From positions 62,560,001 to 62,624,000 of the forward strand of contig NC_045696.1 in assembly GCF_009834535.1 (NCBI RefSeq): DNA of 64,000 nucleotides. The letters are read 5' to 3'. The position numbers and the translations under genes were made by a program. Positions 1-64,000 of this stretch are shown here, piece by piece; within the stretch, counting starts at the first letter, position 1; the number at the start of each line of letters is the position of its first letter. The notes below the pieces were generated by a model. It had not been told where the DNA came from. It saw only the letters and a list, made by a program, of their open reading frames with translations, and did no database searches. The DNA is from Camelus ferus. Taxonomy: Eukaryota.

Positions 1-848
1 GATTCTTTAAAGTCTTTTATAGCTTTTTACTTTCAGTATATGAAAAGAAATGCTGTGAATTCTCTCTTAGTGGGGTATAGATAAGTGAGCTAGGGTGTGA
101 GACTGAATGAAGCAGCTCTGTACAACAGTTCACCAGAGGAAAAAAAGAGTTAACTGTTAGGTAGCTGGATAGCTTGAAATTGGCAAGTTAGAGACAGAAT
201 TTTTATTCGCTTGCCTCTGCATAAACAACATACTTTTCACTTTAATGGAGGTGTTCAAAATAGGTAGGCTAGATTATTGCCTATTTCCTAAATTCTCATC
301 CTCTCCAAATGTATATAAAATTTAGCTTAGGTAATGCTATATTTTAGGGAATGTAAATAGTAATATTTTAATAGTTTTAAAACAACAATAATACTACACA
401 AAAAAATTCTTTCTCTGGAATATATTAATTTTTTTTTACTAGAGAATAATTGACATAAACTACATATTAAAGTGTTCAGTTTGATAAATGTTGACATAAT
501 GTATACCTCCATAAACCTGTTGCCTCAGTTAATTTAATGAATATAACAGTTATGCCTCAGAAGTTTTCTTGTGCCACTTTATAATTTCTCCTTCCCTGAT
601 TTGCTGCCTCCTCATTCCTAATCAGTCACTGGTCTGCTGTCTTTGTTGATTAGATTGCATTTTCTAGATTTACATATAAATGGAATTTTTTTTTGGTCTA
701 ATTTCTTTTAGTGTAATTATTTTGAGACTCAGTCATGGTCTTGTAGCAATGGTTTATTTCTTTTTTTTTATTGCTTAATAGTATTGCAATAGATGCAATA
801 GTTGTATAGATACATCACAATTTGTTTATCCGTTCACCTGTTCATGGA

Positions 849-1579
849 TGTATTAGTTATCTGTTACTGTATAACAGATTACCCCCAAACATAGTGGCTT
901 AAAACAACATTCCTACTGAATAGCACAGGGAACTGTATTCAGTGGCTTATAATAACCTGTAATGAAAAAAAATATGAAAAAGTGTGTATGTAGAATACAT
1001 ATTACGTATATATAAGACTGAATCACTCTGCTATACACTAGAAATTAATACAACATTGTAAATCAACTGTACTTCAGTAAGAAAAAATAAAAAAAGAAAA
1101 CAACAAACATTTATTATATCACAGTTTCTGAGCCTGGAATTTTTAGTGACTTAGATGGGTAGCTTTGGCTCAGTCTTTAATGAGATCACTGTTAAAATGT
1201 TGGCTGAAGCGACAGTCATTTGAAAGCTTCCCTGGGACTGGAAGATCCAGTTCCAAGATAGGGCCATGTATGTGGCTGTTGGCTCCAGGCCTCAGTTCCT
1301 CACCAGGGAGCCTCTTTGCACAGTTTCTTGAGTGTTTTTACTGCATGGAATCTGGTTACTCCCAAAACAAGTGATCCAAGTGTAAAGGCAAAGAGAAAGA
1401 TGCAAGTTTTTAAGTTTTCCTGGCAGTCTGAGAAGTTACCTTTTGTCACTCCTCCATATTACTGTTTGTTAAAAGTTAGTCACTATGACTAGCCTACTCT
1501 CAAGAGGAAAAGAATTAAGGCTCCTCTTTTGAAGGGAAGAATGTCAAAGAATTTGTGGACATATTTTAAAGCCAATACA
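849..1579. mobile_element. MLT1-type (MaLR) solo LTR
   Basis: TG...CA ends, tgtattagttatct..agtggcttaaaacaac motif, 5-bp TSD ATGGA/ATGAA. Confidence 0.8.
910..1096 (+). mobile_element. 5'-truncated artiodactyl-type L1 3' end inserted in MLT1
   Basis: atagcacagggaac...ctgaatcactctgctatacac...acaacattgtaaatcaact + A-tail; TSD AAAACAACA at 901 and 1097. Confidence 0.8.
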
Positions 1580-2621
1580 ATGAACATTTGAGTTGTTTCC
1601 TGGTTTTGGCTGTTACAAATAAAGCTGCTTATAAAAATATATGTAGAAGTCTATATAGACATATGTTTTTATTTTTTGTGTGTGTAAGTAAGTAGTTTGT
1701 GAGGTAGGATTATGTTTAACTTTTTACAAAGCTGCTTGTATAGTGAGATCTATAAGAAATTGCTAAGAAAAATTATGGAAAGAAGAATTTATTTTATTAT
1801 TTATTAATGTTTATAATAGTGTTAATATCCTTTTATATATTAAATTTCTAAAAATTTTTAATTTCTTTAAAGAAATTAAAGAAAGCCTCCAAAACTTCGG
1901 CAATTGTTTTCCAGATCTGATTGTATCCTCTTATACCAGCAGTGTATGAGAGTTCCAGTTGTTCACCACAATTGTCAACAGTTGTCACGATCACTTTTTA
2001 AAATTTTATTATGGTTTTAATTTGCATTTCCTTAATAACTAATGAAGCTGAGAATCTTTTCTTGTGTTTATTTGCTGTTCATGTGTTTTCTTTGGTGAAA
2101 TGTTAGACCATTAGCCCATATTTTAAAAATTGGATGTTTATCCTCTTATTATTTAGTTATAAGAGTTCTTTCTATATTACAGATATGTCTTTTGTCAGAT
2201 AAATGTTTCACAAATATGTATTTTCTTCTAGGGTTTGTCTTATCTTTTTTATTTTTGTAGCTTATTATTTTATCGGCAAAAAATTGTTCCCCAAACCACC
2301 TGATTATCTGTTTTAACATCCGTAGAATCTGTGGTGAAGTTATCTCTCTCCTTCTTCTGTGAAATTTGTGTCTTCTTTTTTTCTAATCACTTTAGCTGTG
2401 GGTTTATCAGTTTTAGACCTGAAAGAACTAGTTTTTGGTTTCACTAGTTTTTGGCTATTGATTTTCTGTTTTCTGTTTAGCTGACCTCCAATTTGATCTT
2501 ATGTCCATTCTTCTGCTTAATTTGAGTTTAATACTTTGGGATTAACATACTACCAACAAAAAACATTATTTTTTTCTCTTTGGAAGTAAATTGACAGATT
2601 TTTTAACCTGTACTCAATCCA

Positions 2622-2624
<3 letters not shown>

Positions 2625-2662
<38 letters not shown>

Positions 2663-2723
2663 TGTGTGTCTGTGTGTCTGTGTGTGTGTGTGTGTGTGTC
2701 TGTGTGTCTGTGTGTGTCTGTGT
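2625..2723. repeat. (TG)n/(TGTGTGTC)n microsatellite
   Basis: Directly visible. Confidence 0.98.
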
Positions 2724-3464
2724 TTGGTATTTAGGCAAGAACGTAAGACTTTGCTAATAGCAAGGTTTCATAGAGATTGAATTTTTGGTGCTGTTTTTAG
2801 TTAGTTGAAGGACACAGGATTTTCTTTTTGTTTTTAATATTGATTTTCCTGCCTATTCATCTGACATGTGTTTCAAACTCTGAATGAAATATGTATGTAA
2901 ATTATGAAAATTACTTGGGATTTCCATCCAAGCTCTGTGAAATTTTACCACATATATTGTTAAATATGTGGCATCATTTAAGTGGGGTAAGGTGTTGTGA
3001 GGAATAAAATTTTATTATTTTTTTAAATTAAAGTATAGTTGATCTGCAATGTGTTAGTTTCTGCTGTACAGCATAGTGATTCAGTTTTATACATATATAT
3101 ATATTCTTTTTCTTTATGTTATTAGAAGTTATTAAATATAGTTCTCTGTGCTATATAGTAGGACCTTGTCATTTATCTCTTTTTTTATGTAGTAGTTTGT
3201 ACCTGCTAATCCCAAACTCCTAATTTATCTCTTCTCCCCCTTTCCTCTTTCATAACCATGAGTTTGTTTTCTATGTCTGTGAATCTTTCTGTTTTAGAAA
3301 TAAGTTCACTTGTGTCATTTTTTAGATGCCACATATGTGATATCATATGATATTTGTCTTTCTCTGTCAGACTTTACTTAGTATGATAATCTCTTGGTCC
3401 ATCCATGTTGCTGTAAATGGCATTATTTCATCCTTTTTTACAGGTTAGTAGTATTCCACCCCCA

Positions 3465-3557
<93 letters not shown>
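3465..3557. repeat. (TG)n microsatellite inside the L1
   Basis: Directly visible. Confidence 0.98.
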
Positions 3558-3559
<2 letters not shown>

Positions 3560-4916
3560 ACCACAATTTCTTTATCTAGTCATCTGTCAATGGACATTTA
3601 GGTTGCTTCCTTGTCTTGGCTGTTGTAAATAGTGCTGCTGTGACCACTGGGGTGCATGTATATTTTCAAACTAGAGTTTTCTCTGGATATATGCCTAGGA
3701 GTGGGATTGCTGGACTATATGGTAATCCTATTTTTACTTTTTTAAGGAATCTCCATACTGTTTTTCATAATGGCTGCACCGTATTACATTACCACCAACA
3801 ATGTAGGAGGGTTCCCGTTTCTCCACATTCTCTCCAGCATTTTATCGTTTGTGGACTTTTTAATGATGGCCATTCTGACTGGTTTGAGGTGACCCCTCAT
3901 TGTAGTTTAGATTTGCATTTCTCTAATAATTAGTGATATTGAACATCTGTTCATGTTCCTGTTCACCATCTTTATGTCTTCATTGGAGATATGTCTATTT
4001 AGGTCTTCTGCCCATTTTTTGATTGGGTTGTTTTTTGTTATTGAGTTGTATGAGTTCTTTGTATATTCTGGACGTTAAACCCTTGTCAGTTGCATTGTTT
4101 GCAAATATTTTCTCCTAGTCTGTAGGTTGTATTTTTGTTTCATTTATGGTTTCCTTTACTGTGCAAAAGCTTATAAGTTTACTTAGGTCCCATTTGTTTA
4201 TTTTTGCTTTTATTTCTATTGCCTTAGTAGACTAACCTAGGAAAACATTGCTACAATTTATGTAACAGAATGTTTTGCCTATGCTTTCTTCTAGGAGATT
4301 TATGGTGTACTGTCTTATATTTAAGTCTTAAGCCACTTTGAGTTTATTTTTGTGTGTGGTGTCAAGGAATGTTCTAACTTCATTGATTTACATGCAGCTG
4401 TATGGCTTTCCCAACACCACTTGTTAAAGGGACTGTCTTTTCTCCATTTTATATTCTTACCTCCTTTATTGAAGATTAATTGACTGTAGGTGTGTGTGTT
4501 TATTTCTGGACTCTCTGCTCTGTTCCATTGGTCCACATGTCTGTTTTTGTGTCAGTACCATGCTGTTTTAATTACTGTAGCTTTGTAGTATTGTCTGAAG
4601 TCTAGGAGGGTTAGACCTCTCACTTCATTCTTTTTATTCAGTATTGCTTTGGCAATTCTGGGTCTTTAGTGATTCCACATAAGTTTTAGGATAATATATT
4701 CTATTTCTATGAAAAATGTCCTTGGTAATTTGGTAGGGATCACATTAAACCTGTATACTACTTTGGGTAGTATGGCCATTTTAACCATATTAATTCTTGA
4801 AGTCTAAGAGCATGGGATATCTTTCCATTTCTTAAATTCATCTACTTTTCCTTTATCAATGTTTTATAGTTCTCAGTGTGTAAATCTTTCACCTCCTTGT
4901 TCAGGTTTATTCCTAA

Positions 4917-4946
4917 GTATTGTATTGTATTGTATTGTATTGTATT
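4917..4946. repeat. (GTATT)n pentanucleotide repeat inside the L1
   Basis: Directly visible. Confidence 0.9.
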
Positions 4947-6871
4947 TGGTACAGTTTTAAAAGGGATTGCTTTTTTACTTTCCCTTTCTGATATTTCATT
5001 GTTAGTATAAAGAAATGCAACAAATTCCTGTATGTTAATCTTGTAACCTGAGATGTTGCTAAATTCGTTTATTAGCTCTAGTAGTTTTTGTGTGGAGTCT
5101 TATAGAGTTTTCTCTATGTAGTATCCTGTCATCTGCATATAGTGACAGTTTTACCTCTTCCCTTCCAATTTGAATCTCTTTTATTTCTTTTTCTTGCCTG
5201 ATTGCTATGGATTGGACTTTCAATACCATGTTGAATAGAAGTGGTGAGAATGGGCATCCTTGTCTTGTTTCAGATTTTAGCAGGAAGGCTTTTAACTTTT
5301 TCACTGTTGAGTATTATGCTGGCTGTGGGTTTGTCATAAATAGGTTTTATTATGTTGAGATATGTTTCCTCTATAGTTATTTTGGTAAGAGTTTTTTTTT
5401 TTTATCATAAGTGAATATTGAATTTTATCAAAACTTTTTCTGCATTGAGATGATCATGTGATTTTTGTCCTTTTGTTTGTTGACATGGTGTATCATATTG
5501 ATTGATTTGTGTATGTTGAACCATCCTTTTGTGTCCCTAGGATGAATCCAACTTGAATGTAGTGTATGATCTTTTATGATCTTGAATGTAGGTGTTGGAT
5601 TCAGTTTGCTAATATTTTGTTGAGAACTTTTGCATCTGTATTCATCAAAGATACTGGCCCTTAATTTTCTTTTTTGGTAGTGTCTTTTTCTGGTTTTGGT
5701 ATCAGGGTAATGGTGGCTTCGTAGAATGAGTTTGGGAGCGTTCCCTCCCTTCAGTCTTTTGAAAGAGTTTGAGATGCATTGGTATAAGTTCTTGTTTGTA
5801 TATTTGGTAGAATTCCCCAGGGAAGACATCTGGTCCTGGACTTTTGTTTGCAGGGAGGTTTTTTTGTTTTTTGTTTTTTTTAAATTACAGATTCTATTTG
5901 ATTCCTAGTAATCAATGTGTTCAAATGATCTATTTCTTCTTGATTCATTTTTTGTGGACTGTATATTTCTAGAAACTTGTGGATTTCTTTTACGTTGCCA
6001 AATTTGTTGGCATATAATTGTTCTGAGTATTTTCTTACGGCTTTTTGTATTTCTGTGGTATTGGTTGTAATTTCTTCTCTTTCATTTCTTACTTTGTTTA
6101 TTTGGATACTTGCTGTTTTCTTCTTGGTGATCCTAGCCAGAAGTTTGTCAATTTTGTTTACTCTTTCAAAAAACCAGCTCTTGGTTTTATTGATTTTTTT
6201 TCCATTGTTTTTTAATCTTTATTTTGTTTATTTCCTCCCTGATATTTATTATTTCTTTCCTTCTACTGACTTTAGGTTTTATTTGTTCTTCTTTATGTGC
6301 TTCTTTTGGGTGATAGGTGAGGTTGTTTATTTGAAATTGTTCTTATTTTTTGAGGTAGGCCTGTATCACTATGAACTTCCCTCTTAGGATTGCTTTTGCT
6401 GCATCCCATAGATTTTGTGTGGTTGTGTTTTCTAAAATTTTATTCTTGACTCTGATCTTAGCAATCATTTAACCTGAAGGGCTGTGTAGTATTTACTTGA
6501 ATTCAGTATGTAAAACATTTAAATCCCCTGCTCTTCCTAAATGAGAAACCTCTAGCTAAGGTATAAGGGAGTTTTGGAGTTGTTTTCACTTGCTGTGTTT
6601 TGATATATTAAAGTAAGATTTTTGTGGTGGGTAGAGTAGAATTTGAATTATTCTTTTAGGTTGTCTTTCAAAGATTGAATTAAAATCAAGGAAATAAATT
6701 GCTCTACTGATTGAACATTTTATTTAAATATTAATGCAGATTTGGTTTCCTCTGTAAAGAGAAATAATTTTATTTTTTAAACAGATGAAATTGGCTTGAA
6801 AATCATTTTTCTTAATGCTTATTTCTTATGTCATCTTCTTTAAGAAATATAGATTTTATTAGAATTGTAAT

Positions 6872-7295
6872 TTTTTTATTGAAGTATAGTCAGTTTACAA
6901 TGTTGTGTCAATTTCTGGTATACAGCATAATATTTCAGTCATATATATACATACATATTATACTCATTTTCATATTCTTTTTTCAATATAGGTTACAAGA
7001 TATTGACTATAGTTCCCTGTACTATACAGAAGAAACTTGTTATTTTATATATAGTAGTTAGTGTCTGCAAATCTCGAACTCCCAGTCTATCCCTTCCCAT
7101 CTCCTTTACCTGCTGGTAACCATAAATTTGTTTTCTATGTCCATGAGTCTGTTTCTGTTTTGTAAGTAAGTTCATTGGTGCCTTTTTTTTTTATTCCACA
7201 TATGAGTGATATCATATGGTATTTTTCTTTCTCTTTCTGGCTTACTTCACTTAGAATGACGATCTCCAGGTCCATCTATGTTGCTGCAAATGTCA
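6872..7295 (-). mobile_element. 5'-truncated L1 3' end
   Basis: ttttattgaagtatagtcagtttacaatgttg...tggcttacttcacttagaatgac; TSD TAGAATTG(T/G)AAT at 6860 and 7296. Confidence 0.88.
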
Positions 7296-7398
7296 TAGAA
7301 TTGGAATATTGATGGACGGATGTAATGGTTACAGAACTAATGAAAATAATTTTCTTAGTTTACTTTATAATTGTTTAATGTTCCTTCTTTTCTTTTAG

Positions 7399-7457
7399 AT
7401 CCTATTTGACCAAACTCAGAGATCAATTAAGGCACAGCTTCAGAACTTTGTTAAAGA
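7399..7457 (+). CDS. ACAP2: ACAP2 exon 5 (59 nt), BAR domain: ILFDQTQRSIKAQLQNFVK(E)
   Basis: tcttttag|ATC...AAAGA|gtaagt. Confidence 0.96.
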
Positions 7458-8549
7458 GTAAGTCAATTGCAGTGAAGAGAGTCGTAAGAAAAGCAACCAG
7501 CTAATGATCACATGAGGGAGTTGGTATCTTTTGAGAGAAGTTATAGACCATGACTTACTGAAAATATTAGAGTTTTTGTTTGTTTGGTTTTTTTCTTTGT
7601 GAAATGTATATTGCATTTCTTCCTGAATTACTCTGAAAGGAGTCAGACTTCATGCCTTTCAGTGAATCATTTATATTGTGAAATTTGTGTTCAGGATACA
7701 TAAATTGAATTGTTATAGATTTTTAAAAAATTTAATGTAAATAAATAATCTAATAAACTTTCAGAATCAAAGCAAATCCCAAAAGTGGTTGAAATACTAT
7801 CCTTTGTAGTTATCTCAATATGGTATTTTCTTTGAAGATAAGATAATAGAATATATGCGAATGAATAATGGAGGTGCATAATAAATAATAAAAGCAAACT
7901 TTTTGTGACATAGTCACCATGTTTTATGTGAAATGAAATGAAACTAGAAATAAAAAATACCTGAACTTTCCAGGTAGGAAAGTTTTCCTTTTCCATGTTA
8001 GTAATTCAGTTTTTCTCTTTTAATTTCTGACTGAGGATGTATAAAATAACAGTCAAGTTGATTATGATATAGCTTTCAAATGTTACAAGCTATAAATAGA
8101 GGCAGACTTCATGAACATAATGCACTGCTGTTTTAGTAGGTTAAAATTTGTTGTTCTGAAGGTGATGTTTTATAGATTGTTTATAATTACTTCATAATAG
8201 ACTAACATTCAGAATGTCTTTATAAGTGTATACATGAAAATTTATGCCTTCTTACAAAGAGTTTAAAGTCTTTGTTAGGTATACTTTATTATTATTATTT
8301 TAAAATCATTTGTCTTCAAGGCATTTTGCCTAGTTCCTTGGTAGAAAAAGTAAATGCAAAGGGTTGCTGTATATTTACCTAAGATCATTAATGAATCAAG
8401 ATTTCAGATTTTCAGACTGTTGAAATGGATATTGTTACCCTTTATTGATACATAATGCTTTCGAAAGCATTATGTATGTGCATTTTAAGAATATATTCAT
8501 GCCCTTTGGCCCATAACTCTCTTAAACAAGAAATGAATGTTGTTTCATA

Positions 8550-8730
8550 AACTATGGTCTCTAGACCACCCATAATCCTAAATTCATGGGGGTATTTTTT
8601 AAAAAAACCCCTCAGATTTCTAGGATTTATGCCAAAGACATAAAGAATTGAATTATCACAAAGACACCCTTGGAGTTTGCATTTTTAACAAGTTCCCTAT
8701 GGTGTATACTACTGTTTAAAAGTCATTTGG
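8550..8730. mobile_element. MER5-like hAT-Charlie fragment
   Basis: tttgcatttttaacaagttccc motif; degenerate. Confidence 0.5.
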
Positions 8731-9061
8731 TTAAATATTGGTACATGTCTCTGAATTTGTCTTTAGTAAAAAAAAAAAAAATTAACTTTGCCTTTTATAT
8801 TTCTGTAATGTTAATTTCAGAATGATAATTTATTTCTACCTGTAATTATATAGACTTAAGTAAGGAAGTGTTAGCTGACTATATCAGGAATAGTATGGAC
8901 TCAAAAAATAATGTATATTTTAGTTGGAAGAGCTGTTGAGTGTTACTGCACAGTGAATCAAATAAACAGAGGAACATAAGAATTAAATTCTAAATGTAAT
9001 TTTGCTAAGGTTTTTGTTTAGAAGAAGTTTTATAAGAGTTTCACTATTTTAATTTTTTTAG

Positions 9062-9245
9062 AGATCTTAGAAAATTCAAAGATGCCAAGAAGCAGTTTGA
9101 AAAAGTCAGTGAAGAAAAAGAAAATGCATTAGTAAAAAATGCTCAAGTACAAAGAAATAAACAGCATGAAGTTGAAGAAGCCACAAATATTCTGACAGCA
9201 ACAAGAAAATGTTTTCGACACATAGCCCTTGATTACGTACTTCAG
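9062..9245 (+). CDS. ACAP2: ACAP2 exon 6 (184 nt), BAR domain: DLRKFKDAKKQFEK...RHIALDYVLQ
   Basis: ttttttag|AGATCTT...CTTCAG|gtacat; open frame, phase 2 to 0. Confidence 0.97.
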
Positions 9246-10039
9246 GTACATTTATTATATGTTTTCAAAAAAATGCTTACTGAACATGTCATTACTTTTG
9301 AGTAAATGTCCTGAAAAGAATAAGTAATACTATTTCTTTGAGTTTAAAACCATGATCATTAAGCCATGGCCTTTTGGGAAAATTTTCCATGTGTCTGAGT
9401 GTCTACCTGTGTATGTACATATATGTGTATGGATATGTATACCTTTGGTTTTGATTTCTTTCCTGTTCACTTAACATTATACTTCCCCCTTTTCTCAATG
9501 TTGTGAAAAGCATGATTAGTTGCTGAATTTCATTCTATGGAGATGCTGTGTCCATTTAATTAACATCCAGTTATCTGACATAGTATTGCCAGTTTTTACT
9601 GACAATAATGAAAATACAATTTTTACTAATTGTAAGCGATATAACATCTTTGTATTCCAATCTTTTGCCACATTTCTGATTACCTCTTTAGAGTAGGTTC
9701 TTAGAGGTATGAAAGCTCACATTGTGCCAAACAAAAACTATTTCTAGAAATAATGTTTTCATATTTACATTAGTTGCTGTTCTTTAAAAGTAGAGATTGA
9801 TAGTTGGTAAATTGTGATGATTTGGGACAGTGGAGTTCTCATAGATGGTTGACTTAACAGTGATCACAGAATATTCCTTAAAAATATATACTTAAGTAAC
9901 CATATGCAATATAGTGATTACAAACTACTTAGATAACTTGTGCAAAATGGTAGAAAACGACTTTAAGATTTGTTTCTACTAAGTTCATATTCAGTAAGTG
10001 AGAAGTTAAATTTTAAAAAATTAAGTACACTCCATTTAT

Positions 10040-11010
10040 TATTGAAAGGCTGCTAAAATGGAGTAGTCTGTATTTCCTGTCTTCCTCTTACCTACTTCAC
10101 ATTCACACCTCTCCCTGCAGTAGTACTGAATCTGGCTACCCACTACTGAAATGGCTGTGTTAAGGTCTTATTCATCAGATACATTTCAGTTTTTAACCAA
10201 CATGACTATTGCATTTCACTGAAATGGTAGACTATACTCTTTTTCTTGAAACATACTTTTGTCTTGATGTATCTTAAACCACTTTTAGATTTCCCTCTTA
10301 CTTTTCAATTTCCACCTTGGGTTTCTATCCTTTGTCCACCTTTACAGTCTCCCTTTTAGGGTTCCATCTGTGGTCTTATTGTTGTCCCTTACAGTTTCAT
10401 CATGTCCTTTGCTTGAATACCGCTATAAATAGATGACAAAATGGCCTTTTCTCAGAAGTATCTCATTCTTTTGTGTCCAAAACTGAAGTCTCTCTTCTTC
10501 CCAAATGACTTCTTATTGCCCTTACCTAGCTGAGTGGTATCAGCTTCTTAATCATAGAAATTCAAAATTGGAGAATCACATCAGATATACTCTTCATTTT
10601 CAGCTCCTGTATCTAACAATGAAAACTGCCTTGAGAAGTTCTATGTAACTCTTAAATCTGTTCTTTCTCACTCTGCTGCATGTCCAACAGCAATTCTTAC
10701 TGTTTCTTATCTAGAGTATCAAGATGTTCTTACACAAATTGGTCTTTCTTGCATTGCTTTTACCTTCCCATTAGCAATTCATTCTCTGTTCTGTGGTCAG
10801 AGTTACTCATATTCTCCAAGTAAAATGAATCATTCGTGCGTCTGCTTCCTCTGTGCTGCCATTATACTGTCATGCACGTTACAGTTAGAGCACTTATCCC
10901 ATTTATCGTGATTATTTATTTATGTGTCTTTCCTACTCCTAGATTGTATCCCTTCCCTCTGGTCCAGTGGTTAGAAAGTAGATAGTTAATGTTTATTTGG
11001 AGGAGTGAAT
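10040..11010 (+). mobile_element. LINE-2 fragment (bounds approximate)
   Basis: cactactgaaatggctg..aaggtc, tgtgtctttcctactcctagattgt, terminal ..gagtgaat. Confidence 0.6.
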
Positions 11011-11809
11011 GGCTTAATTTAAAATTTTATTTGGGGTGGGGAAATTCAGCTAAAATATTCATTATCTTCAAACTTACATATTATAAATTATCCATTTCCT
11101 TTGGTGTCCATCCAGTAGTTTTAAATTAGGACCCCGCCTCTTTTGTAACTATTAGCCAATTTGGTTTTTCTGACAAGAACCTTTGTGTTATTTTATTATA
11201 TGACCAACGTGTCTATTTTAGAGGGCAGTAGGTTATAAATATTCAGATTTATAAAGTTATGTCATGCTTTAGCTTTTCTAAATATTTGAATATACTTTTG
11301 CTTTTCTCATATATGCTGTTTTTAAATTGCCAAAACAGAAAAAAAAAGATACGAAACAGAGGCACTTGAAATATTTTTCTAAGCTTTTACTTTGAGCATT
11401 TGAAAGTTAGTATTTTAGTTTTCAAATCTGAATAGGCCTTGAAACGGACATGCAGAAGAAACTAGTGCTTAAATAAGCAAAGTTACTTGGATTTTCCTGA
11501 GTCTGTTCTGTTTTCTGATCAGTGCTTTAAAATTATCTTATAAAACAATAGGCAGAATATTCAGTGGAAAGTACATATAAAAAGGCAGATATTCTATAAT
11601 TTTTTGACGAGTTTAGCAAAGAGTGATTGTTTTCTTGTGTAAACACTTTATTTCATTAAGCTGATATATAATAACAGACAAAAATAAAATGTTTGTTAGG
11701 AATTTCTAGAGATGGGGTAGATATCACCAGAGACAGTTTTCATAATTTACTGATCTTGCAATAGTTTAGTCTTATTAAAATATTTATTTAAGGTCCATTA
11801 ATTTATTTA

Positions 11810-12460
11810 ATTTATTTATATTTATTGAGTGTTTAATGTATACAACTTGGAGAATACTTTTGTGAATAAGGCAAGACCTTGATCTTATGGAGCTTACATT
11901 TTAGCTGGGGGAAATAAATAAATAAATAAGAAAATATAAGGTAGTTATGTAAATACTATGAAGGAAATAGAATTGATGTACTAAAGAGTGCTAAAGAGCC
12001 TACTTTTGACCTTTGTAGGAGATAGTGTTTAAGGTGGGACCTGATAAGAGCCTTGTGTCCATCTGGGCAGAAAAATCACGACATGGAGACAGAACAAATA
12101 GATGAAGGCCTTGAGGTGGGAATGGTCTTGGGCTATGGTTGGAGCACAGAAAGGGGGAAAGTAGAGAACTATCTTGGAGAGGTAGGCCTTGAGGGCTATG
12201 GTAGGGAGTTGAAAGGTAGTAAGATAGATGTAACATGGTCTTAGTTATTATTTAAAAAGATCACTCTGGTTGCTCTGTGGAGAATGAATGGTAAGGAGTC
12301 AGGAGTGGAAATGGACTAGTTTAGAGACTAGTTTAGAGACAGCTGTGGCTGTCAGGAAAAGATACTATGGTGGTTCGTGGCAGTGGTGAAAGCGATGAGA
12401 GTTTGTAGTAACGACTGATGTTGAAGGATTTTAATGAGAGCAATTAGATGAGGGTGGAGA
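11810..12460 (-). mobile_element. LINE-2 3' fragment (bounds approximate)
   Basis: tttattgagtg, atggagcttacattttagctgggg, tttaaaaagatcactctggttgct. Confidence 0.7.
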
Positions 12461-12757
12461 AAAGATGGAATTCTAAGAAACTCAAATGTTTATCAAATGA
12501 TAACTGTATCACTATAATATTATAATTTAAATATGGGCATTTTTTCTTTGAGTTGAAAATGGATGAGTTTCATTGGTATGTTTGTCTTAACTGTTTTTGC
12601 AAAAAGCGAGTCTAAAGGTGAAAAATTTGAACTGTGTTTTTATTTACTTTTCTGGGGAAGTATTAAACCATTAGAATAAGCAAATTTTACAACACTGCAT
12701 TCTAGATTAGTTTTTAAAATAATGCATGGGTGATTAACCAAATGTATTTTCCCTCAG

Positions 12758-12802
12758 ATTAACGTCCTTCAATCAAAAAGGAGATCAGAAATCCTGAAAT
12801 CA
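12758..12802 (+). CDS. ACAP2: ACAP2 exon 7 (45 nt): INVLQSKRRSEILKS
   Basis: ccctcag|ATT...TCA|gtaagc. Confidence 0.96.
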
Positions 12803-13838
12803 GTAAGCTATATATTGAAATGATGTTCCAAATATTTTAATATGAAACTAAATATATGTGTTTTGAGTGTTTGAAGCATCATTGTATGTGTATGCGTATA
12901 TGTGTAATTATTTATTGACTTACTTATTTATTCCAGGTTCATAATTAATCTTACTAATCTTTTTGTACTGCTTATATGTTACTTAGCCGTTTTTTGTCTC
13001 CTTCATGTAGTTATTTAGGTATGTCTCATCCATTAATACACTGTGAACTACTTGAGTGGACATTTAAATATTCAAGACTGAGAGTATCATTTACAGAATT
13101 CTTTCCCTTCGGGTGGTTGATGATGATGTATGAGCCCTTTTGGAGATGAAATTTGAGGATCACTGTTTTTTCCCTGAGCCTTTACACAACCATAGCAACA
13201 ATGATTTTTTTATTTGCCCATTTTTTTGTCCTAAAGTTAACAAGGTGGGCAGAGGATGGTAGTGGTATAGGCATTACATTCTTTCATATTTTGAGAACCT
13301 TAGAAACTATTTCTTCCCTCTGACTAAGATCATTGAAGTTTGTTTGTTTCTCAGAGGACCTTAATGATACTGCTTTTTGATCCTTGTCCCCACCTAGCTT
13401 TGTCCTAAATTCTATGTTAATTTTGTTATTTCTTATCAGATAAATACATTGTACCTCCTGTTTACCTACATCTACTTTTCCAGATTGAGAGTAATGTATG
13501 TTAGTTGTAGAAAATTGGAAAATAAAACGTATGAAGACAGAATAAAAATACTTATAAATTCTACTACCAAGAGAGAACTACGGTTAATACCTTGGCGTAA
13601 TCTTTGTCTTTTTTTTCTGTGTGTGTATGTGTGCCTGTTTGTGTGTATACGTGAACATGTATGTACATCTTTTAAAATTATATTTAATATTTTAAAAACA
13701 AACAAAATAAGAATCATTCCCATATACTGTCTTATAACTTTTTTTCACTAATACACTCTAATATCATCATATGTCATTAAATATTTTTTATTTACCAATG
13801 GCTTTTGTGGCCAGGTAGAATTCTACCATGTGAATATA

Positions 13839-14175
13839 CTAGGGGAAGGGCAGACTCTTTTTTGAAGGGCCAGGTAGTAAATATGTTAGGTTTTGTGGGC
13901 CATATGGTCTGTGTTGCAACTACTCAGCTGTGCTGTTGTAATGAGAAAGCAGCCACAGATATGTAAATGAATGGCAGGACTGTGTTCCAATAAAACTTTT
14001 TTTATGAACATGGAAATTTGAATTTTATTATATAATTTTCACATGACACGAATTTCATGTCTTTTCATTTTCTTTCAACCATTTAAAAATACAGAAACTA
14101 TTATTAGCTCATAGGCCGTCTGAAAACAGGTGGTGGGGCTGAATATAGTTTCCAGATCACAGTTTGTTCACCTTG
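13839..14175. mobile_element. MER58B-like hAT-Charlie DNA transposon, within an old L1 fragment
   Basis: aagggccaggtagtaaatatgttaggttttgtgggccatatggtctgtgttgcaactactcagct...ctgtgttccaataaaactt; ~340 bp. Confidence 0.8.
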
Positions 14176-14254
14176 AGTATATCATAAATCAACTTCACCC
14201 ATTAATGGGTTTTTAAGTAATTTTCCTGTTTTTGGCATAAAAAATAGTAGTATA

Positions 14255-14370
14255 CAGAGAAAAAATGTGACAATGAATATATATATGCTCATGTATAACT
14301 GAAAAACTGTGCTCTACGCTGGAATTTGACACAACATTGTAAAATGATTATAAATCAATAAAAAAATTTA
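14255..14370 (+). mobile_element. Very short, relatively young L1 3' end
   Basis: aatgtgacaatgaatat..atgtataactgaaaaactgtgctctac..acaacattgtaaaatga + A-tail; TSD AAAAAATAGTA(G/T)TATA at 14239 and 14371. Confidence 0.82.
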
Positions 14371-15870
14371 AAAAAATAGTATTATAGTGATCATTCTAAT
14401 GAATAATATGGTTATTTCCTTAGGATAGAGTAAGACAAGAGATTAGTCAAAAGGTTTAAGCATTTATTAAGATTTCTAAAAAATACTGTCAAATTTCAAG
14501 TGTTACACAAAATTTCCACAAATAGTGTGTAAGAATGAACATTTTTCCCACATTGTACCAACCCTGGGTATTAATTTTCCCTACTCTACCCACAATTTGG
14601 TAGATAGAAAATGCCATATTACTGTTTAGTTTTAGATTTCTTTAATACAGGTGAGTATGAACATTTTTTTCCCCTTTTCTTTTTCTTGGCTGGTTGTGTT
14701 CTCTATGTTCTTTGTCTCTTTTTCTGTTGGAATCTTCATGTTTTTCATATTGATTTATAACATCTCTTGTATATTAAGACTATTAGCTCTTTGTCATGTG
14801 TTTTTTTTTTTTTTCTAGTTTATCATTTATCTTTTAATATGCTTATAATGCCTTGGGATTTTTTACATTTTTATGTAATTGTAGCTATTAATCTCTTCTC
14901 TTATTTACATAATTAGTATTTTTAAAATCGTATTCACAAAGTTGTACAACTGCTGTTATCTAATTCTAGAATAATCTTTTAGTGAGCTTTGTCCTTTTGT
15001 CTGAGAGTTTTATTTTATTGGTTTTTCTCTTCCAAAATTTTTTCTTTTGAAGGATTCTTAAGAATTAAGGACCTTATGACCTATTTTAGATTTCAGAGAA
15101 TTAAATAGATGTCTCTTCTTGCTAAAAATAACTTAGATGTTTAGTGGATTCAGTATAGCGATTGGATTATTTAATTCCTTCTCATGTAAAAACTTAGCTA
15201 AAAAATAAGAAATGATTTTTCTCTCATGAATAAGTGAAATACAGGAAAACTTGAAAAAAATCTTCACCTATTCATGACATTTTTGGAAGGAATATAACAA
15301 ACCCTCTGTATTGGCAAAATCTGTTGCCTCATTTCATTTTGGTATCTTAGAATAAGAATGAGCATTGCCTCTACTTTGGGTTGTGCGTAGTGATCTAGCA
15401 GGTTGTGAAATGTTTGTGATTGTTTTGTTTTGAGAGCTTTATATTTCCCCTTCTGATCTTTTAATGTTTTATTTGTAATTTAAGGTTTTGCCAGTGAGTT
15501 TGGTTGAAAGACAGAGATATTTTATAATGTCCCTAGGAAGGTGGTGAACCTATTGAAAACTTGCTTCTTTGAATTATTAAAATATAAATTTTGATCATCT
15601 GGCTACACTGTAAACAACTAAAATTTGAGACATTTAATTTTAAATCAATTGGAAACTTCTTTTAATTAAATTTTTCTCATATTTGCAGATATTTCTGAAA
15701 TACTCTTTTAAGAAAAATGATGCAGTTTAATTTTAAATAGGTTTGATATTTTGGGCTCTTATGGAGTAATTTTTAAACTATAGTTAAGATAAGAATTTTT
15801 TTTAAATTTCAGAATGTTTATCTAATGAATGATTTTAAAATGCTAACTTTTTTTTCCCCCCTCATGTTAG

Positions 15871-15966
15871 ATGTTATCCTTTATGTATGCCCATTTGGCC
15901 TTCTTTCATCAAGGATATGATCTGTTTAGTGAACTTGGGCCCTACATGAAGGATCTTGGTGCCCAG
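15871..15966 (+). CDS. ACAP2: ACAP2 exon 8 (96 nt): MLSFMYAHLAFFHQGYDLFSELGPYMKDLGAQ
   Basis: atgttag|ATG...GCCCAG|gtaatg. Confidence 0.97.
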
Positions 15967-16015
15967 GTAATGTACTGTACTTCGTGATTTTGTGTTATAT
16001 ACCGATATCTGAATT

Positions 16016-17190
16016 TTTTTTAAGTTGAGATTTGCCTGACGTATAACATTAGTTTCAGGTGCACAACATAATGATTCAGCATATATATATATTGCAAAAT
16101 GATCACCACAGTAGTCCAGTTAACATTCATCATTCCACAGTTATAAATTTTTTTCTTCTAATGAGAACTTTTAAGATCTACTCTTTAAACAATTTTCAAA
16201 TATACAATACAGTATTATTAACTCTAGGCATCATGCTACACCCCCCCCAGGACTTGTTTATTTTATGACTGGAAGTTCTGTACCTTTTTATACCATTTTA
16301 CCCACTCCCCAGCCCCCACCACTGGCAACCTCCAGTCTGTTCTGTGAGTTCTTTTTTTTTTTTTTTTTTTTTCAGATTCCACGTATCATTGAGATCATAC
16401 AATAGTTGTCTTTCTCTGTCTGACTTATATTGCTTAGTTTAATGCCCTCAGGGTCCACCTATGTTGTCGCAAAAGGCAGGATTTCCTTTTTAAAATGGCT
16501 GAATAATATTTTATGTGTGTGTGGATTTTTAATCCATTTATCTATTGATGGACGCTTAGGTTATTTTCATATCTTGGCTAAATAATGCTGCAGTGAGCAT
16601 GGGGGTGCAGATATCTTTTCAAGTTAGTGTCTTTAATTCCTTCAGATAAATACCTAGAAGTGGAATTGTTGGATATGGCAGTTCTATTTTTGATTTTTTG
16701 AAGAACCTCCATACTGTTTTCATAGTGGCTGCACCAATTTCATTCTCACCAGCAGTGTGCAAGAGTTCCCTTTTCTCCACATCCTCAACACTCATTTCTT
16801 GTCTTTTTGATGACAGCGATTCTAATAGGTGTGAGGCAACAGACAGCTCATTGTGGTTTTGATTTACATTTCCCTCATGATTAGTAACATTGAGTACCTT
16901 TGACCACCTATTGGCCATCTGTGTCTTCAGTACAAAAATCTCTTCAGATTCTCAGCCCATTGTTTAATTGGATTTTTTTTTTTTGGTGGGGGGTGGTGCT
17001 ACTGAGGTGTCTTGAATTATTTATGTATTTTGGATATTAACCCCTTATCAAATACATGATTTGAAAATATTTTCTGCCATTTGGCAGGTTGTCCTTTCTT
17101 TTTGTTGATAATTTTCTTTGCTATACAGAAGCTTTTCAGTTTGATGTAGTCTGACTTATTTATTTATGCTTTTGTTACCTTTGTTCCAGT
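16016..17190 (-). mobile_element. L1 3' region (ORF2 C-terminus and 3'UTR)
   Basis: Minus-strand ORF with [38 protein letters not shown]; typical L1 3'UTR motifs. Confidence 0.9.
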
Positions 17191-18064
17191 GTCTGTATTT
17201 CTAAAGAAATTTAGCATATTGGGAAATTTGACATTTCATTTATTTAATGAAGAAGTCTGGTGCTACAGAAGATTTATGTATAGGTTAAATGTGTAACAAA
17301 GATTAAAGGAAAGTTATAGATAGTATATGAGGCTTAAAGGATAAGTTATAGATAGTATAGGAGGATACTGAAAAGAAGAATTTAAAAGAATTTAATTTAA
17401 TTTAAAAAGAATTTGAAAGTGTTTGTTTTACAGTATACATAGCTGGATTTATTTTTTTGTTTTTTATATTTGGATAACTGAGTTTCTGTCCTAATTGGTT
17501 TTTCATTTGAGTTAAAGCTTTTTTTAAATTTTTTAAAAACTTGCATTTTGCTATTTTGAATAAAAAATTTTAGAATCTTAAGATTGTAGAACTCTTGGGA
17601 ACTTTTTCATTTTATACATGCACATGCATGAATTACGTATAAGAATCATATTGAAATTTTATCATGTTCAGATTATTTTTGAAATCTAAGTAAGCAGAAC
17701 TTTGTATTCAATCTGTTCTCCAATATTCTTTTTTGGTTGATGATGAGCTTTCTGGATTTAATAATATCAATTTTTAGGTGATTTTCTTTCCCAAATTGTT
17801 TCAGGTTACATTTTGAGGAGAGGGAATTAAGGATGAAAAAAAAAGTTTAGGTAAATGGGAAAAAGATAAGAATAGAATGAGAATTGCATTTATTGACCAA
17901 AAATAAATGTGGTACGTGTGTGTGTGTGTTGGGATGGTGTGGGAGAGGGATGTTATGCCGTGAATTACAGAGATGCTCTTCCCTGCCTCTACTGAACTTA
18001 ATCTATTGGAAGAAAATAACAAGTATTAATTAATCTCTGTGCTAAGTATCCTTTCTGGGTGTAT

Positions 18065-18502
18065 AAATTGAGATTAGATTTATTTGCATGTGATAGAAAA
18101 CCAGAAATAGTAGGAGCTTCAACAAGATAGAAATTTATTTCTTCTTTGTAAAATCATAGGCCTGGTATGATGGTCACTTAATCTGCAAGGACCAAGGCTT
18201 ATTATAGCTTTTGATTCTACCTGATGGTTCAAAGTGGCTTATCACGCTTTAGCCATCATACCCAAATTCCAGCCAACTGGAAGGAGGAAAGGGGAAAGAT
18301 TCATTCCCTCTTTTTAAGGATATTTCCTGGAAATTGTGTATGCCACTTCTGTGTATGTCTCAATGTCACACTGGTTGCAAGGGAAGCTGAGAAATATAGT
18401 CTTAAATCAGGTAACCATGTTACCTACTAGAATTTGGGGGTTCTATTGTTAAGAAGGAAGAAGAGAATGGATATTGGGGGACAGCTAACTGTCTCTACCG
18501 CA
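18065..18502. mobile_element. Old MLT1 (I/J-like) LTR within L2 remnants
   Basis: ggagcttcaacaagatagaaatttatttc, tgcaagggaagctgagaaatatagtc, gaagagaatggatattgggggacagcta. Confidence 0.65.
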
Positions 18503-18949
18503 TATTGGAGTGTCAGAGTGTTATTGGAACATATAGACAGGACATCTAACCCAGACTTGGGAAGAAGGGAAGACCTTTCCTGGCTCTAGGCACTCCTTAC
18601 ATTTTATCACACTTTAGGTCATACCCTTATCTTACATTAAATATAATTTATCAAAAAATGCATTGGTTTGTAATTGACTAGTTTCAATAATTGTATGTTT
18701 TGAGAATTTTTGTGTTGTGTGTATGTGTGGCCAATATAGACTAACTTATTATCAGTAAAAAGTAAAATACCAGAGTTTACAAATAACTGTATCACACACA
18801 AGTTATCATAGCAGCTGACATTTGTTAATACCAGTTTTGTACCTTTTACCCTCCCAGGTCTCAAGTAATTCTGCAGGTCTTTGAAAATCAGCACCTAAAC
18901 CCCAATGCCTATAGTCCCTTGGGGGTAATATGGCCTGGTTGGAAGTGGC

Positions 18950-19870
18950 CAGTTAGGATATTCTTTCAGTAATTCAGTTATGAGATAACGGCATCTGGAA
19001 CTATTGTCATGACGGTAGGGGTGGAGATAAATAGAAAGACTTGAAGAATATTTAATATATAGCCTATTAGAGGGTGGAGGGACATGATGAGTTCAGGTTT
19101 AAATGTGTTGATTTTTGAGGCTAGGATATCTAAGTGGATACATCTAGAGCTCAAGAGAAAGACTAAAGGAGTCAATAGCATATAATTGCTAATTGCAGCT
19201 ACAAGAGTGGGTTTACCAACCCAAGGAGAGTTAATAGGTATCTCAAAATCTATGGAGCTATTTAAAAAAAAAATAAATGTCCAAACACCATGCCTAATAA
19301 TTTTGATTTTGTAAGTTAAGATCAAGGTCCGCTAGCATGGAGTAAGAAGAGAATCTGGCTTGGGACAGAGCCCTGAGAATGACTTACTTTTAAGAGATGG
19401 CTAGGTAAGAGGAACTCCATGAGAACATAGATAAGAGAGGATTTGGAAAACCTAGATGCTGTGACAGCACAGGGCAAGGAAAGATTGTCTCAAAAAGATG
19501 GGGGTACTTGTCTGTACAAATGCTGGAAAAGAAGGTCAAATAAACCTAGCACTGAGAACTACCTCTTGGGTTTAGCAGCAAGAAGGTTATTTGTTATCTC
19601 TGTGAGAGTTGAGGGTCCATGAGCTTAAAGTTAAATTACAGTGGGTAGATGAATATGAAATGGGCAAGTGGAGATCAGGGAAAATTTTTTAAGAAGTTGT
19701 GTTGTGAAGGAAAAGGAGAAGGTAGATAGCTAGAGAGGAATATGGGTTGGAGGAAGGTTTTATTTAAGGCTTATTTATTAAATTTGCACAAATATATAAG
19801 CAGATGGGAATGGGAGAAGTTAAAGAGCAGAGGAGAAATGGTGATACCTGAGATGGCAGAAGTGGAAGAG
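18950..19870 (-). mobile_element. LINE-2 fragment (bounds approximate)
   Basis: gatgagttcaggtttaaatgtgttga, tttagcagcaagaaggttatt, aagaagttgtgttgtgaagg. Confidence 0.6.
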
Positions 19871-20597
19871 GTTCAGAACACAGGCAGAGAATTGGGGGCA
19901 CCTGGCTGGTTATAGGAGCCTGTTAAACTCATGATGTCCAGCACTGATAGAAACTTGGGACACAGCCTTTGTATCTCCCCAACTTGTATGCCCTCCAACA
20001 CTCCACCATGTTGAAAGAGGTATTTTTCTTTATACTTCTTCTCCAGCAGGGAGAGGCATTTTTCCCCTTTCTGCTGCAAAGCAGTGGGGTGGGATGCGGC
20101 AGAGAAATTTGTTACCAATTTGACAAGCAGAAACCATCATTTGCATTGTAGTACTGGTATGGAAGGGACATGCATGCAAACTTATAAACATTAATTTGAA
20201 TCTTGGGAGCTGCCTTCTACTACACTTAGTCTGAATGAATGAATAATATTTATATGCCATTCAATTAAAGGCTGTAAACCATGGTATAATGCTTATTCCA
20301 CTCATTCAGTATAAGAAACTGTTGGAGGACTAACATTTTCCTAGTACAGCATTACCCTTTAAATCAATGTGACATGTCTACTAAGGTATGTATGAATTAA
20401 ATCCTAAAGTGGAGTAGTATAGCCGCCATCTAAATCAAGTATTTTATAATAGTGATAGTTCTGTTTCAGTGTGTGGTTTTTTTTTGGGGGGGGGGGTTCT
20501 TTATTACTGTTCAGTGATATTAAGATTCTGTGGCCAGAATTAGTCTCCTGTAGAAAAAAACAAAATTTGTGGTAGTGAATAAAGGATCATATCGTCT

Positions 20598-20800
20598 TAT
20601 TTTTTATTGAAGTCTAGTTGATTTACAGTGTTATTCTCATGTGTACAGCAAAACGATTCAGTTTTACATATATCTTTTTTCAGATTCTTTTTCATTACAG
20701 CTTATTACAAGAAATTGAATATAATTATTTATGCTATTCAAGAGGTCCTTGCTGTTTATCTATTTTATATGTAGTAATGTGTATCTATTAATCCCAAACT
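20598..20800 (-). mobile_element. L1 3' end fragment
   Basis: ttttattgaagtctagttgatttacagtg...ggtccttgctgtttatctattttatat..aatcccaaact; similar to the 3017 copy. Confidence 0.8.
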
Positions 20801-21753
20801 TACATATTATTTTAAGAAGGCTTTTTTCAATTTAGTTTTTAAAGGAGATCAACTGAAACATTTGGACAGTAATACTTTGTCTTTCTCCATATTCTGTTGA
20901 CATTTACATTTTTATTTACTCATTGTTCAGTTAGAGATGATGCGTGTTCAAAGATGAGATGACAGTACATCACAGTCTAGAAGAGTAGACCCATGTAATG
21001 GAGTGTTTTGTAACCCAATTCTCTGTTACTTCAGCAAAGAGGAATTCAAGAAGCCAGTGCTTTTGTCATAATACTGGAAATCAAATAATTATCTTCTGAT
21101 GGAAAGGAACGAAAAAGAAATGGATTTTATAAGTTTTTAAATTTTTTAAAAAGAACCTTAAAATTGTGTGATTTTATACCCTGATCTAATGAATGATTAC
21201 TATTGAATTGTTATTACTAATTTATTTAGCTTCCTCTATTATCTGCTGAATAATTTTTTCTACCTTTGAGATTTGATTATAACATTAGCAAGTCAACTTG
21301 AAAACATAAAGCATCTTGAGTGATTGGACGTGTATGTTAAGTTGAACTTGTGACAGCTGGCACACACTAGCTTGGCTGCTACTTTTTCTGTTTGGGGAAA
21401 AAAATCACCAGTATATCTTCTTTCTGCCCTTGATTGTGTCTACCAGAATTGCTGAGTGGGTCAGCAGGCAACTTAAGCTAGAGTCATTCTCTTTATTCCT
21501 GGAGTGAACATGTTATTGCTGTTGGGTCCTTGATAAATTTGCTTATCACCATAGCTGTTCTTAGAAACTTTTTCCCTAGAGGAGTTAAAGACCTTCTCAA
21601 AGAAGATATGATACTAGAAAAAAATTCCACTTTAAATTTGTAGCCAAAATGCCTTTTGAAGTTAACTTAAATTGACTGACTTATTGGGAATATGATATAA
21701 AAAAATAATCTTTCTTGAACTGTTAAGCCTAATTTTCTCCTTTTCTCCTAAAG

Positions 21754-21828
21754 TTGGATCGACTGGTTGTGGATGCAGCAAAGGAGAAAAGAGAGATGGA
21801 GCAAAAGCATTCCACCATTCAACAAAAG
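21754..21828 (+). CDS. ACAP2: ACAP2 exon 9 (75 nt): LDRLVVDAAKEKREMEQKHSTIQQK
   Basis: ctcctaaag|TTG...AAG|gtactg. Confidence 0.96.
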
Positions 21829-22173
21829 GTACTGGAGGAAAAAAGTTAAAGAAAATTAATTCCCATTTTACACAATTATTTGATTATTGGTTTCAGCAAG
21901 ATGCTGTTGTGTCAGAACAAATCCTATGAGTTACTTTAATAATTAAATTGTGTAAATAAATTCCTCCTTTTTTGGTGAAAAGTAAAATATTTTTCAGATG
22001 TTCAGGTATGTATTTTGTTATTCTTTTACATCAAAATATTTGAAAGCCACAGTTTTGAACCAGTTTATTAAAACGTCAGTCTTGTGGGGCCTAAACTGAT
22101 TGAAAAGGAGCCTTAGTTAGAGTTTAAAACACTATTTATAGTTTCATTTAGGGTATCACCAACGCCTGTAAAA

Positions 22174-22179
22174 GTGTGC

Positions 22180-22243
<64 letters not shown>
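22174..22243. repeat. Compound (TG)n(GA)n microsatellite
   Basis: Directly visible. Confidence 0.98.
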
Positions 22244-22245
<2 letters not shown>

Positions 22246-22655
22246 TGGGTGGAGAGAGAGAGAATGGGGGGATGGGGCATGGAGGTGGGCAGGGGTTAGA
22301 GAACACCTTAGCCACCTTAGCATCTATGTATGTGTTTGGTACTAGGAATTTTCAGCTGCAGTTACTCTAGGACAGTGCTTTTTTTCTCAAGTGATGCTGA
22401 AATTCCACTTGCATTTCTTGCTAATTTGTCTAAGCATAGCTAAACTAATATTTGGAAAATATGTATTTAAAAGTAAAAATTTAAATGTGATATCAGGTTT
22501 TATTTCTGTGTGCTAAAAGCTTTGAATATGGTATACCTGGAACTCAATCTAGTAATAGGTTGTATAGTCTTTGATACATTTTTTGTGTAGTAATCTGAAA
22601 AGGAGAGCACTGGAGGTTGAATGTAATAATGCAAGTATGTAGCAAGGTGCCTTCT

Positions 22656-22821
22656 ATACCAACCTGACAGAGGAGATACCATGATCATGAAGATGGTTTT
22701 CCCAGGGTAAGGCTTATCCATCTCACTTCTGCGATTTCCCCAAATGTGGGAAACTTGACTGCACATTTTTTGATAGTGGAGGACTGTGATCACATTTTCC
22801 CCTAAAAAGAAAAAAAAAAAA
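22656..22821 (+). pseudogene. U1 snRNA processed pseudogene with A-rich tail
   Basis: ATACCAACCTGACAGAGGAGATACCATGATCATGAAGATGGTTTTCCCAGGG...CTGCGATTTCCCCAAATGTGGGAAACTTGACTGCA...TTTCCCCT + A-tail matches recalled U1; ~15-nt internal deletion. Confidence 0.93.
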
Positions 22822-23449
22822 TTCCTTCTAGCATTGCTCTAAGAAATCTATTTCCTTGGTATTGGGCAGTCAAATCAATTTTTATTATGGTTTATTTAGA
22901 ATTTAATATACCAGTAAGCTAGATCTGACGTAGAAGATGTCAGTGGAAAAAGATGGAAGTGAAATCAGTAATAAAAGTAAGGAAGTTTTTATTGGTGATG
23001 AGTTGTTAATACTCAAAGAGAAACATTTTAAAAAGGGGAAGATTTTTCTGTCAGTCTGTGTTTAATTAGTTACTTCTAGATATAGTCAGCCAGGTAAGAC
23101 TACCTCCATGTTTTGTTTAAAGTTAGAATCACTTTTGGTTGGATAACTTGTTTTAATGACATCACCATGAAAATATTTTTTTAAATTGGGACCAATCATT
23201 TCTAATTAAAATGAGTGATCATGATATTAGAAGCATGTGACTATTTGTTTAAACTGAATTATTTAATGAATACTATGCATATTTTAATATCTTTCCCTGT
23301 TATATACACAGCTCAGTGTTGTACCGAATATTCAAAAGTAGGAAATTATTAAATCTGATTAATTTATTTTATTTTAGATAATTCCTTTAAGAGAGTAATG
23401 CTGTTTTTGCTCATACTTACCTTTTTTCTGCCCTTAAATGCTGACACAG

Positions 23450-23461
23450 GCTGCATTACAG
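23450..23461 (+). CDS. ACAP2: Putative alternative 12-nt microexon (AALQ) between exons 9 and 10
   Basis: Pyrimidine tract, then aaatgctgacacag|GCTGCATTACAG|gtaaaa; phase 0/0; positionally equivalent to recalled ACAP3 QQR-TLLQ-DFS. Confidence 0.7.
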
Positions 23462-23589
23462 GTAAAAAAAAAAAAAAGAAAAAGGAAAAGAAAAAGAAAA
23501 AGATGCAGTCAACTAAAAATTAAGAAAATGTATGTCTAATGTAATTATTTAGATTTTTTTTCAAGAATTGAAATTGATCAATTGAAGAA

Positions 23590-25265
23590 ACAATGATGCT
23601 GTGCACATTCATGTATATGCCTTTTGGATATGTGCACACATTTCTCATGGATTTATATCTACTGGTAAAATTGCTTGGTCAAAGAGTGTATGCATGTTTG
23701 TTTTAGTAGATAATGCTAAATTATTTTTCAACATGTTATACCATTCCCAGAAAGCAGTATTGTGTGAGAGTTCCCATTGCTTCTTGCCACCTCATTGTAC
23801 TGTGAGAGTTTTTAATTTTTTGCTGATTTGAGTGGGTAGTTATTGATCTCTCATTCTAGTTTTAATTTATGGTGTTAGTCACTAATGAGCTCAAATACCT
23901 TCCCCTATATCTGTTGGTCATTTGGATATCCTATTTGTTAAATAGCTGTTAGTCTTTCTCCCATTTTCACATCATGTTGCCTAATTAACTATTGATCAAA
24001 TCTTCAGATCTTCCCGATATAAGCTCCCTTTTGGGGTATATGTGCTTTTAATTTTCATGTAGTTCTTAAAATTTCTTCTCTCTTTGGCACTTTTTGTGTC
24101 CTTCCCAACTTAAGATCACAAAGATATATTTCCTGTATAATCCTCTAAGTGTTTATAGATTTGCCTTTTATGTCTAGATCTTTAATCAATCTGTAATTGG
24201 TTTTTTGTATAGTATGAGGTAGAGATCCGGTTTCCTTTTATTTTCACATTGGTAGCTAGATTATCTAGAATCAGTTACTAAAAAGTTTGTTCTTTCCCTG
24301 TTGCTCACTGTTACATTTCCGTGCATGTGAGGTCTATTGCAGGCTCTATTCTATTTCATTGGTCATTTTTATTATGCCAATACTATGATATCGTAATTAT
24401 TTTAGCTTTATAGCATATCTTGATATCTGACAAAACAAAACCTTCTACCTTCTCTTCTTGAAAAGTGAATTGCCAAAGTTCTGCATTTCCGTATGTATAA
24501 ACTTCAGGGATAGCTTTTCAGTTTGCATAAAAATAACTTTTGATTGGGCTTTTGATTGGGATTGCATTGGATCTGTGAATCAATTTGGGGAAGAATTGAT
24601 ATCTTTATTTTATAATACCGTCTGATCCGTGAGTTTGAAATATTTATTCATTTATTTAAGTTTTCTTTAATGTCCTTCATAAAGCTTGATAAGTTTCATG
24701 TACATCTTTTGTTAGATTCATTTCTAAATACTTGTATTGCAAATGTTATCATGTTATCTTAAAATTTTTTTCTGTTTACTTTCCTTGTATATTAGAATAA
24801 AATTTGATTTTTCTGCATTGATTTTGTTACCACTAGTCTTTTTTTTTTTTTTAATTTACTATTGTGCCTAAGAGATTAAAAAAATTTTTTTTTCTGAGTG
24901 GGGAAGTAATTAGGTTTATTTATTTATGTACTTAACTTACTTACTTAATGGAGGTCCTGGGGATTGAGCCCAGGACCTCATGCATGATAAGCAGGCACTC
25001 TACCAGTTGAACTATTCCCTTCCCACCATGTGACCATTAGTCTTGTTAAGCTCTTTTTAATACTAATTTATCTCTGGACTCTTTTGGATGTTATGTGTGT
25101 AAAGTCACATCAGCTATAATATAAATAGTAATAGTTCGGTTATTCCTTTCCAATCCTTTACTTTTTGTTTGTTATCTTGCTGGCTAGGGCTTCCAAAATA
25201 ATCTTAAATCAAAGTGGTAATAGTAGTCCTTCTTATCTTGCTTACAATTTCAAAAGGAAAAGCTA
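23590..25265 (-). mobile_element. Ancient L1M fragment, interrupted by a SINE (bounds approximate)
   Basis: ttttgattgggattgcattggatctgtgaatcaatttggggaagaattgatatcttta and related L1 ORF2 antisense motifs. Confidence 0.75.
24885..25024 (-). mobile_element. Vic-1-like camelid tRNA-derived SINE
   Basis: Reverse complement shows A-box/B-box tRNA-like head (..GAGGTCCTGGGCTCAATCCCCAG), (AAAT)n and AAACCTAATTAC tail, shared with the other four copies. Confidence 0.85.
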
Positions 25266-27059
25266 TTGAAGTCCCTTCATTGGCCAGCCTTGGTCTTGCC
25301 TTCTGTTCCTTGGGCCCCATACCAAGGCTTCAAGTTCTCCTGATGAGGAAATGCCCTTAAGGTGAAAGCTGGCTTCCTTGCTCTGCTTACTTCTGTGGCT
25401 TCCAATTTTCACTCAGTCTTTCGCCTCTTGAGTATTCTGTCCTAATTTGTCAGCTCATCAATATATTTAAATTCTAATATTATATATTTTATTAACATTA
25501 TTAATTGCTTTCATTATGAAATCATATCTGTCACATTTTAAGTACTATAAAATATTAATCAATATTAATAGTAATTATATTGAAGACTTAATTTATCTCA
25601 AGAAATATAGTTGAAAGTTAGAAAAATACTTATAATGCACTGCACTTTCAAGGAAGTCTTATTTTATGTTTTAAATAGCTTTAGGATTGATAAAAACTAC
25701 CAGTGTTACAAATGAAATCTTTACAATATTGCCAAACTCAATTATGTCTGTTGCTGACAAATCTGTCTGCATAATTAAATAAATTATAGCCTCAAATAAA
25801 TGAGGGAATTAAAGTTTCCCTGATTTTTTTCCCCAAAGAAAAAGTAGGAAGAAAAATAGCAGATCATTTATAGATTCTGTTTCATTGATTGTTTTAGATT
25901 ATTATGTCTTTATGGTTAAATTTTGAGAGATGTTGGAAGTGCTTGTTGTTAGTTCTGGAGTTAGTCTCTTTCCTTTTCCCATCGTCATAGACCCTTAGAT
26001 TTGGAAAGCCTTTAGGTGATTCTCACTCTGCTTCCCCTCCAGTGCAGGATCCCCACATCCGAGCATTCTTGGCAGGTGGTCATCTAGCCTCTACCAAAAT
26101 CTTTCTCAAGACCAAACGTTACTACTCTCTCATAGGATAGCATTCCAATTCTGATCATTGGTCCAGAAGTAATTTTGAAAGTTTCAAGATTGATTTTTAG
26201 AGTTTTAAATTTTGGGATTATAGCAGTCTTAGAGTTTTGTTGAAATTACTTTAGATGGTTATCAGGAAATATTTTAAATATAGGATTTCTGATTTCAAAA
26301 CTTAATGAATCATTGGAGAAAAATTAAGAATTTGAATTACATTCAGTGAAGGATAGAATGATTAGAATGACAGAAGATGACTGAATGAACTCCATAGTCG
26401 TCATAAAAAAGTAAGCTCAGAATGCCCGCTTCACACTGTAGTGGTTCTCCTTTGCAAAACTTAATTTTATTTTAGGAAAAAAAGCCTTTATCCTTTTCAA
26501 CTCTCACATAGTGGAGTTATTATTCCTATCAGATTTTTAAAAACTACCATGATAGTAATATATTTATAAAATAGTGATAGGTATAAGTAATCTCAAATGT
26601 AACCATATTCCTTTTTGAAAAATTGTTAGCATAAACAATACCATAAAATATTGGGATTAAATGAAAGCATTTTAAACATAACACCCTATAAAATTAAGTT
26701 ATTCCCTTTGTTTATTTGTATACATATTATTTTATACTTTTAATCACAGTGTATATATTATTTTTTATACAACTTATATGATTTATATTGTTTTCTCTTT
26801 TAATGTATATTCTGTATGATAATCTGCATTTTTATATTATGATAATAATTATTGAAAATAGTCCTAAATTGAAATACATACTTTAATATGTTAAAGCATT
26901 CTATTATTGAACATTATTCCCCTTTCTTATGAATATTGTTGGTATAACTGTCTTAATACAAAGCTTTTCTGCTGTTTGAGCTGTTTCTCTAGGATAGATT
27001 TGTTGTCTAAGGAACTTAGTAAAAATCATATGAACTTTTTAATGTGTTATTTTGTCTAG

Positions 27060-27172
27060 GATTTCTCCAGTGATGATTCTAAGTTAGAATATAATGTAGA
27101 TGCTGCAAATGGCATTGTTATGGAAGGATATCTGTTCAAACGAGCCAGCAATGCTTTCAAAACTTGGAACAG
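27060..27172 (+). CDS. ACAP2: ACAP2 exon 10 (113 nt), start of PH domain: DFSSDDSKLEYNVDAANGIVMEGYLFKRASNAFKTWN(R)
   Basis: ttgtctag|GAT...AACAG|gtaata. Confidence 0.97.
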
Positions 27173-30100
27173 GTAATATATTTCAAATACCAGTCTTGTT
27201 CTTTCCATATGCTCAGTTTCCTGACTTTCCCTGTGGTTTGGCAACTCTTTTCTTCATAATTCTCTAAATTCACAGTCCATAGTAACTTTCCTGAACCCAA
27301 TCTGCTGAAGATAAGTAAGATGGCCTTTGAGGGAAGGGGCCTTAAGAAGCAAGTGAAGAATAGCAATTCTAATTCTAAAATTTAGGCAAAGTGTAAACTA
27401 GGAAGCAAGGAGAATTCTTATGCTTGGTCTTTAGTAACTAGATCATCACAATAAGTAAAATTTGAATGTGAACTACCTCCTGTATTTGTTATGCAGTAGA
27501 TCTGATTGCAAATTACATACTGAATATATTGGGATAAATAGGAAAAGTGAGCTGCTTTTTCCTTTAGGTTCCACCCCATATGATATTTATGTGCATTTTT
27601 ACTTAATGTTTGCTTCTGAATCTTTAAGTGAAGTGATCCTGATTTTTTGATTTTTGCAGTAACTTTAACCAGGAGTTTTAGGAAATGGGATTGTTTCTAT
27701 ATATGAAGTGCGCGTGGCAGCTGATGCTCCTTTATTCTAAACTTGATGGCTACCAAAAATATTATAAAATATTAATTCAGTAAATATCTTTTGAATGAAT
27801 GTGTAAAACATTTTATTGTATCTTCTCATGTATTAATATAATGAAGTGAAATAATTTCAGATATTAAGGAAAAAATAAAAAAGATTGGCTTGTCTCAAGA
27901 TCATCCTTCTGAGTAACAATGATAAATCTTTTATTCAAAGATGCCTCCCTTCTTGCGAAAAAAAAAAAAAAAATAAAGGGTAGTCCGAACAATTTTGTAA
28001 TAATTGAGAAGAGTTTTGGGTTCTGGTTAACTGATTTACTGTTGTATTATTGGTTGAATGTATATATTTTATTTGCCACTTGAACAGGATATGAATTCAC
28101 TTAATGATAGAGAAGATTGTTTTCTTTAAAAAAAATGGACATTAGCAAAATAAATAGAATTTTCTTGGTAAGTTTAATTTAGTATACATTTTTGTTAATT
28201 TAAATGGAAACAATTCTAATTGACTATTTAATATATTGAAATGGGTTCCTAGTGCACTTATTTTGATTTCCTGGTGATGAGGTTATATAGAATAAACATT
28301 CACTGATATTTTCAAACATCAGTGATTTATTACGTATTTCCCTAGCATTTGATACTGTCAAATGTTTAAATGGTACATGATGTGTTTTATTTGAAGTAAT
28401 TTTTCTTTACCTAAGAATAAATATAAACTGGGAAGAATAATGATTATATTTGATATTAACTTTTTGAGTTATGTAGAACTTTTAAAGTAATATATGAACA
28501 TCAAAGGATCAACTAAGATAGTCTGGTTAAGAAATAGTGTTTTAACTATTGTAAAGTAAAAATGAAAAATTAAAATTCTGTTTTCTAAGCTGTAAAAATT
28601 AGGTCAATAATCTTTTAAGCTTTCCTGGCAAATTTCCATAGCCAGAGTAGAAAATTAAAATAAAAAATAGTGTGAATGTCAAATTTTTATAATAAATAAA
28701 GATTTCTCAACCAGTATGGTTTCATGAGGTAATATTAGAATTGAATTTTAACCTTCAGACTTCAAAACAACCTACTTAAAGTTTAACACAGTGAAAATGC
28801 AATAGATCCATAGAAACTGTACCATTGTGTTAAGAAGAAATGAAATGAACTTCCATGGACTACTCCACTCAGATATGCTCTCAGACTTCAAATTGAAGCA
28901 CAGTAAGTGTTAGTAGAAAATTGCATTCCCTTTTAGGACAATAAAAGAAAATTGATTCTGATTTAAGGGTGAACTCTTTCATTTTTAAAATTTATTTCAT
29001 GGATTTTATTAATTGGCATAGACATTAAAATGTGACTTAAATAGGGAATAACTGTTAAATTCTCAGTTGTAGATATATTACCTACCATTTGCAAAGTAAG
29101 AAAAAATAACTTTGGAAACAAGGCCACTTTTTGACAGAGATGCCATCTCTATGTAGTGGGATGACAGTTATTGACTAGAACCATAGATGTAGTTCAACTG
29201 CCTGATTTTTAGTAAAGAAATGGAGGTGCATGGAGATAGTTGTTCATTCAAGGTCACATAGCTGGATGTAACAAAATTGAGGCCCAAAACCTGGCATTTT
29301 TTTTAACTTGCTATAGAAATTCTAAACAGTCTGTATTTTGATAACATAAAATATAGCTTCAACTATTAAAAAATAACTTAAAACTATTAAAAAAAACCCT
29401 TCCTAATCCACTTACATTACTAGGAATAAATTATAGAAAGCAAATTAATTTCATTTTCATATGCCTTTAAAGAACACTTTGATGAAAACACTAGTAAAAA
29501 GCAGACTTGTAAGGAATATAGCATATAAGCATTATATAAAACTCCTCACAAACTAAAAGTCAGAACCTTGTAACAAAAATCTTAAATGTTTTCTAGTTAT
29601 AGGTCAATAAGTATAAAAGAGAGGAAACAGAGTAGTCTATTAAATGTTATTTAGAATTCTCTTTGCTTTTCAATTTTAAAAATTTGGAATATATCTCAAT
29701 GTTTTAATATGAAATTTATCTAAAATCTAATCTTAGGAAATACTTGCAAATAATTTTCCTTTATCTATATAAGTACTTCAGAGTCTGCTCTACTTCTCTA
29801 GTTCTCTATCCAGCTTGATTTAGTATCTTCTACTAGCCTCTGAATAGAAGACTTGTGTTTTTGTGATATCTGTGCCTTTACTTTAAAAATCCAGCAATTC
29901 AGCTATTAAAACATAAAGATTTTTTTTCTGCCCATTGTTTAAGTACTTTTAAGGATTGTGGATTAGTTGTAGGGAACACATTTTCTTATAGTCACCATAA
30001 GGTACCAATCATATAATGATAAATTTGCCATTGTCTATCTATAGTTTTATAGAATAGTGGCATGTATTTTCAAAATCAGCTTTTTAAAAAGATCTTCCTG

Positions 30101-31274
30101 AGGGAAATGTGAATTTGACTTGGAATTCCCAGATAGTTTTAAAACCTCACCCTGTACTTCATAAAATCTAAGTATCACTTGAAAGCATTATTCTATAATC
30201 TGAAATTTAACTGAAGAGATTGTATGATATGATTGAAATAGCATAAGGAGTGAAATGTTTTATGTCGTAAGTGAACTGTTGAGCTTGTTTCTGATTGGTT
30301 TCAGATTTCTAACTTGTGGTGTCTCTTAAGATTTTTATATGTCTATAATATATATGTTTTGAAGATGTGATATCTACTAAAATAATCTTTCTGTATTAGA
30401 CCATCTTCTCAGTGTGGCAGCATCACTTCAGGCTAAAGTCAGTGCTAGTTGGATTACTAATATCTATATTTCTCCTTTGCTTTTCATGATAAATTTAGAA
30501 AAGATGAAGGAACAAGGAAAATAATTAAATATTAACATAGTTTATTTAGTAATGAGCTGTTAAAACTAATAAAGAAGCTGAATAATTACATGCTATGCTC
30601 ACTCTTTGTTGAACTAGAAAGTATAGCCAAAAGCATAAATGTTTTATATAGCATCTTAAAGCTAAGTATTCTATGTGCTGCTGGTGCAGGTATAAATTTT
30701 AGTTTTTACTGGCTTTTTATTTTAAAGTAAGAAGTATATACATAGATTAAAGGTAAACTCTATTTATGTGTGGCTTTAGAGCCTCTGCTATCATTTGATG
30801 AAAAGGGGGTGAGCAGGTGGTGGGAACTTTGCCTTATGGAAAGTTTGCATTTGTTTCAGGTTTATACAGATACATCTATAGTGATTATTTCCTTCATTAG
30901 GATGAGGAAAGGTACTATCTGTATTTTATAGCTATGACCATAAAGGCAGAAAATAATAGTGGAGTGTGCTTAGTCCTGCCAGAACCTTCTATACCATAAT
31001 ACTTGTAGAAAAATTTTGAATATTTCTGAAATATTATTGTTTCAGATTCCTAAGAGTTGGAATTAAATGTATAAATGCAAGTATGTATAATATATGAGCA
31101 AAATGCAAGATATTTTTGACTATTTTGTTAGGTTATGAGCTTAAGCCGGTTCCTTTAATTCTTGCTTTATTTTCATATCATGCTAGTCCTTTGCTTATTT
31201 TGCACATTTGCGTTTTCATTCTTTTACCACCTTTCCTTTATGTTTTAATCCTGCCCCATTTTTTCACATGACAG

Positions 31275-31295
31275 GAAAAAGCCCGATCATATCAG
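31275..31295 (+). CDS. ACAP2: Putative alternative 21-nt microexon in PH domain, (R)KKPDHI(R)
   Basis: ~130-nt pyrimidine-rich upstream tract, cacatgacag|GAAAAAGCCCGATCATATCAG|gtacca; phase 2/2, frame-preserving, no stop. Confidence 0.72.
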
Positions 31296-32361
31296 GTACC
31301 AAATGGCTTCCTTCCCCTCACTCCTACCTCTCCAATTTCCTCTTTGGCACGAGAAAGCTCATAATTAACCTGCATTTCAGTTGGATTACTTGCAATGGAT
31401 ATAAAGTCTCTTATGTTTTAAATTGGGAAGAAAATACAAACATCTTATTTGAGGAATGGAATTATACCTTTTCATTGCTTATCTCCCCAATTTGTTTTAA
31501 TCTGGAAAAGAACATTTGATATATTTATAGTTATCCAAAGAAGATACAGATTGAGTAATATGAATAACTTCATGTATATATATATTTAAGAGAAATAGCT
31601 AGTAAATGCTTTTTAAAATTTTTAGATAGTTACTTAGGAAATAATCCTTTTGGTTATAACTGTATTAATTATGTTTAAAGAAAGCATTGTTAGTTTCTAG
31701 TTTTTTTTGTTTATTATACCATTTTGGTCTTTTTCCCTGGGAAAAATTAAATTGAATTTGAAATAAAGTAGCATATACATGTTTAAACTTTTAATTTTGT
31801 TAAATGCTCACCTATTTGGCACCTATATAAATGTATTCATGAATCCATCATCTGTATAGTTTTAGTGATAAAGTTTCTACTGATTTTGAAGTTGACTTTT
31901 ACCCAAGTTCTTGATTTCAAGTGAGTTCTGGGACTAGTGATCAAAATTGTAAAAGCTACTTGATTTATTTTTTAAGGTACCTCCCCCCCACCCCCCAATT
32001 TTGTCATCTGGAATCTCTCATTGGTATTTAAAAATTAATATTTAATTGTTTATGAATAAGTTTATTGGGTTATTTCAATTTGAGATAGATATAAAGTGAT
32101 GGCTTAATCTTCTTAAAACCAAGACATTTTCCTTTTTAAAAAGTGTTTTATATTTTGACTTTGTGGTCAGTTTCTGAACTTTGTAGACTATAGTGTAATT
32201 GTCAGCACAGGTCTTTCCAACATTTGTTTTTTTATTATTTAATTACCTTTTAATGTACCTTCAAATTGCAGATAGCATGAGCTTGACATATTTAGTGTAT
32301 TTTCTATATTCCATAGACTGTGAATTGTCTCATTTTCCCTTTTATCAGAAATGTTAAGAGA

Positions 32362-32490
32362 GGGGGAGGGTATAGCTTAGTGGTAGACCGTGTGCTTAGC
32401 ATGCATGAGGTCCTGGGTTCAATATCTAGTACCTCCGTTAAAAAATAAATAAATAAATAAACCTAAACAACCTCACCCCCCCAAAAAAAA
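32362..32490 (+). mobile_element. Vic-1-like camelid tRNA-derived SINE
   Basis: GGGGGAGGGTATAGCTTAGTGGTAGA..GAGGTCCTGGGTTCAAT..AAATAAATAAACCTAA..CCCC + A-tail; TSD core AGAAATGTT. Confidence 0.9.
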
Positions 32491-34438
32491 AGAAATGTTG
32501 ATAATAACTGGAATTATTCTATAGGAGCAATTAAAAATTGTATTTCATTTTACTTTCCTGATTGAAGTCTTGATTAATCTAAATGAGTATAGTTAGCTCC
32601 TTTTTCTTTTTTTAATGGCAGAGGAGGGGAGATCGTGTCATAAGACATATAAATCTTAGTAATTAAAAATTTTTTTCTACCTAGGATACATTGTGGCATT
32701 TTTCCTTAGGAGAGATCAAATTAAGATGAATTTATAGTATTTTTCTTAAGTGTACAAAAATCGATGATGTGAAAAAGTCACCCAGAAGCAGAGAGACAGC
32801 AGGGAGTACTGGGCTTCATAAATATAAACGATCTATAAAGTTAATAATCAGAGGAAATAGTCTCTAACAAAAGTTTTTAATCTAGTATTTTGTTATTATG
32901 TTTAGAGGCTATTATTTTAAGATTCAGCAGGTCAAAGGAAATTTATTTTTTGAAGACCTCAGAAGCATGAAAAGTTTACATGGGTGTTTTTCCATTGTAC
33001 AATAAAATTCTTTGTAGTTTTTCATCAAATTATATATTATAATTATATAAAACAAAAATTTTATTAATATAGTTCACCCTACTTCAAATGATTTTTTTAA
33101 AAAACTCTTTAATCAATATCAGAGATTTTTTCCATTGCATGTCATCCCATGTGGCAGGGCTGCACCATTTTGTTTGTTTGTAGGTATTTCCTTTAACATT
33201 TCTAACCAACCATGTGTCCCAAAGCAAAGAAACCCAGAAGTTCTTCCTTTTCTAGCCTGCCTCTTGATGATTTACATTTGGAGGCAACCACTTGGTTTTA
33301 TCTAGATCCTTAATTAACAAATTTCTATTTTAATAGTAAAGGTGATACCTTTTTAAATAGCAAGAAAACCTAACAATCTATCTAGCTTAAAAATAGAAAA
33401 GCATCTAATCATTTTCTCAGCTTCGAGAATTAACCTTATTTTTTAAAAATAGAAATTCTAAATATATCTAAATACAACTTTTAGTGCTTTGTATTAGTAT
33501 CAATGAAAAGGTAGAATCTCTCTCTGCTAATAGATTAATAACTAATGTTTACAATAGAAATCATCTCACATAAAACTAATTTTAAAATAATGACTCAAAT
33601 ATTGTTTTACCTTTCATGCTTGATGAGAATTTTTGCTTTCTTTTGTGAATGGCTTTGGCTGTGATTTTTTTTTTTTTTTGTAAGTCTTTAGGTCCTTCTA
33701 CTGTTTTGATAAATTAGTAGCTTAGTTTTTTTCTTCTAAAGAAGATTGCAAGTGTTTGCCAATTAATTTACAGTAATGAGTGGGACAATATAAATATTTG
33801 TGTGAATCATTTTACTAATGATTTTTATTATTTTGCTTAGAAGTTTTTTACATGAAAGTAAGGCCAAGTGAGTTGGCAACTATTTCCTGTTTGATACCAG
33901 TTCTAAAGGGTGATAAAATTTTCTGTTTTGCTTAACAAATTGAATGTTTGTTGAATTAGCTGCAGAAAGGTTGAAAACAAAGCACCATTTATTTCAGTCT
34001 TTTATTGTATACAATGGATAGTTTTATTTATAATATAAATTTATTTCTACTTTATAACAAAAGCAGTTATTTTGTGGGAACAACTTAGTAATTTTTGAGG
34101 CAGCTCAAAAAGGTAAATTTTTATTTTAAAATAATCATTATTTGATAATAGCATAAGGCATAACAGCTTTTGTTAGGATATAAATTTCTGACATAAGAAT
34201 GAATCAAAATGTAGTAATTTTATTTTCCTATTTTGTGGTTTTAAAATTGTTTAAATTGTTTTTTTACTTTCAGTAGTTGTCTCATTGATGTCAGTTTATA
34301 TGAAGCAAAACAAAACAATGCACTTCTCAAAAAGTAACTACCATAAACTGATTTTCTAGTGCTTTCCCAAATACTTCATTTCTTACAACTGAAATAAATT
34401 ATGTTTGTGAGAACTTAATCTATTTTGTATTTATTTAG

Positions 34439-34490
34439 ACGCTGGTTTTCAATACAGAACAATCAGTTGGTTTACCAGAAAAAGTTTAAG
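34439..34490 (+). CDS. ACAP2: ACAP2 exon 11 (52 nt), PH domain: RWFSIQNNQLVYQKKFK
   Basis: ttatttag|ACGC...TTTAAG|gtaggt. Confidence 0.96.
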
Positions 34491-35770
34491 GTAGGTGTTT
34501 TGTGAAGTAATTAAGTGAAAATCCATTGAATCTCCAGTTTAAGTTTTTTTATTTGTTCCTCTTGGTAAAGCACTGAAATCCATAAATACTCATGAATGGA
34601 AAATTATCATTTATTGGTTTTATGTTTGAATAAGTATAAGAGGACTCATAAGTAGTAAGTATAAGCATTGATTCCTGAATTCTTAATTTCTAGCCTTGAG
34701 GTGGATTTTTCTGTGTCCCAAGATTATTACTTTTTCTCCTCCAGATGTTTCTTCGTCCAACTATGTGACAGGAATAACACTACCATTCCCTAGTACTGTT
34801 TTGAGGCTGAAAGAAAGGATGCTTTTTAAGAATATCACCTTAGGGTCAAAAGTGATAATATGGAAAGGTTAAAAATAACATAAATGTAAGCTTGAAGTAA
34901 TTTATATAGAAACCTCAAAATTTGTTTAAATTGTTTTTATGTATTTGTTTTCTTGAACCTTATTTTAAGGGGGAGGTATTTTTATTTAATGGAAAGATAT
35001 ATTGAGATTGCATGTGACTTGAGAATCTTAAAGATAACTAGAAAAAAAGAACTATTAGTTACTTGATGACTTGATTTTTACCAGGTTAGCCTGTATGAAT
35101 TATATATTCAACTGTACGTTTCAAGTATTTATTACTCTTGAGATGATACAGTGTGAAATTTTACTTGCTAGGTTCTATGGTAGCAGGTTTATTTCACACA
35201 AGTTCTTATAGTTGGTGGTTTTTTCCCTACTCTGATAAACTTGATTTTGAGTTTATATTTTTATTAAGTGCTAGAAAATGATAAAAAATTTCTCACTTTC
35301 TTAAATATTTTAAGAAGCATGTATAGGCTTCTTATTTTTCTTTCAGTTATGTAAAACTTGACTTATTAAATAGTTTTTTTTTTTTGAGGAAAGTGGCTTT
35401 TATTATATGTGAGTGGGGACCAGAAGAGAAATGGATATGAAAAAAAATGGAAAAAAATTAACAGGAAGCTAACACTTACTGAGCACTTGCTAATTAACTA
35501 CCAAGTGTTGGATGAAGCTCCTTATAGAAACTACTTCATTTAATCCTTTTACAGCAGTTTTAAAGGCAGATAAACTAATTAACAGGACAGAATTACCTTT
35601 ATTAGGTATATCTATGTTGATAACTCCTATTTCTAATCTAAAATAAGATAAAATATAAACCTTTAAAATTAGACCATTTATTCCAAGTACTGTTTTTCAG
35701 TATGTTTGTATTGGTAGTGGTATTTAAAATGTAGGTTGATAAATACTGGAGTTTTGTCTCCTTACTGTAG

Positions 35771-35871
35771 GATAATCCCACTGTGGTGGTGGAGGATCTA
35801 AGGCTCTGCACAGTGAAACATTGTGAAGACATAGAACGCCGCTTCTGCTTTGAGGTGGTTTCCCCAACAAA
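35771..35871 (+). CDS. ACAP2: ACAP2 exon 12 (101 nt), PH domain: DNPTVVVEDLRLCTVKHCEDIERRFCFEVVSPT(K)
   Basis: actgtag|GAT...ACAAA|gtgagt. Confidence 0.97.
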
Positions 35872-36469
35872 GTGAGTGATTCTCAAGAATTTGAGAGCTG
35901 CTTTTATGTTTCTATAGTTTGTCTTAAAGAACTTTGCAGAATAGAGAAGGATTTGTCTTTCACTTGTGATTATCTGAGCTAAAGAGGAAAAAATATTCTC
36001 AAAGTAAATTTTAATAATTAGTGATTATACCATATTATAGTCAGATATTAAAGTAGCTTCTACTCAGTATCATATTTGAATTCTATAAAGATTATTGATG
36101 TGGCCTTATGAAAACATTTTAGCTGTCATGGTAATGAACTGAAGTCATATATCAAATCATTTTCTTTGATAACTACCATTTCATATTTCTACTCAATGGA
36201 AAAAGTTAGTGTTATGTTTATATGGTAAATTAAAAATTTTTTTATACACACGAATAGGTGTTTCATTTTCAGTAGGTAATTGATTTCATTGGTTCCTTGA
36301 TTTCTTTATGAAGATACTCTGTCCTAAAGATAGATAAATAAAACCTTTCAACAGAAATAATTTTTTTTGTTGTTAGAAGATTATTAAATAACAAAGTGGA
36401 CAAAAAAGTAAACCGTCTTATTTTGGGGGTTAATTTAGTGTCTGAGAAAACCATGTTATTTCTTTTTAG

Positions 36470-36575
36470 AAGTTGTATGCTTCAAGCAGATTCTGAAAAG
36501 CTGCGCCAGGCATGGATTAAGGCTGTTCAGACCAGTATAGCTACTGCTTATAGAGAGAAGGGTGACGAATCAGAG
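36470..36575 (+). CDS. ACAP2: ACAP2 exon 13 (106 nt), end of PH domain: SCMLQADSEKLRQAWIKAVQTSIATAYREKGDESE
   Basis: tctttttag|AAGT...TCAGAG|gttagt; lies within ORF 36396..36620. Confidence 0.97.
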
Positions 36576-37513
36576 GTTAGTAAACAATACTTCAATACCA
36601 AGTATTGCCAAAAGTTTTAAATTTTAGTTGCAACATTGCATGATTATTATACTTTTTTATGGAGGATTTTTTTCTTGTAATGGAAATATGTTTTATTTTT
36701 AAATTATAGATTCAAATTCTCTTGACTGCACTCATCATTTTATTTCAATATGTCAATGTATGTTTAATACAGTATTTGAATATATGTCTCAGATTGACAT
36801 AAGGTGTTTTGATGTAAGTATTTCCCCCAAATATTTATTATTCTAATAAAATAGTGAATGTGAAAGTTATTTAAAATTGAAACTGGATAAAAAGCAAAAA
36901 AGGAAAGCTCATACTGTCTTCTAGTTGAAATCTCACTGGGGAAGGTAAGCTGAATATGCTCTTGGGTCATAGTCTGGGTTCAGCTCCTCAGTGAGTCTGC
37001 AGACTGAGTGAGGCTGTGAGTGAGTCTTGAGATATGAAATTCACCACTTCCTCCACTAGCTTCCTGAAAATGAGGCATTTGTGAGTCTGTGCATGTCTGA
37101 AAATGTCTTTATTCTGTGCTCATGTTTGTTTGATAATTTGGTTGAGTGTGGAATTTTTAGATTGGGAATAATTATTCTTAAGAATAACAATTCTTAACAG
37201 CATTGTTTTTGTAGTTTCTGGAGTTGCTGTTGGAGTCTTTCTTATTACTGATCTTTTGTACTCCTCCTCTCCAATTTCTTTGTTTTCTTTTTCTGGAATT
37301 TCTGGACTGATCTTAGGATTTTCTTATTTTTGTGTGTTTTTTGCTCTGCATTCAGGGAGAATTTATCAGTTACTTTTCCAAATCTTCTATTGAATGTTTC
37401 AGTTCTGCTAGCATATATTTAATTTACAGGAGTTCCTTTTTGTTTGCTGAATGTTTATACACATAAATCTATTCTTTTTTCATGCATATAACGTTAGAGT
37501 TGTAGTTCTTAAT

Positions 37514-37643
37514 TTTTTTTTCCCTTTTGGGGGGGATAATTAGGTTTATTTACTTATATATTTTAATGGAGATACTGGGAATTGAACCTAGGACCCTGTG
37601 CATGCTAAGCATACACTCTACTACTGAGTTATATGCCCCACTC
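37514..37643 (-). mobile_element. Vic-1-like camelid tRNA-derived SINE
   Basis: taattaggtttattta..ctgggaattgaacctaggaccctgtgcatgctaagcatacactctactactgagttata; TSD TGT(A/G)GTTCTTAAT at 37501 and 37646. Confidence 0.88.
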
Positions 37644-37645
37644 AC

Positions 37646-37812
37646 TGTGGTTCTTAATCTTGACTGCACATTATGATAACACAGGGAGCTTTAAAACATC
37701 TCAGTGCTTAGGTCCCACCCTAGAACAACTGAATGGAGTTAGGAGCCATGGCATCAATATTTTTAAAAGCTTTTTAGGTGATACCTGTGTGCAGGCAATG
37801 TGAGAACCATTT
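37646..37812. mobile_element. MER5A-like hAT-Charlie element (terminus interrupted by the SINE)
   Basis: gtggttcttaatcttgactgcacatta..ggagctttaaaa..tttttaaaagctttttaggtgat..tgagaacca. Confidence 0.75.
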
Positions 37813-40049
37813 TATTAGAAGCTTTCCTTGGCTGTTAATTTGCTCATGGTTGCAAGTGAAGGGTTAACTTCTTTGGAAGCCCTGAGAACATAGTTAGGAC
37901 TTTGTTGACTATGAGCTTCACTGAAGTCTGGTCCATTTGTTGAGGAACAACCAGAGTTAGGGTCTTTTGGAGTCTTTTCAGCTGTTAAGATTCCCCAGAG
38001 AAGATTGATCAGTCTCCTGCATAGGGATGAGAGGCCTGCTGGAAGCTAATTGCTGGGAATCTCAGCATTCAGGGTGTATATGTTCATTTAATCCTCTGCC
38101 TTCCACCTTTCAGATGAACCCCATCTAGTCACTTTCTGTTTTACTTTCCCAGAGACTATACCTCTAGTCATTTGTGTCTTTGTAGAGAGCAGTACCCTAA
38201 TGGCATAGAGTTGGGGAGGAGACCTTGGATCTAACTGCTTCTTAAACAACCATTCTTCCCACTTTCATCCTCCCTTCCAGGATTAACCAGTGTAAGTCCT
38301 TCAGCCCTTTGAATATTATGTGATGAAGTTGATGAACTCTTAGATTTTTCTTCTTATCCTTAGATATCACCTTGGTCTACTTGGTTACCATTCATCCAGC
38401 CATTTTTTAGCTCCCCAGATTTTGTTGCTCTTATTTTCTTTCCGGTTCTCCCTATTCTTGTGGATAAATGTCTTTATTTTTTTAATTAAAAAAGCTGAAG
38501 TTTTCTAAAGGAACTTACAGATATCATCATGTCATTTCACACTTAACAGTAATTTCTTAAGCATCTTTCACCTAGTCTATATTCACATGTCCCTGCTTGT
38601 CCTAAAAATGTTTACAGCTTATTGTACAAAGTAAGATCTTATCTATGACTAGGCATTGCATCTGGTCTTATGTCCCTTTTCTTTCAGCCTAAAACAGTCC
38701 CTCTTTTTCTTGACAATGACTAGCTGAAAAGATTAGGCTAGCTGTTCCTATAGAATTCCTTCTCATACGATTACAACAGAGATGATGTGTATACTGCATG
38801 TTGTAACAGGAGACATCCAATATTTGGTTATCTAACCATTGCTAACAATAAGATCAGGCTTCTGTATGAAAATGAAGTGGACACGTTGGATTAGGGAGAT
38901 GGCAGTATGATCCCTCCATTGTCATGTTACATTTCCTTTCTTGTTCCCAGTCTACTTGGTTACTTTGTGTAACAAATCTAACTTACTTTGTGTTACTTTG
39001 ACCCTGTAAGATCTATGCCCCCATCAACCATTCATCTAATGGTGTTACAATTGAATTTGTAATTTCATTAGGAATTGCAGAATGATGATTTTCTAATTTT
39101 GTCATCCTGTCCGCATTTATTAACTTGCATTCTTATGTAAAATACAGCTTTTCTTCATCAACTAGAGCTATTTAGTTTCTGTAATAAAATGCTTAAGTTT
39201 TTGCTTTTAATTACCATATTTGGTTAACTTATTAGCTACCTTATGTGGGGACAGAAATTTTTGGGGGGGCTATCATCATAAACTTAAGGATTTTTGTAAA
39301 TACAATGGGTCACAACTGCAGTAATTACTCTTTTTCACGTTCAAATTATCACAGATTTCCTTATAAGGGCTGTAGGTAATTCCTTGAAAAAATTGTCTTG
39401 TTTTTAGTGGAGTTTTGAGAGGGAACAAATTTAGGTGTGTATTCAAATCATCTTGATGAAGAAGCTAGTGGTGGTGTTGAAATACTTGTGTTATGCAAAA
39501 TCATACACTGGAAATAGTAGAGATTATAGGAAAAATAGGGATAGGGCCAACCTAAAACCCATGTAAGTTTTTCCTAATACTTTAGACACTCAATAAAATA
39601 GTAGCATAGTTACATTCCTAATAAATAAATACTATAGTTTAATAGAACTTAACTTTAAAAATTGGTGCAAACAAAACTGGTGACACTAGCTTAATGGAAG
39701 GGTACAGAAAGGTTGATGCTTTGGTGACAAAGTCAAAATACATAAAAATCAGAGAGAATAGTACAAGAAAATTTTCAAGTGAGAGCACATTGCCAAAATG
39801 AGCCAAGAAGAATGAGGGGATGGATAGGTATCATGTTCAGTCCGGTGTTCCTTGAGGGGGCCAGCTGAGTTCTGCTGTGTTAGTTTGCTTTGCTTTCAGC
39901 TTTGGTGCAGAAACATTAGCTTACAGAGGAAAAACTGGGAAAGAACCAACATGTTTTCTGTATTGTATTGATATCCTTTTCCTATATAATAATTGCCTAT
40001 GAGGTAATTTACATTATCAAACATATTCTAGTAAAGCAGATTGTATTTC

Positions 40050-41400
40050 TTTTTTAAAATTTTTAAAATAATCTCAAACTTACACAAAAGTTTTAAGTAT
40101 AGTACAAATAATTTTTTCCTTGAACCGTTTCAGAGTAAGTTGCTAATGTCTGCTCCATCACCATTATTTAGTGAGTGCTTCCCACAACTGGAACATTCTG
40201 CTGTTTAGTCATAGTATAGTCATCAAAATAAAGAAACAAGCATTGATAAATCACACCATTTAATTCTCAAATATCATTGTTTTGACAGTCATCCCAGTAA
40301 TGTTCTTTACAGCAAAAAGATCTAGTCCAGGGGAGACTGTTTATTAGATCAGTGGTAGAGTGCATGCTTAGCATGTGCAAGGTCCTGGGTTCAATCCCCA
40401 GTGACTTCATTTAAATAAATAAAAATAAATAAACCTAACTACCTCCCCCAAGCCAAAAAAAAAAAAAAAAAAAAAAAGGAGCACAGGTCACTTTTAGTTG
40501 TCATGACTCTTCAGTTTCCTTCAGTCAGGAATAGTCCCTCAGTCTTACTTTGACCTTCTTGACCTTGATTGCTTTAAAGGTTACAAACTTTTGTAGAATG
40601 TCCCTCATTCTGGGTTTGTTTGATGTTTTCTCACAACGTTATGTGTCTTTGGCAGGAGTATTATATAAATGATGTGGTGTTCTTACTGCATCTTCTCAGG
40701 TGGCACATGACTTTGATTTGTCCCATTATTAGTGATCTTCACTTTGATCACTTGATAAGGTGGTGTCTGCTGGACTTCTCTACTGTAAAGCTATCTTTGA
40801 AATAGTATTTTATGTACGCTTGGAGGTACTTTGAGACTGTGTAAATATTCTGTTCCTGATCAAGCTTTAAATTTTAAAGTTTTAATTATATCAGTATAGG
40901 CCTCTATTTTATTCAATTTATTAGAATTCATTACTATCATTATTTGTTGCTCAAATTGTCCAAGTTTGGCCAGAGGAGCCCCAGCTTCTGTATCCTTTTG
41001 ATATGTTCTCAACAATCTTTGAGTTCTTCCTTACTTTCTAGTATGGCGAGATGTTCTGAGTTCATCTTCTTGTACTTTCTCTGCACCAGCCTTGAAATCA
41101 GCAGTTTCTTCAGTGAGCCCTTGTTGTTTTTGGTGGAGAATGATTTTTAGGAACCAAAATAAGGGAATATGCATGTGTATATATACACGTTTACATCCGT
41201 ATTTCTTAATATATCTATTTTTATTGAAACCATTATTGTGCCTCTTTGTATCTCCAGTCCCAATCTAATACAATTGAGGTTTGTTCTAATTCTCTCCTTT
41301 TCCATTTAAGTAACTCCTTTCTCTGCAGTGAGAAATCTGGCTCCCATTTATTTTTAGTGGGTTTACTTATATGTCCAGTCCCCTGTATGTGACCAACATC
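40050..41400 (-). mobile_element. Old L1 (L1MC/MD-like) 3' region (bounds approximate)
   Basis: aataatctcaaacttacacaaaagtt..atagtaca, tttgtagaatgtccctcattctgggtttg, ctttgatcacttgataagg. Confidence 0.65.
40330..40477 (+). mobile_element. Vic-1-like camelid tRNA-derived SINE
   Basis: TCAGTGGTAGAGTGCATGCTTAGCATGTGCAAGGTCCTGGGTTCAATCCCCAG..AAATAAACCTAACTACCTCCCCC + long A-tail. Confidence 0.9.
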
Positions 41401-42117
41401 CTTTCTCTGTTGCCATTTTCCACTCCCAGGCTCTGACACCTCACACTAGGTGGCACTCCCACCTGATACCTTCGTTTGCATCCTCAGGCTCTCACTTCTC
41501 TTGTTGGGCTGTCTTCTTGTGCAGATACCCTCCTTACCCTGCTTGGGATGCAACAACCTCCACGAGGTTGCTCTCATTTGAGGATATGCTCCTCACCCAG
41601 CTCAGTCCTCTCTGGAATACCATATCCCCACACTTTCTTTGCTGAGCCCCACCTAACAGCTATTAGGTTGAGTTTTCGGGAAGGGCCAGACAAGCACCAG
41701 ATTGTATTTCTGTTGATTCTGTGCTAAAATACTGGCTTGTTAAGGTTGAAATGTTTTTAAACCAGAAGGTTTTTTAGGCCATATCTTTAATTGCCTAGGA
41801 TCCCCAAACTACATCTTTGTATTTGGTCATTATTGATATAGACATTGCTGTGCACTTAAAAAAATTAGCTTTTGGCTTATCTACCACCTTTTGCTTTTCT
41901 TCTGGCGTCCTAATAGCCCGTAAGATTTTAGACATTGTGCATTCTATTGTTGATTCACTCTGTAATTATGTAATTATGCGTGGAACAGCCTGGTTTAGGC
42001 TCAAAGTAGGACTTCAATGTATGGATTGGAAGTTTTTGTTTGGAGCATGTAGTGTGCAACATAGAATTACTAGTATATTGCAATCTTTTTTAAAAAAATA
42101 ATTCTTAATTCTTTTAG

Positions 42118-42399
<282 letters not shown>

Positions 42400-42669
42400 T
42401 AGAGGACCTTTCCCACTTGCCTAATTTGACTGCTAGTTTGTGTCTTTGTACCTTTGTAAAGTGGATAAAATTCTGGTTTATGAAGTGCTTTTGAGTACTT
42501 TGATTCATCATTCATTATTAACCAGAAAATCTGTCCCTATTATTAACGTGTTGAGGGCTACATTAGAGGCTGTGTCACATTAAAAGAGGAAAATAATTTG
42601 CATAATATGCAAATGGAGTAGAGACTTGATAGTTTTATATATTAATACAGTCTTTTTTTTCCCACTTAG

Positions 42670-42739
42670 GAGTCTTGGAGTTCATTTTTCAAAAGTACGC
42701 TCTTTAACTTTAGATACCTGGGAGCCTGAACTTTTAAAG
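42670..42739 (+). CDS. ACAP2: ACAP2 exon 15 (70 nt), ArfGAP: SLGVHFSKVRSLTLDTWEPELLK
   Basis: cacttag|GAGT...TTAAAG|gtaaaa. Confidence 0.97.
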
Positions 42740-43903
42740 GTAAAATAAATATTTGCTTTAAAATATTTTATGTTTTCTCATAAAAATCAAGATTTTAGAA
42801 TCTTGGTTTACAAATGTATGAGTTTCTCAGTGTTAATAACGAATCAAATTGTGTTGGAATATATCTGACACTATATATTTGGCAAATCTGGTGTTTTCAT
42901 ATTGGTCTTTTTTAGATTGCTAAGCTTATGGAGCTTAATCCATGTCAGCTCACTTTTTAAGGAAACCAGCATACTTATATTTTTGTGTTTTCTCAAAAAG
43001 TATCTTACATTTTTGCCTTAATTTTAATCTTTTATAATTATATAAATTCTTGTTAAAATATGAGATACTGCTATAGTGAGCTCCACAATGGGTTGGTATA
43101 GCATATTGTTATGATTGCATTTTTTCAGCATAGGCCCACTTGCAACTTTACATTTGTCAGTGATAGTAGTCATCAGACCAAGACATCCTTTTCCCCTGTG
43201 TAAGGATTCGTATCTATGAAAATGTCATACATAATTTTAGATCACAGAGATTTTTTAATAAGATTTATGAAATTCATAATGGTTAACAGTATACTCCTTT
43301 AAATTCCCACCATTTAGTTTACCATATTGCAAAAAAAAAATTAGTTTGAATGTTGTGCTATATTTTGCATTTATTTCTGTCTGAAAATTGTGTTTGTAAT
43401 GTGCTTGTATTTTTATTCCAATCCATAGATAAACTGATAATCCTGTCAATTATGTAAAATAAAAACTTTTGATTTTGGGCATTTTTGTGTAAATATCTAA
43501 ATGAAGGTGATAAATTGCATCCTGTGGTAGACCCCTATTTAGATAAGTTCTATAAATTGTTATGAATTCAAAGGAGAAGAAAGTGGGGGTTGAGGGTTAG
43601 AAATTTAATTTCTGCACCAGCTTTGTGTAGATATGAACTCAGTGGATTCAATTTAGAAAAATAGTTGAAATACAAGTGTCTGATACATTAAAAAAATCGA
43701 AACTTAAAAAAAAATTTGAAATACTTGTAAATAAAGTAGTAGGAGAAAATAGTTTATTACAGTTCTCAGCTGTTTAAAACTGAACCTGTCTGGACCTAGC
43801 CTTCTTTTTTAGCAGACGTTGCGAATAACATGTAGCCTTGTGCCAGCTATAATGGAGAGATAGAAATCTGGTAAAAGATGGGTGAAGAGAAACCATTTAA
43901 AAA

Positions 43904-44052
43904 TTTTTTTTTTAATTTTTAAAATTTTTTTAGTGGGGGAGGTAATTAGGTTTATTTATTTATTTTTATTTTTCAAAGAGGTGCTAGGGATTGAACCTAG
44001 GACCTCATGCATGATAAAGATGTACTGTACCACTTGAGCTATACCGTCCCCC
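43904..44052 (-). mobile_element. Vic-1-like camelid tRNA-derived SINE
   Basis: gggggaggtaattaggtttatttattt..gggattgaacctaggacctcatgcatg..gagctatacc; TSD GAGAAACC(A/C)TTT at 43887 and 44054. Confidence 0.88.
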
Positions 44053-44280
44053 TGAGAAACCCTTTCTTGAGGAGTGATAATCTTCTAGGAAGATGCTCTA
44101 GTAGAATGGCAAAATGGTGATATTGCTTGCAATTTTTGTCTCATTTTGTTTTAACTTTAAACATCTTTGTGGAATGAGCATTAGCAGAACATGCAAAAAG
44201 AATTAAGTAGCTGTGCTTGCTTAAGGACTTATATTACTTTTAGGAATTTATAACTTATTTTCTGTTTTTCTGCCAAACAG

Positions 44281-44372
44281 CTTATGTGTGAGTTGGGGAA
44301 TGATGTCATAAATAGAGTTTATGAAGCTAATGTGGAAAAAATGGGAATAAAGAAACCACAACCAGGACAAAG
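44281..44372 (+). CDS. ACAP2: ACAP2 exon 16 (92 nt), ArfGAP: LMCELGNDVINRVYEANVEKMGIKKPQPGQ(R)
   Basis: ccaaacag|CTT...CAAAG|gtacta. Confidence 0.97.
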
Positions 44373-45744
44373 GTACTAATTTCAGTTGTGTTAATGTGTT
44401 ACCTTCCCCTCTCCCCCAATCAGGAATATAGCTGTGATTTTATTTCACTATAATTGGTATGTAACATTGAGACAGACTGTTCACAAGAGATCATTACTAC
44501 CTGTTAAAATGTGGCTGTCTCTTTCTTGGGTATATTAATTAGATAATCATTTTTTTTATTAATCATAAACTTAGTTATAGTTTTCAGATAAGAGAGAATC
44601 TTAAAAATTAAGGCTCTATATAGGGATGTAAAAACTCTTAGCAGTTGAAGTAGAACAAAGTTCTGTTATTGGCAGGCCCTTAAAGAGATAATGTTTCTAA
44701 GGATCAAGTTTTTATTACTTACAATGAATAATTTCACATTGTTTGACTTAGTTCAGCAAATATTTGTTAATCACATGTTTCATACATGACATTATTATAT
44801 TGAAGAGTTAAAGGTGAAAAGGGTAGCTTCTGGTAGGAGAGAGCACTTAACACTTAATTGCTCTGTTTGAAATTTTACTTTCAATTCTATGTATGGAGAC
44901 TTATTGAACGAAGTGGCTAAGAGTGTCTTCAAAGGTAGACAATTAGTTTTTATTGTTGTTGTTTTTAGAATTTATGCTTTTTTATATTAGGTATTAAAAT
45001 TTTACCTGCTGTAATCCTATGTTTGACTATATCTTTATGTATAATTAATACTTTTTAAAAGTCATTGCTTTCTAAACCAACACCACTTAAATCAGATTCT
45101 TATTTTTTTGGCTAAAGCGTGGCTGTTTGAGTTATTTTAGACCTTGAGTTATCCTTTGTTAGCCAAAGACCTAAGCTTTTTTAAAAGAATGTAAGTAAGA
45201 AAAGGTACAGAACAAACTTGGGATTTTATGATTGTATCATAAAACAGAAGTTTAAAATGTGATACCTTTTTTGGTCCCCCTTAAGTTAGAAATGCTATGT
45301 ATGCTGTTTTAAAATATTGTCTTACAAAAAATAATGGTTATGAATAGTGATAGTTCAGTATGTGACATTTATTGGAGTAAAAATGGAATTAAAGTTGATT
45401 TCTATGAACTTGAGTAGTTTCTTGGTAATGTTTTTCATTCTGTAAAAAGCACAAGGGAATATGAATAGAAATGAGTGAGCATAGAAATTAAGAGAATATG
45501 AGAGTGCCATGTTAATACTTAGGATTCTTCAGTTAGTTTATTTGTATTTCACTTAAACATGAAATCATAGTTCATTAAATATTTGGAAGGAAAACATGTT
45601 GCATAATATTACAATTTCAGCTTTAACTAGTATTACATTTAGTGACTTCCTTTGCAATATTCAATATGTAATGGCTTCTTTTTAGTATTAGCCATGCTAA
45701 GAGATTAAGCAGAACATCATGACATTTTTATGTATACCAATCAG

Positions 45745-45929
45745 ACAGGAGAAAGAGGCGTATATCAGAGCAAAATATGTGGAGAGGAAATTTGTGGATA
45801 AATATTCTATATCATCATCACCTCCTGAGCAGGGAAAAAAGATTGACTCCAAAAGTTATGAAGAAAAGAGATTGAGCATTTCTAAACTTGGACCAAGTGA
45901 ACAAGTCAGAGCATTTCCCCAAAGTTCAG
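45745..45929 (+). CDS. ACAP2: ACAP2 exon 17 (185 nt): QEKEAYIRAKYVERKFVDKYS...RAFPQSS
   Basis: ccaatcag|ACAG...TCAG|gtatta; lies within ORF 45719..45955; the linker half differs from recalled human ACAP2 at several residues. Confidence 0.96.
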
Positions 45930-46117
45930 GTATTACAGTTGGTTTGTCTATATAAATATGTTCTTGAGCTGAAGTCACTTTCTTAATCTCTGAATTAGTA
46001 CCTGTTACAGATTTTTTAAATGTTAAGAACCTATTTCCTTCTATATACCCTAAGGAAACAGTTATCTTTAAAGCAGTTAAATTTAAATAATGTCTTGGTA
46101 ATTCATATTTCTAGATA

Positions 46118-46355
46118 CAGTTGACCCTTGAACAACTCGGGGATTAGGGCGCCAACTCTCTGCTCAGTCAAAACTCCACATATAATTTGTAGTCAGTTCC
46201 TCCACATCTGCTCGGCAGTTTCTCTGTATCCTCAGTTCTGCACCCATGGATTAAGCCAACCCTGGATCACGTGGTTTTGTAATATTTACTACTGAAAAAA
46301 TCCGACTATAGGTGGACCTACCTAGTTTAAACTTGTGTTGTTCAAGGGTCAATTG
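46118..46355. mobile_element. MER8-like (Tigger2 family, TcMar) MITE, 238 bp
   Basis: TIRs CAGTTGACCCTTGAACAAC / GTTGTTCAAGGGTCAATTG, flanked by TA on both sides. Confidence 0.9.
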
Positions 46356-46562
46356 TAGTGTGTATATTCTAAGGAACAGAACTGCTCAGAATGCAAGGGG
46401 AGATGGGAGTTACAAATCTTTCATGCAAAAAGCCCTAAATATCTGATTAACCACCTAATATCCTTCCTATTTTTTCCTCCTAAATTTTTCCCAGTAATGT
46501 TTTTCCTGCCCTTTTCCCTTCTTACGGCCTGCTTTGTGCTTTGCTAACTTGCATGTCCTCAG

Positions 46563-46667
46563 TGGTTGCTGTAAATAGCGACGAGGCCAGGCGGGAGTCT
46601 CTCTTCTGTCCTGATGAGCTAGATTCACTCTTCTCCTACTTTGATACTTCTTCAAAACTACGTAGTA
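46563..46667 (+). CDS. ACAP2: Putative alternative 105-nt cassette exon: VVAVNSDEARRESLFCPDELDSLFSYFDTSSKLRS
   Basis: Pyrimidine tract, ctaac branch-like site and cctcag|TG...AGTA|gtaagt; phase 1/1; CpG-retaining coding-like sequence; resembles recalled ACAP3 RRDSLFCPDELDSLFSYFD. Confidence 0.88.
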
Positions 46668-47050
46668 GTAAGTACTACTCTTGTGGAGCATCCCAAGTCT
46701 GTGCCGGTGGTCATTGTGCGGTGTGGCCATTTCTCTAGATGTTACCCATTGTCTCAGAATTACACATTACTAACAGTCATATAGTAAATTCAGCTCTTTA
46801 CTGTCCCTGACACTCATGGGGTAGAGATATGTTACAACTCTGAAAATAAGTTTATTTTCAGGCTTTGTGATTGATTCATATTTCAATAAGCAAAATGTTC
46901 CAAAGGATTACAGTTGTGCTAAATTTATTCACTGGTGGTGGCTGAGTTTATGTAGATGTATCAGAGCTCATTTTAAAACCTCATTGTTTGTGGGAGACTG
47001 TTTTCTCAATGTGTGAACTTTAATCACTAGCTAATTTTTCTTTAAAACAG

Positions 47051-47143
47051 TCAGAAGTAATGACAGTGGAATCCAGCAGAGCTCTGATGATGGAAGAGAA
47101 TCTTTACCCTCCACAGTGTCAGCCAATAGTTTATATGAGCCTG
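47051..47143 (+). CDS. ACAP2: ACAP2 exon 18 (93 nt): (V)RSNDSGIQQSSDDGRESLPSTVSANSLYEP
   Basis: taaaacag|TCAGA...CCTG|gtgagt. Confidence 0.96.
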
Positions 47144-47974
47144 GTGAGTTTTGGTGAAATCCAGTGTTAATTGGTATTGTTTGCTGAAAAATGCGTGTGG
47201 TAAATTCCAGGTTTGATTACGTAGTATCTAAGGAAATGGTTAGTCTTTTAGAAGGTCCTAAGGGCCAATTAATACTGCCAAGTGAGAAAGCAGCTATTTC
47301 TTTTCTTATTTGGAAGTTCTCTCCTAGCTGTGCATTCTTCTAAGTCTCATAATATGTGCTACAAGTAACTTGTCAATAGTTAGGATACTTTTTAATCCAC
47401 ATGAACTGTAGATCTTATTGCCATTATCTTGTTTGTTTGGCTGTCTTTCAGGAGAAGGAGATCAGCAAATCCCCCCCACACCCCAGCCCCTGCCCCACCA
47501 TTAGGTTTTCCTTCTGACCTGTGCTTTCCTCCTATATTCTCTCCTTTATGATTTCAGTGGTTTTGGTCTTGCAAATACTCAGGGTAGTAAGCATTCTTTA
47601 AATTATTTGAACTGCTTGTGCTGCAAATTGTGATGGTATCGGGCCATCCTAGGAATAAAGTAAGGTTTGGTCTAGTAGTAAAATTCTTTAGTGATTCTTA
47701 CTGCCTCTTCTGAGTCTTTAAGACTTTAAGGCTTTTAGGAACATACCTAATTTTAATCTAATACAGAGTAATTTACCTACTCATTCTATACTGGCAAGAC
47801 CACAAAGGCCTGGTATACCAATCAGTCTTTATAAGAGAAGAAGGTTAACTGTTTGGAGAGTGACTAGTCTATCGGAAATAAGATACCTTTGTGAATATCT
47901 CCCATTAGCTCATTTGTTAAATTAGTGGTTTCTTATGTCATAGCTTTCACATTGTAATACAAGTCAGAGTTTAT

Positions 47975-48172
47975 GTTTTTAAAAGTTGTGGTAAGATACA
48001 TATAACATAAAATTTATCATCTTAACCATTTTCAGGTGTACAGTTCAGTGACATTAAGTCTGTTTACACTGTTGCACTGCCATCACCATCGTCCATCCCC
48101 AGAATTCTTCATCTTACAAAACTGAAATTCTGTACCTGTGAAACAGTAACTTCTCATTTTTTTCCATCCCTG
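47975..48172 (-). mobile_element. L1MB-like 3' end, ~45 nt upstream of the exon 19 acceptor
   Basis: tgtggtaagatacatataacataaaatttatcatcttaaccattttcaggtgtacagttcagtgacattaag. Confidence 0.85.
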
Positions 48173-48215
48173 CCAAGAGCTCATTTTTCTTGACGTATTT
48201 GTGTTTGCTTTTCAG

Positions 48216-48404
48216 AAGGAGAAAGGCAAGATTCTTCTATGTTTCTCGACTCTAAACATCTTAATCCAGGACTCCAGCTTTACAGGGCTTCCTATGAGAA
48301 GAATCTTCCTAAAATGGCTGAGGCTTTGGCTCATGGTGCAGACGTGAACTGGGCAAATTCCTGAGGAAAATAAAGGAACACCGCTTATCCAGGCTGTATT
48401 AGGG
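48216..48404 (+). CDS. ACAP2: ACAP2 exon 19, start of ankyrin region; 189 nt with an apparent 1-bp insertion near 48360-48361 (TGA at 48362-48364)
   Basis: ttttcag|AAGGA...TTAGGG|gtatga. Reads EGERQDSSMF...GADVNWANS*; removing one C restores EENKGTPLIQAVLG and the 188 nt required by the phases. Confidence 0.93.
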
Positions 48405-48822
48405 GTATGAATTTGTAAATTGAGGTTTTCAGTAAAACATAAAAAAATAAAATTTATTCTGAACATAGCTTTAGCATTATCTTTTGCTTTAAGAGATGGG
48501 TTGGAAAATAGAAGCAGCAGCTAGTAGTGGTTTCTGAATATTGCTTTGTGTAAGCTCAATTTTTTTCTTAATGGAAGAGAATTCTAGTAATGAAAGTAGT
48601 GTGTTTTGCTAGGTCACAGAGTGCACATTGAACCCCAGTTAGAAGTAGTTCTTGGGAAGAAAATAACATAATTTATCATTTCTTTGCTTTTGCTAGGAGA
48701 ACATTTTTTTCTTTTGAGGAGAATGTATTAAAAAGGCTTTTGAGTAAAGTAAATACTCTATTTTTAATAGAAATATATTGTTGTTTGCTTTTTGTACATT
48801 TTATTTTCTTTTTTCCTCTAAG

Positions 48823-48932
48823 GGCTCTTTGGTGACATGCGAGTTTCTCCTTCAGAATGGTGCTAATGTGAATCAAAGAGATGTGCAAGGGCGGGGACCA
48901 CTGCACCATGCCACCGTCTTAGGGCACACGGG
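48823..48932 (+). CDS. ACAP2: ACAP2 exon 20 (110 nt), ankyrin repeats: GSLVTCEFLLQNGANVNQRDVQGRGPLHHATVLGHT(G)
   Basis: cctctaag|GGC...ACGGG|gtaaac. Confidence 0.97.
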
Positions 48933-50240
48933 GTAAACTATAGTGCTACATATTTGAGTGTATTTTGTTTGAAAAAAAATATTTTAAAATAATGTTTTGC
49001 TTTTTCTCAGGTTAAGAATTTTAGGTAGAGTTTGTAAAGTGATACTTTCCTCTGACTTATATTGTCATGATGGAACTTGAAATTTTAAAAATTTCATTCA
49101 TGAAAAAGATACTGTTACTTTTCAGACAAGAAAATTACAAAACTTACTTTCAATTTTACTAATATTTATATAGATCTGTTTCAGTATTTAAAACTGTTAC
49201 TGAAATTGTTGCGATTTTATGAGACAACGTAAGTCTGTGTGTGTGTGTGTGCATGCCCGCATGCATTTATGGATATACACACATACATTATGTACATAGC
49301 ACACACATTTTGGGAGAATTTTGTAACTTTGTAAATTTTAGTTTTTCCACAGGGTAGTTAAAGTCAGATTCTAAAGTAAATTCTTATTCTGTGCTATTGA
49401 TGCTGTGGCTTCTGAAGCAATATTTAGATTCACAGAAAAATAAAACAATAAAAATAGGCTTTCTACTAGAGAATACAAATAAAGTAAAAATGTTGGCCTT
49501 ATGTGAAAAGTTTGTGTCATAGATGATTGTTTCTCAATAAAACATCTCAGGATCTCCAAGACTTATTACCTGGACAAGCAAGAAGCTGTCCTTTTTTCAG
49601 TTTATTTATAGTATCTTCTATTTTTATCATAGGCTGTTTTCTTTTGCTTTATTAGCAAAGAGATTCAGCTCAATAACTTTACCTTAAAAGTGGTTCTATT
49701 TAACTCATCCTTTGTATTTTCTTCTTAAACAATCATAGTTATTCCCCATTTTACTTCACAGCCTCTTAATTTATGCCTTCATTTTTTCATTTTTGTCAAT
49801 TTCTTTGTTATTAATATTTGTGGAATACAGTGGCAAGATTTTTGCCCACTTTATTGCTATTGTAATTATCATTAACATATTATGATAACATTGCCTTGGC
49901 TTCCTTCTTTCCCAGATAATGGCCTTGAGTGATTTTTGTTTTATTTAAGCTTATACCTATCTCTGTACATCTTTTTATGATATTCTTTGATGATAGAGAC
50001 CATAATTTATACATCCCACTGTGTTATATATTACAGGTTAAATATGAAAATACCTTGAGATTTATAAAATGCTGATCATGATAAATTTTTATTATTAGAG
50101 TCAATATTCAGTAAATCTTTGTCAAATCAGTCAAGAATTTCCTAATGAAAATGTTACTTAAGTAGTTTTTTTTTTAAGGTGAATACCAACTTTTTTTTTC
50201 CTTATTGACAATATCTCAAAAATGCTGTTTCCTTAAACAG

Positions 50241-50351
50241 GCAGGTGTGTTTATTCCTAAAACGAGGTGCCAATCAACATGCCACTGATGAAGAAGGGAA
50301 AGACCCTTTGAGTATAGCTGTGGAAGCAGCCAATGCTGATATAGTGACTTT
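50241..50351 (+). CDS. ACAP2: ACAP2 exon 21 (111 nt), ankyrin repeats: QVCLFLKRGANQHATDEEGKDPLSIAVEAANADIVT(L)
   Basis: ttaaacag|GCAG...ACTTT|gtaagt. Confidence 0.97.
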
Positions 50352-50489
50352 GTAAGTGTTTTTTTTTCCATCTGATTATTTCTCATAAAATATATTACTT
50401 GTATATGGTTTTAACATAGAGTTTCATGTGTAGACCTGAAATTTAAACTTGGTTATTTACTATGGGCTGTGTGCTTCTCTAACTACATT

Positions 50490-50690
50490 AAATATATTAA
50501 GCACTTTACATACATGAACTTATTTGGTTCTCACCTCAACTCTATAAAGGTTTATTATTATTGGCCTCATTTTACAAGGAAGCCAACTACAGATAATTTG
50601 AGAAACTAGTAAGTGGTGGAGCTGGGATTTGAACCCAAGAATTCTGGCTCAGTAACCCATGTGCTTAGCTACTTCTCTTATACTGCCTGA
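50490..50690 (-). mobile_element. MIR SINE
   Basis: attattggcctcattttacaagga..ctagtaagtggtggagctgggatttgaacccaag. Confidence 0.8.
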
Positions 50691-52555
50691 CCAGTAGGAA
50701 CAGAAAACCATTGACTTTTCTAAAATGGAATCTTTAACTCTTAGTACAATACTGGGGTGGAAGTTGGGTTGGGTTGGTACAGTAACAGGCAATTATACTA
50801 CTACCTCAAGAATTAGAGGATTGTAAACAGGGAAGCCAACTGCGTTGATGTTAGTAACTTTTGCAGTTGCATTGCCTTTGGGCAGTGGTATTTAGGGACC
50901 TGTTTGTGCTTTTTTTTTTTTTTTTTCCAAAGAATTAGTCACATGAGTACTCTATTTTGAGATAAAAATACTTGTTTTTGGATGTTTGGATATAATTTAA
51001 TATGATCTATTAAAGAAAGAATCTTGAGGTCTTAATTTGATTTTCATCTTAGATCAAAGTTGTTTGTTATACTTGGAATCTAGGAATGTGATTGTTGCCT
51101 ACACTTCATTGTTACTTAGGAAATCTCAAACATATGTTGTATGGATCACTTATTCATTCTGTTCTGGGCTGAGTGAAACCCAGGGTTGTTGATCCTCTGT
51201 TGTACGAGTAGAGACAGTTCCATCCACACTGCTGAATGTCAGTCATTTACAAAGAGAAACTCCCTTGACTGTCTTGAACTCCTGAGCTCCCACTGAGAAT
51301 TCTTCACTTGACACATGTCACCCCTCTCTGACCCCTGAAAAGTTAAAAACAAAACAAAGCAAAACAAAACAGCAAAACGTATTTTCTCTGTACTCAGCTT
51401 CTTTTCCTCGCTGGAGGGGTTTTTGTTATTGTGGAGGCTATTGTAGAAAACCTTAGAACCGTTAAATCATTATAGATTTACAACTAGAAAAAATAAGTTG
51501 TTAAAGAAAAGATAGGAATGGTATAGAGAAATGAACCCTGGCTGCAGCTTCCCAAGCAATTCTTATAGTAATGGCCTCTCTTCCTTAGAAATATCTGGTC
51601 CCACATTATCTAAATTTTCTCATTTTGTTTTGTATGAGGACTTAAGTTTCACTTAAAAGTTTTTTTTGAAAAAAAATTTTGAAATACCCATCCTCTCTGA
51701 AAAGTCCAAATACCAAAGGGAGACTTCTTTTGCTATTATTAATTTACACAGTGGTTGAGAAAGGAAATGGAAGGGAATTGTGGTACTTTGAAGATAGGAA
51801 AAACCTCTATCAGACGCTGTAATAGCCAGAGAGAGCATCTTGGAAGAGGGTGATAGAAGTCTGGGAAGGCAGTGAGTATTTGGTGGCCTGAGGACAGGTA
51901 AGAAGTACAGAGTAGGAGAGGGTCACCAAAAGCAACATTTGAGAGGAAACTCTTGTTTTCTTAATCCAGTGCTACATTTCTTCCTGCTGCCGAGATAAAT
52001 AATCCTGAAAAGAACGTACAATCAACATGGTAACCATGGGAAAATCTTAATAACTTAATGGCCATTTGTTTTAATGTCTGTGTGTCAAATATATTCCCAG
52101 TATATATAGAGAATACATACTATTTATATGTCTGAAACTGCTATACCTCAGAGTGAACCAGAATGAACTTATGACAGGCTATTGCTTCCATACTACAGAA
52201 GCAATTATTTTAGCAGTTGGCAGTTAAAGTTTGACAGGTTGCTTTAGAAGCCAGGAATTCTCTGGAGTCTGGAAGAAGTAAGCTCCTGGAGGTGCTGCAA
52301 GGAACCTGCTTAAACAGAGCTGAAATGCTCTTGTTAGAAATCTTTTATTGTCTTCTTTCATGAGAATTGTATAAACTAAAATATGGTTATTTTTATATCT
52401 CAGATTGCTAGGTCTGATAAACTAAAAACCCTTTTGTTTCAGCAGTAAAAGAAAAAATTATATTAGTACATGTCTTAGCTCCTTATATAATTCTTTAGCT
52501 TATGAATCTTTATATTGTACAACTTCATTTAAAAAATCCTTTTATTTAATTTTAG

Positions 52556-52617
52556 GTTACGTTTAGCAAGAATGAATGAAGAGATGCGGGAATCAGAAGG
52601 ACTTTATGGACAGCCAG
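52556..52617 (+). CDS. ACAP2: ACAP2 exon 22 (62 nt): LRLARMNEEMRESEGLYGQP
   Basis: attttag|GTTA...CCAG|gtcaat (weak donor). Confidence 0.96.
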
Positions 52618-52703
52618 GTCAATATTCTACCAATAACCATACTGAAATGCAGTATAAGAAATGCATCCAGGAATTTATCAGTTTACAGTTGGAAGATTCA
52701 TAG
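52618..52703 (+). CDS. ACAP2: Alternative C-terminus by read-through of the exon 22 donor: GQYSTNNHTEMQYKKCIQEFISLQLEDS*
   Basis: Frame stays open for 28 codons to TAG at 52701-52703; resembles recalled ACAP3 C-terminus PTELQFRRCIQEFISLHLEES*. Confidence 0.85.
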
Positions 52704-55700
52704 TTCTTTAGCAAACTAACTTAATACTATAGAGTTTTTATAAATTACTTGTAAATTGTGAGTTGTTACGTATGTACTGTACTTCCTGAATTCTTGGGAG
52801 TGGCTCACTCCCGAGCCTTTAAAAATCCATAACTATTCCTATTACAGTACGCATTTACTTGCTGTATTTAACTCTGGCTGCTGACTTCTTTATCTGCTGT
52901 ACAGATGTCTTCCATATACATTCCAGTGAAGTGAACGGAATGGCAACGCATCTTTATATCCTTACAGCAGCACAACAGTCATTTTCTTTTTGGCTGTCAA
53001 GTGAATATAACAAAATTATTTTCTTTTTGTTATTCAGGGAATTTCTATAAATTGTGTTCAGGGAAAAAACCAAATCACTTTGTGTTGGCATATAAATGTC
53101 AGTATGGAAAATACCTAGAAAAAGCTTATTGGATTAAGAGTTCTGTATTTGATCTAAAAATGAATTGAAGGTTTAAAAATAAAATTTACCAGTAAGTTAA
53201 GAAGCCCACGATCAGAGTGGAGTTAGTTTAAAACGTACAGGGAAAAGGTCTCATTTTATCTTGTAGCTTTGCCCCAAGCAATTGTACACTATCTGTTGGA
53301 TAAACAGAAGTATTTAGAACAATATTTTGTGAACTTGATGGCAACATAAACTTATTTTTATTAGAGAAATCTCAACTCAGGATCAGCTCAAGCCTCATTT
53401 TGAGTAATTTTTATCTTTGAGTTGAGATGTCAAGAAAAGCAAGAAATGTTGCTGATAAGATTTCTTTCTTGATGAACACATCCTAATTAGACATTCTTCA
53501 CAAAGAAGAGAATAATAATTAGATCTCCAGTTTCATGAATTTCAGTATATGAATGACTAATTTATCTGTTTTAAATTCATATACATGTTGGTTAAAAATT
53601 TCAGGAATTCATGACCAAAATAATTGAGAGTGTTCAGTTTTCAGTGAGTACATTTGATTTTTTCAATGAATATTAATATATTATTTTAAAAGTAGCTTGT
53701 AATATCATCTATTTTTCCTGTTTAAGTATGTTTTGAAATTTCTGTACTTTATGCTAGCTTTAGCCATTTACTTTTATTTTAACCAGATTAACATATAATT
53801 GATATAAAAATGGGACCATTCTTAGAGGACTGTATTTACTACTTATTTTTGGTCTAATTTAATAGGGAGCAAGTAAGAACTCTGAGAATAGAGGCACTTC
53901 AGCTAGGTACTTCTAATCTAGGGTGTCCCACTTTAATCCTATGGATCAAACAATACTACTGATTCATGATGTACCACGATGTAAGAGTGCTGATTAAGGG
54001 TGAAGTGTCAGTATTAATTCTGAATTTCACCTATTTGTTTTAAACTTGAATGTTAGATTTTAAATAAGTTATAATTTTGTAACAGATATACTTAAAAGAT
54101 AGTATTACTAGGCCATTTTTGAGGCCTTTGTGTTTAAGCACTTTAAAATGAACATTATTCAAAGAATATGATCTGATATGGGAGATAAGAGTGAACTTCA
54201 AGTTTTGAGTGAACTTCAGGTTTTAAGTTAAACAATTTTTTTTTTCCCTGAAATTTTAAACATAAATGTTTGGTCAGCTGCTCTTTCCTTAAGGTGTTTG
54301 CTGATGAAATTACACCCAACAGATTAGTCAGAAGGTCAGTGGTCGACTTTTTCTCTGGAGCTGGGAAGCTTGGAAGGACAGGTCCTCTGTGTTCTTGCAA
54401 CTTCTAGTTCCACCCAGACTGCCTGGGCTTCTGCCGCTGTGTAGGAGCATTCACATGTGTCTTTCACTGTCGTTTTATGTGTAAGTTGATGAGTATATAC
54501 CTTCCAGTCATCGGTACAAAAACAGATTTTTCTCATTTATTTGAGTAAAAATTTGAAAGAAAAAGCTTTATTTAAAAAATAAAAAAACGAGCTTTTCTAC
54601 TACCACTCTCAAATTTTAGTGTAGAAAAGATTAAAAATACATCAGAATTCTGGAAATGGTGTATCAGCAGAATAAAATGAGATTCTGATTTGATCATAAT
54701 TAGATTTTAAATTCATTTAGAGAGTCTCATATTTAAAGCAGAACAACTTTATACTTATACAGGTGACGTGGTGAAATGGCTCAGTAATTGCTCTGGCTAC
54801 TTTTCCTTTGTGAGTCTTTGGAGAGCGGATGTTTTTGCTCAGGCAGCAGGCCTTTTTCTGCTTTCTGCTTATCACTGTAAATTTTTCTCTCGTTTTTTGA
54901 TGCCTAGCAATAGAAAGAAAGCCTCAGAATTCTGGGTAATTTTAAAATACAGGTATTTTCAATGTTTTCATTGTAAAGAGCCCTATCATTTTAAAGATTC
55001 AGATACAATTTTGGAAACTATGGACCTATTTCTAGGAACCCTCGCTTTAGAACTTCTGGCCTACAACCCTAAGGACCTGAGGCTCCCTATCTTTTTGCAA
55101 GATGATGTAAGAGCACACATTTCCTGAAGGGAAGATGTATCCCTCTTTATCGGTTCCCACAGCTCTTAGGAGGACTGGGTGGGTGAGTGCAATATCACAT
55201 CCTGCTCTCGATTGTTGGAAACCAATTTGGTGATTCCCACAGTCTCTGGCTCTGGGACTCCTCTTGATTGTGGCAGTTTCTCAGCCAGTAGAAAATCACC
55301 ACTTTAGTGAACCACCACTGGCTACTAGAGTATGTGGCCGGTGAAGACTGATTAATGATCTAATTGGTTATAAAAAGGAAGCTGCAATTAACCCAGAAGG
55401 GGCAGGATCATACACTGATCACCTGGGGGTGGGGTCTCATATGCTGCTGTCTTTGAGAGGAGTACATTTCAAGAGTAAAATCAGCAAATTTGGATCATAA
55501 CTGTGGTTGTAGTGGTTATTCTGAATACCAAAAATCAAAAACTGTCTTAAACTGTCAGTGGAAATAAAGCAGTCCAATTTTAAAGACTCAGAACTGTCCA
55601 GGCACATAGAAAGGTTAACTTTCTGAAGAGAAATAGAATGTGATTAAGTAATTTAAAGAATATAACTTAGTACTACAAATATTGAGTGGTTAGTTGTTTA

Positions 55701-58234
55701 CTGTTTATAATAAAGTGTTAAATGTACTTATATGAACTTTCCAGGGCAACATATTCTGGGTTATTGTTTATGTATTCTAGTGTAGACAAGTTATATTTGC
55801 CTTGGGAAACATTCTAAATGATTAAAATTGTATTTAAAGAATCACATTGAAGTTCAGTTTGTGTTAACTGTATTACATTTCTCAGTATTGTAATTGTAAT
55901 GTTTGCTTTTTGACAACACATTTTGAGGCCTAAGAAAGGTATTATATTGATAGTCCATTAATTAATGTTTGGTTAGAAACTGGATGTTAACAAAAAGTTT
56001 TGTGTGAGCATTTGAAGGTGAGACTTCCTTTTGTGTTAACTCTTTTAAAATGTATTCAGTAAGTGAAACCAATGATTAGTATAGCACCAACACTTTCCTT
56101 CAAGGAAGCATTTAATTCAGTGAATAAAAAATCTTATAATTTGTTTGCATGGTACAATGGTTCTACTAGAATGTACTTGTGTAATAGGTATTAGATGATT
56201 TAAAAACAAAAACTGGAAAACCACAAAAAGAAAAAAAAATCCCACAGCTTGTTATACAAAATATGCATTGCTAATAGTAGAAGCCATATATTGCCATTGT
56301 ACTGTTGTAATACTTAAGAATGCTCATCTGGTGCTATCTGTAAACTATTTGGCATTAGCGTCTGCTAGATCCTTCCTATTTCTTCTTGAATGTATAATGT
56401 GTGCCTTTTAAGTTACTTTTGGTGTTGAATAGTAAAAATCAGTGTGGTATTTTTGTATTATAATCTGCACTTTACACTTTCTTGGAAAGTAAATTCCAGA
56501 CTCTCCAGTTCATAGTATTTTTTAAATGTTTATAATGTTTACAATAAATATTTTCAATATTTTAATTCAACATCTAAGAATAAGAAAAACTTTAAATATT
56601 TTGTATGGTTTGTTAATTGATATTTAATGTTGGTCTCTTCTCAGTTTATTTTATATCTTTTAGAATGGCTAAAAATGGGAATAGATTGTAGTTTGTCTTT
56701 TAATGTGGGAGTAAGCTTTCATCAAATCATGGGTGTAATTGGATTGTCTTTACCAGTTGTTCCAGCATATCAACCTTTATTTTTATTGTTTTAGTAACAA
56801 TAATATGAGTTAGATTTTACTCTTAGCCACAACCTATTAAGATTCTCTTACTGGTTTTTTGTTTTTTTCTTTTTTAAGTAGAGTGGTTGATTCAGGTCAT
56901 GAGAAAATTTCCAGGGCTAAATGAAAACTATATAGATATTTTAATAACTTGCTTTTTACACTGACTAAATATTAAAAGCATTAAAAATTTTTATTGAAAA
57001 TCTTGGGTTATGCTTTTAGACCTTTTTACTAGATCTTTACCTCCTTCCCCCAATTTTTTTCTAATTCTCTTAGTGTTTGGTATGACATCTATTGCCTCAA
57101 AAAATCTCGCTTTTTACAAGCTGACAAAACTTATTGCACTATTAACAGCAACTGTAGCAATAAGTTTGTAATAAGATGGATGCAAGGTATCTCATGGGGA
57201 AAAATTATAAAACCATATTGAAACAATAATCGTCTAAAACAGTATTTGACAATCTAAATCTTGAAAACAGAACTATGCCAAGCTTCTGTATAAGACTGAT
57301 ATGTTTAACAGGAAGCATTCATGATGAATGATTCATCTTGAAAATAAGATTTTATTTTATACAGATCTTTTGCCTGAGGAGTTAATCATGTGTGTATATA
57401 TTTATTTATAGTTTTTCATGGCAAGAAAAAGGTATTCAATCTGCTATATCAGTGTCTATAATTTACTTCTCTACAATCATATTTGTATGTGTATACATAT
57501 GTATTACTCTAATTTAACAGATGTCTTTGGTATTTATTGCCCCTTTGTTATAGTGTCCTTGCTCATATAACCTACAGTAAACAAAAAAAAAACCTTCTTG
57601 ACTAAATGTGAAACTGATTTTAAAGTCATTTTCTGGGCTTTATTATTTTATAAGCTTAGTAAACAGTGGATTAGATGCATTAGTTTTACTTAAGTATTAA
57701 AGTTTGAACAAAGATTTACTTTTCACATGCTATTTAATTTAAAATGCCTTTAATTAAAAGACAATATTAAAATAGGAGGCTTTTCCCCCACCTGGGTATC
57801 AGTTTTGTCTTGCTAATAACTTGCATCCATCAGAAACATTAGTATTTGTCTTTGGTCTTTTCTTTTGGCCTTGATCAAGGGAAATATTTGTTTAAAGAAT
57901 GCCTTGTTTATTATACCTCATTTAGAATGACTTTTATTTCTCATGTGTTAATAAATGTATTTCTTTACATTGCTTTAAAATACTGGCATCTTTGCTCTTT
58001 TCTAACTCTGAGCTTTCTTCTGTGGCTGCCTCTGAGGTGCTTTGTTCAGGTATAGTTTTTTTCTCTTTCACTGTGTAACTTTCCAGCACTTAATTAGTTG
58101 GTCTTTTTTCTTTCAAAAATGCTCATTTTAATATAATGAATTATAAAATAGTTACTAATCATAAAAATAAACGTTGCTTATTAGTACTTTCTTTGGGTAG
58201 ATTTTAAAAGTGTCTTTATTTTACTTTCATGCAG

Positions 58235-58335
58235 GTGATGAAACTTACCAGGACATTTTTCGTGATTTCTCCCAAATGGCATCCAATAATCCAGAGAAAC
58301 TAAATCGTTTCCAGCAAGATTCACAGAAATTTTGA
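58235..58335 (+). CDS. ACAP2: ACAP2 exon 23, coding part (101 nt): GDETYQDIFRDFSQMASNNPEKLNRFQQDSQKF*
   Basis: ttcatgcag|GTGAT...TTT TGA. Confidence 0.97.
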
Positions 58336-61300
58336 ATTTTCTCAAGAAGGGGGAAAATATTAAATCTGGTGACTCCCTAATGTATACATCTGAAAACTCA
58401 CAAATTTTTACTGCTTTAATTCTTACTTAATTTTAGTAGATATTGAGTGACTTGGAAAAAAGGTACTCATTCATTGATATTTTTATAAATCAAAACATAA
58501 ATCTCTAGTAGTTGGGAGAGGAACCTACTTTAAGACCTCTTTTATTTTAAAAATAAAAGCCTGTTTAAAGGGCTGCTTTTTATAGCTAAAAATTGAATCT
58601 AGACTTCAGCCGTCTCTATGATATAAGATGCTAAGAGTTTAGACAAAAATCTCTTTTTTTGCCAATGGGTGGTAGCATTGATTTTTTTTTTTATTCTGTG
58701 CATCGTGCCCAGAACCATTCAGTCAAGCACGTCTGCAGCAAGTGGGAGTCTGATGTCCTGCCTGAGTCAAGAGTACGTCTTTGCTTTAGCTTCCGTGATG
58801 CTGGTGATTCAGAAATAGTTTTTTTGTTTTTTGATAGCCTACCTATCATATACACAATATGCGATTTAGCTGTTAGAACTAGAGAATATGTTTCCCCCGT
58901 TTGCCCATAAATGCAGTTATATTCCTCAGCTATTGTCCAGGAGTTTAACATCCATATAATGGCTATACAGATAGATATAACTTAGTCTTTTAGGTTTATT
59001 CCATTTTATGAAGCAAAAAGAAGCCCTTAACAAAAAAAAATTTTTTTTTAATTACCCAAAGAATCTCAGTTATAGAAGTTGTAGTTCTTCATTATTGGGT
59101 TGATTTCCTAAAACCTTGACAAATTTATTGATGTAATAAAACTGTTTCAAAGGTTACTTGAATGTTACAAAATTATGCTTCATCAGATTGTAACTATCAA
59201 AGGAAAAGTTGATTTATAAAATACAGAACATTTTTATATTTGCAATTTGTCCTTTTCAAGATATATTTTTTGCTATTGCTCCTAGTAAAAGGAAAAATCT
59301 CTGTAAAAGGAGAAAAAATACTCAAGTTTTTTTAGTCTATACTAAAATATATAGCAATAAATTGCTTTTTAATTTTTCTAACATCTATTATGTGTACTTG
59401 TACACATTGTACATTCTTTTAAGTTGTAGCATCTATATAGCTTTTGTGTTTGGTTACATGAATAATAGACCCTTGAATTCCAAAATATTATGGATATTAT
59501 GCTACAAATTAGTTTGATTCTTTGATGTATCACGTTAGGAGTATAATATAATTGAGTAATTTGCCTTATGATTTCTTTCTAGTATTATCAACAATTAATT
59601 TTCAGTTTCTTTTCCAAGTTACATGTAAATAATATTATTGATACTCAGTTTCTAAGTAAGAGAGGTTTTTAAACTTGAGTTATCAAATAAGTAGAGAAAT
59701 TCATTGAGTAGAGGATAAATTTTCTAACATTTTCCCACCAGTAAGGAGAGTTTTCGAAGTTGACTGAACATCAAATCAGAATCTGTCTAAACAGGAACTA
59801 TACTGAAATAAATTAATGTCACAGAAAAGGTTCTATATTTGGCCAGATTGCGTACATATAATGCTTATTTAGTAATAATCACTGTGCATGAGATAAGGAT
59901 AAAAATATATTTATGAATTATTTCTAAAGAAACACTGACTTCCAAAGCCTAGTATTTTAATTACAACAATAACAAGAATATTGAATCTTTCCTGTTCCAC
60001 CTCAGATCACCTGGCTTTGCAGAAGTCTGATTTGTAGCATTTTTATTAATGTACTTTGAAACTAGCAGTCTGAAAAGCTCAAGAATAAGGAAATATGTTG
60101 AAAAAAGAAAAGAAAGAAAGTAAGAAAGGAAAGAGAGCCTCACTTTTCCTTTGCAGTGCCTATTCCTTTTTTTGTCCTAGGACTTCATCTGAGGAAGCCT
60201 AGGCCATTTTTCCTTTTGGATCCAGCCTTTGGTCTTCAGATCATTTCTGGGATCTCTGGTTGTGAAAGCAATTCTTTATGACATTCTTAACTCCTGTGGC
60301 TTCAGTGTTGAGTTGATAATGTGGCAGTAATTAGTGTCTACTTAAATTTAATGTACTAGACGTTAGAGATATATTTCAAGTGCACTAAATATGATTATGG
60401 TTCTGAACATCTTCAGAGAAGGTGAAATCTTTTAACAGTACAGGGAGCCTGTATATACAAAAGTACACTTACGTAGCTTGATTTCTTGAATAGGCTAAGA
60501 CTCAATTTGGATTAAATTTGGCAAAAATGATGCAGTACTGAGAGCAAGACTTTAAATTAACGGTTACATGCAGTTACAGAGTAGCTCTTAACAAGGTGAA
60601 TTTAGATGTGTCAGCTAATAGCTTTTCTATAGTATGTAACAAATCTGTTTCCTTATGTTGTGAATTATTCACTACAAGATGATAAATTATAGTATAAACA
60701 ATGTTAATCATACTCTTGGAATTTATAAGTCAATTTGATTGTCCTTTGTCTTCTTTTCCTAACTGATCTGCTGATATTAGTTTCTGATTCCTTATCATTA
60801 TTCCATTAGCTCATTATCATTAGCTCATTAACTTGAAAGTTAGATTAATCTCAAAATAAGAATAGCAGTACTAAGTATGAGGAGTTCATAAAATGCGGTT
60901 TCATGTTAGAACCAGACTAAAGGTAACTGAATAGTTCTGTGCAGTTTTTCATTGTAACACTTACATGTTTAAGATTTCTAAAGTTTTAAAATTTTAGTAC
61001 AATCCTTAGAAATTCAGAAGTTTCCAGGGATTCACTACATTACAGTGTTTGTCTAATTTATGCTGATCTTCACTATAGATGTTAATGTACTTTGATGTTT
61101 ACTTTCTAAAACATACAGATTAATTTGGAATATGTACTTTGGTTCTTAAAGAGTGCATTTGGAAAAAAAATTATACTTTCACAATCTGGACAACTTAACT
61201 TTTGTGATATGTTAAGTAGTATTTTAAAAATACAGTTTTATATAAGTAAAGTGTGGTTACAATAAGCCAAATTATATTTAGGACTAAATTTACTATCCAT

Positions 61301-62710
61301 TTTGAATAATAAGACATTCCCATATCGCTCTTATATTGTCAAATTAAATTTTCTGTTTGGTAGCACTTTTAACCATGGATATGAGCTGGAAAAATGATAT
61401 ATTTTCATAGAATTGTCTGTCCAGGATAACTTGAGACCTGCACGATACAGTGGAAAGAGCACTGACTAGTACTTACTGCTCTTTTTGGATTCAGAGCTCC
61501 TCACAAATAAAATGAATGGGATGAAACAAGGTGAAACTATAACAACATCCCTTCGTATACTGTGCTGCTGCTCACAGTGTACTTTGATGTTACCTTGAAG
61601 GATTCTCACAGCAGGACTTCTGAGACATTAATCTTGGAGCACCAACATTGTCTCTTTGATCCTGGGCTGCTGCTCTTGTTTTACAGCGCAGGTCACTGGT
61701 TTGCGGGTTGGTGGCACAGCTGACACCAGTTATGTCATGACACCATGAGTGACTGCTAGTCAGAGGCATTTTTCTCCTGTCATGAAATGATTTGAAATCA
61801 TTGTAAAGCAACAAAATCTGATAATGACTGCCAGCTTTCCTTGTGTTTTGATAACAAATACTCCAAATATTCTGGAGAACTTGGGTATAAAATTACTTTG
61901 AAGGAATAGACTAGGATTTGAAGACATTAAATTGTAGGAAATTTTATGTTTTTACAGTAACAAACATTAATGAAAGGAAAACATTATAAAGGTAATTTTA
62001 ATTCTCCATATGCTTATCAGTTTCTTGATGCTTCTAAAGGAAGACAACTAAAAGGGGCATGGATTCAGATTGGCTAAATCTTGACATCTATAAACATGAT
62101 TTGTGAACATCCTTTTCTGTTTACATATATTTATCTACTAAAATGAGATAATGGGAGGGAAGCAAGGTTTGATTAAATAAACTTTTCTCTCCATTGGTCT
62201 TTTCACTATCTTACGTACTAGATTTTCTTATTTTTCCTCAACACACCTCCCCACCTTTTGGATGTTAATTTTAAACAGGGAAAGCTCACTACATTATGAA
62301 GAATGTTGGCACCAATTATTTTACACAAAGGCTAAGCGAACGGTTAACTTTTGGAAATGATGAGCTACTTTTCTATATTTGTTTACTTGTGCTTTGTGAT
62401 ATTTCTGGATCATTCCAGTCATAAAGACTTATTACATGTAATATTTCTTGCTACCTGTGAAAAAGTATATTTTAAAGAATGTATAACCAACCATCCATTT
62501 ACTTTTTATTAGTAGGTAGAGAATTTGTTTGTATCTAATTCATGAATGTAGTTTCACTGTAGGATGTCATTGTAAATGGAGCAAAGTACGTTATCTTTAT
62601 AGTTATTCTAAATGTACATTATGTAAGAATTGTAAATATTATACCTGATTAAATACTTTGTATGCTGAGAAATTATGTTAAGTCAATAAAAATCTCACTG
62701 CTGGCATAGT
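58336..62710 (+). other. ACAP2: ACAP2 canonical 3'UTR (end approximate)
   Basis: AU-rich, TE-poor sequence after the stop; TGTAHATA motifs at 59624, 60450 and 62631; TGTTTACA at 62118; ends near AATAAA at 62685. Confidence 0.7.
62685..62690 (+). terminator. Probable distal polyadenylation signal AATAAA
   Basis: AATAAA preceded by several TGTA motifs and followed by U-rich sequence; TEs resume a few hundred nt downstream. Confidence 0.6.
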
Positions 62711-63365
62711 TCTTTTATGCTCAGATTTCTACTTTATTGTGAACTGAAATTGCAGACATACCTGTTAACAGTTGTCATGTTTAAGGTCCAATATTCCTTT
62801 CCACTCCTGCCAAATTGGTCTGGATTGATCCTATTTGCTGATTGCTTCAATCATGAAATCCATTTTGATCTTTTAAATATTTTCTTCTGTCTGATCACAG
62901 AGCTGTATGTCTCCTAATTCATTAGCTAAAAACCACAAAAAGGCTTTTTTAATTTTTTTTTTGGCCCTAATTTTTTTCCCATTATGATTGAGACATCTGT
63001 TGAAGTTTCTAATCTAGGCAACACATTCACACTGAATCCTTTTAGTAAACAGACAGAAACATGTTTTTCTGTGAATTGAGACTGAAGGAATAGAAAGTTG
63101 AAGGAACAGACCTGGAAGTGAATTGCCTGTTTTTGCCTTTCCTTTAAAAATTAATTGAAAGCAGACACCTCAGACTTTTCTATATAATTTGCTTTATTCC
63201 ACTTCATTTCATTTTCAGAATAGTTCTTTGATGAAGAGAACCCAAACCAATAGTAAATGTTTTAAAGGAAAACAGCCTACTTTTCCTTATAAAACAGTGC
63301 TTTTTCACTTTAGAAAAGTGTTTAAATAGTAATAAGTAAAGAATTCCATCATAATTCCATTGTCT

Positions 63366-63568
63366 GATTGTGCTGTTCAGTATGGTATCTACCAGCCATG
63401 TGGCTATTGAAATTTAATTAAAATTAGACAAAATTAAGAGTTCGGTTCACCTGTTGAACTGCCACATTTTTAAGAGCTCACTAGCCATGCAGCTAGTGAC
63501 TACTGTTTTGAATAGGGCAGATTATAGAACATCCTCATCATCCTAGGAAGGGGTGTTGGATAGTACAG
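63366..63568. mobile_element. MER3/MER33-like hAT-Charlie element
   Basis: tgtgctgttcagtatggta..cagccatgtggctattg..ctagccatgcagctagtgactactgttttgaatagggcaga. Confidence 0.75.
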
Positions 63569-64000
63569 AGGGGGAAGCTTTTGCTTCCTTGGTATCTACC
63601 CTTCTAGACCTTTGGGTGTGTGTATTTATATTTATATACAATGGGATCACACTGTTTTGTTTTTTCACTTAATAAATGAGCAAGTTTCTAAGTCCTTATG
63701 AATGCTGCATCACTTTTGGAAGTATTTTAAAAAATATTTTTATTATTGAAAATTTCAATACTCCCACCCATTTTTTTCTCTTCCCTAGTTTTTTTTTAAA
63801 CCAAATGCCAGATATTTCAATAAATCATTGTGTATCTCTAAAAGAAGGACTCTTAAAAGTCATTATCACTCAAACTATGAAACTATATAGTCGTATTCAG
63901 ATTTTCCCAGTGTCCTAAATGTGTTCTTTGAAAGGAGATTCTTCAAACCAAAATTCATGTAAGTTCCATTCATTGCAGTTGGCTAATTTCTCTTGAGTTT

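Follow-up and report, generated by a model that had tools for sequence, protein, structure and literature searches.

The question raised by this locus is whether the introns of a mammalian ACAP2 gene, which encodes an Arf6 GAP of BAR-PH-ArfGAP-ANK architecture, hold a hidden set of alternative coding modules that would let ACAP2 switch to an ACAP3-like protein. The interval under study lies in a window of 64,000 nucleotides (the whole stretch of DNA analysed) and very probably represents the 3' two thirds of ACAP2 together with four conserved alternative coding modules that already occur in public models. These modules are real, very old, conserved, already annotated and little studied.

Gene identity and exon structure

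The gene can be assigned from the protein P0032, along which exons from the window align by tblastn (Table 1). Its Pfam domains, BAR_3 (5-238), PH (272-371), ArfGap (412-526) and Ank_2 (656-750), follow the order of the ACAP subfamily (BAR, PH, ArfGAP, ankyrin repeats), and ACAP2 models share 94-100% identity with the window exons. Membership in ACAP2 rather than ACAP3 or ACAP1 is indicated by this exon identity, by the separate loci that ACAP3 and ACAP1 occupy in the same genome (contigs C13 and C16), and by a canonical tail identical to that of the PDB ACAP2 chain 6if3_A. The first-pass annotation had placed three segments outside the canonical 778-aa ACAP2; all are present with proper splice sites and lengths, and removal of every module from the longest form returns the canonical length (819 - 4 - 7 - 35 - 27 + 32 = 778). 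Their presence is confirmed, and the match of the read-through C-terminus to public proteins is far above chance.

The 12-, 21- and 105-nt exons are each bounded by AG and GT, preserve the reading frame, and are found in some public proteins and missing from others; ordinary regulated splicing would set their inclusion or skipping. Only one AG-N12-GT site coding for AALQ, that of the 12-nt exon, was found in 21800-27100. The 105-nt exon begins with TGGTTG and ends with CGTAGTA, RRESLFCPDELDSLFSYFD being coded at 46589-46645 on the + strand, and when its 34-aa peptide was compared with all six frames of the genome, the ACAP2 and ACAP3 loci alone came back. A constitutive ANK exon of the window copy also contains a 1-nt insertion, with an in-frame TGA as the result. 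We read this as a probable assembly error; were it real, every ACAP2 isoform would be truncated in the sequenced individual.

Table 1. Exons and alternative coding modules of ACAP2 located in the window.
Feature	Positions	Strand	Basis
Constitutive exon ending ...IQQK, 5' of the 12-nt exon	21754..21828	+	tblastn with P0032; junction search
12-nt alternative microexon GCTGCATTACAG (AALQ), phase 0	23450..23461	+	acceptor cacag, donor gtaaaa; public ACAP2 isoforms; ACAP3 TLLQ exon
Constitutive exon DFSSDD...KTWN(R), PH domain start, strand beta1	27060..27172	+	tblastn, junction search
21-nt alternative PH-domain microexon GAAAAAGCCCGATCATATCAG (KKPDHIR)	31275..31295	+	acceptor gacag, donor gtacca
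Constitutive exon (R)RWFSIQNNQLVYQKKFK, PH strand beta2	34439..34490	+	tblastn, junction search
Constitutive exon, ArfGAP domain end and linker start, 5' of the 105-nt exon	45745..45929	+	tblastn, junction search
105-nt alternative exon (..VAVNSDEARRESLFCPDELDSLFSYFDTSSKLRS..)	46563..46667	+	acceptor cctcag, donor gtaagt; TGCATG at -13
Constitutive linker exon (..RSNDSGIQQSSDDG..)	47051..47143	+	tblastn, junction search
Penultimate exon (LRLARMNEEMRESEGLYGQP-G), common to both C-termini	52556..52617	+	weak donor GTCAAT at 52618
Read-through extension (G)QYSTNNHTEMQYKKCIQEFISLQLEDS, TAG 52701-52703	52618..52703	+	translation; public protein matches
Canonical last exon, coding part ((G)DETYQDIFRDFSQMASNNPEKLNRFQQDSQKF), TGA 58333-58335	58235..58335	+	same tail in PDB chain 6if3_A

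Presence of the modules in public gene models

A search with the 48-aa read-through C-terminus gave 641 matches among 1932 candidates, with public ACAP2 proteins matching at 100% identity (E about 1e-22). Among the best 120 of the 641, which were examined, at least 34 public proteins are 100% identical to it; among the matches listed, these are mostly ACAP2 isoforms named X2 to X15 from primates, rodents, carnivores, whales, a shrew and a crocodile. Identity among the listed matches is 96-98% in birds and a turtle and 83-93% in frogs, gar, Polypterus, sturgeon and whale shark. Automatic gene models account for many of the supporting proteins.

The predicted ACAP2 isoforms of RefSeq, Ensembl and UniProt carry the same 12-, 21- and 105-nt inserts and a read-through tail 100% identical to that of the window. 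Examples include Sciurus carolinensis X3 (P0032), Lontra canadensis X3 (P0031), Hylobates moloch X4 (P0011) and Balaenoptera X3 (P0016); they show no structural difference from the window modules and are themselves automatic models. Nearly every combination of modules is annotated, and all four occur together in three 819-aa proteins (P0025, P0031 and P0032). The modules are thus known rather than hidden, as the first-pass annotation had called them, because public gene models contain them singly and together. Our literature search found no functional study of these ACAP2 isoforms.

Shared ancestry with ACAP3

In an alignment of ACAP proteins, a check that the first-pass annotation had suggested, three of the modules line up with ACAP3. 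ACAP3 proteins (ACAP3 is also known as centaurin-beta5) bear TLLQ, RRDSLFCPDELDSLFSYFD and TELQY[RK][RK]CIQEFISL in the same alignment columns, at an overall identity to ACAP2 of 62-66%. The ACAP3 locus of the same genome encodes TLLQ in a separate 12-nt microexon (ACGCTGCTGCAG, between cccacag and gtgagt), and its RRDSLFCPDELD (RRDS) exon ends in CGCAGTA before gtaagt, where the ACAP2 counterpart ends in CGTAGTA before gtaagt, with the same donor phase. The ACAP3 tail (TELQYRRCIQEFISLHL.., ending CIQEFISL) is contiguous with the LRLARM exon, as in the read-through form of ACAP2, and after GQPG it has GC where ACAP2 has a GT donor; the 10 kb downstream of the same-genome ACAP3 showed no last exon of the canonical type. 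In the ACAP3 models covered, the pieces are mostly included, TLLQ being missing from 9 of the 46 models with a readable site and the RRDS exon from 8 of the 57 that span the linker. The proposed homology by position therefore holds for all three segments, and descent of the 12-nt exon, the 105-nt exon and the read-through tail from a common ACAP2/ACAP3 ancestor, as first suggested, is well supported on comparative grounds because ACAP3 shares their exon positions and phases.

The 21-nt PH microexon does not belong with this set, although it had been offered as a possible fourth member. Its insert is absent from every ACAP3, ACAP1 and invertebrate sequence in the alignment, and the ACAP3 intron at the corresponding position measures only about 88 nt. 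ACAP2 models from mammals, frog, gar and lizard have it; it is ACAP2-specific and at least as old as the bony vertebrates. No counterpart of the 105-nt exon was found in ACAP1: ACAP1 sequences show no FCPDELD, the exon peptide finds no ACAP1 PDB chain, and no such exon was found at the same-genome ACAP1 locus.

Two ancient C-termini

The choice between C-termini falls at the penultimate exon, whose donor GT occupies 52618-52619. Were this weak donor left unused, translation would continue for 27 codons into the last intron; reading on yields GQYSTNNHTEMQYKKCIQEFISLQLEDS before a TAG that lies 84 nt downstream of the donor, with TEMQYKKCIQEFISLQLEDS coded at 52641-52700 on the + strand. The resulting protein would end in ...CIQEFISLQLEDS. 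Downstream of this stop, the first AATAAA stands at 53178, and sequence words from RNA-labelled runs reach 54000: runs X9 and X13 contain 100% and 94%, respectively, of the words sampled from 52556-54000, values that reflect word content only and to which pre-mRNA or contaminating DNA could contribute. Inclusion levels, how the modules are regulated and where the read-through mRNA ends are matters of inference.

An extension that arises from an unused donor, is supported in many cases by automatic predictions and belongs to transcripts that apparently run beyond the first AATAAA, as a retained intron would, might be suspected of being non-functional intron retention or an artefact copied between annotation models. 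We find this hardly credible. Among the matches listed, the 27 extra codons show 100% identity to those of a crocodile and 83-93% identity in frogs, gar and shark, and therefore do not behave as neutral intron sequence; moreover, ACAP3 normally ends in the same type of tail, the helix is predicted with confidence in two models, and tail-bearing proteins have also been assembled from transcriptome runs (Logan).

The canonical tail has its own long history. Its DETY..DFS.MAS..PEKL pattern is present in turtle ACAP1 and in octopus, scorpion and coral representatives, and a canonical-type tail is spliced in the same-genome ACAP1; on this distribution the canonical spliced tail is the older of the two and metazoan in age. 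The ACAP2/ACAP3 ancestor already had both tails, because teleost ACAP3-like proteins carry the canonical type too: P0146 (Goodea) and P0175 each combine it with the FCPDELD motif. The notion of a one-way switch of ACAP2 towards an ACAP3-like protein finds no support here, the canonical tail being both ancient and in use among ACAP3-like proteins.

Predicted structure and possible consequences

The structural considerations below rest on an AlphaFold2 model of P0032. In this model AALQ (249-252) falls within the last BAR helix (H149-254), which its inclusion may lengthen by about one turn directly ahead of the PH domain. KKPDHIR (290-296) sits between strands E271-279 and E297-303, that is, in the beta1-beta2 loop, which in PH domains is the usual phosphoinositide-binding loop and which the insert would make bigger and more basic. 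The alternative tail forms a helix (H799-815, pLDDT about 85) and is again helical (H295-312) in a second model, for which only alternative-tail sequences were aligned. Its placement relative to the canonical tail is not robust: the tails superpose when residues 651..819 of the first model are compared with 605..766 of 6if3_A (Z 24.0, rmsd 2.9, 155 aligned), whereas the alternative tail is not superposed when 147..285 of the control model is compared with 605..749 (Z 24.5, rmsd 2.4, 138 aligned). The tail swap would exchange one post-ANK amphipathic helix for another, with loss of the ...SNNPEKLNRFQQDSQKF extension.

The 105-nt exon falls in a region predicted to be disordered (residues 528-648, pLDDT <50), and all 16 ACAP2/ACAP3 sequences compared, mammal to teleost, share R578, R579 and S581 to D596 without variation. 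The exon may supply the ArfGAP-ANK linker with a short linear motif that is invariant and contains an RRxS kinase-type site, most likely, as modelled, a regulated partner-binding site. One candidate partner comes from the ER: an FFAT-like motif, consisting of an acidic tract (flank DELDSLF) and SYFDTSS in ACAP2 or SYFDAGA in ACAP3, could tether both proteins to VAPA/VAPB and be tuned by phosphorylation of RRxS. The FFAT core consensus is EFFDAxE with an acidic flank. Judged by eye, the exon comes near it, and its invariance within a disordered linker is typical of binding motifs. However, core positions 1 and 7 are not acidic, and conservation covers 18 residues (LFCPDELDSLFSYFD), an extent well beyond the needs of an FFAT core, which suggests a different or larger interface; our literature search found no paper tying FFAT to ACAP2 or ACAP3, the two co-mentions being a study of ORP3/IQSec1 and a review of endosomal motors. 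We consider the FFAT reading improbable. A broader proposal, itself quite unlikely in its full form, is that RRxSLFCPDELDSLFSYFD is a site where a partner of ACAP2 and ACAP3 docks under the control of phosphorylation, turned on in ACAP2 by exon inclusion together with retuning of the PH lipid loop and exchange of the post-ANK helix, the latter altering effector coupling (e.g., to Rab35). If this were true, splicing would pick the endosomal pathway served by this Arf6 GAP.

Are the modules coordinated?

A single co-regulated, mainly neural programme in which the four modules make ACAP2 ACAP3-like is, on the whole, unlikely. In its favour, ACAP3 matches three of the modules, and microexons dependent on SRRM3/4 have TGC motifs near the 3' splice site. 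Such an architecture (no more than 27 nt, with TGC between the polypyrimidine tract and the 3' splice site) is found in both the 12-nt exon (TGC at -11 and -21) and the 21-nt exon (-24), and four TGC lie within 33 nt 5' of the 105-nt exon, these being raw counts. ACAP2 is also among the host genes of SRRM3-dependent islet microexons (IsletMIC), a subset of the SRRM3-controlled neural ones, the available text of the preprint leaving unstated which ACAP2 microexon is meant (bioRxiv 10.1101/2022.04.02.486809).

The transcript-assembly (Logan) proteins point both ways. Three of the seven (P0015, P0029 and P0030) join AALQ, the 105-nt exon and the alternative tail; the other four have the 105-nt exon alone (P0017), AALQ alone (P0023) or neither (P0008, P0001), and the PH microexon is absent from all six that span its site. 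These are short-read assemblies in which distant exons cannot be phased, and neither they nor the automatic models can show coordination either way. Against a single programme stand also the lack of an ACAP3 counterpart for the PH microexon and the variety of annotated combinations. In addition, both RNA-recorded holders of the read-through are labelled 'reproductive system metagenome', not brain, and our literature search gave no paper on such a programme.

Comparison with known systems

The neural microexon programme dependent on SRRM3/SRRM4 was reportedly described by Irimia in 2014. The ACAP2 microexons resemble the neural and islet microexons of SRRM3/SRRM4 in being very short, frame-preserving and deeply conserved, in having TGC just 5' of the 3' splice site, and in belonging to a membrane-traffic gene; unlike that programme, the ACAP2 set includes a 105-nt exon and a tail switch, neither of which is a microexon. 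For the RRxS site of the 105-nt exon, a precedent is offered by ACAP1, whose linker serine S554, in the ArfGAP-ANK region, is a regulatory phospho-site according to the available descriptions of PDB 3T9K and 4F1P; ACAP1 is without the FCPDELD motif, and the likeness drawn here is one of role. For the PH microexon, the closest parallel is cytohesin-1, in which a 3-nt PH-domain microexon alters phosphoinositide preference and localisation (Ratcliffe 2018, as cited in PMC6724607). Both cases present a tiny alternative PH-domain exon in an Arf regulator, the cytohesin-1 exon having a known lipid effect and the ACAP2 insert adding seven residues to the modelled beta1-beta2 loop.

The ACAP2 gene and its optional exons

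The window (G+C content of 32%; C1:62560001-62624000 in an assembly of 2.09 Gb) carries on its plus strand a mammalian ACAP2 gene, from approximately residue 99 to the end. Searching by tblastn with an 819-aa public protein, ACAP2 isoform X3 of Sciurus carolinensis (P0032), placed 21 exons at 7408-52700. The Pfam domains of this protein follow the order BAR_3, PH, ArfGap and Ank, and no Pfam family was matched by the peptide of the 105-nt exon or by the tail. The first-pass annotation had described a 12-nt exon, a 105-nt exon and a read-through C-terminus in this gene, and all three were borne out, with their splice sites in place. Within 21800-27100, a single AG-N12-GT site translates to AALQ, namely the 12-nt exon itself. 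The first-pass annotation had given no coordinates for the fourth module, a 21-nt microexon in the PH domain; these were established here, and its inclusion changes NRRWF to NRKKPDHIRRWF.

Optional ACAP2 modules, the exons that flank them, and the ACAP3 equivalent of the 12-nt exon (introns in lower case; a slash marks an exon boundary)
Feature	Position	Strand	Sequence and coding
12-nt exon	23450-23461	+	cacag/GCTGCATTACAG/gtaaaa, encodes AALQ
21-nt PH microexon	31275-31295	+	gacag/GAAAAAGCCCGATCATATCAG/gtacca
105-nt exon	46563-46667	+	cctcag/TGGTTG...CGTAGTA/gtaagt, encodes ..VAVNSDEARRESLFCPDELDSLFSYFDTSSKLRS..
Penultimate exon	52556-52617	+	donor GTCAAT
Read-through tail	TAG 52701-52703	+	(G)QYSTNNHTEMQYKKCIQEFISLQLEDS when donor of penultimate exon unused
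Canonical last exon	58235-58335	+	encodes (G)DETYQDIFRDFSQMASNNPEKLNRFQQDSQKF
ACAP3 12-nt exon	contig C13	minus	cccacag/ACGCTGCTGCAG/gtgagt, encodes TLLQ

In a constitutive ANK exon (48216-48404), positions 48355-48368 read AATTCCTGAGGAA, one base more than the frame of all ACAP2 models requires. The extra C (approximately 48361) leads to an in-frame TGA and splits the tblastn match into two frames (48212-48361 and 48363-48404), with NKGT against NKAT at a nearby codon. An assembly error is the probable cause; were the insertion genuine, it would truncate every ACAP2 isoform.

Occurrence of the modules in public proteins

The 48-aa read-through C-terminus, searched against 5.8 billion proteins (E <= 0.001), gave 641 matches among 1932 candidates, the best 120 of which were listed. 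Among these best 120 of 641, at least 34 public proteins match the full 48 residues with 100% identity, and the majority are named ACAP2 isoforms (X2, X3, X4, X6, X8, X9, X10, X12, X15), from primates, rodents, carnivores, whales, shrew, bat and crocodile. Identity among the matches listed is 96-98% in birds and turtle and 83-93% in frogs, gar, Polypterus, sturgeon, Albula and whale shark. Three 819-aa models contain all four modules (P0025; P0031, from Lontra canadensis; and P0032), and most other combinations of modules are found among the remaining ACAP2 models. The PH insert varies between species (pig KKPDHTR, frog KKPDHNR, gar KKPSQNR, lizard KKPDGIR), and AALQ is also present in ACAP2 of gar, Albula and Chanos. 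With all four modules in public models, their earlier description as hidden does not hold; the feature is already part of public annotation and represents no new type of element.

Seven ACAP2 proteins among the matches listed are transcriptome-style Logan assemblies. AALQ, the 105-nt exon and the alternative tail occur together in three of the seven (P0015, P0029, P0030), while P0017 has the 105-nt exon only, P0023 has AALQ only, and P0008 and the N-terminally incomplete P0001 have neither. The PH insert is absent from all six Logan proteins that span its site. In frog ACAP2 (P0047-P0050), the alternative tail continues beyond the mammalian stop (..FISLQLGHSESSGRKMNSNSSD), and the position of the stop is therefore variable across tetrapods.

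Common origin with ACAP3

ACAP3 proteins of a mammal (P0121, Tamandua), birds and turtle have TLLQ, RRDSLFCPDELDSLFSYFD and TELQY[RK][RK]CIQEFISL.. in the alignment columns of the ACAP2 modules. The ACAP3 strings given in the first-pass annotation were nearly correct, although the residue after TELQ is Y rather than F. The ACAP3 locus of the same genome, on the minus strand of contig C13, has exons of its own at these positions: besides its 12-nt exon, an RRDS exon ends CGCAGTA/gtaagt where its ACAP2 equivalent ends CGTAGTA/gtaagt, and the LRLARM exon runs directly on into the tail, with GC at the position of the GT donor of ACAP2. Searched in all six frames with the 34-aa exon, the whole genome yielded ACAP2 and the C13 ACAP3 as the only loci. 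Furthermore, residues R578, R579 and S581-D596 are invariant across 16 aligned ACAP2 and ACAP3 sequences ranging from mammals to teleosts, within a linker that is otherwise poorly conserved in the same 16 sequences. Taken together, the shared columns, the ACAP3 exons and the conservation across 16 sequences support an origin of the 12-nt exon, the 105-nt exon and the read-through tail before the ACAP2/ACAP3 split, as had been proposed. The suggested ACAP3 homology thus stands for these three modules but not for the PH microexon: the ACAP3 intron at its position measures only approximately 88 nt, and no insert is found there in the ACAP3, ACAP1 or invertebrate sequences of a 12-sequence alignment of ACAP proteins, so that its membership in an ACAP3-like set is not sustained.

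The shared pieces are included in most, not all, ACAP3 models: TLLQ is absent from 9 of the 46 models in which its site is readable, and the equivalent of the 105-nt exon from 8 of 57 models spanning the linker. In bird ACAP3 models (P0061-P0120), VISFYLQ occupies the TLLQ site in 17, and similar strings do so in several others; this looks like a 12-nt microexon that was missed, with intron sequence taken in by homology-based annotation. The serine-rich exon that follows the 105-nt exon reads SNDSGIQQSSDDG in ACAP2 and SSDSGLGGSSDGS in ACAP3 (columns 650-720 of the 12-sequence alignment), and a coral protein (P0129) has a look-alike, SSDSHDEGSSDG. Judging from such sequences, this serine-rich segment of the linker may long pre-date FCPDELD, the core motif of the 105-nt exon.

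History of the two tails

P0032 was also searched against 1.84 billion cluster representatives, which gave 145,717 matches, the best 150 being listed. A tail of the form D[ED]T[YF]..[IV][FV].[DE]FS.MAS..PE[KR]L, the canonical type, is present in turtle ACAP1 (P0122), octopus (P0125), scorpion (P0126) and coral (P0129), and ACAP1 of the same genome has a canonical-type tail spliced from a separate last exon. Among the best 150 of 145,717 matches, the CIQEFISL-type tail is confined to vertebrate ACAP2 and ACAP3, including those of Tetraodon and Silurus, and, of 147 representatives, 13 have the FCPDELD motif, which is missing from all the distant invertebrate-like ones. By this distribution, the canonical tail is the ancient one. 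The pre-duplication origin suggested for the read-through tail stands, but the direction of change is more complex than had been supposed, given the antiquity of the canonical tail.

FCPDELD and a canonical-type tail occur together in a teleost representative (P0146, Goodea) and in P0175, and a degenerate canonical-type tail is found in P0130, from a cluster with a member named ACAP3-like, and in P0159. On this evidence, the two-tail arrangement was already present before ACAP2 and ACAP3 separated. The canonical tail of P0146 and P0175 reads DTTYIDIFREFSHMASHNPEKL; after GQPG, P0130 and P0159 read ITTCTVIFREFPHMALH.. and FTSCSAIFREFPHMALH.., respectively, which look like decayed forms of it. 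Mammalian ACAP3 appears to have kept the read-through tail only. No relic of a canonical-type last exon was found within 10 kb downstream of ACAP3 in the same genome among the matches listed for three of five tail queries (best non-shared E >= 0.26).

A further question was whether the alternative tail arose by duplication of the canonical one. Both tails are put in the same columns by MAFFT, and column shuffling reached their profile-profile score of 13.07 in 1223 of 20000 trials with the alternative profile and in 807 of 20000 with the canonical profile; at p of approximately 0.04-0.06, this is too weak for a duplication to be claimed.

Splicing signals and proposed production of the isoforms

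Inclusion and skipping forms are public for each of the three cassettes, whose splice sites are proper. The donor before the alternative tail (GTCAAT) is weak relative to strong donors such as the GTAAGT of the 105-nt exon. TGC motifs lie at -11 and -21 of the 12-nt exon and at -24 of the 21-nt exon; the 105-nt exon has a run of four TGC in the 33 nt upstream, within which lies TGCATG, the RBFOX-type hexamer, at -13 (46550-46555). TGC near the 3' splice site is the cis architecture of SRRM3/4-type microexons, a class to which the 12-nt and 21-nt microexons would belong on the positions of these motifs. The intron after the 12-nt exon (23462-23500) starts gtaaaaaaaaaaaaaagaaaaaggaaaagaaaaag, a long and mostly A purine tract right at the donor. 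The text of an islet-microexon preprint names ACAP2 as a host gene of islet microexons, a subset of neural microexons under SRRM3 control, and leaves the ACAP2 exon unspecified (10.1101/2022.04.02.486809).

The alternative tail would be produced by intronic polyadenylation or by retention of the last intron. The first AATAAA downstream of the read-through is at 53178. Sampled words of 52556-54000 were 100% and 94% present in two RNA-labelled runs, a measure of word content to which pre-mRNA or DNA may contribute. With such words extending up to 54000, read-through transcripts seem to pass the signal at 53178.

Predicted structural effects

In an AlphaFold2 model of P0032 (77-sequence alignment, mean pLDDT 78.4), the last BAR helix (H149-254) has AALQ (249-252) at its C-terminal end, where the insert would add about one helical turn ahead of the PH domain. 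KKPDHIR (290-296) falls in the loop that joins PH strand one (E271-279) to strand two (E297-303), a loop that generally bears phosphoinositide-binding basic residues in PH domains. Residues 528-648 of the model are disordered (pLDDT < 50) and include the 105-nt exon; such surroundings suggest that the invariant 18 residues of this exon act as a short linear motif preceded by an RRxS site. An FFAT-like identity was considered for this motif, based on SYFDTSS with an acidic flank. Complex prediction of the VAPA MSP domain (residues 1-135) with the exon peptide (566-612) scored 0.32, 0.36 and 0.36, against 0.27 for one control, and returned no verdict, counting neither for nor against the idea; a literature search, with most subscription journals outside its reach, found no paper linking FFAT with ACAP2 or ACAP3.

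The alternative tail is modeled as a helix (H799-815, pLDDT ~85). In this model it can be overlaid on the canonical ACAP2 tail as found in the Rab35-bound crystal structure 6if3_A (Z 24.0, rmsd 2.9, 155 aligned, 651..819 vs 605..766) and on the ACAP1 tail in 3t9k_B (Z 35.7, rmsd 1.6, 269 aligned, 410..815 vs 405..721). A control fold of P0001, with an alignment of alternative-tail sequences only, keeps the helix (H295-312), but only 147..285 aligns with 605..749 of 6if3_A (Z 24.5, rmsd 2.4, 138 aligned). The predicted placement of the helix, on the canonical tail in the mixed-alignment model and off it in the control, is on this evidence not robust.

Significance and comparison with known systems

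Reviews describe ACAP2 as a link between Rab35 and the inactivation of Arf6 during recycling, phagocytosis and neurite outgrowth. An Arf-field review states that almost nothing is known of isoform-specific Arf GAP functions (PMC6724607). Our literature search, which reached few subscription journals so that an earlier description may exist, found no study of ACAP2 isoforms with these modules; the relevant sources were this review and the islet-microexon preprint only. The optional pieces fall at four functionally important places, namely the BAR-PH junction, the PH lipid-binding loop, a perfectly conserved linker motif and the helix following the ANK repeats that bind Rab35, and isoform choice could consequently change membrane targeting or partners. 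To our knowledge, functional work on ACAP2 has used the 778-aa form. The present analysis offers a precise exon map and testable hypotheses for an unstudied set of isoforms, as well as an evolutionary ordering in terms of an older tail and modules in common with ACAP3.

According to the Arf review, a 3-nt PH microexon of cytohesin-1 is a precedent for splicing-controlled lipid preference (PMC6724607). For the linker, the S554 switch of ACAP1, as it appears from PDB titles, is a precedent for regulation in the same region. An equation of the 105-nt exon with the S554 region was dropped: the exon peptide matched no ACAP1 chain in the PDB, and its sole match was unrelated (E 1.5). ACAP1 differs from ACAP2 and ACAP3 in having no FCPDELD motif. 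In two ACAP1-like predicted proteins (P0133 and P0167), LRLAKMREAEAAQGQAG is followed by unrelated proline-rich sequence, an intron read-through without a conserved tail, unlike that of ACAP2 and ACAP3.

Follow-up and report, generated by a model that had tools for sequence, protein, structure and literature searches.

A conserved 21-nt ACAP2 microexon at the start of PH strand beta2 and its possible role in membrane binding or bending

The glycine that alternative splicing adds to the cytohesins sits within the beta1/beta2 loop of the pleckstrin homology (PH) domain. It is encoded in cytohesin-1, -2, and -3 by a 3-nt microexon, which preserves the frame in the beta1/beta2 region of an Arf6 regulator, and this single residue shifts the IP4 affinity of cytohesin-1 by approximately 100-fold (PMC6314551). 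A second system for comparison is ACAP1, for which BAR-PH structures are available (PDB 4NSW, 4CKG, and 5H3D): its Loop1 (residues 276-282) serves both as a membrane contact and as lattice interface II, and mutation of S277/N278/F280/K281 impairs membrane recruitment (PMC6663034). The third comprises the neural and islet microexons controlled by SRRM3 and SRRM4, which are shorter than 27 nt, keep the frame, and have, upstream of the 3' splice site, an extended pyrimidine tract with UGC (PMC12871342). ACAP2 itself acts as an effector of Rab35 and inactivates Arf6 during neurite outgrowth, phagocytosis, and myelination (PMC6724607, PMC4004601), and its GAP activity is PIP2- and PA-dependent (PMC2185579).

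We analysed a stretch of Camelus ferus DNA of 64,000 nucleotides (hereafter, the window) and found there a 21-nt microexon of ACAP2 that adds the peptide KKPDHIR. The microexon is already annotated and thus already known as an exon, and annotated isoforms carry the same seven residues at the same position of the same gene, although none of the camelid records retrieved has the insert. A function as a switch is not previously described in the searched literature. In open-access full text, there was no paper on the function, binding, tubulation, or localisation of the insert, and neither the peptide KKPDHIR nor the human event id HsaEX0001799 gave literature matches, although supplements may list the exon. 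The reading that we prefer, with a probability of about 0.45, is that this amniote-conserved exon retunes the grip of the BAR-PH module on acidic membranes or their bending, as the structure models and the analogy with ACAP1 suggest. If this is true, the exon would be the counterpart, in an Arf6 GAP, of the microexon in the cytohesin GEFs, with a different mechanism; and if the insert alters membrane binding or tubulation, the studies of the 778-residue form cover just one of the two ACAP2 forms of neural cells.

Position and splice signals of the microexon

Most of an ACAP2 gene is contained in the window, on the + strand. Ortholog exons mapped in order from 7408 to 58332, including those of the orthologs P0083 and P0069 from residue ~99 onward, and in these two proteins Pfam placed the BAR, PH, ArfGAP, and ankyrin domains in the ACAP order. 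An ArfGAP exon was 100% identical to mammalian ACAP2, and two variable linker exons agreed at 93 of 94 residues with a protein from Camelus dromedarius (next best, 87). DNA of the stretch was found in 20 of the 24 sequencing runs listed, which shows DNA presence only.

The microexon (GAAAAAGCCCGATCATATCAG, window 31275-31295, + strand) lies in an ACAP2 intron, between the 5' flank ...ACATGACAG and the 3' flank GTACCA. Both junctions are in phase 2, with which the phases of the flanking exons agree, and inclusion adds KKPDHIR in frame and without a stop, by which FKTWNRRWF becomes FKTWNRKKPDHIRRWF (FKTWNR-KKPDHIR-RWF). An earlier note on this DNA had read a 21-nt phase 2/2 exon bordered by acAG and GTacca, and it was seen as described; we regard it as confirmed to be a genuine frame-preserving alternative exon of ACAP2. 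The constitutive exon before it encodes the BAR-PH linker, PH strand beta1, the loop ASNAFKT, W-N, and two bases of the Arg codon; by tblastn, it matched residues 249-286 of P0086 at 100% and also matched ACAP1 268-289. The coordinates are collected in Table 1.

Table 1. Window coordinates of the ACAP2 microexon, its splice signals, and the flanking constitutive exons
Feature	Position	Strand	Details
Upstream constitutive exon 10	27060-27172	+	113 nt; ends AAC AG/gt, phase 2
Extended U/C-rich acceptor region	31163-31274	+	six UGC (-112 to -23), 86-nt AG-free zone, 3' splice site CAG
Cassette microexon KKPDHIR	31275-31295	+	phase 2/2; residues 289-297 of long isoform P0054 map here (tblastn)
5' splice site CAG/GTACCA and downstream pyrimidine stretch	31296-31375	+	splice site matches consensus at 6/9
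Downstream constitutive exon 11	34439-34490	+	rest of beta2 (R-R-W-F-S-I-Q), beta3

The 100 nt before the microexon were 73% pyrimidine, with five UGC at -23, -66, -74, -83, and -94 (and a further one at -112), which bears out the long U/C-rich tract with several UGC motifs that had been pointed out earlier. The 7.3-kb intron has 250 candidate AG..GT pairs that preserve the frame and enclose 3-30 nt, and the microexon ranked first among them by upstream pyrimidine content. On the + strand of the window, 9 of 1928 YAG sites were equally pyrimidine-rich, and 2 also had at least five UGC, namely the microexon acceptor and that of another ACAP2 cassette exon at 46563. A chance AG..GT pair was rejected on account of this top rank in the intron and the rarity in the window of such a tract with UGC. 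The acceptor region was also predicted to be the most unpaired of the six acceptor regions compared (0.63 vs. 0.32-0.44). The pyrimidine-rich stretch that the same reading had placed downstream of the exon is present (0.66), but it is not distinctive, as the value at constitutive exon 10, with the boundary one base off, is 0.70. Four YGCY motifs were found upstream of the microexon and UCUU on both of its sides, and UGCAUG and ACUAAY were absent within 200 nt; these counts single out no regulator. A short tRNA-like repeat with an A-rich tail is located at ~32360-32470 (+) in the intron following the microexon, and we take it to resemble a tRNA-derived SINE.

Annotation and conservation of the insert

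Included and skipped forms both exist among annotated proteins. In the first search, 116 of 120 proteins cover the region, and they consist of 81 short forms and 35 long ones, of which 34 have KKPDHIR and 1 has KKLDHIR; isoforms assigned to human, Pan, Macaca, Cebus, and Mus caroli are found among the insert-bearing cluster members. When the 44 residues around the insert were used as the query, 118 of the best 120 of 1664 matches were 100% identical, and all 90 newly found proteins carried the exact KKPDHIR. Alligator, Crocodylus, Gopherus, Pangshura, Platysternon, and many birds are among the matches listed with the insert. KKPDHIR was present in 144 of the 560 retrieved proteins, a share that reflects the search design and not abundance, and most of the insert-bearing records are predicted gene models that are mutually non-independent. 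Examples are P0122 and P0124 (human), P0131 (Mus caroli X1), P0083 (canid), P0285 (Alligator), and P0360 (Parus major). Neither of the two camel proteins retrieved carries the insert, P0014 being the short form and P0005 being without that region. The sole variant seen, KKLDHIR, belongs to P0086 (Pteropus alecto isoform X1), and another Pteropus record, P0135, has KKPDHIR.

Conservation, which had been named beforehand as a check on the exon, was found at the protein level, the peptide being identical in mammals, birds, crocodilians, and turtles, and its conservation across these groups is thus supported by the protein records. An amniote origin of the microexon is suggested. Among the best 120 of the 1664 matches, there were no lizard, snake, amphibian, or marsupial names, and the age of the exon is therefore bounded only as at least amniote. 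In fish, the insert occurred in 0 of the 119 top-ranked proteins, a list that ended at 434 bits, so that longer forms may fall below it: an insert of four residues already costs ~10 of 445 bits, and one of seven residues could drop under 434. It also occurred in 0 of 47 fish cluster members, four of which are without the region and one of which shows an unrelated NRYVR, apparently a model error. The PH domain as a whole is nearly invariant across amniotes; therefore, the invariance of the seven residues is less telling than it appears, and conserved splicing signals could also hold them. As a separate observation, an Oncorhynchus model of 1043 aa (P0001) has the PH-to-ArfGAP exons duplicated internally, by tandem duplication or as an assembly artefact.

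Insertion site, structure models, and membrane engagement

The insertion site was placed in an alignment of 90 family representatives, out of 148 new 50%-cluster matches, which were kept if the PH match was near-complete and the length was at most 1000, a filter that could exclude forms with long inserts. All 90 representatives have a span of six residues from W284 to F289, and 88 keep W284, whereas the span from K275 to W284 varied (10 in 70, 11 in 13, 12 in 5, 7 in one, and 16 in one). Because the W..F spacing is fixed and the loop length is variable, the insert, which follows N285/R286 at three residues past the loop ASNAFKT and inside strand beta2 of the short model, breaks a fixed segment and not the variable loop. 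The earlier note had put it in a basic lipid-binding segment, inside the beta1/beta2 signature K-x(n)-[KR]-x-R. The site does lie in the basic beta1/beta2 part of the PH domain, but it is the start of beta2 and not the cytohesin glycine site. The strict signature was rejected for ACAP2: this segment is N-R-R-W-F in the short form and H-I-R-R-W-F in the long one, and at the K/R position 44 of the 90 representatives have N, 15 have S, and only 6 have K, the residue found there in DAPP1 and TAPP1.

These features bear on a headgroup switch of the cytohesin type, in which the insert would reshape the pocket, alter the selectivity for PI(4,5)P2, PIP3, or other headgroups, and move ACAP2 between membranes. 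Such a switch would fit with the insert bordering the canonical beta1/beta2 binding element (PMC4704004), with its addition of two Lys and one Arg, and with the affinity shift caused by a single glycine in cytohesin-1 (PMC6314551). However, [KR]-x-R is present in neither isoform, so that no high-affinity PIP3 state from which to switch is evident; ACAPs are described as being preferentially activated by PIP2 and PA (PMC2185579), and sequence motifs are weak predictors of lipid binding (PMC4704004). The site and size of the insertion are also unlike those in the cytohesins, where one glycine acts in a domain that binds PIP3 and whose affinity switch has been measured (PMC6314551), whereas ACAP2 has seven residues at the beginning of beta2 in a domain without [KR]-x-R, any effect on lipid affinity being putative. 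We consider a headgroup switch unlikely.

Structure prediction with and without the insert, which had also been proposed, was done with AlphaFold for the canid orthologs P0083 and P0069, which differ only by the insert, using the same 90 alignment rows for both. The short form was modelled with beta1 at 267-276, beta2 at 284-292, and a pLDDT of 94 over 281-290, and the long form with beta1 at 267-275, seventeen non-regular residues, and beta2 at 293-299, with a pLDDT of 63 over 281-290 and of 86-95 in the other PH blocks. The PH fold was retained in the models, with the beta1/beta2 loop lengthened from 7 to 17 residues and confidence lower at the insert. K275 and the arginine of RWF are predicted to remain in strands, whereas W284-N285 are predicted to leave beta2 and enter the longer loop. 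The insert is not placed inside the variable loop in the manner of the cytohesins; the long model nevertheless lengthens that loop. The long model matched ACAP1 BAR-PH (5h3d_A) with a TMt of 0.88, and the Pfam PH score was 50.3 bits for the long form vs. 60.5 for the short form. In the 11 other alignment rows shown, the columns of the insert contain only gaps, and the stored variant insert is not among the alignment rows; because the representatives are uninformative on these columns, a low pLDDT is expected there whatever the true structure. A fair reading of the models is that the PH fold can tolerate the insert, the conformation of the loop itself being not really predicted.

The break in W-x-R-R-W-F could, alternatively, displace W284 and weaken the PH domain, which would make the long isoform a damped or mostly cytosolic GAP. 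The fixed spacing and the near-universal W284 in the representatives, together with the loss of strand state at W284-N285 in the long model and the fall of the PH score by 10 bits, are consistent with such an off switch, but the remaining PH domain is modelled with high confidence, the insert adds basic charge (net +2, plus a histidine and a proline), and a purely disruptive role would not need the exact peptide to be conserved. We regard it as improbable. It is also conceivable that the loop peptide makes or blocks a site for a cargo, an adaptor, or a small GTPase instead of contacting lipids, as the exact peptide is kept (144 identical, 1 variant) in a predicted flexible loop and the loop of ACAP1 also makes protein contacts (PMC6663034). 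No partner has been identified, however, and the Rab35 contact was solved with the C-terminal ankyrin region (6IF3, residues 608-777), which is far away in sequence; such an interaction patch seems to us quite improbable.

Retuning of membrane binding or bending, which we prefer, takes its argument from ACAP1. The loop ASNAFKT, which directly precedes the insertion site, is common to ACAP1 and ACAP2 in the same fold, and the residues mutated in Loop1 of ACAP1 are identical in ACAP2. The ACAP1 structures are without the insert, and the lattice and tubulation data belong to ACAP1, not to ACAP2; the role of the loop is borrowed from there, and we saw no evidence of an ACAP2 lattice. In the proposed mechanism, inclusion would put KKPDHIR at the beginning of PH strand beta2 and extend the beta1/beta2 loop to ~17 residues without unfolding the domain, with W284-N285 joining, according to the models, a longer, more basic, and lower-confidence loop. 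By analogy with ACAP1, the loop with its conserved Phe would touch the membrane and dock on an adjacent dimer within the lattice that forms tubules. Inclusion would alter membrane avidity, lattice assembly, or tubulation, and the altered membrane engagement would, in turn, change the PIP2/PA-dependent Arf6 GAP output. Because the ACAP1 loop has both membrane and lattice contacts, tuning of binding or tubulation is likelier than a lipid switch of the cytohesin type, and the fact that the insert breaks a fixed segment and yet is kept counts for a role in such tuning.

Inclusion in human cells and candidate regulators

SRRM4 favours UGC within ~20 nt of the acceptor. The camel microexon shows the acceptor feature of the SRRM3/4 type, with its pyrimidine tract, five UGC per 100 nt, and the nearest UGC at -23. 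In human, VastDB lists a 21-nt ACAP2 event, HsaEX0001799 (chr3:195312947-195312967; supplementary tables of PMC7935315), which we equate with the microexon by gene and length only, because the seven-residue insert is the only recurring 21-nt indel among the isoforms compared; the rows of PMC7935315 for this event assign it no function. Its human PSI ranges from 1 to 61. In breast, the mean PSI was 10.6 in normal tissue and 2.8 in tumours, and the corresponding values in lung were 9.9 and 1.9; overall, breast, lung, and tumours as well as uninduced HeLa and SH-SY5Y cells gave 1-11%. In a single comparison, neural progenitors reached 60.8, against 46.6 in neurons at day 50 (PMC7935315). Inclusion is thus partial and cell type-dependent as far as this human event, matched by gene and length, represents the microexon.

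Induction of SRRM4 shifted the PSI of HsaEX0001799 by +8.9 in HeLa and by +19.2 in SH-SY5Y cells, and the event is missing from the remaining 6 of the 8 SRRM4-induction sheets (PMC7935315). Both gains, for an event matched by gene and length, are below the PSI gain of at least 25 that defines SRRM4 targets in that source, and there was no rise on neuronal differentiation, the PSI being higher in progenitors than in neurons. For these reasons, a classical neural SRRM4 switch was rejected. The ACAP2 event differs from the SRRM3/SRRM4 microexons in this weak response and in the lack of a rise on neuronal maturation, although it resembles them in size, frame, and acceptor; the strong target in ACAP2 is another event, HsaEX0001804. 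By the values of the matched event, SRRM4 contributes weakly to inclusion. ACAP2 was in no main text among the matches listed for the regulator literature, and ACAP2 and its event ids were absent from the supplements of PMC12626424, PMC12868881, PMC7821500, and PMC12982621. A bioRxiv preprint (10.1101/2022.04.02.486809) names ACAP2 as an IsletMIC host gene, with the exon unspecified in the part cited.

The inclusion values also bear on the simplest alternative, that the long form is a tolerated minor isoform with no role at the protein level, kept by overlapping RNA elements or by the propagation of gene models. The predicted status of most records, the lack of the insert in the camel proteins retrieved, and the low inclusion in breast, lung, tumours, and uninduced cell lines (PMC7935315) would agree with this, but the inclusion of 47-61% in human neural cells and the regulated loss in tumours (PMC7935315), as well as the intact splice sites and the same peptide in mammals and sauropsids, are against it, and we judge it very improbable. 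The preferred reading, retuning of membrane engagement, can be drawn more narrowly as a splice switch on membrane bending: an amniote-specific exon would break a PH segment of otherwise constant spacing in the ACAP family and rebuild the loop by which ACAP proteins enter the bilayer and join a tubulating lattice. The exon would raise or lower tubulation by ACAP2 or its inactivation of Arf6 in neural progenitors, would be lost in tumours, and would be under a regulator other than SRRM4. In this narrower form, we hold it to be possible but doubtful.

HsaEX0001804 rose by 41-81 PSI in all eight SRRM4 sheets (PMC7935315), and its PSI increased from 4.7 to 63 in neurons and was near zero outside brain, retina, and adrenal in the tables cited. 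There are two candidates for it in the window, a 12-nt microexon at 23450-23461 and a 105-nt exon at 46563-46667, and the former is a good candidate to be HsaEX0001804. The 12-nt ACAP2 microexon (GCTGCATTACAG, +) adds AALQ in the BAR-PH linker and has UGC at -11, -21, -42, and -51; AALQ is also found in salmonid models, so that this exon is older or better sampled than the 21-nt exon. The 105-nt cassette exon (VAVNSDEARRESLFCPDELDSLFSYFDTSSKLRS, +) lies in the linker between the GAP and ankyrin domains, and the tract before it is 78% pyrimidine and contains five UGC, with UGCAUG ~13 nt upstream of the acceptor; it is present in annotated mammalian isoforms, and a similar segment is present in salmon.

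Follow-up and report, generated by a model that had tools for sequence, protein, structure and literature searches.

Background

ACAP2 (centaurin-beta2) is a conserved Arf6 regulator whose recruitment depends on its ankyrin region. This region (residues 587-777) has been described as binding Rab35-GTP, and the deletion construct ACAP2-deltaANKR as defective in Rab35 binding (PMC4502309, available text), with which the statement in a preliminary description of the present locus, that the ankyrin region mediates Rab35 binding in ACAP2, agrees. The N610A/N691A mutant is likewise described as Rab35 binding-deficient in the consulted part of a review (PMC6358971), and elsewhere ACAP2 is called dosage-sensitive and proposed as a driver at human 3q29 (PMC11264174, available text). 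Gene loss in camels has also been described: the accessible text of a study that kept only losses common to all three species of Old World camels names, among others, TAS2R16, CES3, CPA3 and PLA2G2F as inactivated (PMC12127551). Furthermore, indels have been reported as the main residual error of long-read assemblies, with 25-80% of the tested genes affected in three human assemblies, rates that come from assemblies of 2015-2018 (10.1101/285049).

In this paper, we have analysed a window of 64,000 nucleotides of the Camelus ferus genome (NC_045696.1, positions 62,560,001 to 62,624,000, forward strand), in which the ACAP2 gene carries one surplus base and a premature stop in exon 19. Like the lesions of the inactivated genes listed above, this is a frameshift with an early stop in a camel gene; those lesions, however, are common to three species and lie in tissue-specific genes (PMC12127551, in the accessible text), whereas the ACAP2 base is absent from other camel-type records. 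As with ACAP2-deltaANKR and N610A/N691A, the 637-residue product would be without most of residues 587-777, although the former are described as cDNA constructs (PMC4502309, PMC6358971, as far as available), whereas with a genomic allele decay would probably act first. The locus also shares with the residual indel errors described by Watson (10.1101/285049) a lone 1-bp insertion, absent from other records of the lineage, in a conserved exon that is otherwise perfect; it differs in that the insertion is here only a probable error, and in that a check of GPCR genes, itself biased, gave no stops.

Results

Structure and identity of the ACAP2 locus

Mapping of a 778-residue primate ACAP2 orthologue (P0039) on the window by tblastn and protein mapping gave 19 exons covering residues 96-778, with a single frame change, placed between 48361 and 48363 by both methods. 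Exons 2-4 lie upstream of the window, and their residues 18-95 are unchanged relative to P0229, a camel-type ACAP2 protein; the label exon 19 holds if residues 1-17 form one coding exon. All the ACAP2 splice sites within the window are AG/GT, and the phases of exons 5-18 are consistent.

7399-7457, 9062-9245, 12758-12802, + strand: ACAP2 exons 5-7, intact, AG/GT, residues equal to P0229
15871-15966, 21754-21828, 27060-27172, 34439-34490, + strand: ACAP2 exons 8-11, intact, AG/GT, residues equal to P0229
35771-35871, 36470-36575, 42118-42326, 42670-42739, + strand: ACAP2 exons 12-15, intact, AG/GT, residues equal to P0229
44281-44372, 45745-45929, 47051-47143, + strand: ACAP2 exons 16-18, intact, AG/GT, residues equal to P0229
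48216..48404, + strand: ACAP2 exon 19, residues 589-651, 189 nt as written, AG/GT
48823-48932, 50241-50351, 52556-52617, 58235-58335 including the stop, + strand: ACAP2 exons 20-23, intact in their own frame

By Pfam on P0229, to which the window exons are equal, the domain order is BAR, PH, ArfGAP, ankyrin: exons 5-18 (7399..47143, + strand) encode the BAR, PH and ArfGAP domains and the linker, and exons 20-23 (48823..58335, + strand) encode ankyrin repeats and the C-terminus. The first part of exon 19 matches chain A of PDB 6IF3, named ACAP2, with an E value of 2.7e-20, compared with about 1e-7 for ACAP1 chains. The exon region has one DNA match in the 2.09-Gb assembly, and the high-identity ACAP2 protein matches all lie at C1:62.55-62.62 Mb (57 of 160 candidates scored). 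Paralogue-like loci with 45-89% identity per exon were found on C13 and C16. The gene identity given in the preliminary description is thus borne out by the domain order, by the preference for the ACAP2 chain and by the location of the paralogues elsewhere; the camelid origin is supported as well. A duplicate or retrocopy of ACAP2 was rejected on the ground of the one DNA match and of the high-identity exons at one locus among the 57 scored candidates. Judged from these comparisons, the locus is a single intron-containing ACAP2 orthologue, ordinary apart from the surplus base.

The paralogue loci are G000:C13:345500-355499 (L040) and G000:C16:11840000-11849999 (L041), which we take, from similarity, to be ACAP3-like and ACAP1-like, respectively. 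Several other features were observed in the window. A 21-nt alternative microexon of 7 residues (31275-31295) is intact, and is found in P0229 as well as in 62 of 263 fetched proteins. Between exons 17 and 18 lies an alternative exon of 105 nt (46563-46667), also intact, that is found in 76 of the 263; reading past its donor leads to a stop, as in two gene models without the ankyrin region, P0223 of horse and P0243 of bat. Read-through of the exon 22 donor (52618-52702) gives an alternative C-terminus that is present in 17/263 proteins. The introns also hold a degenerate copy of the U1 snRNA (22656-22804, + strand, 91 bits) with a changed 5' end, which is probably a pseudogene. A tRNA-derived short repeat, which we assume to be a camelid SINE family, occurs in five copies in both orientations (~24885-25024, 32366-32495, 37515-37642, 40345-40477 and 43907-44051), open frames at 5428-6218 (- strand) resemble L1 ORF2 fragments, and two long TG microsatellites lie at 2625-2723 and 3465-3557.

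A surplus base in exon 19

Positions 48350-48373 read TGG GCA AAT TCC TGA GGA AAA TAA. Exon 19 is entered in phase 1, and its 189 nt do not lead to the phase-0 exit needed by exon 20, which a length of 188 nt would give; the spliced frame confirms this arithmetic, which had been put forward before. The features at and around the break are as follows.

48360..48362, + strand: surplus base; removing C48360, C48361 or T48362 each gives exactly residues 96-778 of P0229
48362..48364, + strand: premature TGA after residue S637, by spliced translation
48371-48373, + strand: second in-frame TAA, from the sequence
48344..48349, + strand: weak cryptic GT donor, an in-frame exit before the break
48219, + strand: possible second acceptor of exon 19, 3 nt downstream of the first

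As written, ACAP2 stops after residue 637 of 778, and the 778-residue open frame is not found; spliced translation thus upholds the earlier claim of a stop near residue 637 with loss of most of the ankyrin region. Before the break 542/542 residues are identical to P0229 and after it 141/141, up to the normal stop (the 7-residue microexon set aside), so the frame break is not a chance match. Exons 2-23 (residues 18-778) contain no other lesion, and the residues of exons 2-18 and 20-23 all equal P0229, as expected from the claim that all other exons are intact. Two details required revision. It had been stated that deleting one C restores the frame; removing C48360 or C48361 does so, but the extra base may equally be the T, because the absence of T48362 also yields P0229. 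Moreover, the stop does lie just before the first canonical ankyrin repeat, as had been described, but it falls inside the Pfam Ank_2 match, which spans residues 617-711 of P0229, or about 610-704 in the 778-residue numbering.

Camel-type records and other ACAP2 proteins

Two further camel-type records, both compared at the protein level, are intact at the site. P0121 (KAB1284012.1, named Camelus dromedarius), a rough and visibly imperfect gene model without several segments, reads through the site in frame, and among the best 120 of 737 matches it alone of the representatives shows 100% identity over the fast-evolving 61-residue linker exon, the next being at 95%. P0229 (XP_010992696.1 and XP_074221679.1, two RefSeq accessions on two contigs) also has the site in frame; it equals the window at 683/683 encoded residues and at residues 18-95 upstream, and none of its three displayed names starts with 'LOW QUALITY', whereas that of P0234 in the same table does. 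No further camel-type sequence was found among seven short exon-19 gene calls from sequencing contigs and the listed cluster members. Relative to P0039 the window has 12 substitutions, 10 of them in linker exon 17 (45745-45929), and this exon, which follows the ArfGAP domain, is a useful lineage marker.

The 8-residue spacing across the site is kept in 320 of 323 fetched ACAP2 proteins, the exon being absent in the other three, and none of the 323 ends at the site. The two truncated window peptides are absent from the 15-billion collection searched, and a 28-base motif beside the site had no match in metagenome contigs. Residue 642 (48375-48377), which lies immediately N-terminal to the first canonical ankyrin repeat's TPL motif, is G in the window, P0121 and P0229; two of the 323 fetched proteins have G and nearly all others A. 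G642 as a second error was rejected, as it is a camel-type residue common to P0121 and P0229.

As for the literature, the six supplementary text files of the camel gene-inactivation study mention ACAP2 once, in a list of one-to-one orthologues, and no loss of ACAP2 in Old World camels is named in its searched text and supplements, some figures of which, such as that of 58 candidate genes, are possibly unsearchable images (PMC12127551). No report of a camel ACAP2 allele was found in the literature searched on ACAP2 with camel or frameshift.

Public sequencing runs

For public sequencing runs, 114 words were sampled from a stretch of about 1 kb (48170-49200); the resulting shares cover the whole stretch, without word positions. 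Among the 24 runs listed, 14 have a share of 0.97 and one 0.96; five RNA runs (0.21-0.67) and four runs at 0.00 were left out of the reading. A share of 0.97 corresponds to 111/114 words, the only count that rounds so, and none of the listed runs is higher. With one private base, 3.4 words are expected to be missing (0.22 being the probability of exactly three), and with two separate sites 7.0 (0.054). The 14 runs at 0.97 fit the window minus one site, the missing words being without position. The runs with the best shares come from two organism labels and six studies; their independence is weak, as nine of these 14 carry a possible-source flag and, among the remaining five, some are as large as flagged runs and possibly refilings. 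Sequencing contigs, moreover, drop or collapse rare or heterozygous variants.

Predicted consequence of the break

Exon junctions lie 40, 150, 261 and 323 nt past the premature stop. As a rule, a transcript is expected to be degraded when a later exon junction lies more than 50-55 nt past its stop. Because the junctions 150, 261 and 323 nt downstream exceed this distance, the transcript would probably be a substrate of nonsense-mediated decay if the allele is real, as had been proposed. A surviving protein, if made, would keep the BAR, PH and ArfGAP domains and lose most of the ankyrin region (587-777); a protein ending at residue 637 keeps 37 of the 170 ACAP2 residues of the 6IF3 chain. From their spacing of 81 residues, N610 and N691 probably correspond to N618, which would be kept, and N699, which would be lost. 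If the allele is real, Rab35-GTP would probably be unable to recruit the truncated ACAP2 to switch off Arf6.

Discussion

We consider it highly probable (roughly 85%), on evidence that is indirect, that the surplus base comes from a consensus error left in this assembly and that the ACAP2 of the animal is intact. The preliminary description had left the choice between a consensus error and a true allele open, and the evidence now tilts strongly to error, because P0121 and P0229 are intact and because of the word shares of the runs. The surplus base would then be missing from the animal's DNA, and its own ACAP2 would be an ordinary intact BAR-PH-ArfGAP-ankyrin gene, as in the other camel records. 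Such errors usually arise when a doubled base escapes polishing. On the other hand, the assembly does not look error-ridden, which counts against a consensus error: none of 149 class-A GPCR matches in it has an internal stop (best 147 of 1641 candidates scored; 14 rows partial), in a set that is biased towards intact genes and thus gives no error rate, and the counterpart of ACAP2 exon 19 in either paralogue reads through.

That a camel carries a natural null allele of ACAP2, heterozygous or even homozygous, which segregates in its population is unlikely. A genuine allele private to the sequenced animal, likeliest heterozygous (or of cell-line origin), that was by chance picked by the consensus, is a little less likely again. 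A single fresh lesion with no other decay has the look of a new allele, intact records of other animals say nothing about a private variant, and three junctions lie 150-323 nt past the stop; in addition, the GPCR check gave no sign of frequent coding indels, and the runs of the source animal may not be among those listed, while contigs collapse heterozygous sites. However, 0.97 is also the share of the nine runs that carry a possible-source flag, and the listing of ACAP2 as dosage-sensitive in humans, in the available text of PMC11264174, lowers the prior for a null. Assembly indels, moreover, usually outnumber true nulls in conserved genes. We regard it as very improbable that this camel species, or a population of it, has the null allele as a common or fixed variant, which would make ACAP2 a very young unitary pseudogene covered for by ACAP1 and ACAP3. 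Both paralogues are indeed present in the assembly with most exons recognisable, and the species labels of P0229 and of the coded runs are not displayed, so a difference at the species level is conceivable; against this, the camel-type records P0121 and P0229 are intact, the runs from two organism labels and six studies are all without about three words, residues 18-778 contain no second lesion, and the searched parts of PMC12127551, where loss in three species was required, do not name ACAP2 among the genes lost by Old World camels. The several lesions or relaxed divergence of a unitary pseudogene are absent, and the lesion is not shared with the camel-type records. An old pseudogene was rejected on the ground of the one lesion, the canonical splice sites and the lack of any residue differing from P0229, in line with the earlier judgement that long-term pseudogenisation is unlikely.

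The base could also be real and bypassed in splicing, with the cryptic donor after 48343 joined to exon 20 in frame at a cost of about 20 residues. That donor does yield a phase-0 exit, but on a crude matrix its score is 0.6, compared with 4.8 at the real donor; 17 of the 18 donors in use score higher, and so high a score is reached by 42.5% of the window's 3828 GT sites. Its use would remove TPLIQAVLG, with which the first canonical ankyrin repeat starts, the frame is shifted if exon 19 alone is skipped, and such a form is seen in none of the 323 fetched proteins, so that we give this explanation hardly any credence. Rescue through skipping of exon 19 or through acceptors past the break was rejected, owing to a frame shift or to the lack of a polypyrimidine tract.

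Conclusions

If the surplus base is an error, as we think very likely, it is a base to correct in the assembly and a trap for gene-loss screens. If it is real, it would mean that a conserved regulator of Arf6 has a natural loss-of-function variant, of minor interest in one heterozygote and of real interest in healthy homozygotes, and it would then offer a test, in a living large mammal, of whether the Rab35-ACAP2-Arf6 switch is dispensable.

What the first reader, a model, noticed from the sequence alone, without database searches (positions are those of the whole stretch)
52556..52703. Mutually exclusive C-termini through a weak exon 22 donor
The donor CAG|GTCAAT is weak. If it is not used, the frame continues 28 codons to ..CIQEFISLQLEDS* (ACAP3-like). 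If it is used, exon 23 gives GDETYQDIFRDFSQMAS.. (ACAP1-like, from memory). The two tails themselves align loosely (YKKCIQEF versus YQDIFRDF), suggesting an ancient duplicated terminal helix with two variants (inference).
Basis: partly seen in the sequence, partly recalled or inferred. Interest (0 to 1): 0.7.

Follow-up and report, generated by a model that had tools for sequence, protein, structure and literature searches.

The report
Ancient alternative tail of ACAP2
The membrane-traffic gene ACAP2 can end in either of two short helices depending on whether one splice site is used; the second ending is already in gene databases but appears unstudied, is kept from sharks to mammals, and replaces part of the protein seen in its crystal with the partner Rab35.

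Summary
The window holds mammalian ACAP2. The exon at 52556-52617 either splices to 58235 (D tail, DETY..) or reads through its donor for 27 residues to a stop at 52701-52703 (Q tail). The Q tail is real: identical from mammals to crocodile, 83% in whale shark, present in spliced assemblies, and already annotated (human UniProt H7C3K3, RefSeq X isoforms). The two-tail arrangement is older than mammals. Teleost ACAP3 genes carry both tails, and a fish ACAP3-type locus has the same 11-base donor. All six invertebrate ACAPs seen and ACAP1 have only the D type. So D is ancestral and Q is a vertebrate addition. The D tail is ordered in the Rab35-ACAP2 crystal (6IF3), so the swap may tune Rab35 binding; this is inferred and untested. 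I have no read-level junctions and no mapped 3' end. Verdict: an annotated isoform of a known kind, with an apparently unpublished history and a testable function.

The parts
50241..50351 (+). preceding exon (last ankyrin repeats), splices to 52556
52556..52617 (+). shared part of the penultimate/terminal exon; encodes the long helix that extends the last ankyrin repeat, up to the first base of the Gly codon
   Evidence: helix 262-280 in the model
52614..52624 (+). internal 5' splice site (GT at 52618-52619), which is also the Pro-Gly-Gln-Tyr codons; these 11 bases are identical in a fish ACAP3-type locus L001
52618..52703 (+). Q tail: read-through coding extension of 27 residues, a flexible linker then a predicted helix, stop TAG 52701-52703
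52704..56570 (+). inferred 3' UTR of the Q isoform; end not mapped (AATAAA at 53178, 54578, 54671, 55563, 55709, 56123, 56543; 56570 is a guess)
   Evidence: contig lengths; inference
58235..58335 (+). coding part of the canonical last exon: D tail of 32 residues, ordered in the Rab35 complex 6IF3, stop TGA 58333-58335

Best explanation
This is a composite (read-through) alternative terminal exon of ACAP2. When the donor at 52617/52618 is used, the mRNA splices to 58235 and the protein ends in the ancestral D helix. When it is not used, the exon runs on, translation adds the Q helix and stops at 52703, and the RNA most likely ends at a polyadenylation site within the 5.6-kb intron (inferred). 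Both proteins keep the BAR, PH, ArfGAP and ankyrin domains. Only the last helix and its linker change: 3 residues lie between the shared Gly and the helix Tyr in D, 11 in Q. History: D is ancestral; Q was in place before ACAP2 and ACAP3 separated; ACAP2 and teleost ACAP3 keep both; ACAP1 shows only D; the amniote ACAP3 records seen show only Q. The likeliest function (inferred, about 0.35) is that the swap changes the surface offered to Rab35-GTP, and so where ACAP2 switches off Arf6. SHOWN: both frames, their conservation, their annotation, both tails in single genes, D ordered in 6IF3. INFERRED: the intronic poly(A) site, regulation, the order of gain and loss, any effect on Rab35.
For: Protein conservation: identical in 34 of 120 listed hits including Crocodylus; Polypterus 92%, whale shark 83%. 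Annotated: P0013 = UniRef100_H7C3K3 Homo and a Hylobates RefSeq X4 model. Both tails in one cluster: squirrel 9 D and 2 Q of 11; shark cluster 5 Q and 3 D of 8; crocodile 3 Q, 1 D, 1 fragment of 5. Spliced assemblies: six Logan records with 673-812 aa unbroken frames on 2.2-7.2 kb contigs end in the Q tail (P0010, P0017, P0019, P0025, P0031, P0032). Same-species RNA: 7 of 14 RNA or RNA-guess runs hold 0.81-0.84 of the words of 52400-53400, where 0.84 is expected for RNA that starts at the acceptor and runs past the donor. Teleost ACAP3 has both tails: XP_064155323 (D) and XP_064155324 (Q), XP_029478305 (D) and XP_029478307 (Q); 120 of 120 listed hits are D-type. A tree built without the tails puts D and Q fish proteins in one clade (SH-aLRT 99) inside the ACAP3 clade (99). 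The donor is identical over 11 bases in fish locus L001 while 11 of the 20 shared codons differ silently. All 6 outgroup proteins are D-type (coral, oyster, annelid, gastropod, two with truncated or no name), as are 11 of 11 in a turtle ACAP1 cluster. The D model aligns to 6IF3_A over 157 of 159 residues, chain 605-768 (Z 23.6, rmsd 2.2).
Against: I obtained no read-level data. The word shares were not located on the sequence, 11 of the 14 runs are only guessed to be RNA, and the 3 on record as RNA come from one study. The poly(A) site is unmapped, and two Logan contigs carry intron sequence joined to the last exon (P0272, P0273), which fits DNA, pre-mRNA or full retention. No peptide evidence was examined. 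The tree is a quick one (SH-aLRT only, 6 of 40 rows under half filled) and leaves ACAP1, ACAP2, ACAP3 and a long-branch fish pair unresolved; lamprey, amphioxus, tunicate, fly and worm were not sampled. Against the Rab35 idea: the published binding-deficient mutant N610A/N691A (PMC6358971, passage) lies in the shared ankyrin part, which both isoforms keep. That the D tail touches Rab35 through D756 is recalled, not read. The Q helix placement in the model is low confidence (pLDDT 53-71).
Confidence: 0.85

Rival explanations
1. The Q protein is real, but it comes from full retention of the 5.6-kb last intron, the RNA ending at the normal 3' end, and not from an intronic poly(A) site.
For: Retention of the last intron leaves no downstream junction, so it should escape junction-dependent decay (general knowledge). 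P0272 and P0273 show intron sequence joined to the last exon on Logan contigs. 5 of 14 RNA or RNA-guess runs hold 0.99 of the words, upstream intron included.
Against: Four Q-ending contigs cluster at 6.9-7.2 kb, which leaves about 4.4 kb for the UTRs; full retention in this genome would give about 10 kb of 3' UTR. Seven AATAAA lie between 53178 and 56543. Contig ends are not RNA ends, so this is weak.
Confidence: 0.2
2. The two tails descend from a duplicated terminal helix or exon.
For: Both are predicted helices and share the register Y-x-x-x-hydrophobic-x-[ED]-F-x-x-hydrophobic. MAFFT put the Q helix on the fish ACAP3, ACAP1 and invertebrate D helices in that register, though not on the rat D tail. 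Column shuffles reached the observed score in 225 of 5000.
Against: The score is no higher than for generic helices (103 of 234 BAR windows, 870 of 4280 control windows); DNA identity is 15 of 45; BLASTP finds no alignment. The Q tail has no acceptor of its own. The D motif MAS..PE.L.R has no counterpart in Q.
Confidence: 0.25
3. The Q tail does not tune Rab35 binding but offers a different surface (another partner, a lipid-binding helix, or a palmitoylated Cys), or its long separate 3' UTR is what matters.
For: Invariant Q-tail columns are E297, Q299, C303, E306, F307 and I308 among 24 aligned proteins, and the Cys follows basic residues. The helix is amphipathic, though less so than D (best 11-mer moment 0.55 against 0.74). 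The Rab35-critical Asn residues are shared by both isoforms.
Against: No partner is identified. The last four residues vary widely across 149 Q-ending records, and frogs extend them, which argues against a PDZ-type ligand.
Confidence: 0.35
4. The read-through frame is an annotation artefact of unspliced RNA.
For: An open 28-codon run starts at 804 of 5447 positions in this intron. All Q records seen are predicted or unreviewed.
Against: Residue-level identity from mammals to crocodile, 83% to shark, and homology to the usual ACAP3 ending. 17 of 29 codons from the Gly to the stop keep their meaning against a fish paralogue, and the stop falls at the same codon.
Confidence: 0.02

Closest known systems
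Human ACAP2 unreviewed entry UniProt H7C3K3 (808 aa, P0013) and RefSeq predicted ACAP2 isoforms such as XP_058282142 and XP_047419483
   Same: Same gene, same read-through, identical last 48 residues.
   Different: These are annotations only; my ten literature searches showed no paper on the isoform's expression or function.
Canonical ACAP2 / centaurin-beta2, as in the Rab35 complex PDB 6IF3
   Same: Same ankyrin domain and long helix to residue 739 (rmsd 0.6 over 135 residues).
   Different: The crystal holds the D tail (chain to 768). The Q isoform replaces everything after G746, and no solved structure matches the Q tail.
ACAP3 / centaurin-beta5
   Same: Bird, turtle, snake and anteater records end in the homologous Q helix; teleost ACAP3 has the same two-tail choice at the same Gly.
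   Different: In the amniote ACAP3 records seen Q is the only ending, and the anteater protein has lost the Gly-Gln-Tyr that carries the donor. Absence of a D exon in amniote ACAP3 was not shown.
Composite terminal exons with intronic polyadenylation (IgM secreted versus membrane form, soluble FLT1; recalled, from no call)
   Same: An internal donor competes with read-through to a stop, which swaps the C-terminus.
   Different: Here no domain is lost: one helix is exchanged for another of similar length, and the choice is shared by two paralogues.

Membership tests
ACAP2 gene | BAR-PH-ArfGAP-ankyrin exons matching ACAP2 | tested here: met
   20 tblastn blocks of P0013 (residues 93-808) map in order; the last three are 100% identical. 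6IF3_A is the only PDB match of P0001.
Composite alternative terminal exon | one acceptor, with an internal 5' splice site that is used in another isoform | tested here: met
   Acceptor before 52556 and GT at 52618. D-ending records join at this Gly (116 of 116 examined).
Composite alternative terminal exon | conserved in-frame extension with its own stop | tested here: met
Composite alternative terminal exon | spliced transcripts that extend past the donor | tested here: met
   Indirect: six long unbroken Q-ending frames on short Logan contigs and word shares in same-species runs. No reads were laid.
Composite alternative terminal exon | a polyadenylation site inside the intron is used | tested here: inconclusive
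   Candidate AATAAA only; contig lengths are suggestive.
Mutually exclusive exons from tandem exon duplication | each alternative has its own acceptor | tested here: not met
   The Q tail is contiguous with the shared exon.
Mutually exclusive exons from tandem exon duplication | detectable homology between the alternatives | tested here: inconclusive
   Not above helical controls; short helices of this age may have lost the signal.
Rab35 effector (ACAP2 type) | Asn610 and Asn691 (rodent numbering) in the ankyrin part | tested here: met
   Present in the Q-ending record P0003; the residues are named in PMC6358971 (passage).
Rab35 effector (ACAP2 type) | binding of the Q isoform to Rab35-GTP | not tested
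PDZ-binding C-terminus | conserved terminal four-residue motif | tested here: not met
   25 different endings among 149 Q records.

The most novel reading that the evidence does not exclude
A splice choice older than the ACAP2/ACAP3 split switches ACAP2 between a Rab35-coupled Arf6 GAP (D tail) and a Rab35-uncoupled or weakly coupled, ACAP3-like one (Q tail). The donor is held at intermediate strength by a silent codon choice (Gln CAA rather than CAG), and the paralogues later divided the two ancestral isoforms between them (ACAP1 kept D, amniote ACAP3 kept Q). Work on the Rab35-ACAP2-Arf6 pathway would then have missed half of the gene's output.
Probability: 0.3. Interest if true: 0.62.

Novelty: already known. 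Interest (0 to 1): 0.38.

Why it matters
ACAP2 is the effector through which Rab35 turns off Arf6 in phagocytosis, neurite outgrowth and myelination (PMC6358971, PMC7793921, PMC6539230; passages). The crystal structure and the one pull-down construct I could read about (residues 587-777, PMC4502309) run into the D tail. If the equally conserved Q isoform binds Rab35 differently, knockdown and rescue results depend on which tail was used, and one binding assay would show it. The family is also a compact case of paralogues dividing ancestral splice isoforms between them. If binding is unchanged, this is an ordinary, already annotated alternative last exon.

Tried and rejected
Read-level evidence: none obtained, so junction counts, isoform ratio and 3' ends stay open. 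No whole genome is held for this window. The search of 50% representatives with P0003 was crowded by long ankyrin proteins; I picked 25 of the 150 listed as ACAP-like, and 3 of those 25 had no usable tail. The metagenome scan gave 2 loci from 319 pattern matches and no mammalian orthologue, so silent-site conservation among mammals was not measured. The Q model's helix did not align to the D helix of 6IF3 (alignment stops at 739), but at pLDDT 53-71 this says nothing either way; ACAP1 structures with the D helix date from 2010-2012 and may favour the D model. The hhalign output was cut before the tails. The control set (107 proteins over 1500 aa) included one ACAP3 fusion record (P0580), which explains its maximum of 94.9 and is at most 40 of 4280 windows. 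Open-frame length as evidence was rejected, as was a PDZ ligand. No complex was predicted: no Rab35 sequence was held, and a pass would have reflected likeness to 6IF3. Lin et al. 2019 (PMID 30905672) and Etoh and Fukuda 2015 (PMC4423693) are not held. Literature searches returned nothing; others returned 2-9 papers each, none about this isoform by title or abstract start. Earlier scan findings: nothing near or similar; the word search gave only other genes. No paper supplements were opened; isoform or poly(A) tables there could list this event.

Full report
Anatomy. The window holds most of a mammalian ACAP2 gene on the + strand: 20 tblastn blocks of the ACAP2 record P0013 map in order. The exon in question starts at 52556. 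Its internal donor has GT at 52618-52619, and the next exon starts at 58235. Splicing gives a 32-residue tail after the shared Gly (D tail). Read-through gives 27 residues and a stop at 52701-52703 (Q tail).

Is it more than chance? The open frame alone is not: 804 of 5447 positions in this intron start a 28-codon open run, although none of 17 other donors of the gene reads through more than 25 residues. Conservation is decisive. The 48-residue query found 641 proteins at E<=0.001, of which 120 were listed. All 120 end in a Q-type helix and 34 end in the identical 48 residues, among them primates, rodents, carnivores, whales and crocodile. Identity is 92% in Polypterus, 83% in whale shark and 72-74% in bird and turtle ACAP3.

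Is it transcribed? The evidence is indirect. Six Logan records carry unbroken frames of 673-812 residues on contigs of 2.2-7.2 kb and end in the Q tail; a gene of over 50 kb can give these only as spliced RNA (inference). In the window's own species, 14 RNA or RNA-guess runs hold the stretch 52400-53400: 7 at a share of 0.81-0.84 (4 studies), 2 at 0.90-0.95 and 5 at 0.99. A transcript that starts at the acceptor and runs past the donor would give 0.84. Only 3 of these runs, from one study, are on record as RNA, and no reads were laid, so junction counts and 3' ends are unknown.

It is already annotated. P0013 is UniRef100_H7C3K3 (Homo) and a gibbon RefSeq X4 model. A squirrel cluster has 9 D and 2 Q forms among 11. 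A crocodile cluster has 3 Q, 1 D and 1 fragment among 5. A shark cluster has 5 Q (whale shark) and 3 D (records on other contigs, names cut) among 8, so both tails occur in that clade but were not seen in one shark species. The one curated RefSeq record met, rat NP_001029178, ends in D.

History. Teleost ACAP3 carries both tails at the same Gly: XP_064155323 (D) and XP_064155324 (Q) are neighbouring isoform records, as are XP_029478305 (D) and XP_029478307 (Q). A search with the fish D tail listed 120 of 404 hits, all D-type, and all the named ones are teleosts. A quick tree of 40 hand-picked proteins with the tails cut off places fish D and Q proteins in one clade within ACAP3 (SH-aLRT 99 and 99), and shark-to-mammal D and Q proteins within ACAP2 (99). 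The six outgroup proteins (Acropora, Pinctada, Paralvinella, Plakobranchus, two with cut or no names) are all D-type, as are locus L002, turtle ACAP1 (11 of 11) and the solved ACAP1 chains. So D is ancestral and Q predates the ACAP2/ACAP3 split. Whether ACAP1 lost Q or never had it is open, as the tree leaves that fork unresolved. The amniote ACAP3 records seen end only in Q, but most were found with a Q query, so loss of D there is inferred. The anteater protein lacks the Gly-Gln-Tyr that carries the donor, which fits such a loss.

The donor. Its U1 duplex energy is -5.6 kcal/mol. Of 17 other donors in the gene 2 are weaker, 2 tie and 13 are stronger. It has 9 of 11 U1 matches, the most of any, but alone has C at +3 (the U1 end is recalled, and this is a crude score, not MaxEntScan). 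So it is moderately weak, and weakness alone does not explain the read-through. The site is also coding sequence. Writing its Gln codon as CAG would put G at +5 and give -9.9, yet the fish ACAP3-type locus L001 has the same 11 bases, CAA included, while 11 of the 20 shared codons upstream differ silently. This is one comparison. It suggests, but does not show, that the strength of the site is under selection.

Duplicated helix? Both tails are predicted helices: residues 295-313 of the Q model and 189-204 of the D model. But 103 of 234 BAR windows, 287 of 754 windows of the rest of ACAP2 and 870 of 4280 control windows score as high; the DNA is 15 of 45 identical and BLASTP finds nothing. The Q tail has no acceptor of its own. 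Recruitment of intron sequence explains this at least as well. Duplication is not excluded.

Function. PDB 6IF3, titled as the complex of Rab35 and ACAP2, contains the D tail: the D model aligns over 157 of 159 residues, chain 605-768, and the tail starts at D747 in that numbering. The Q model matches only to 739, and its last helix is placed with low confidence. PMC9308819 (passage) says that ACAP2 binds Rab35 through three parallel helices. I recall from Lin et al. 2019, which is not held, that D721, R727, M731 and D756 are contact residues. The letters at those numbers agree with the sequence, but the claim itself is unchecked. D756 lies in the D tail; in register the Q tail has Glu there, after a linker 8 residues longer. 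Against a full switch, the other three recalled residues and the published N610/N691 pair (PMC6358971, passage, citing Etoh and Fukuda 2015, not held) are in the shared part. I put altered Rab35 coupling at about 0.35, level with a different partner, acylation of the invariant Cys or a UTR effect.

Literature. I read passages of PMC6539230, PMC9308819, PMC10966776, PMC6358971, PMC7793921, PMC4502309, PMC6261971 and bioRxiv 10.64898/2026.02.20.707090; none of the passages mentions a second C-terminus. Ten searches showed no paper on it; those for 'alternative last exon' and 'intronic polyadenylation' with ACAP2 returned none. The library lacks most subscription journals, and no supplements were opened.

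Verdict. A real and deeply conserved alternative terminal exon, already in the databases and of a familiar kind. What seems new is its age, its sharing with fish ACAP3, and the testable link to the Rab35 interface. Interest 0.38.

Noticed in passing
window 48361-48363: An ankyrin-region exon carries one base more than its homologues, which shifts the frame and gives an early TGA. In so conserved a gene this is most likely an assembly error; not checked against reads.
   Followed up: partly
window 46563-46667: A 105-base in-frame exon between the ArfGAP and ankyrin domains, present in P0013. The many ACAP2 record lengths (768-824 aa) suggest that it is optional.
   Followed up: no
window 47451-47550: The stretch 47400-47600 contains a purine-rich, exon-like segment after an AG at about 47451, inside the intron between 47143 and 48216. 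Seen by eye only; it may be a further small alternative exon.
   Followed up: no
window 55500-56600: A cluster of AATAAA (55563, 55709, 56123, 56543) with T-rich sequence after 56543: the best candidate end of the Q-isoform 3' UTR.
   Followed up: partly
proteins P0049-P0052: Frog ACAP2 Q tails run 14-16 residues further than in amniotes.
   Followed up: no
proteins P0208, P0232: Teleost proteins with a D tail, one named ACAP2 by its source, form their own long branch outside both the ACAP2 and ACAP3 clades; they may be ACAP1.
   Followed up: no
L002 2478-2640: An ACAP with a D-type tail encoded without an intron after the long helix; an mRNA, or a gene lacking this intron.
   Followed up: no
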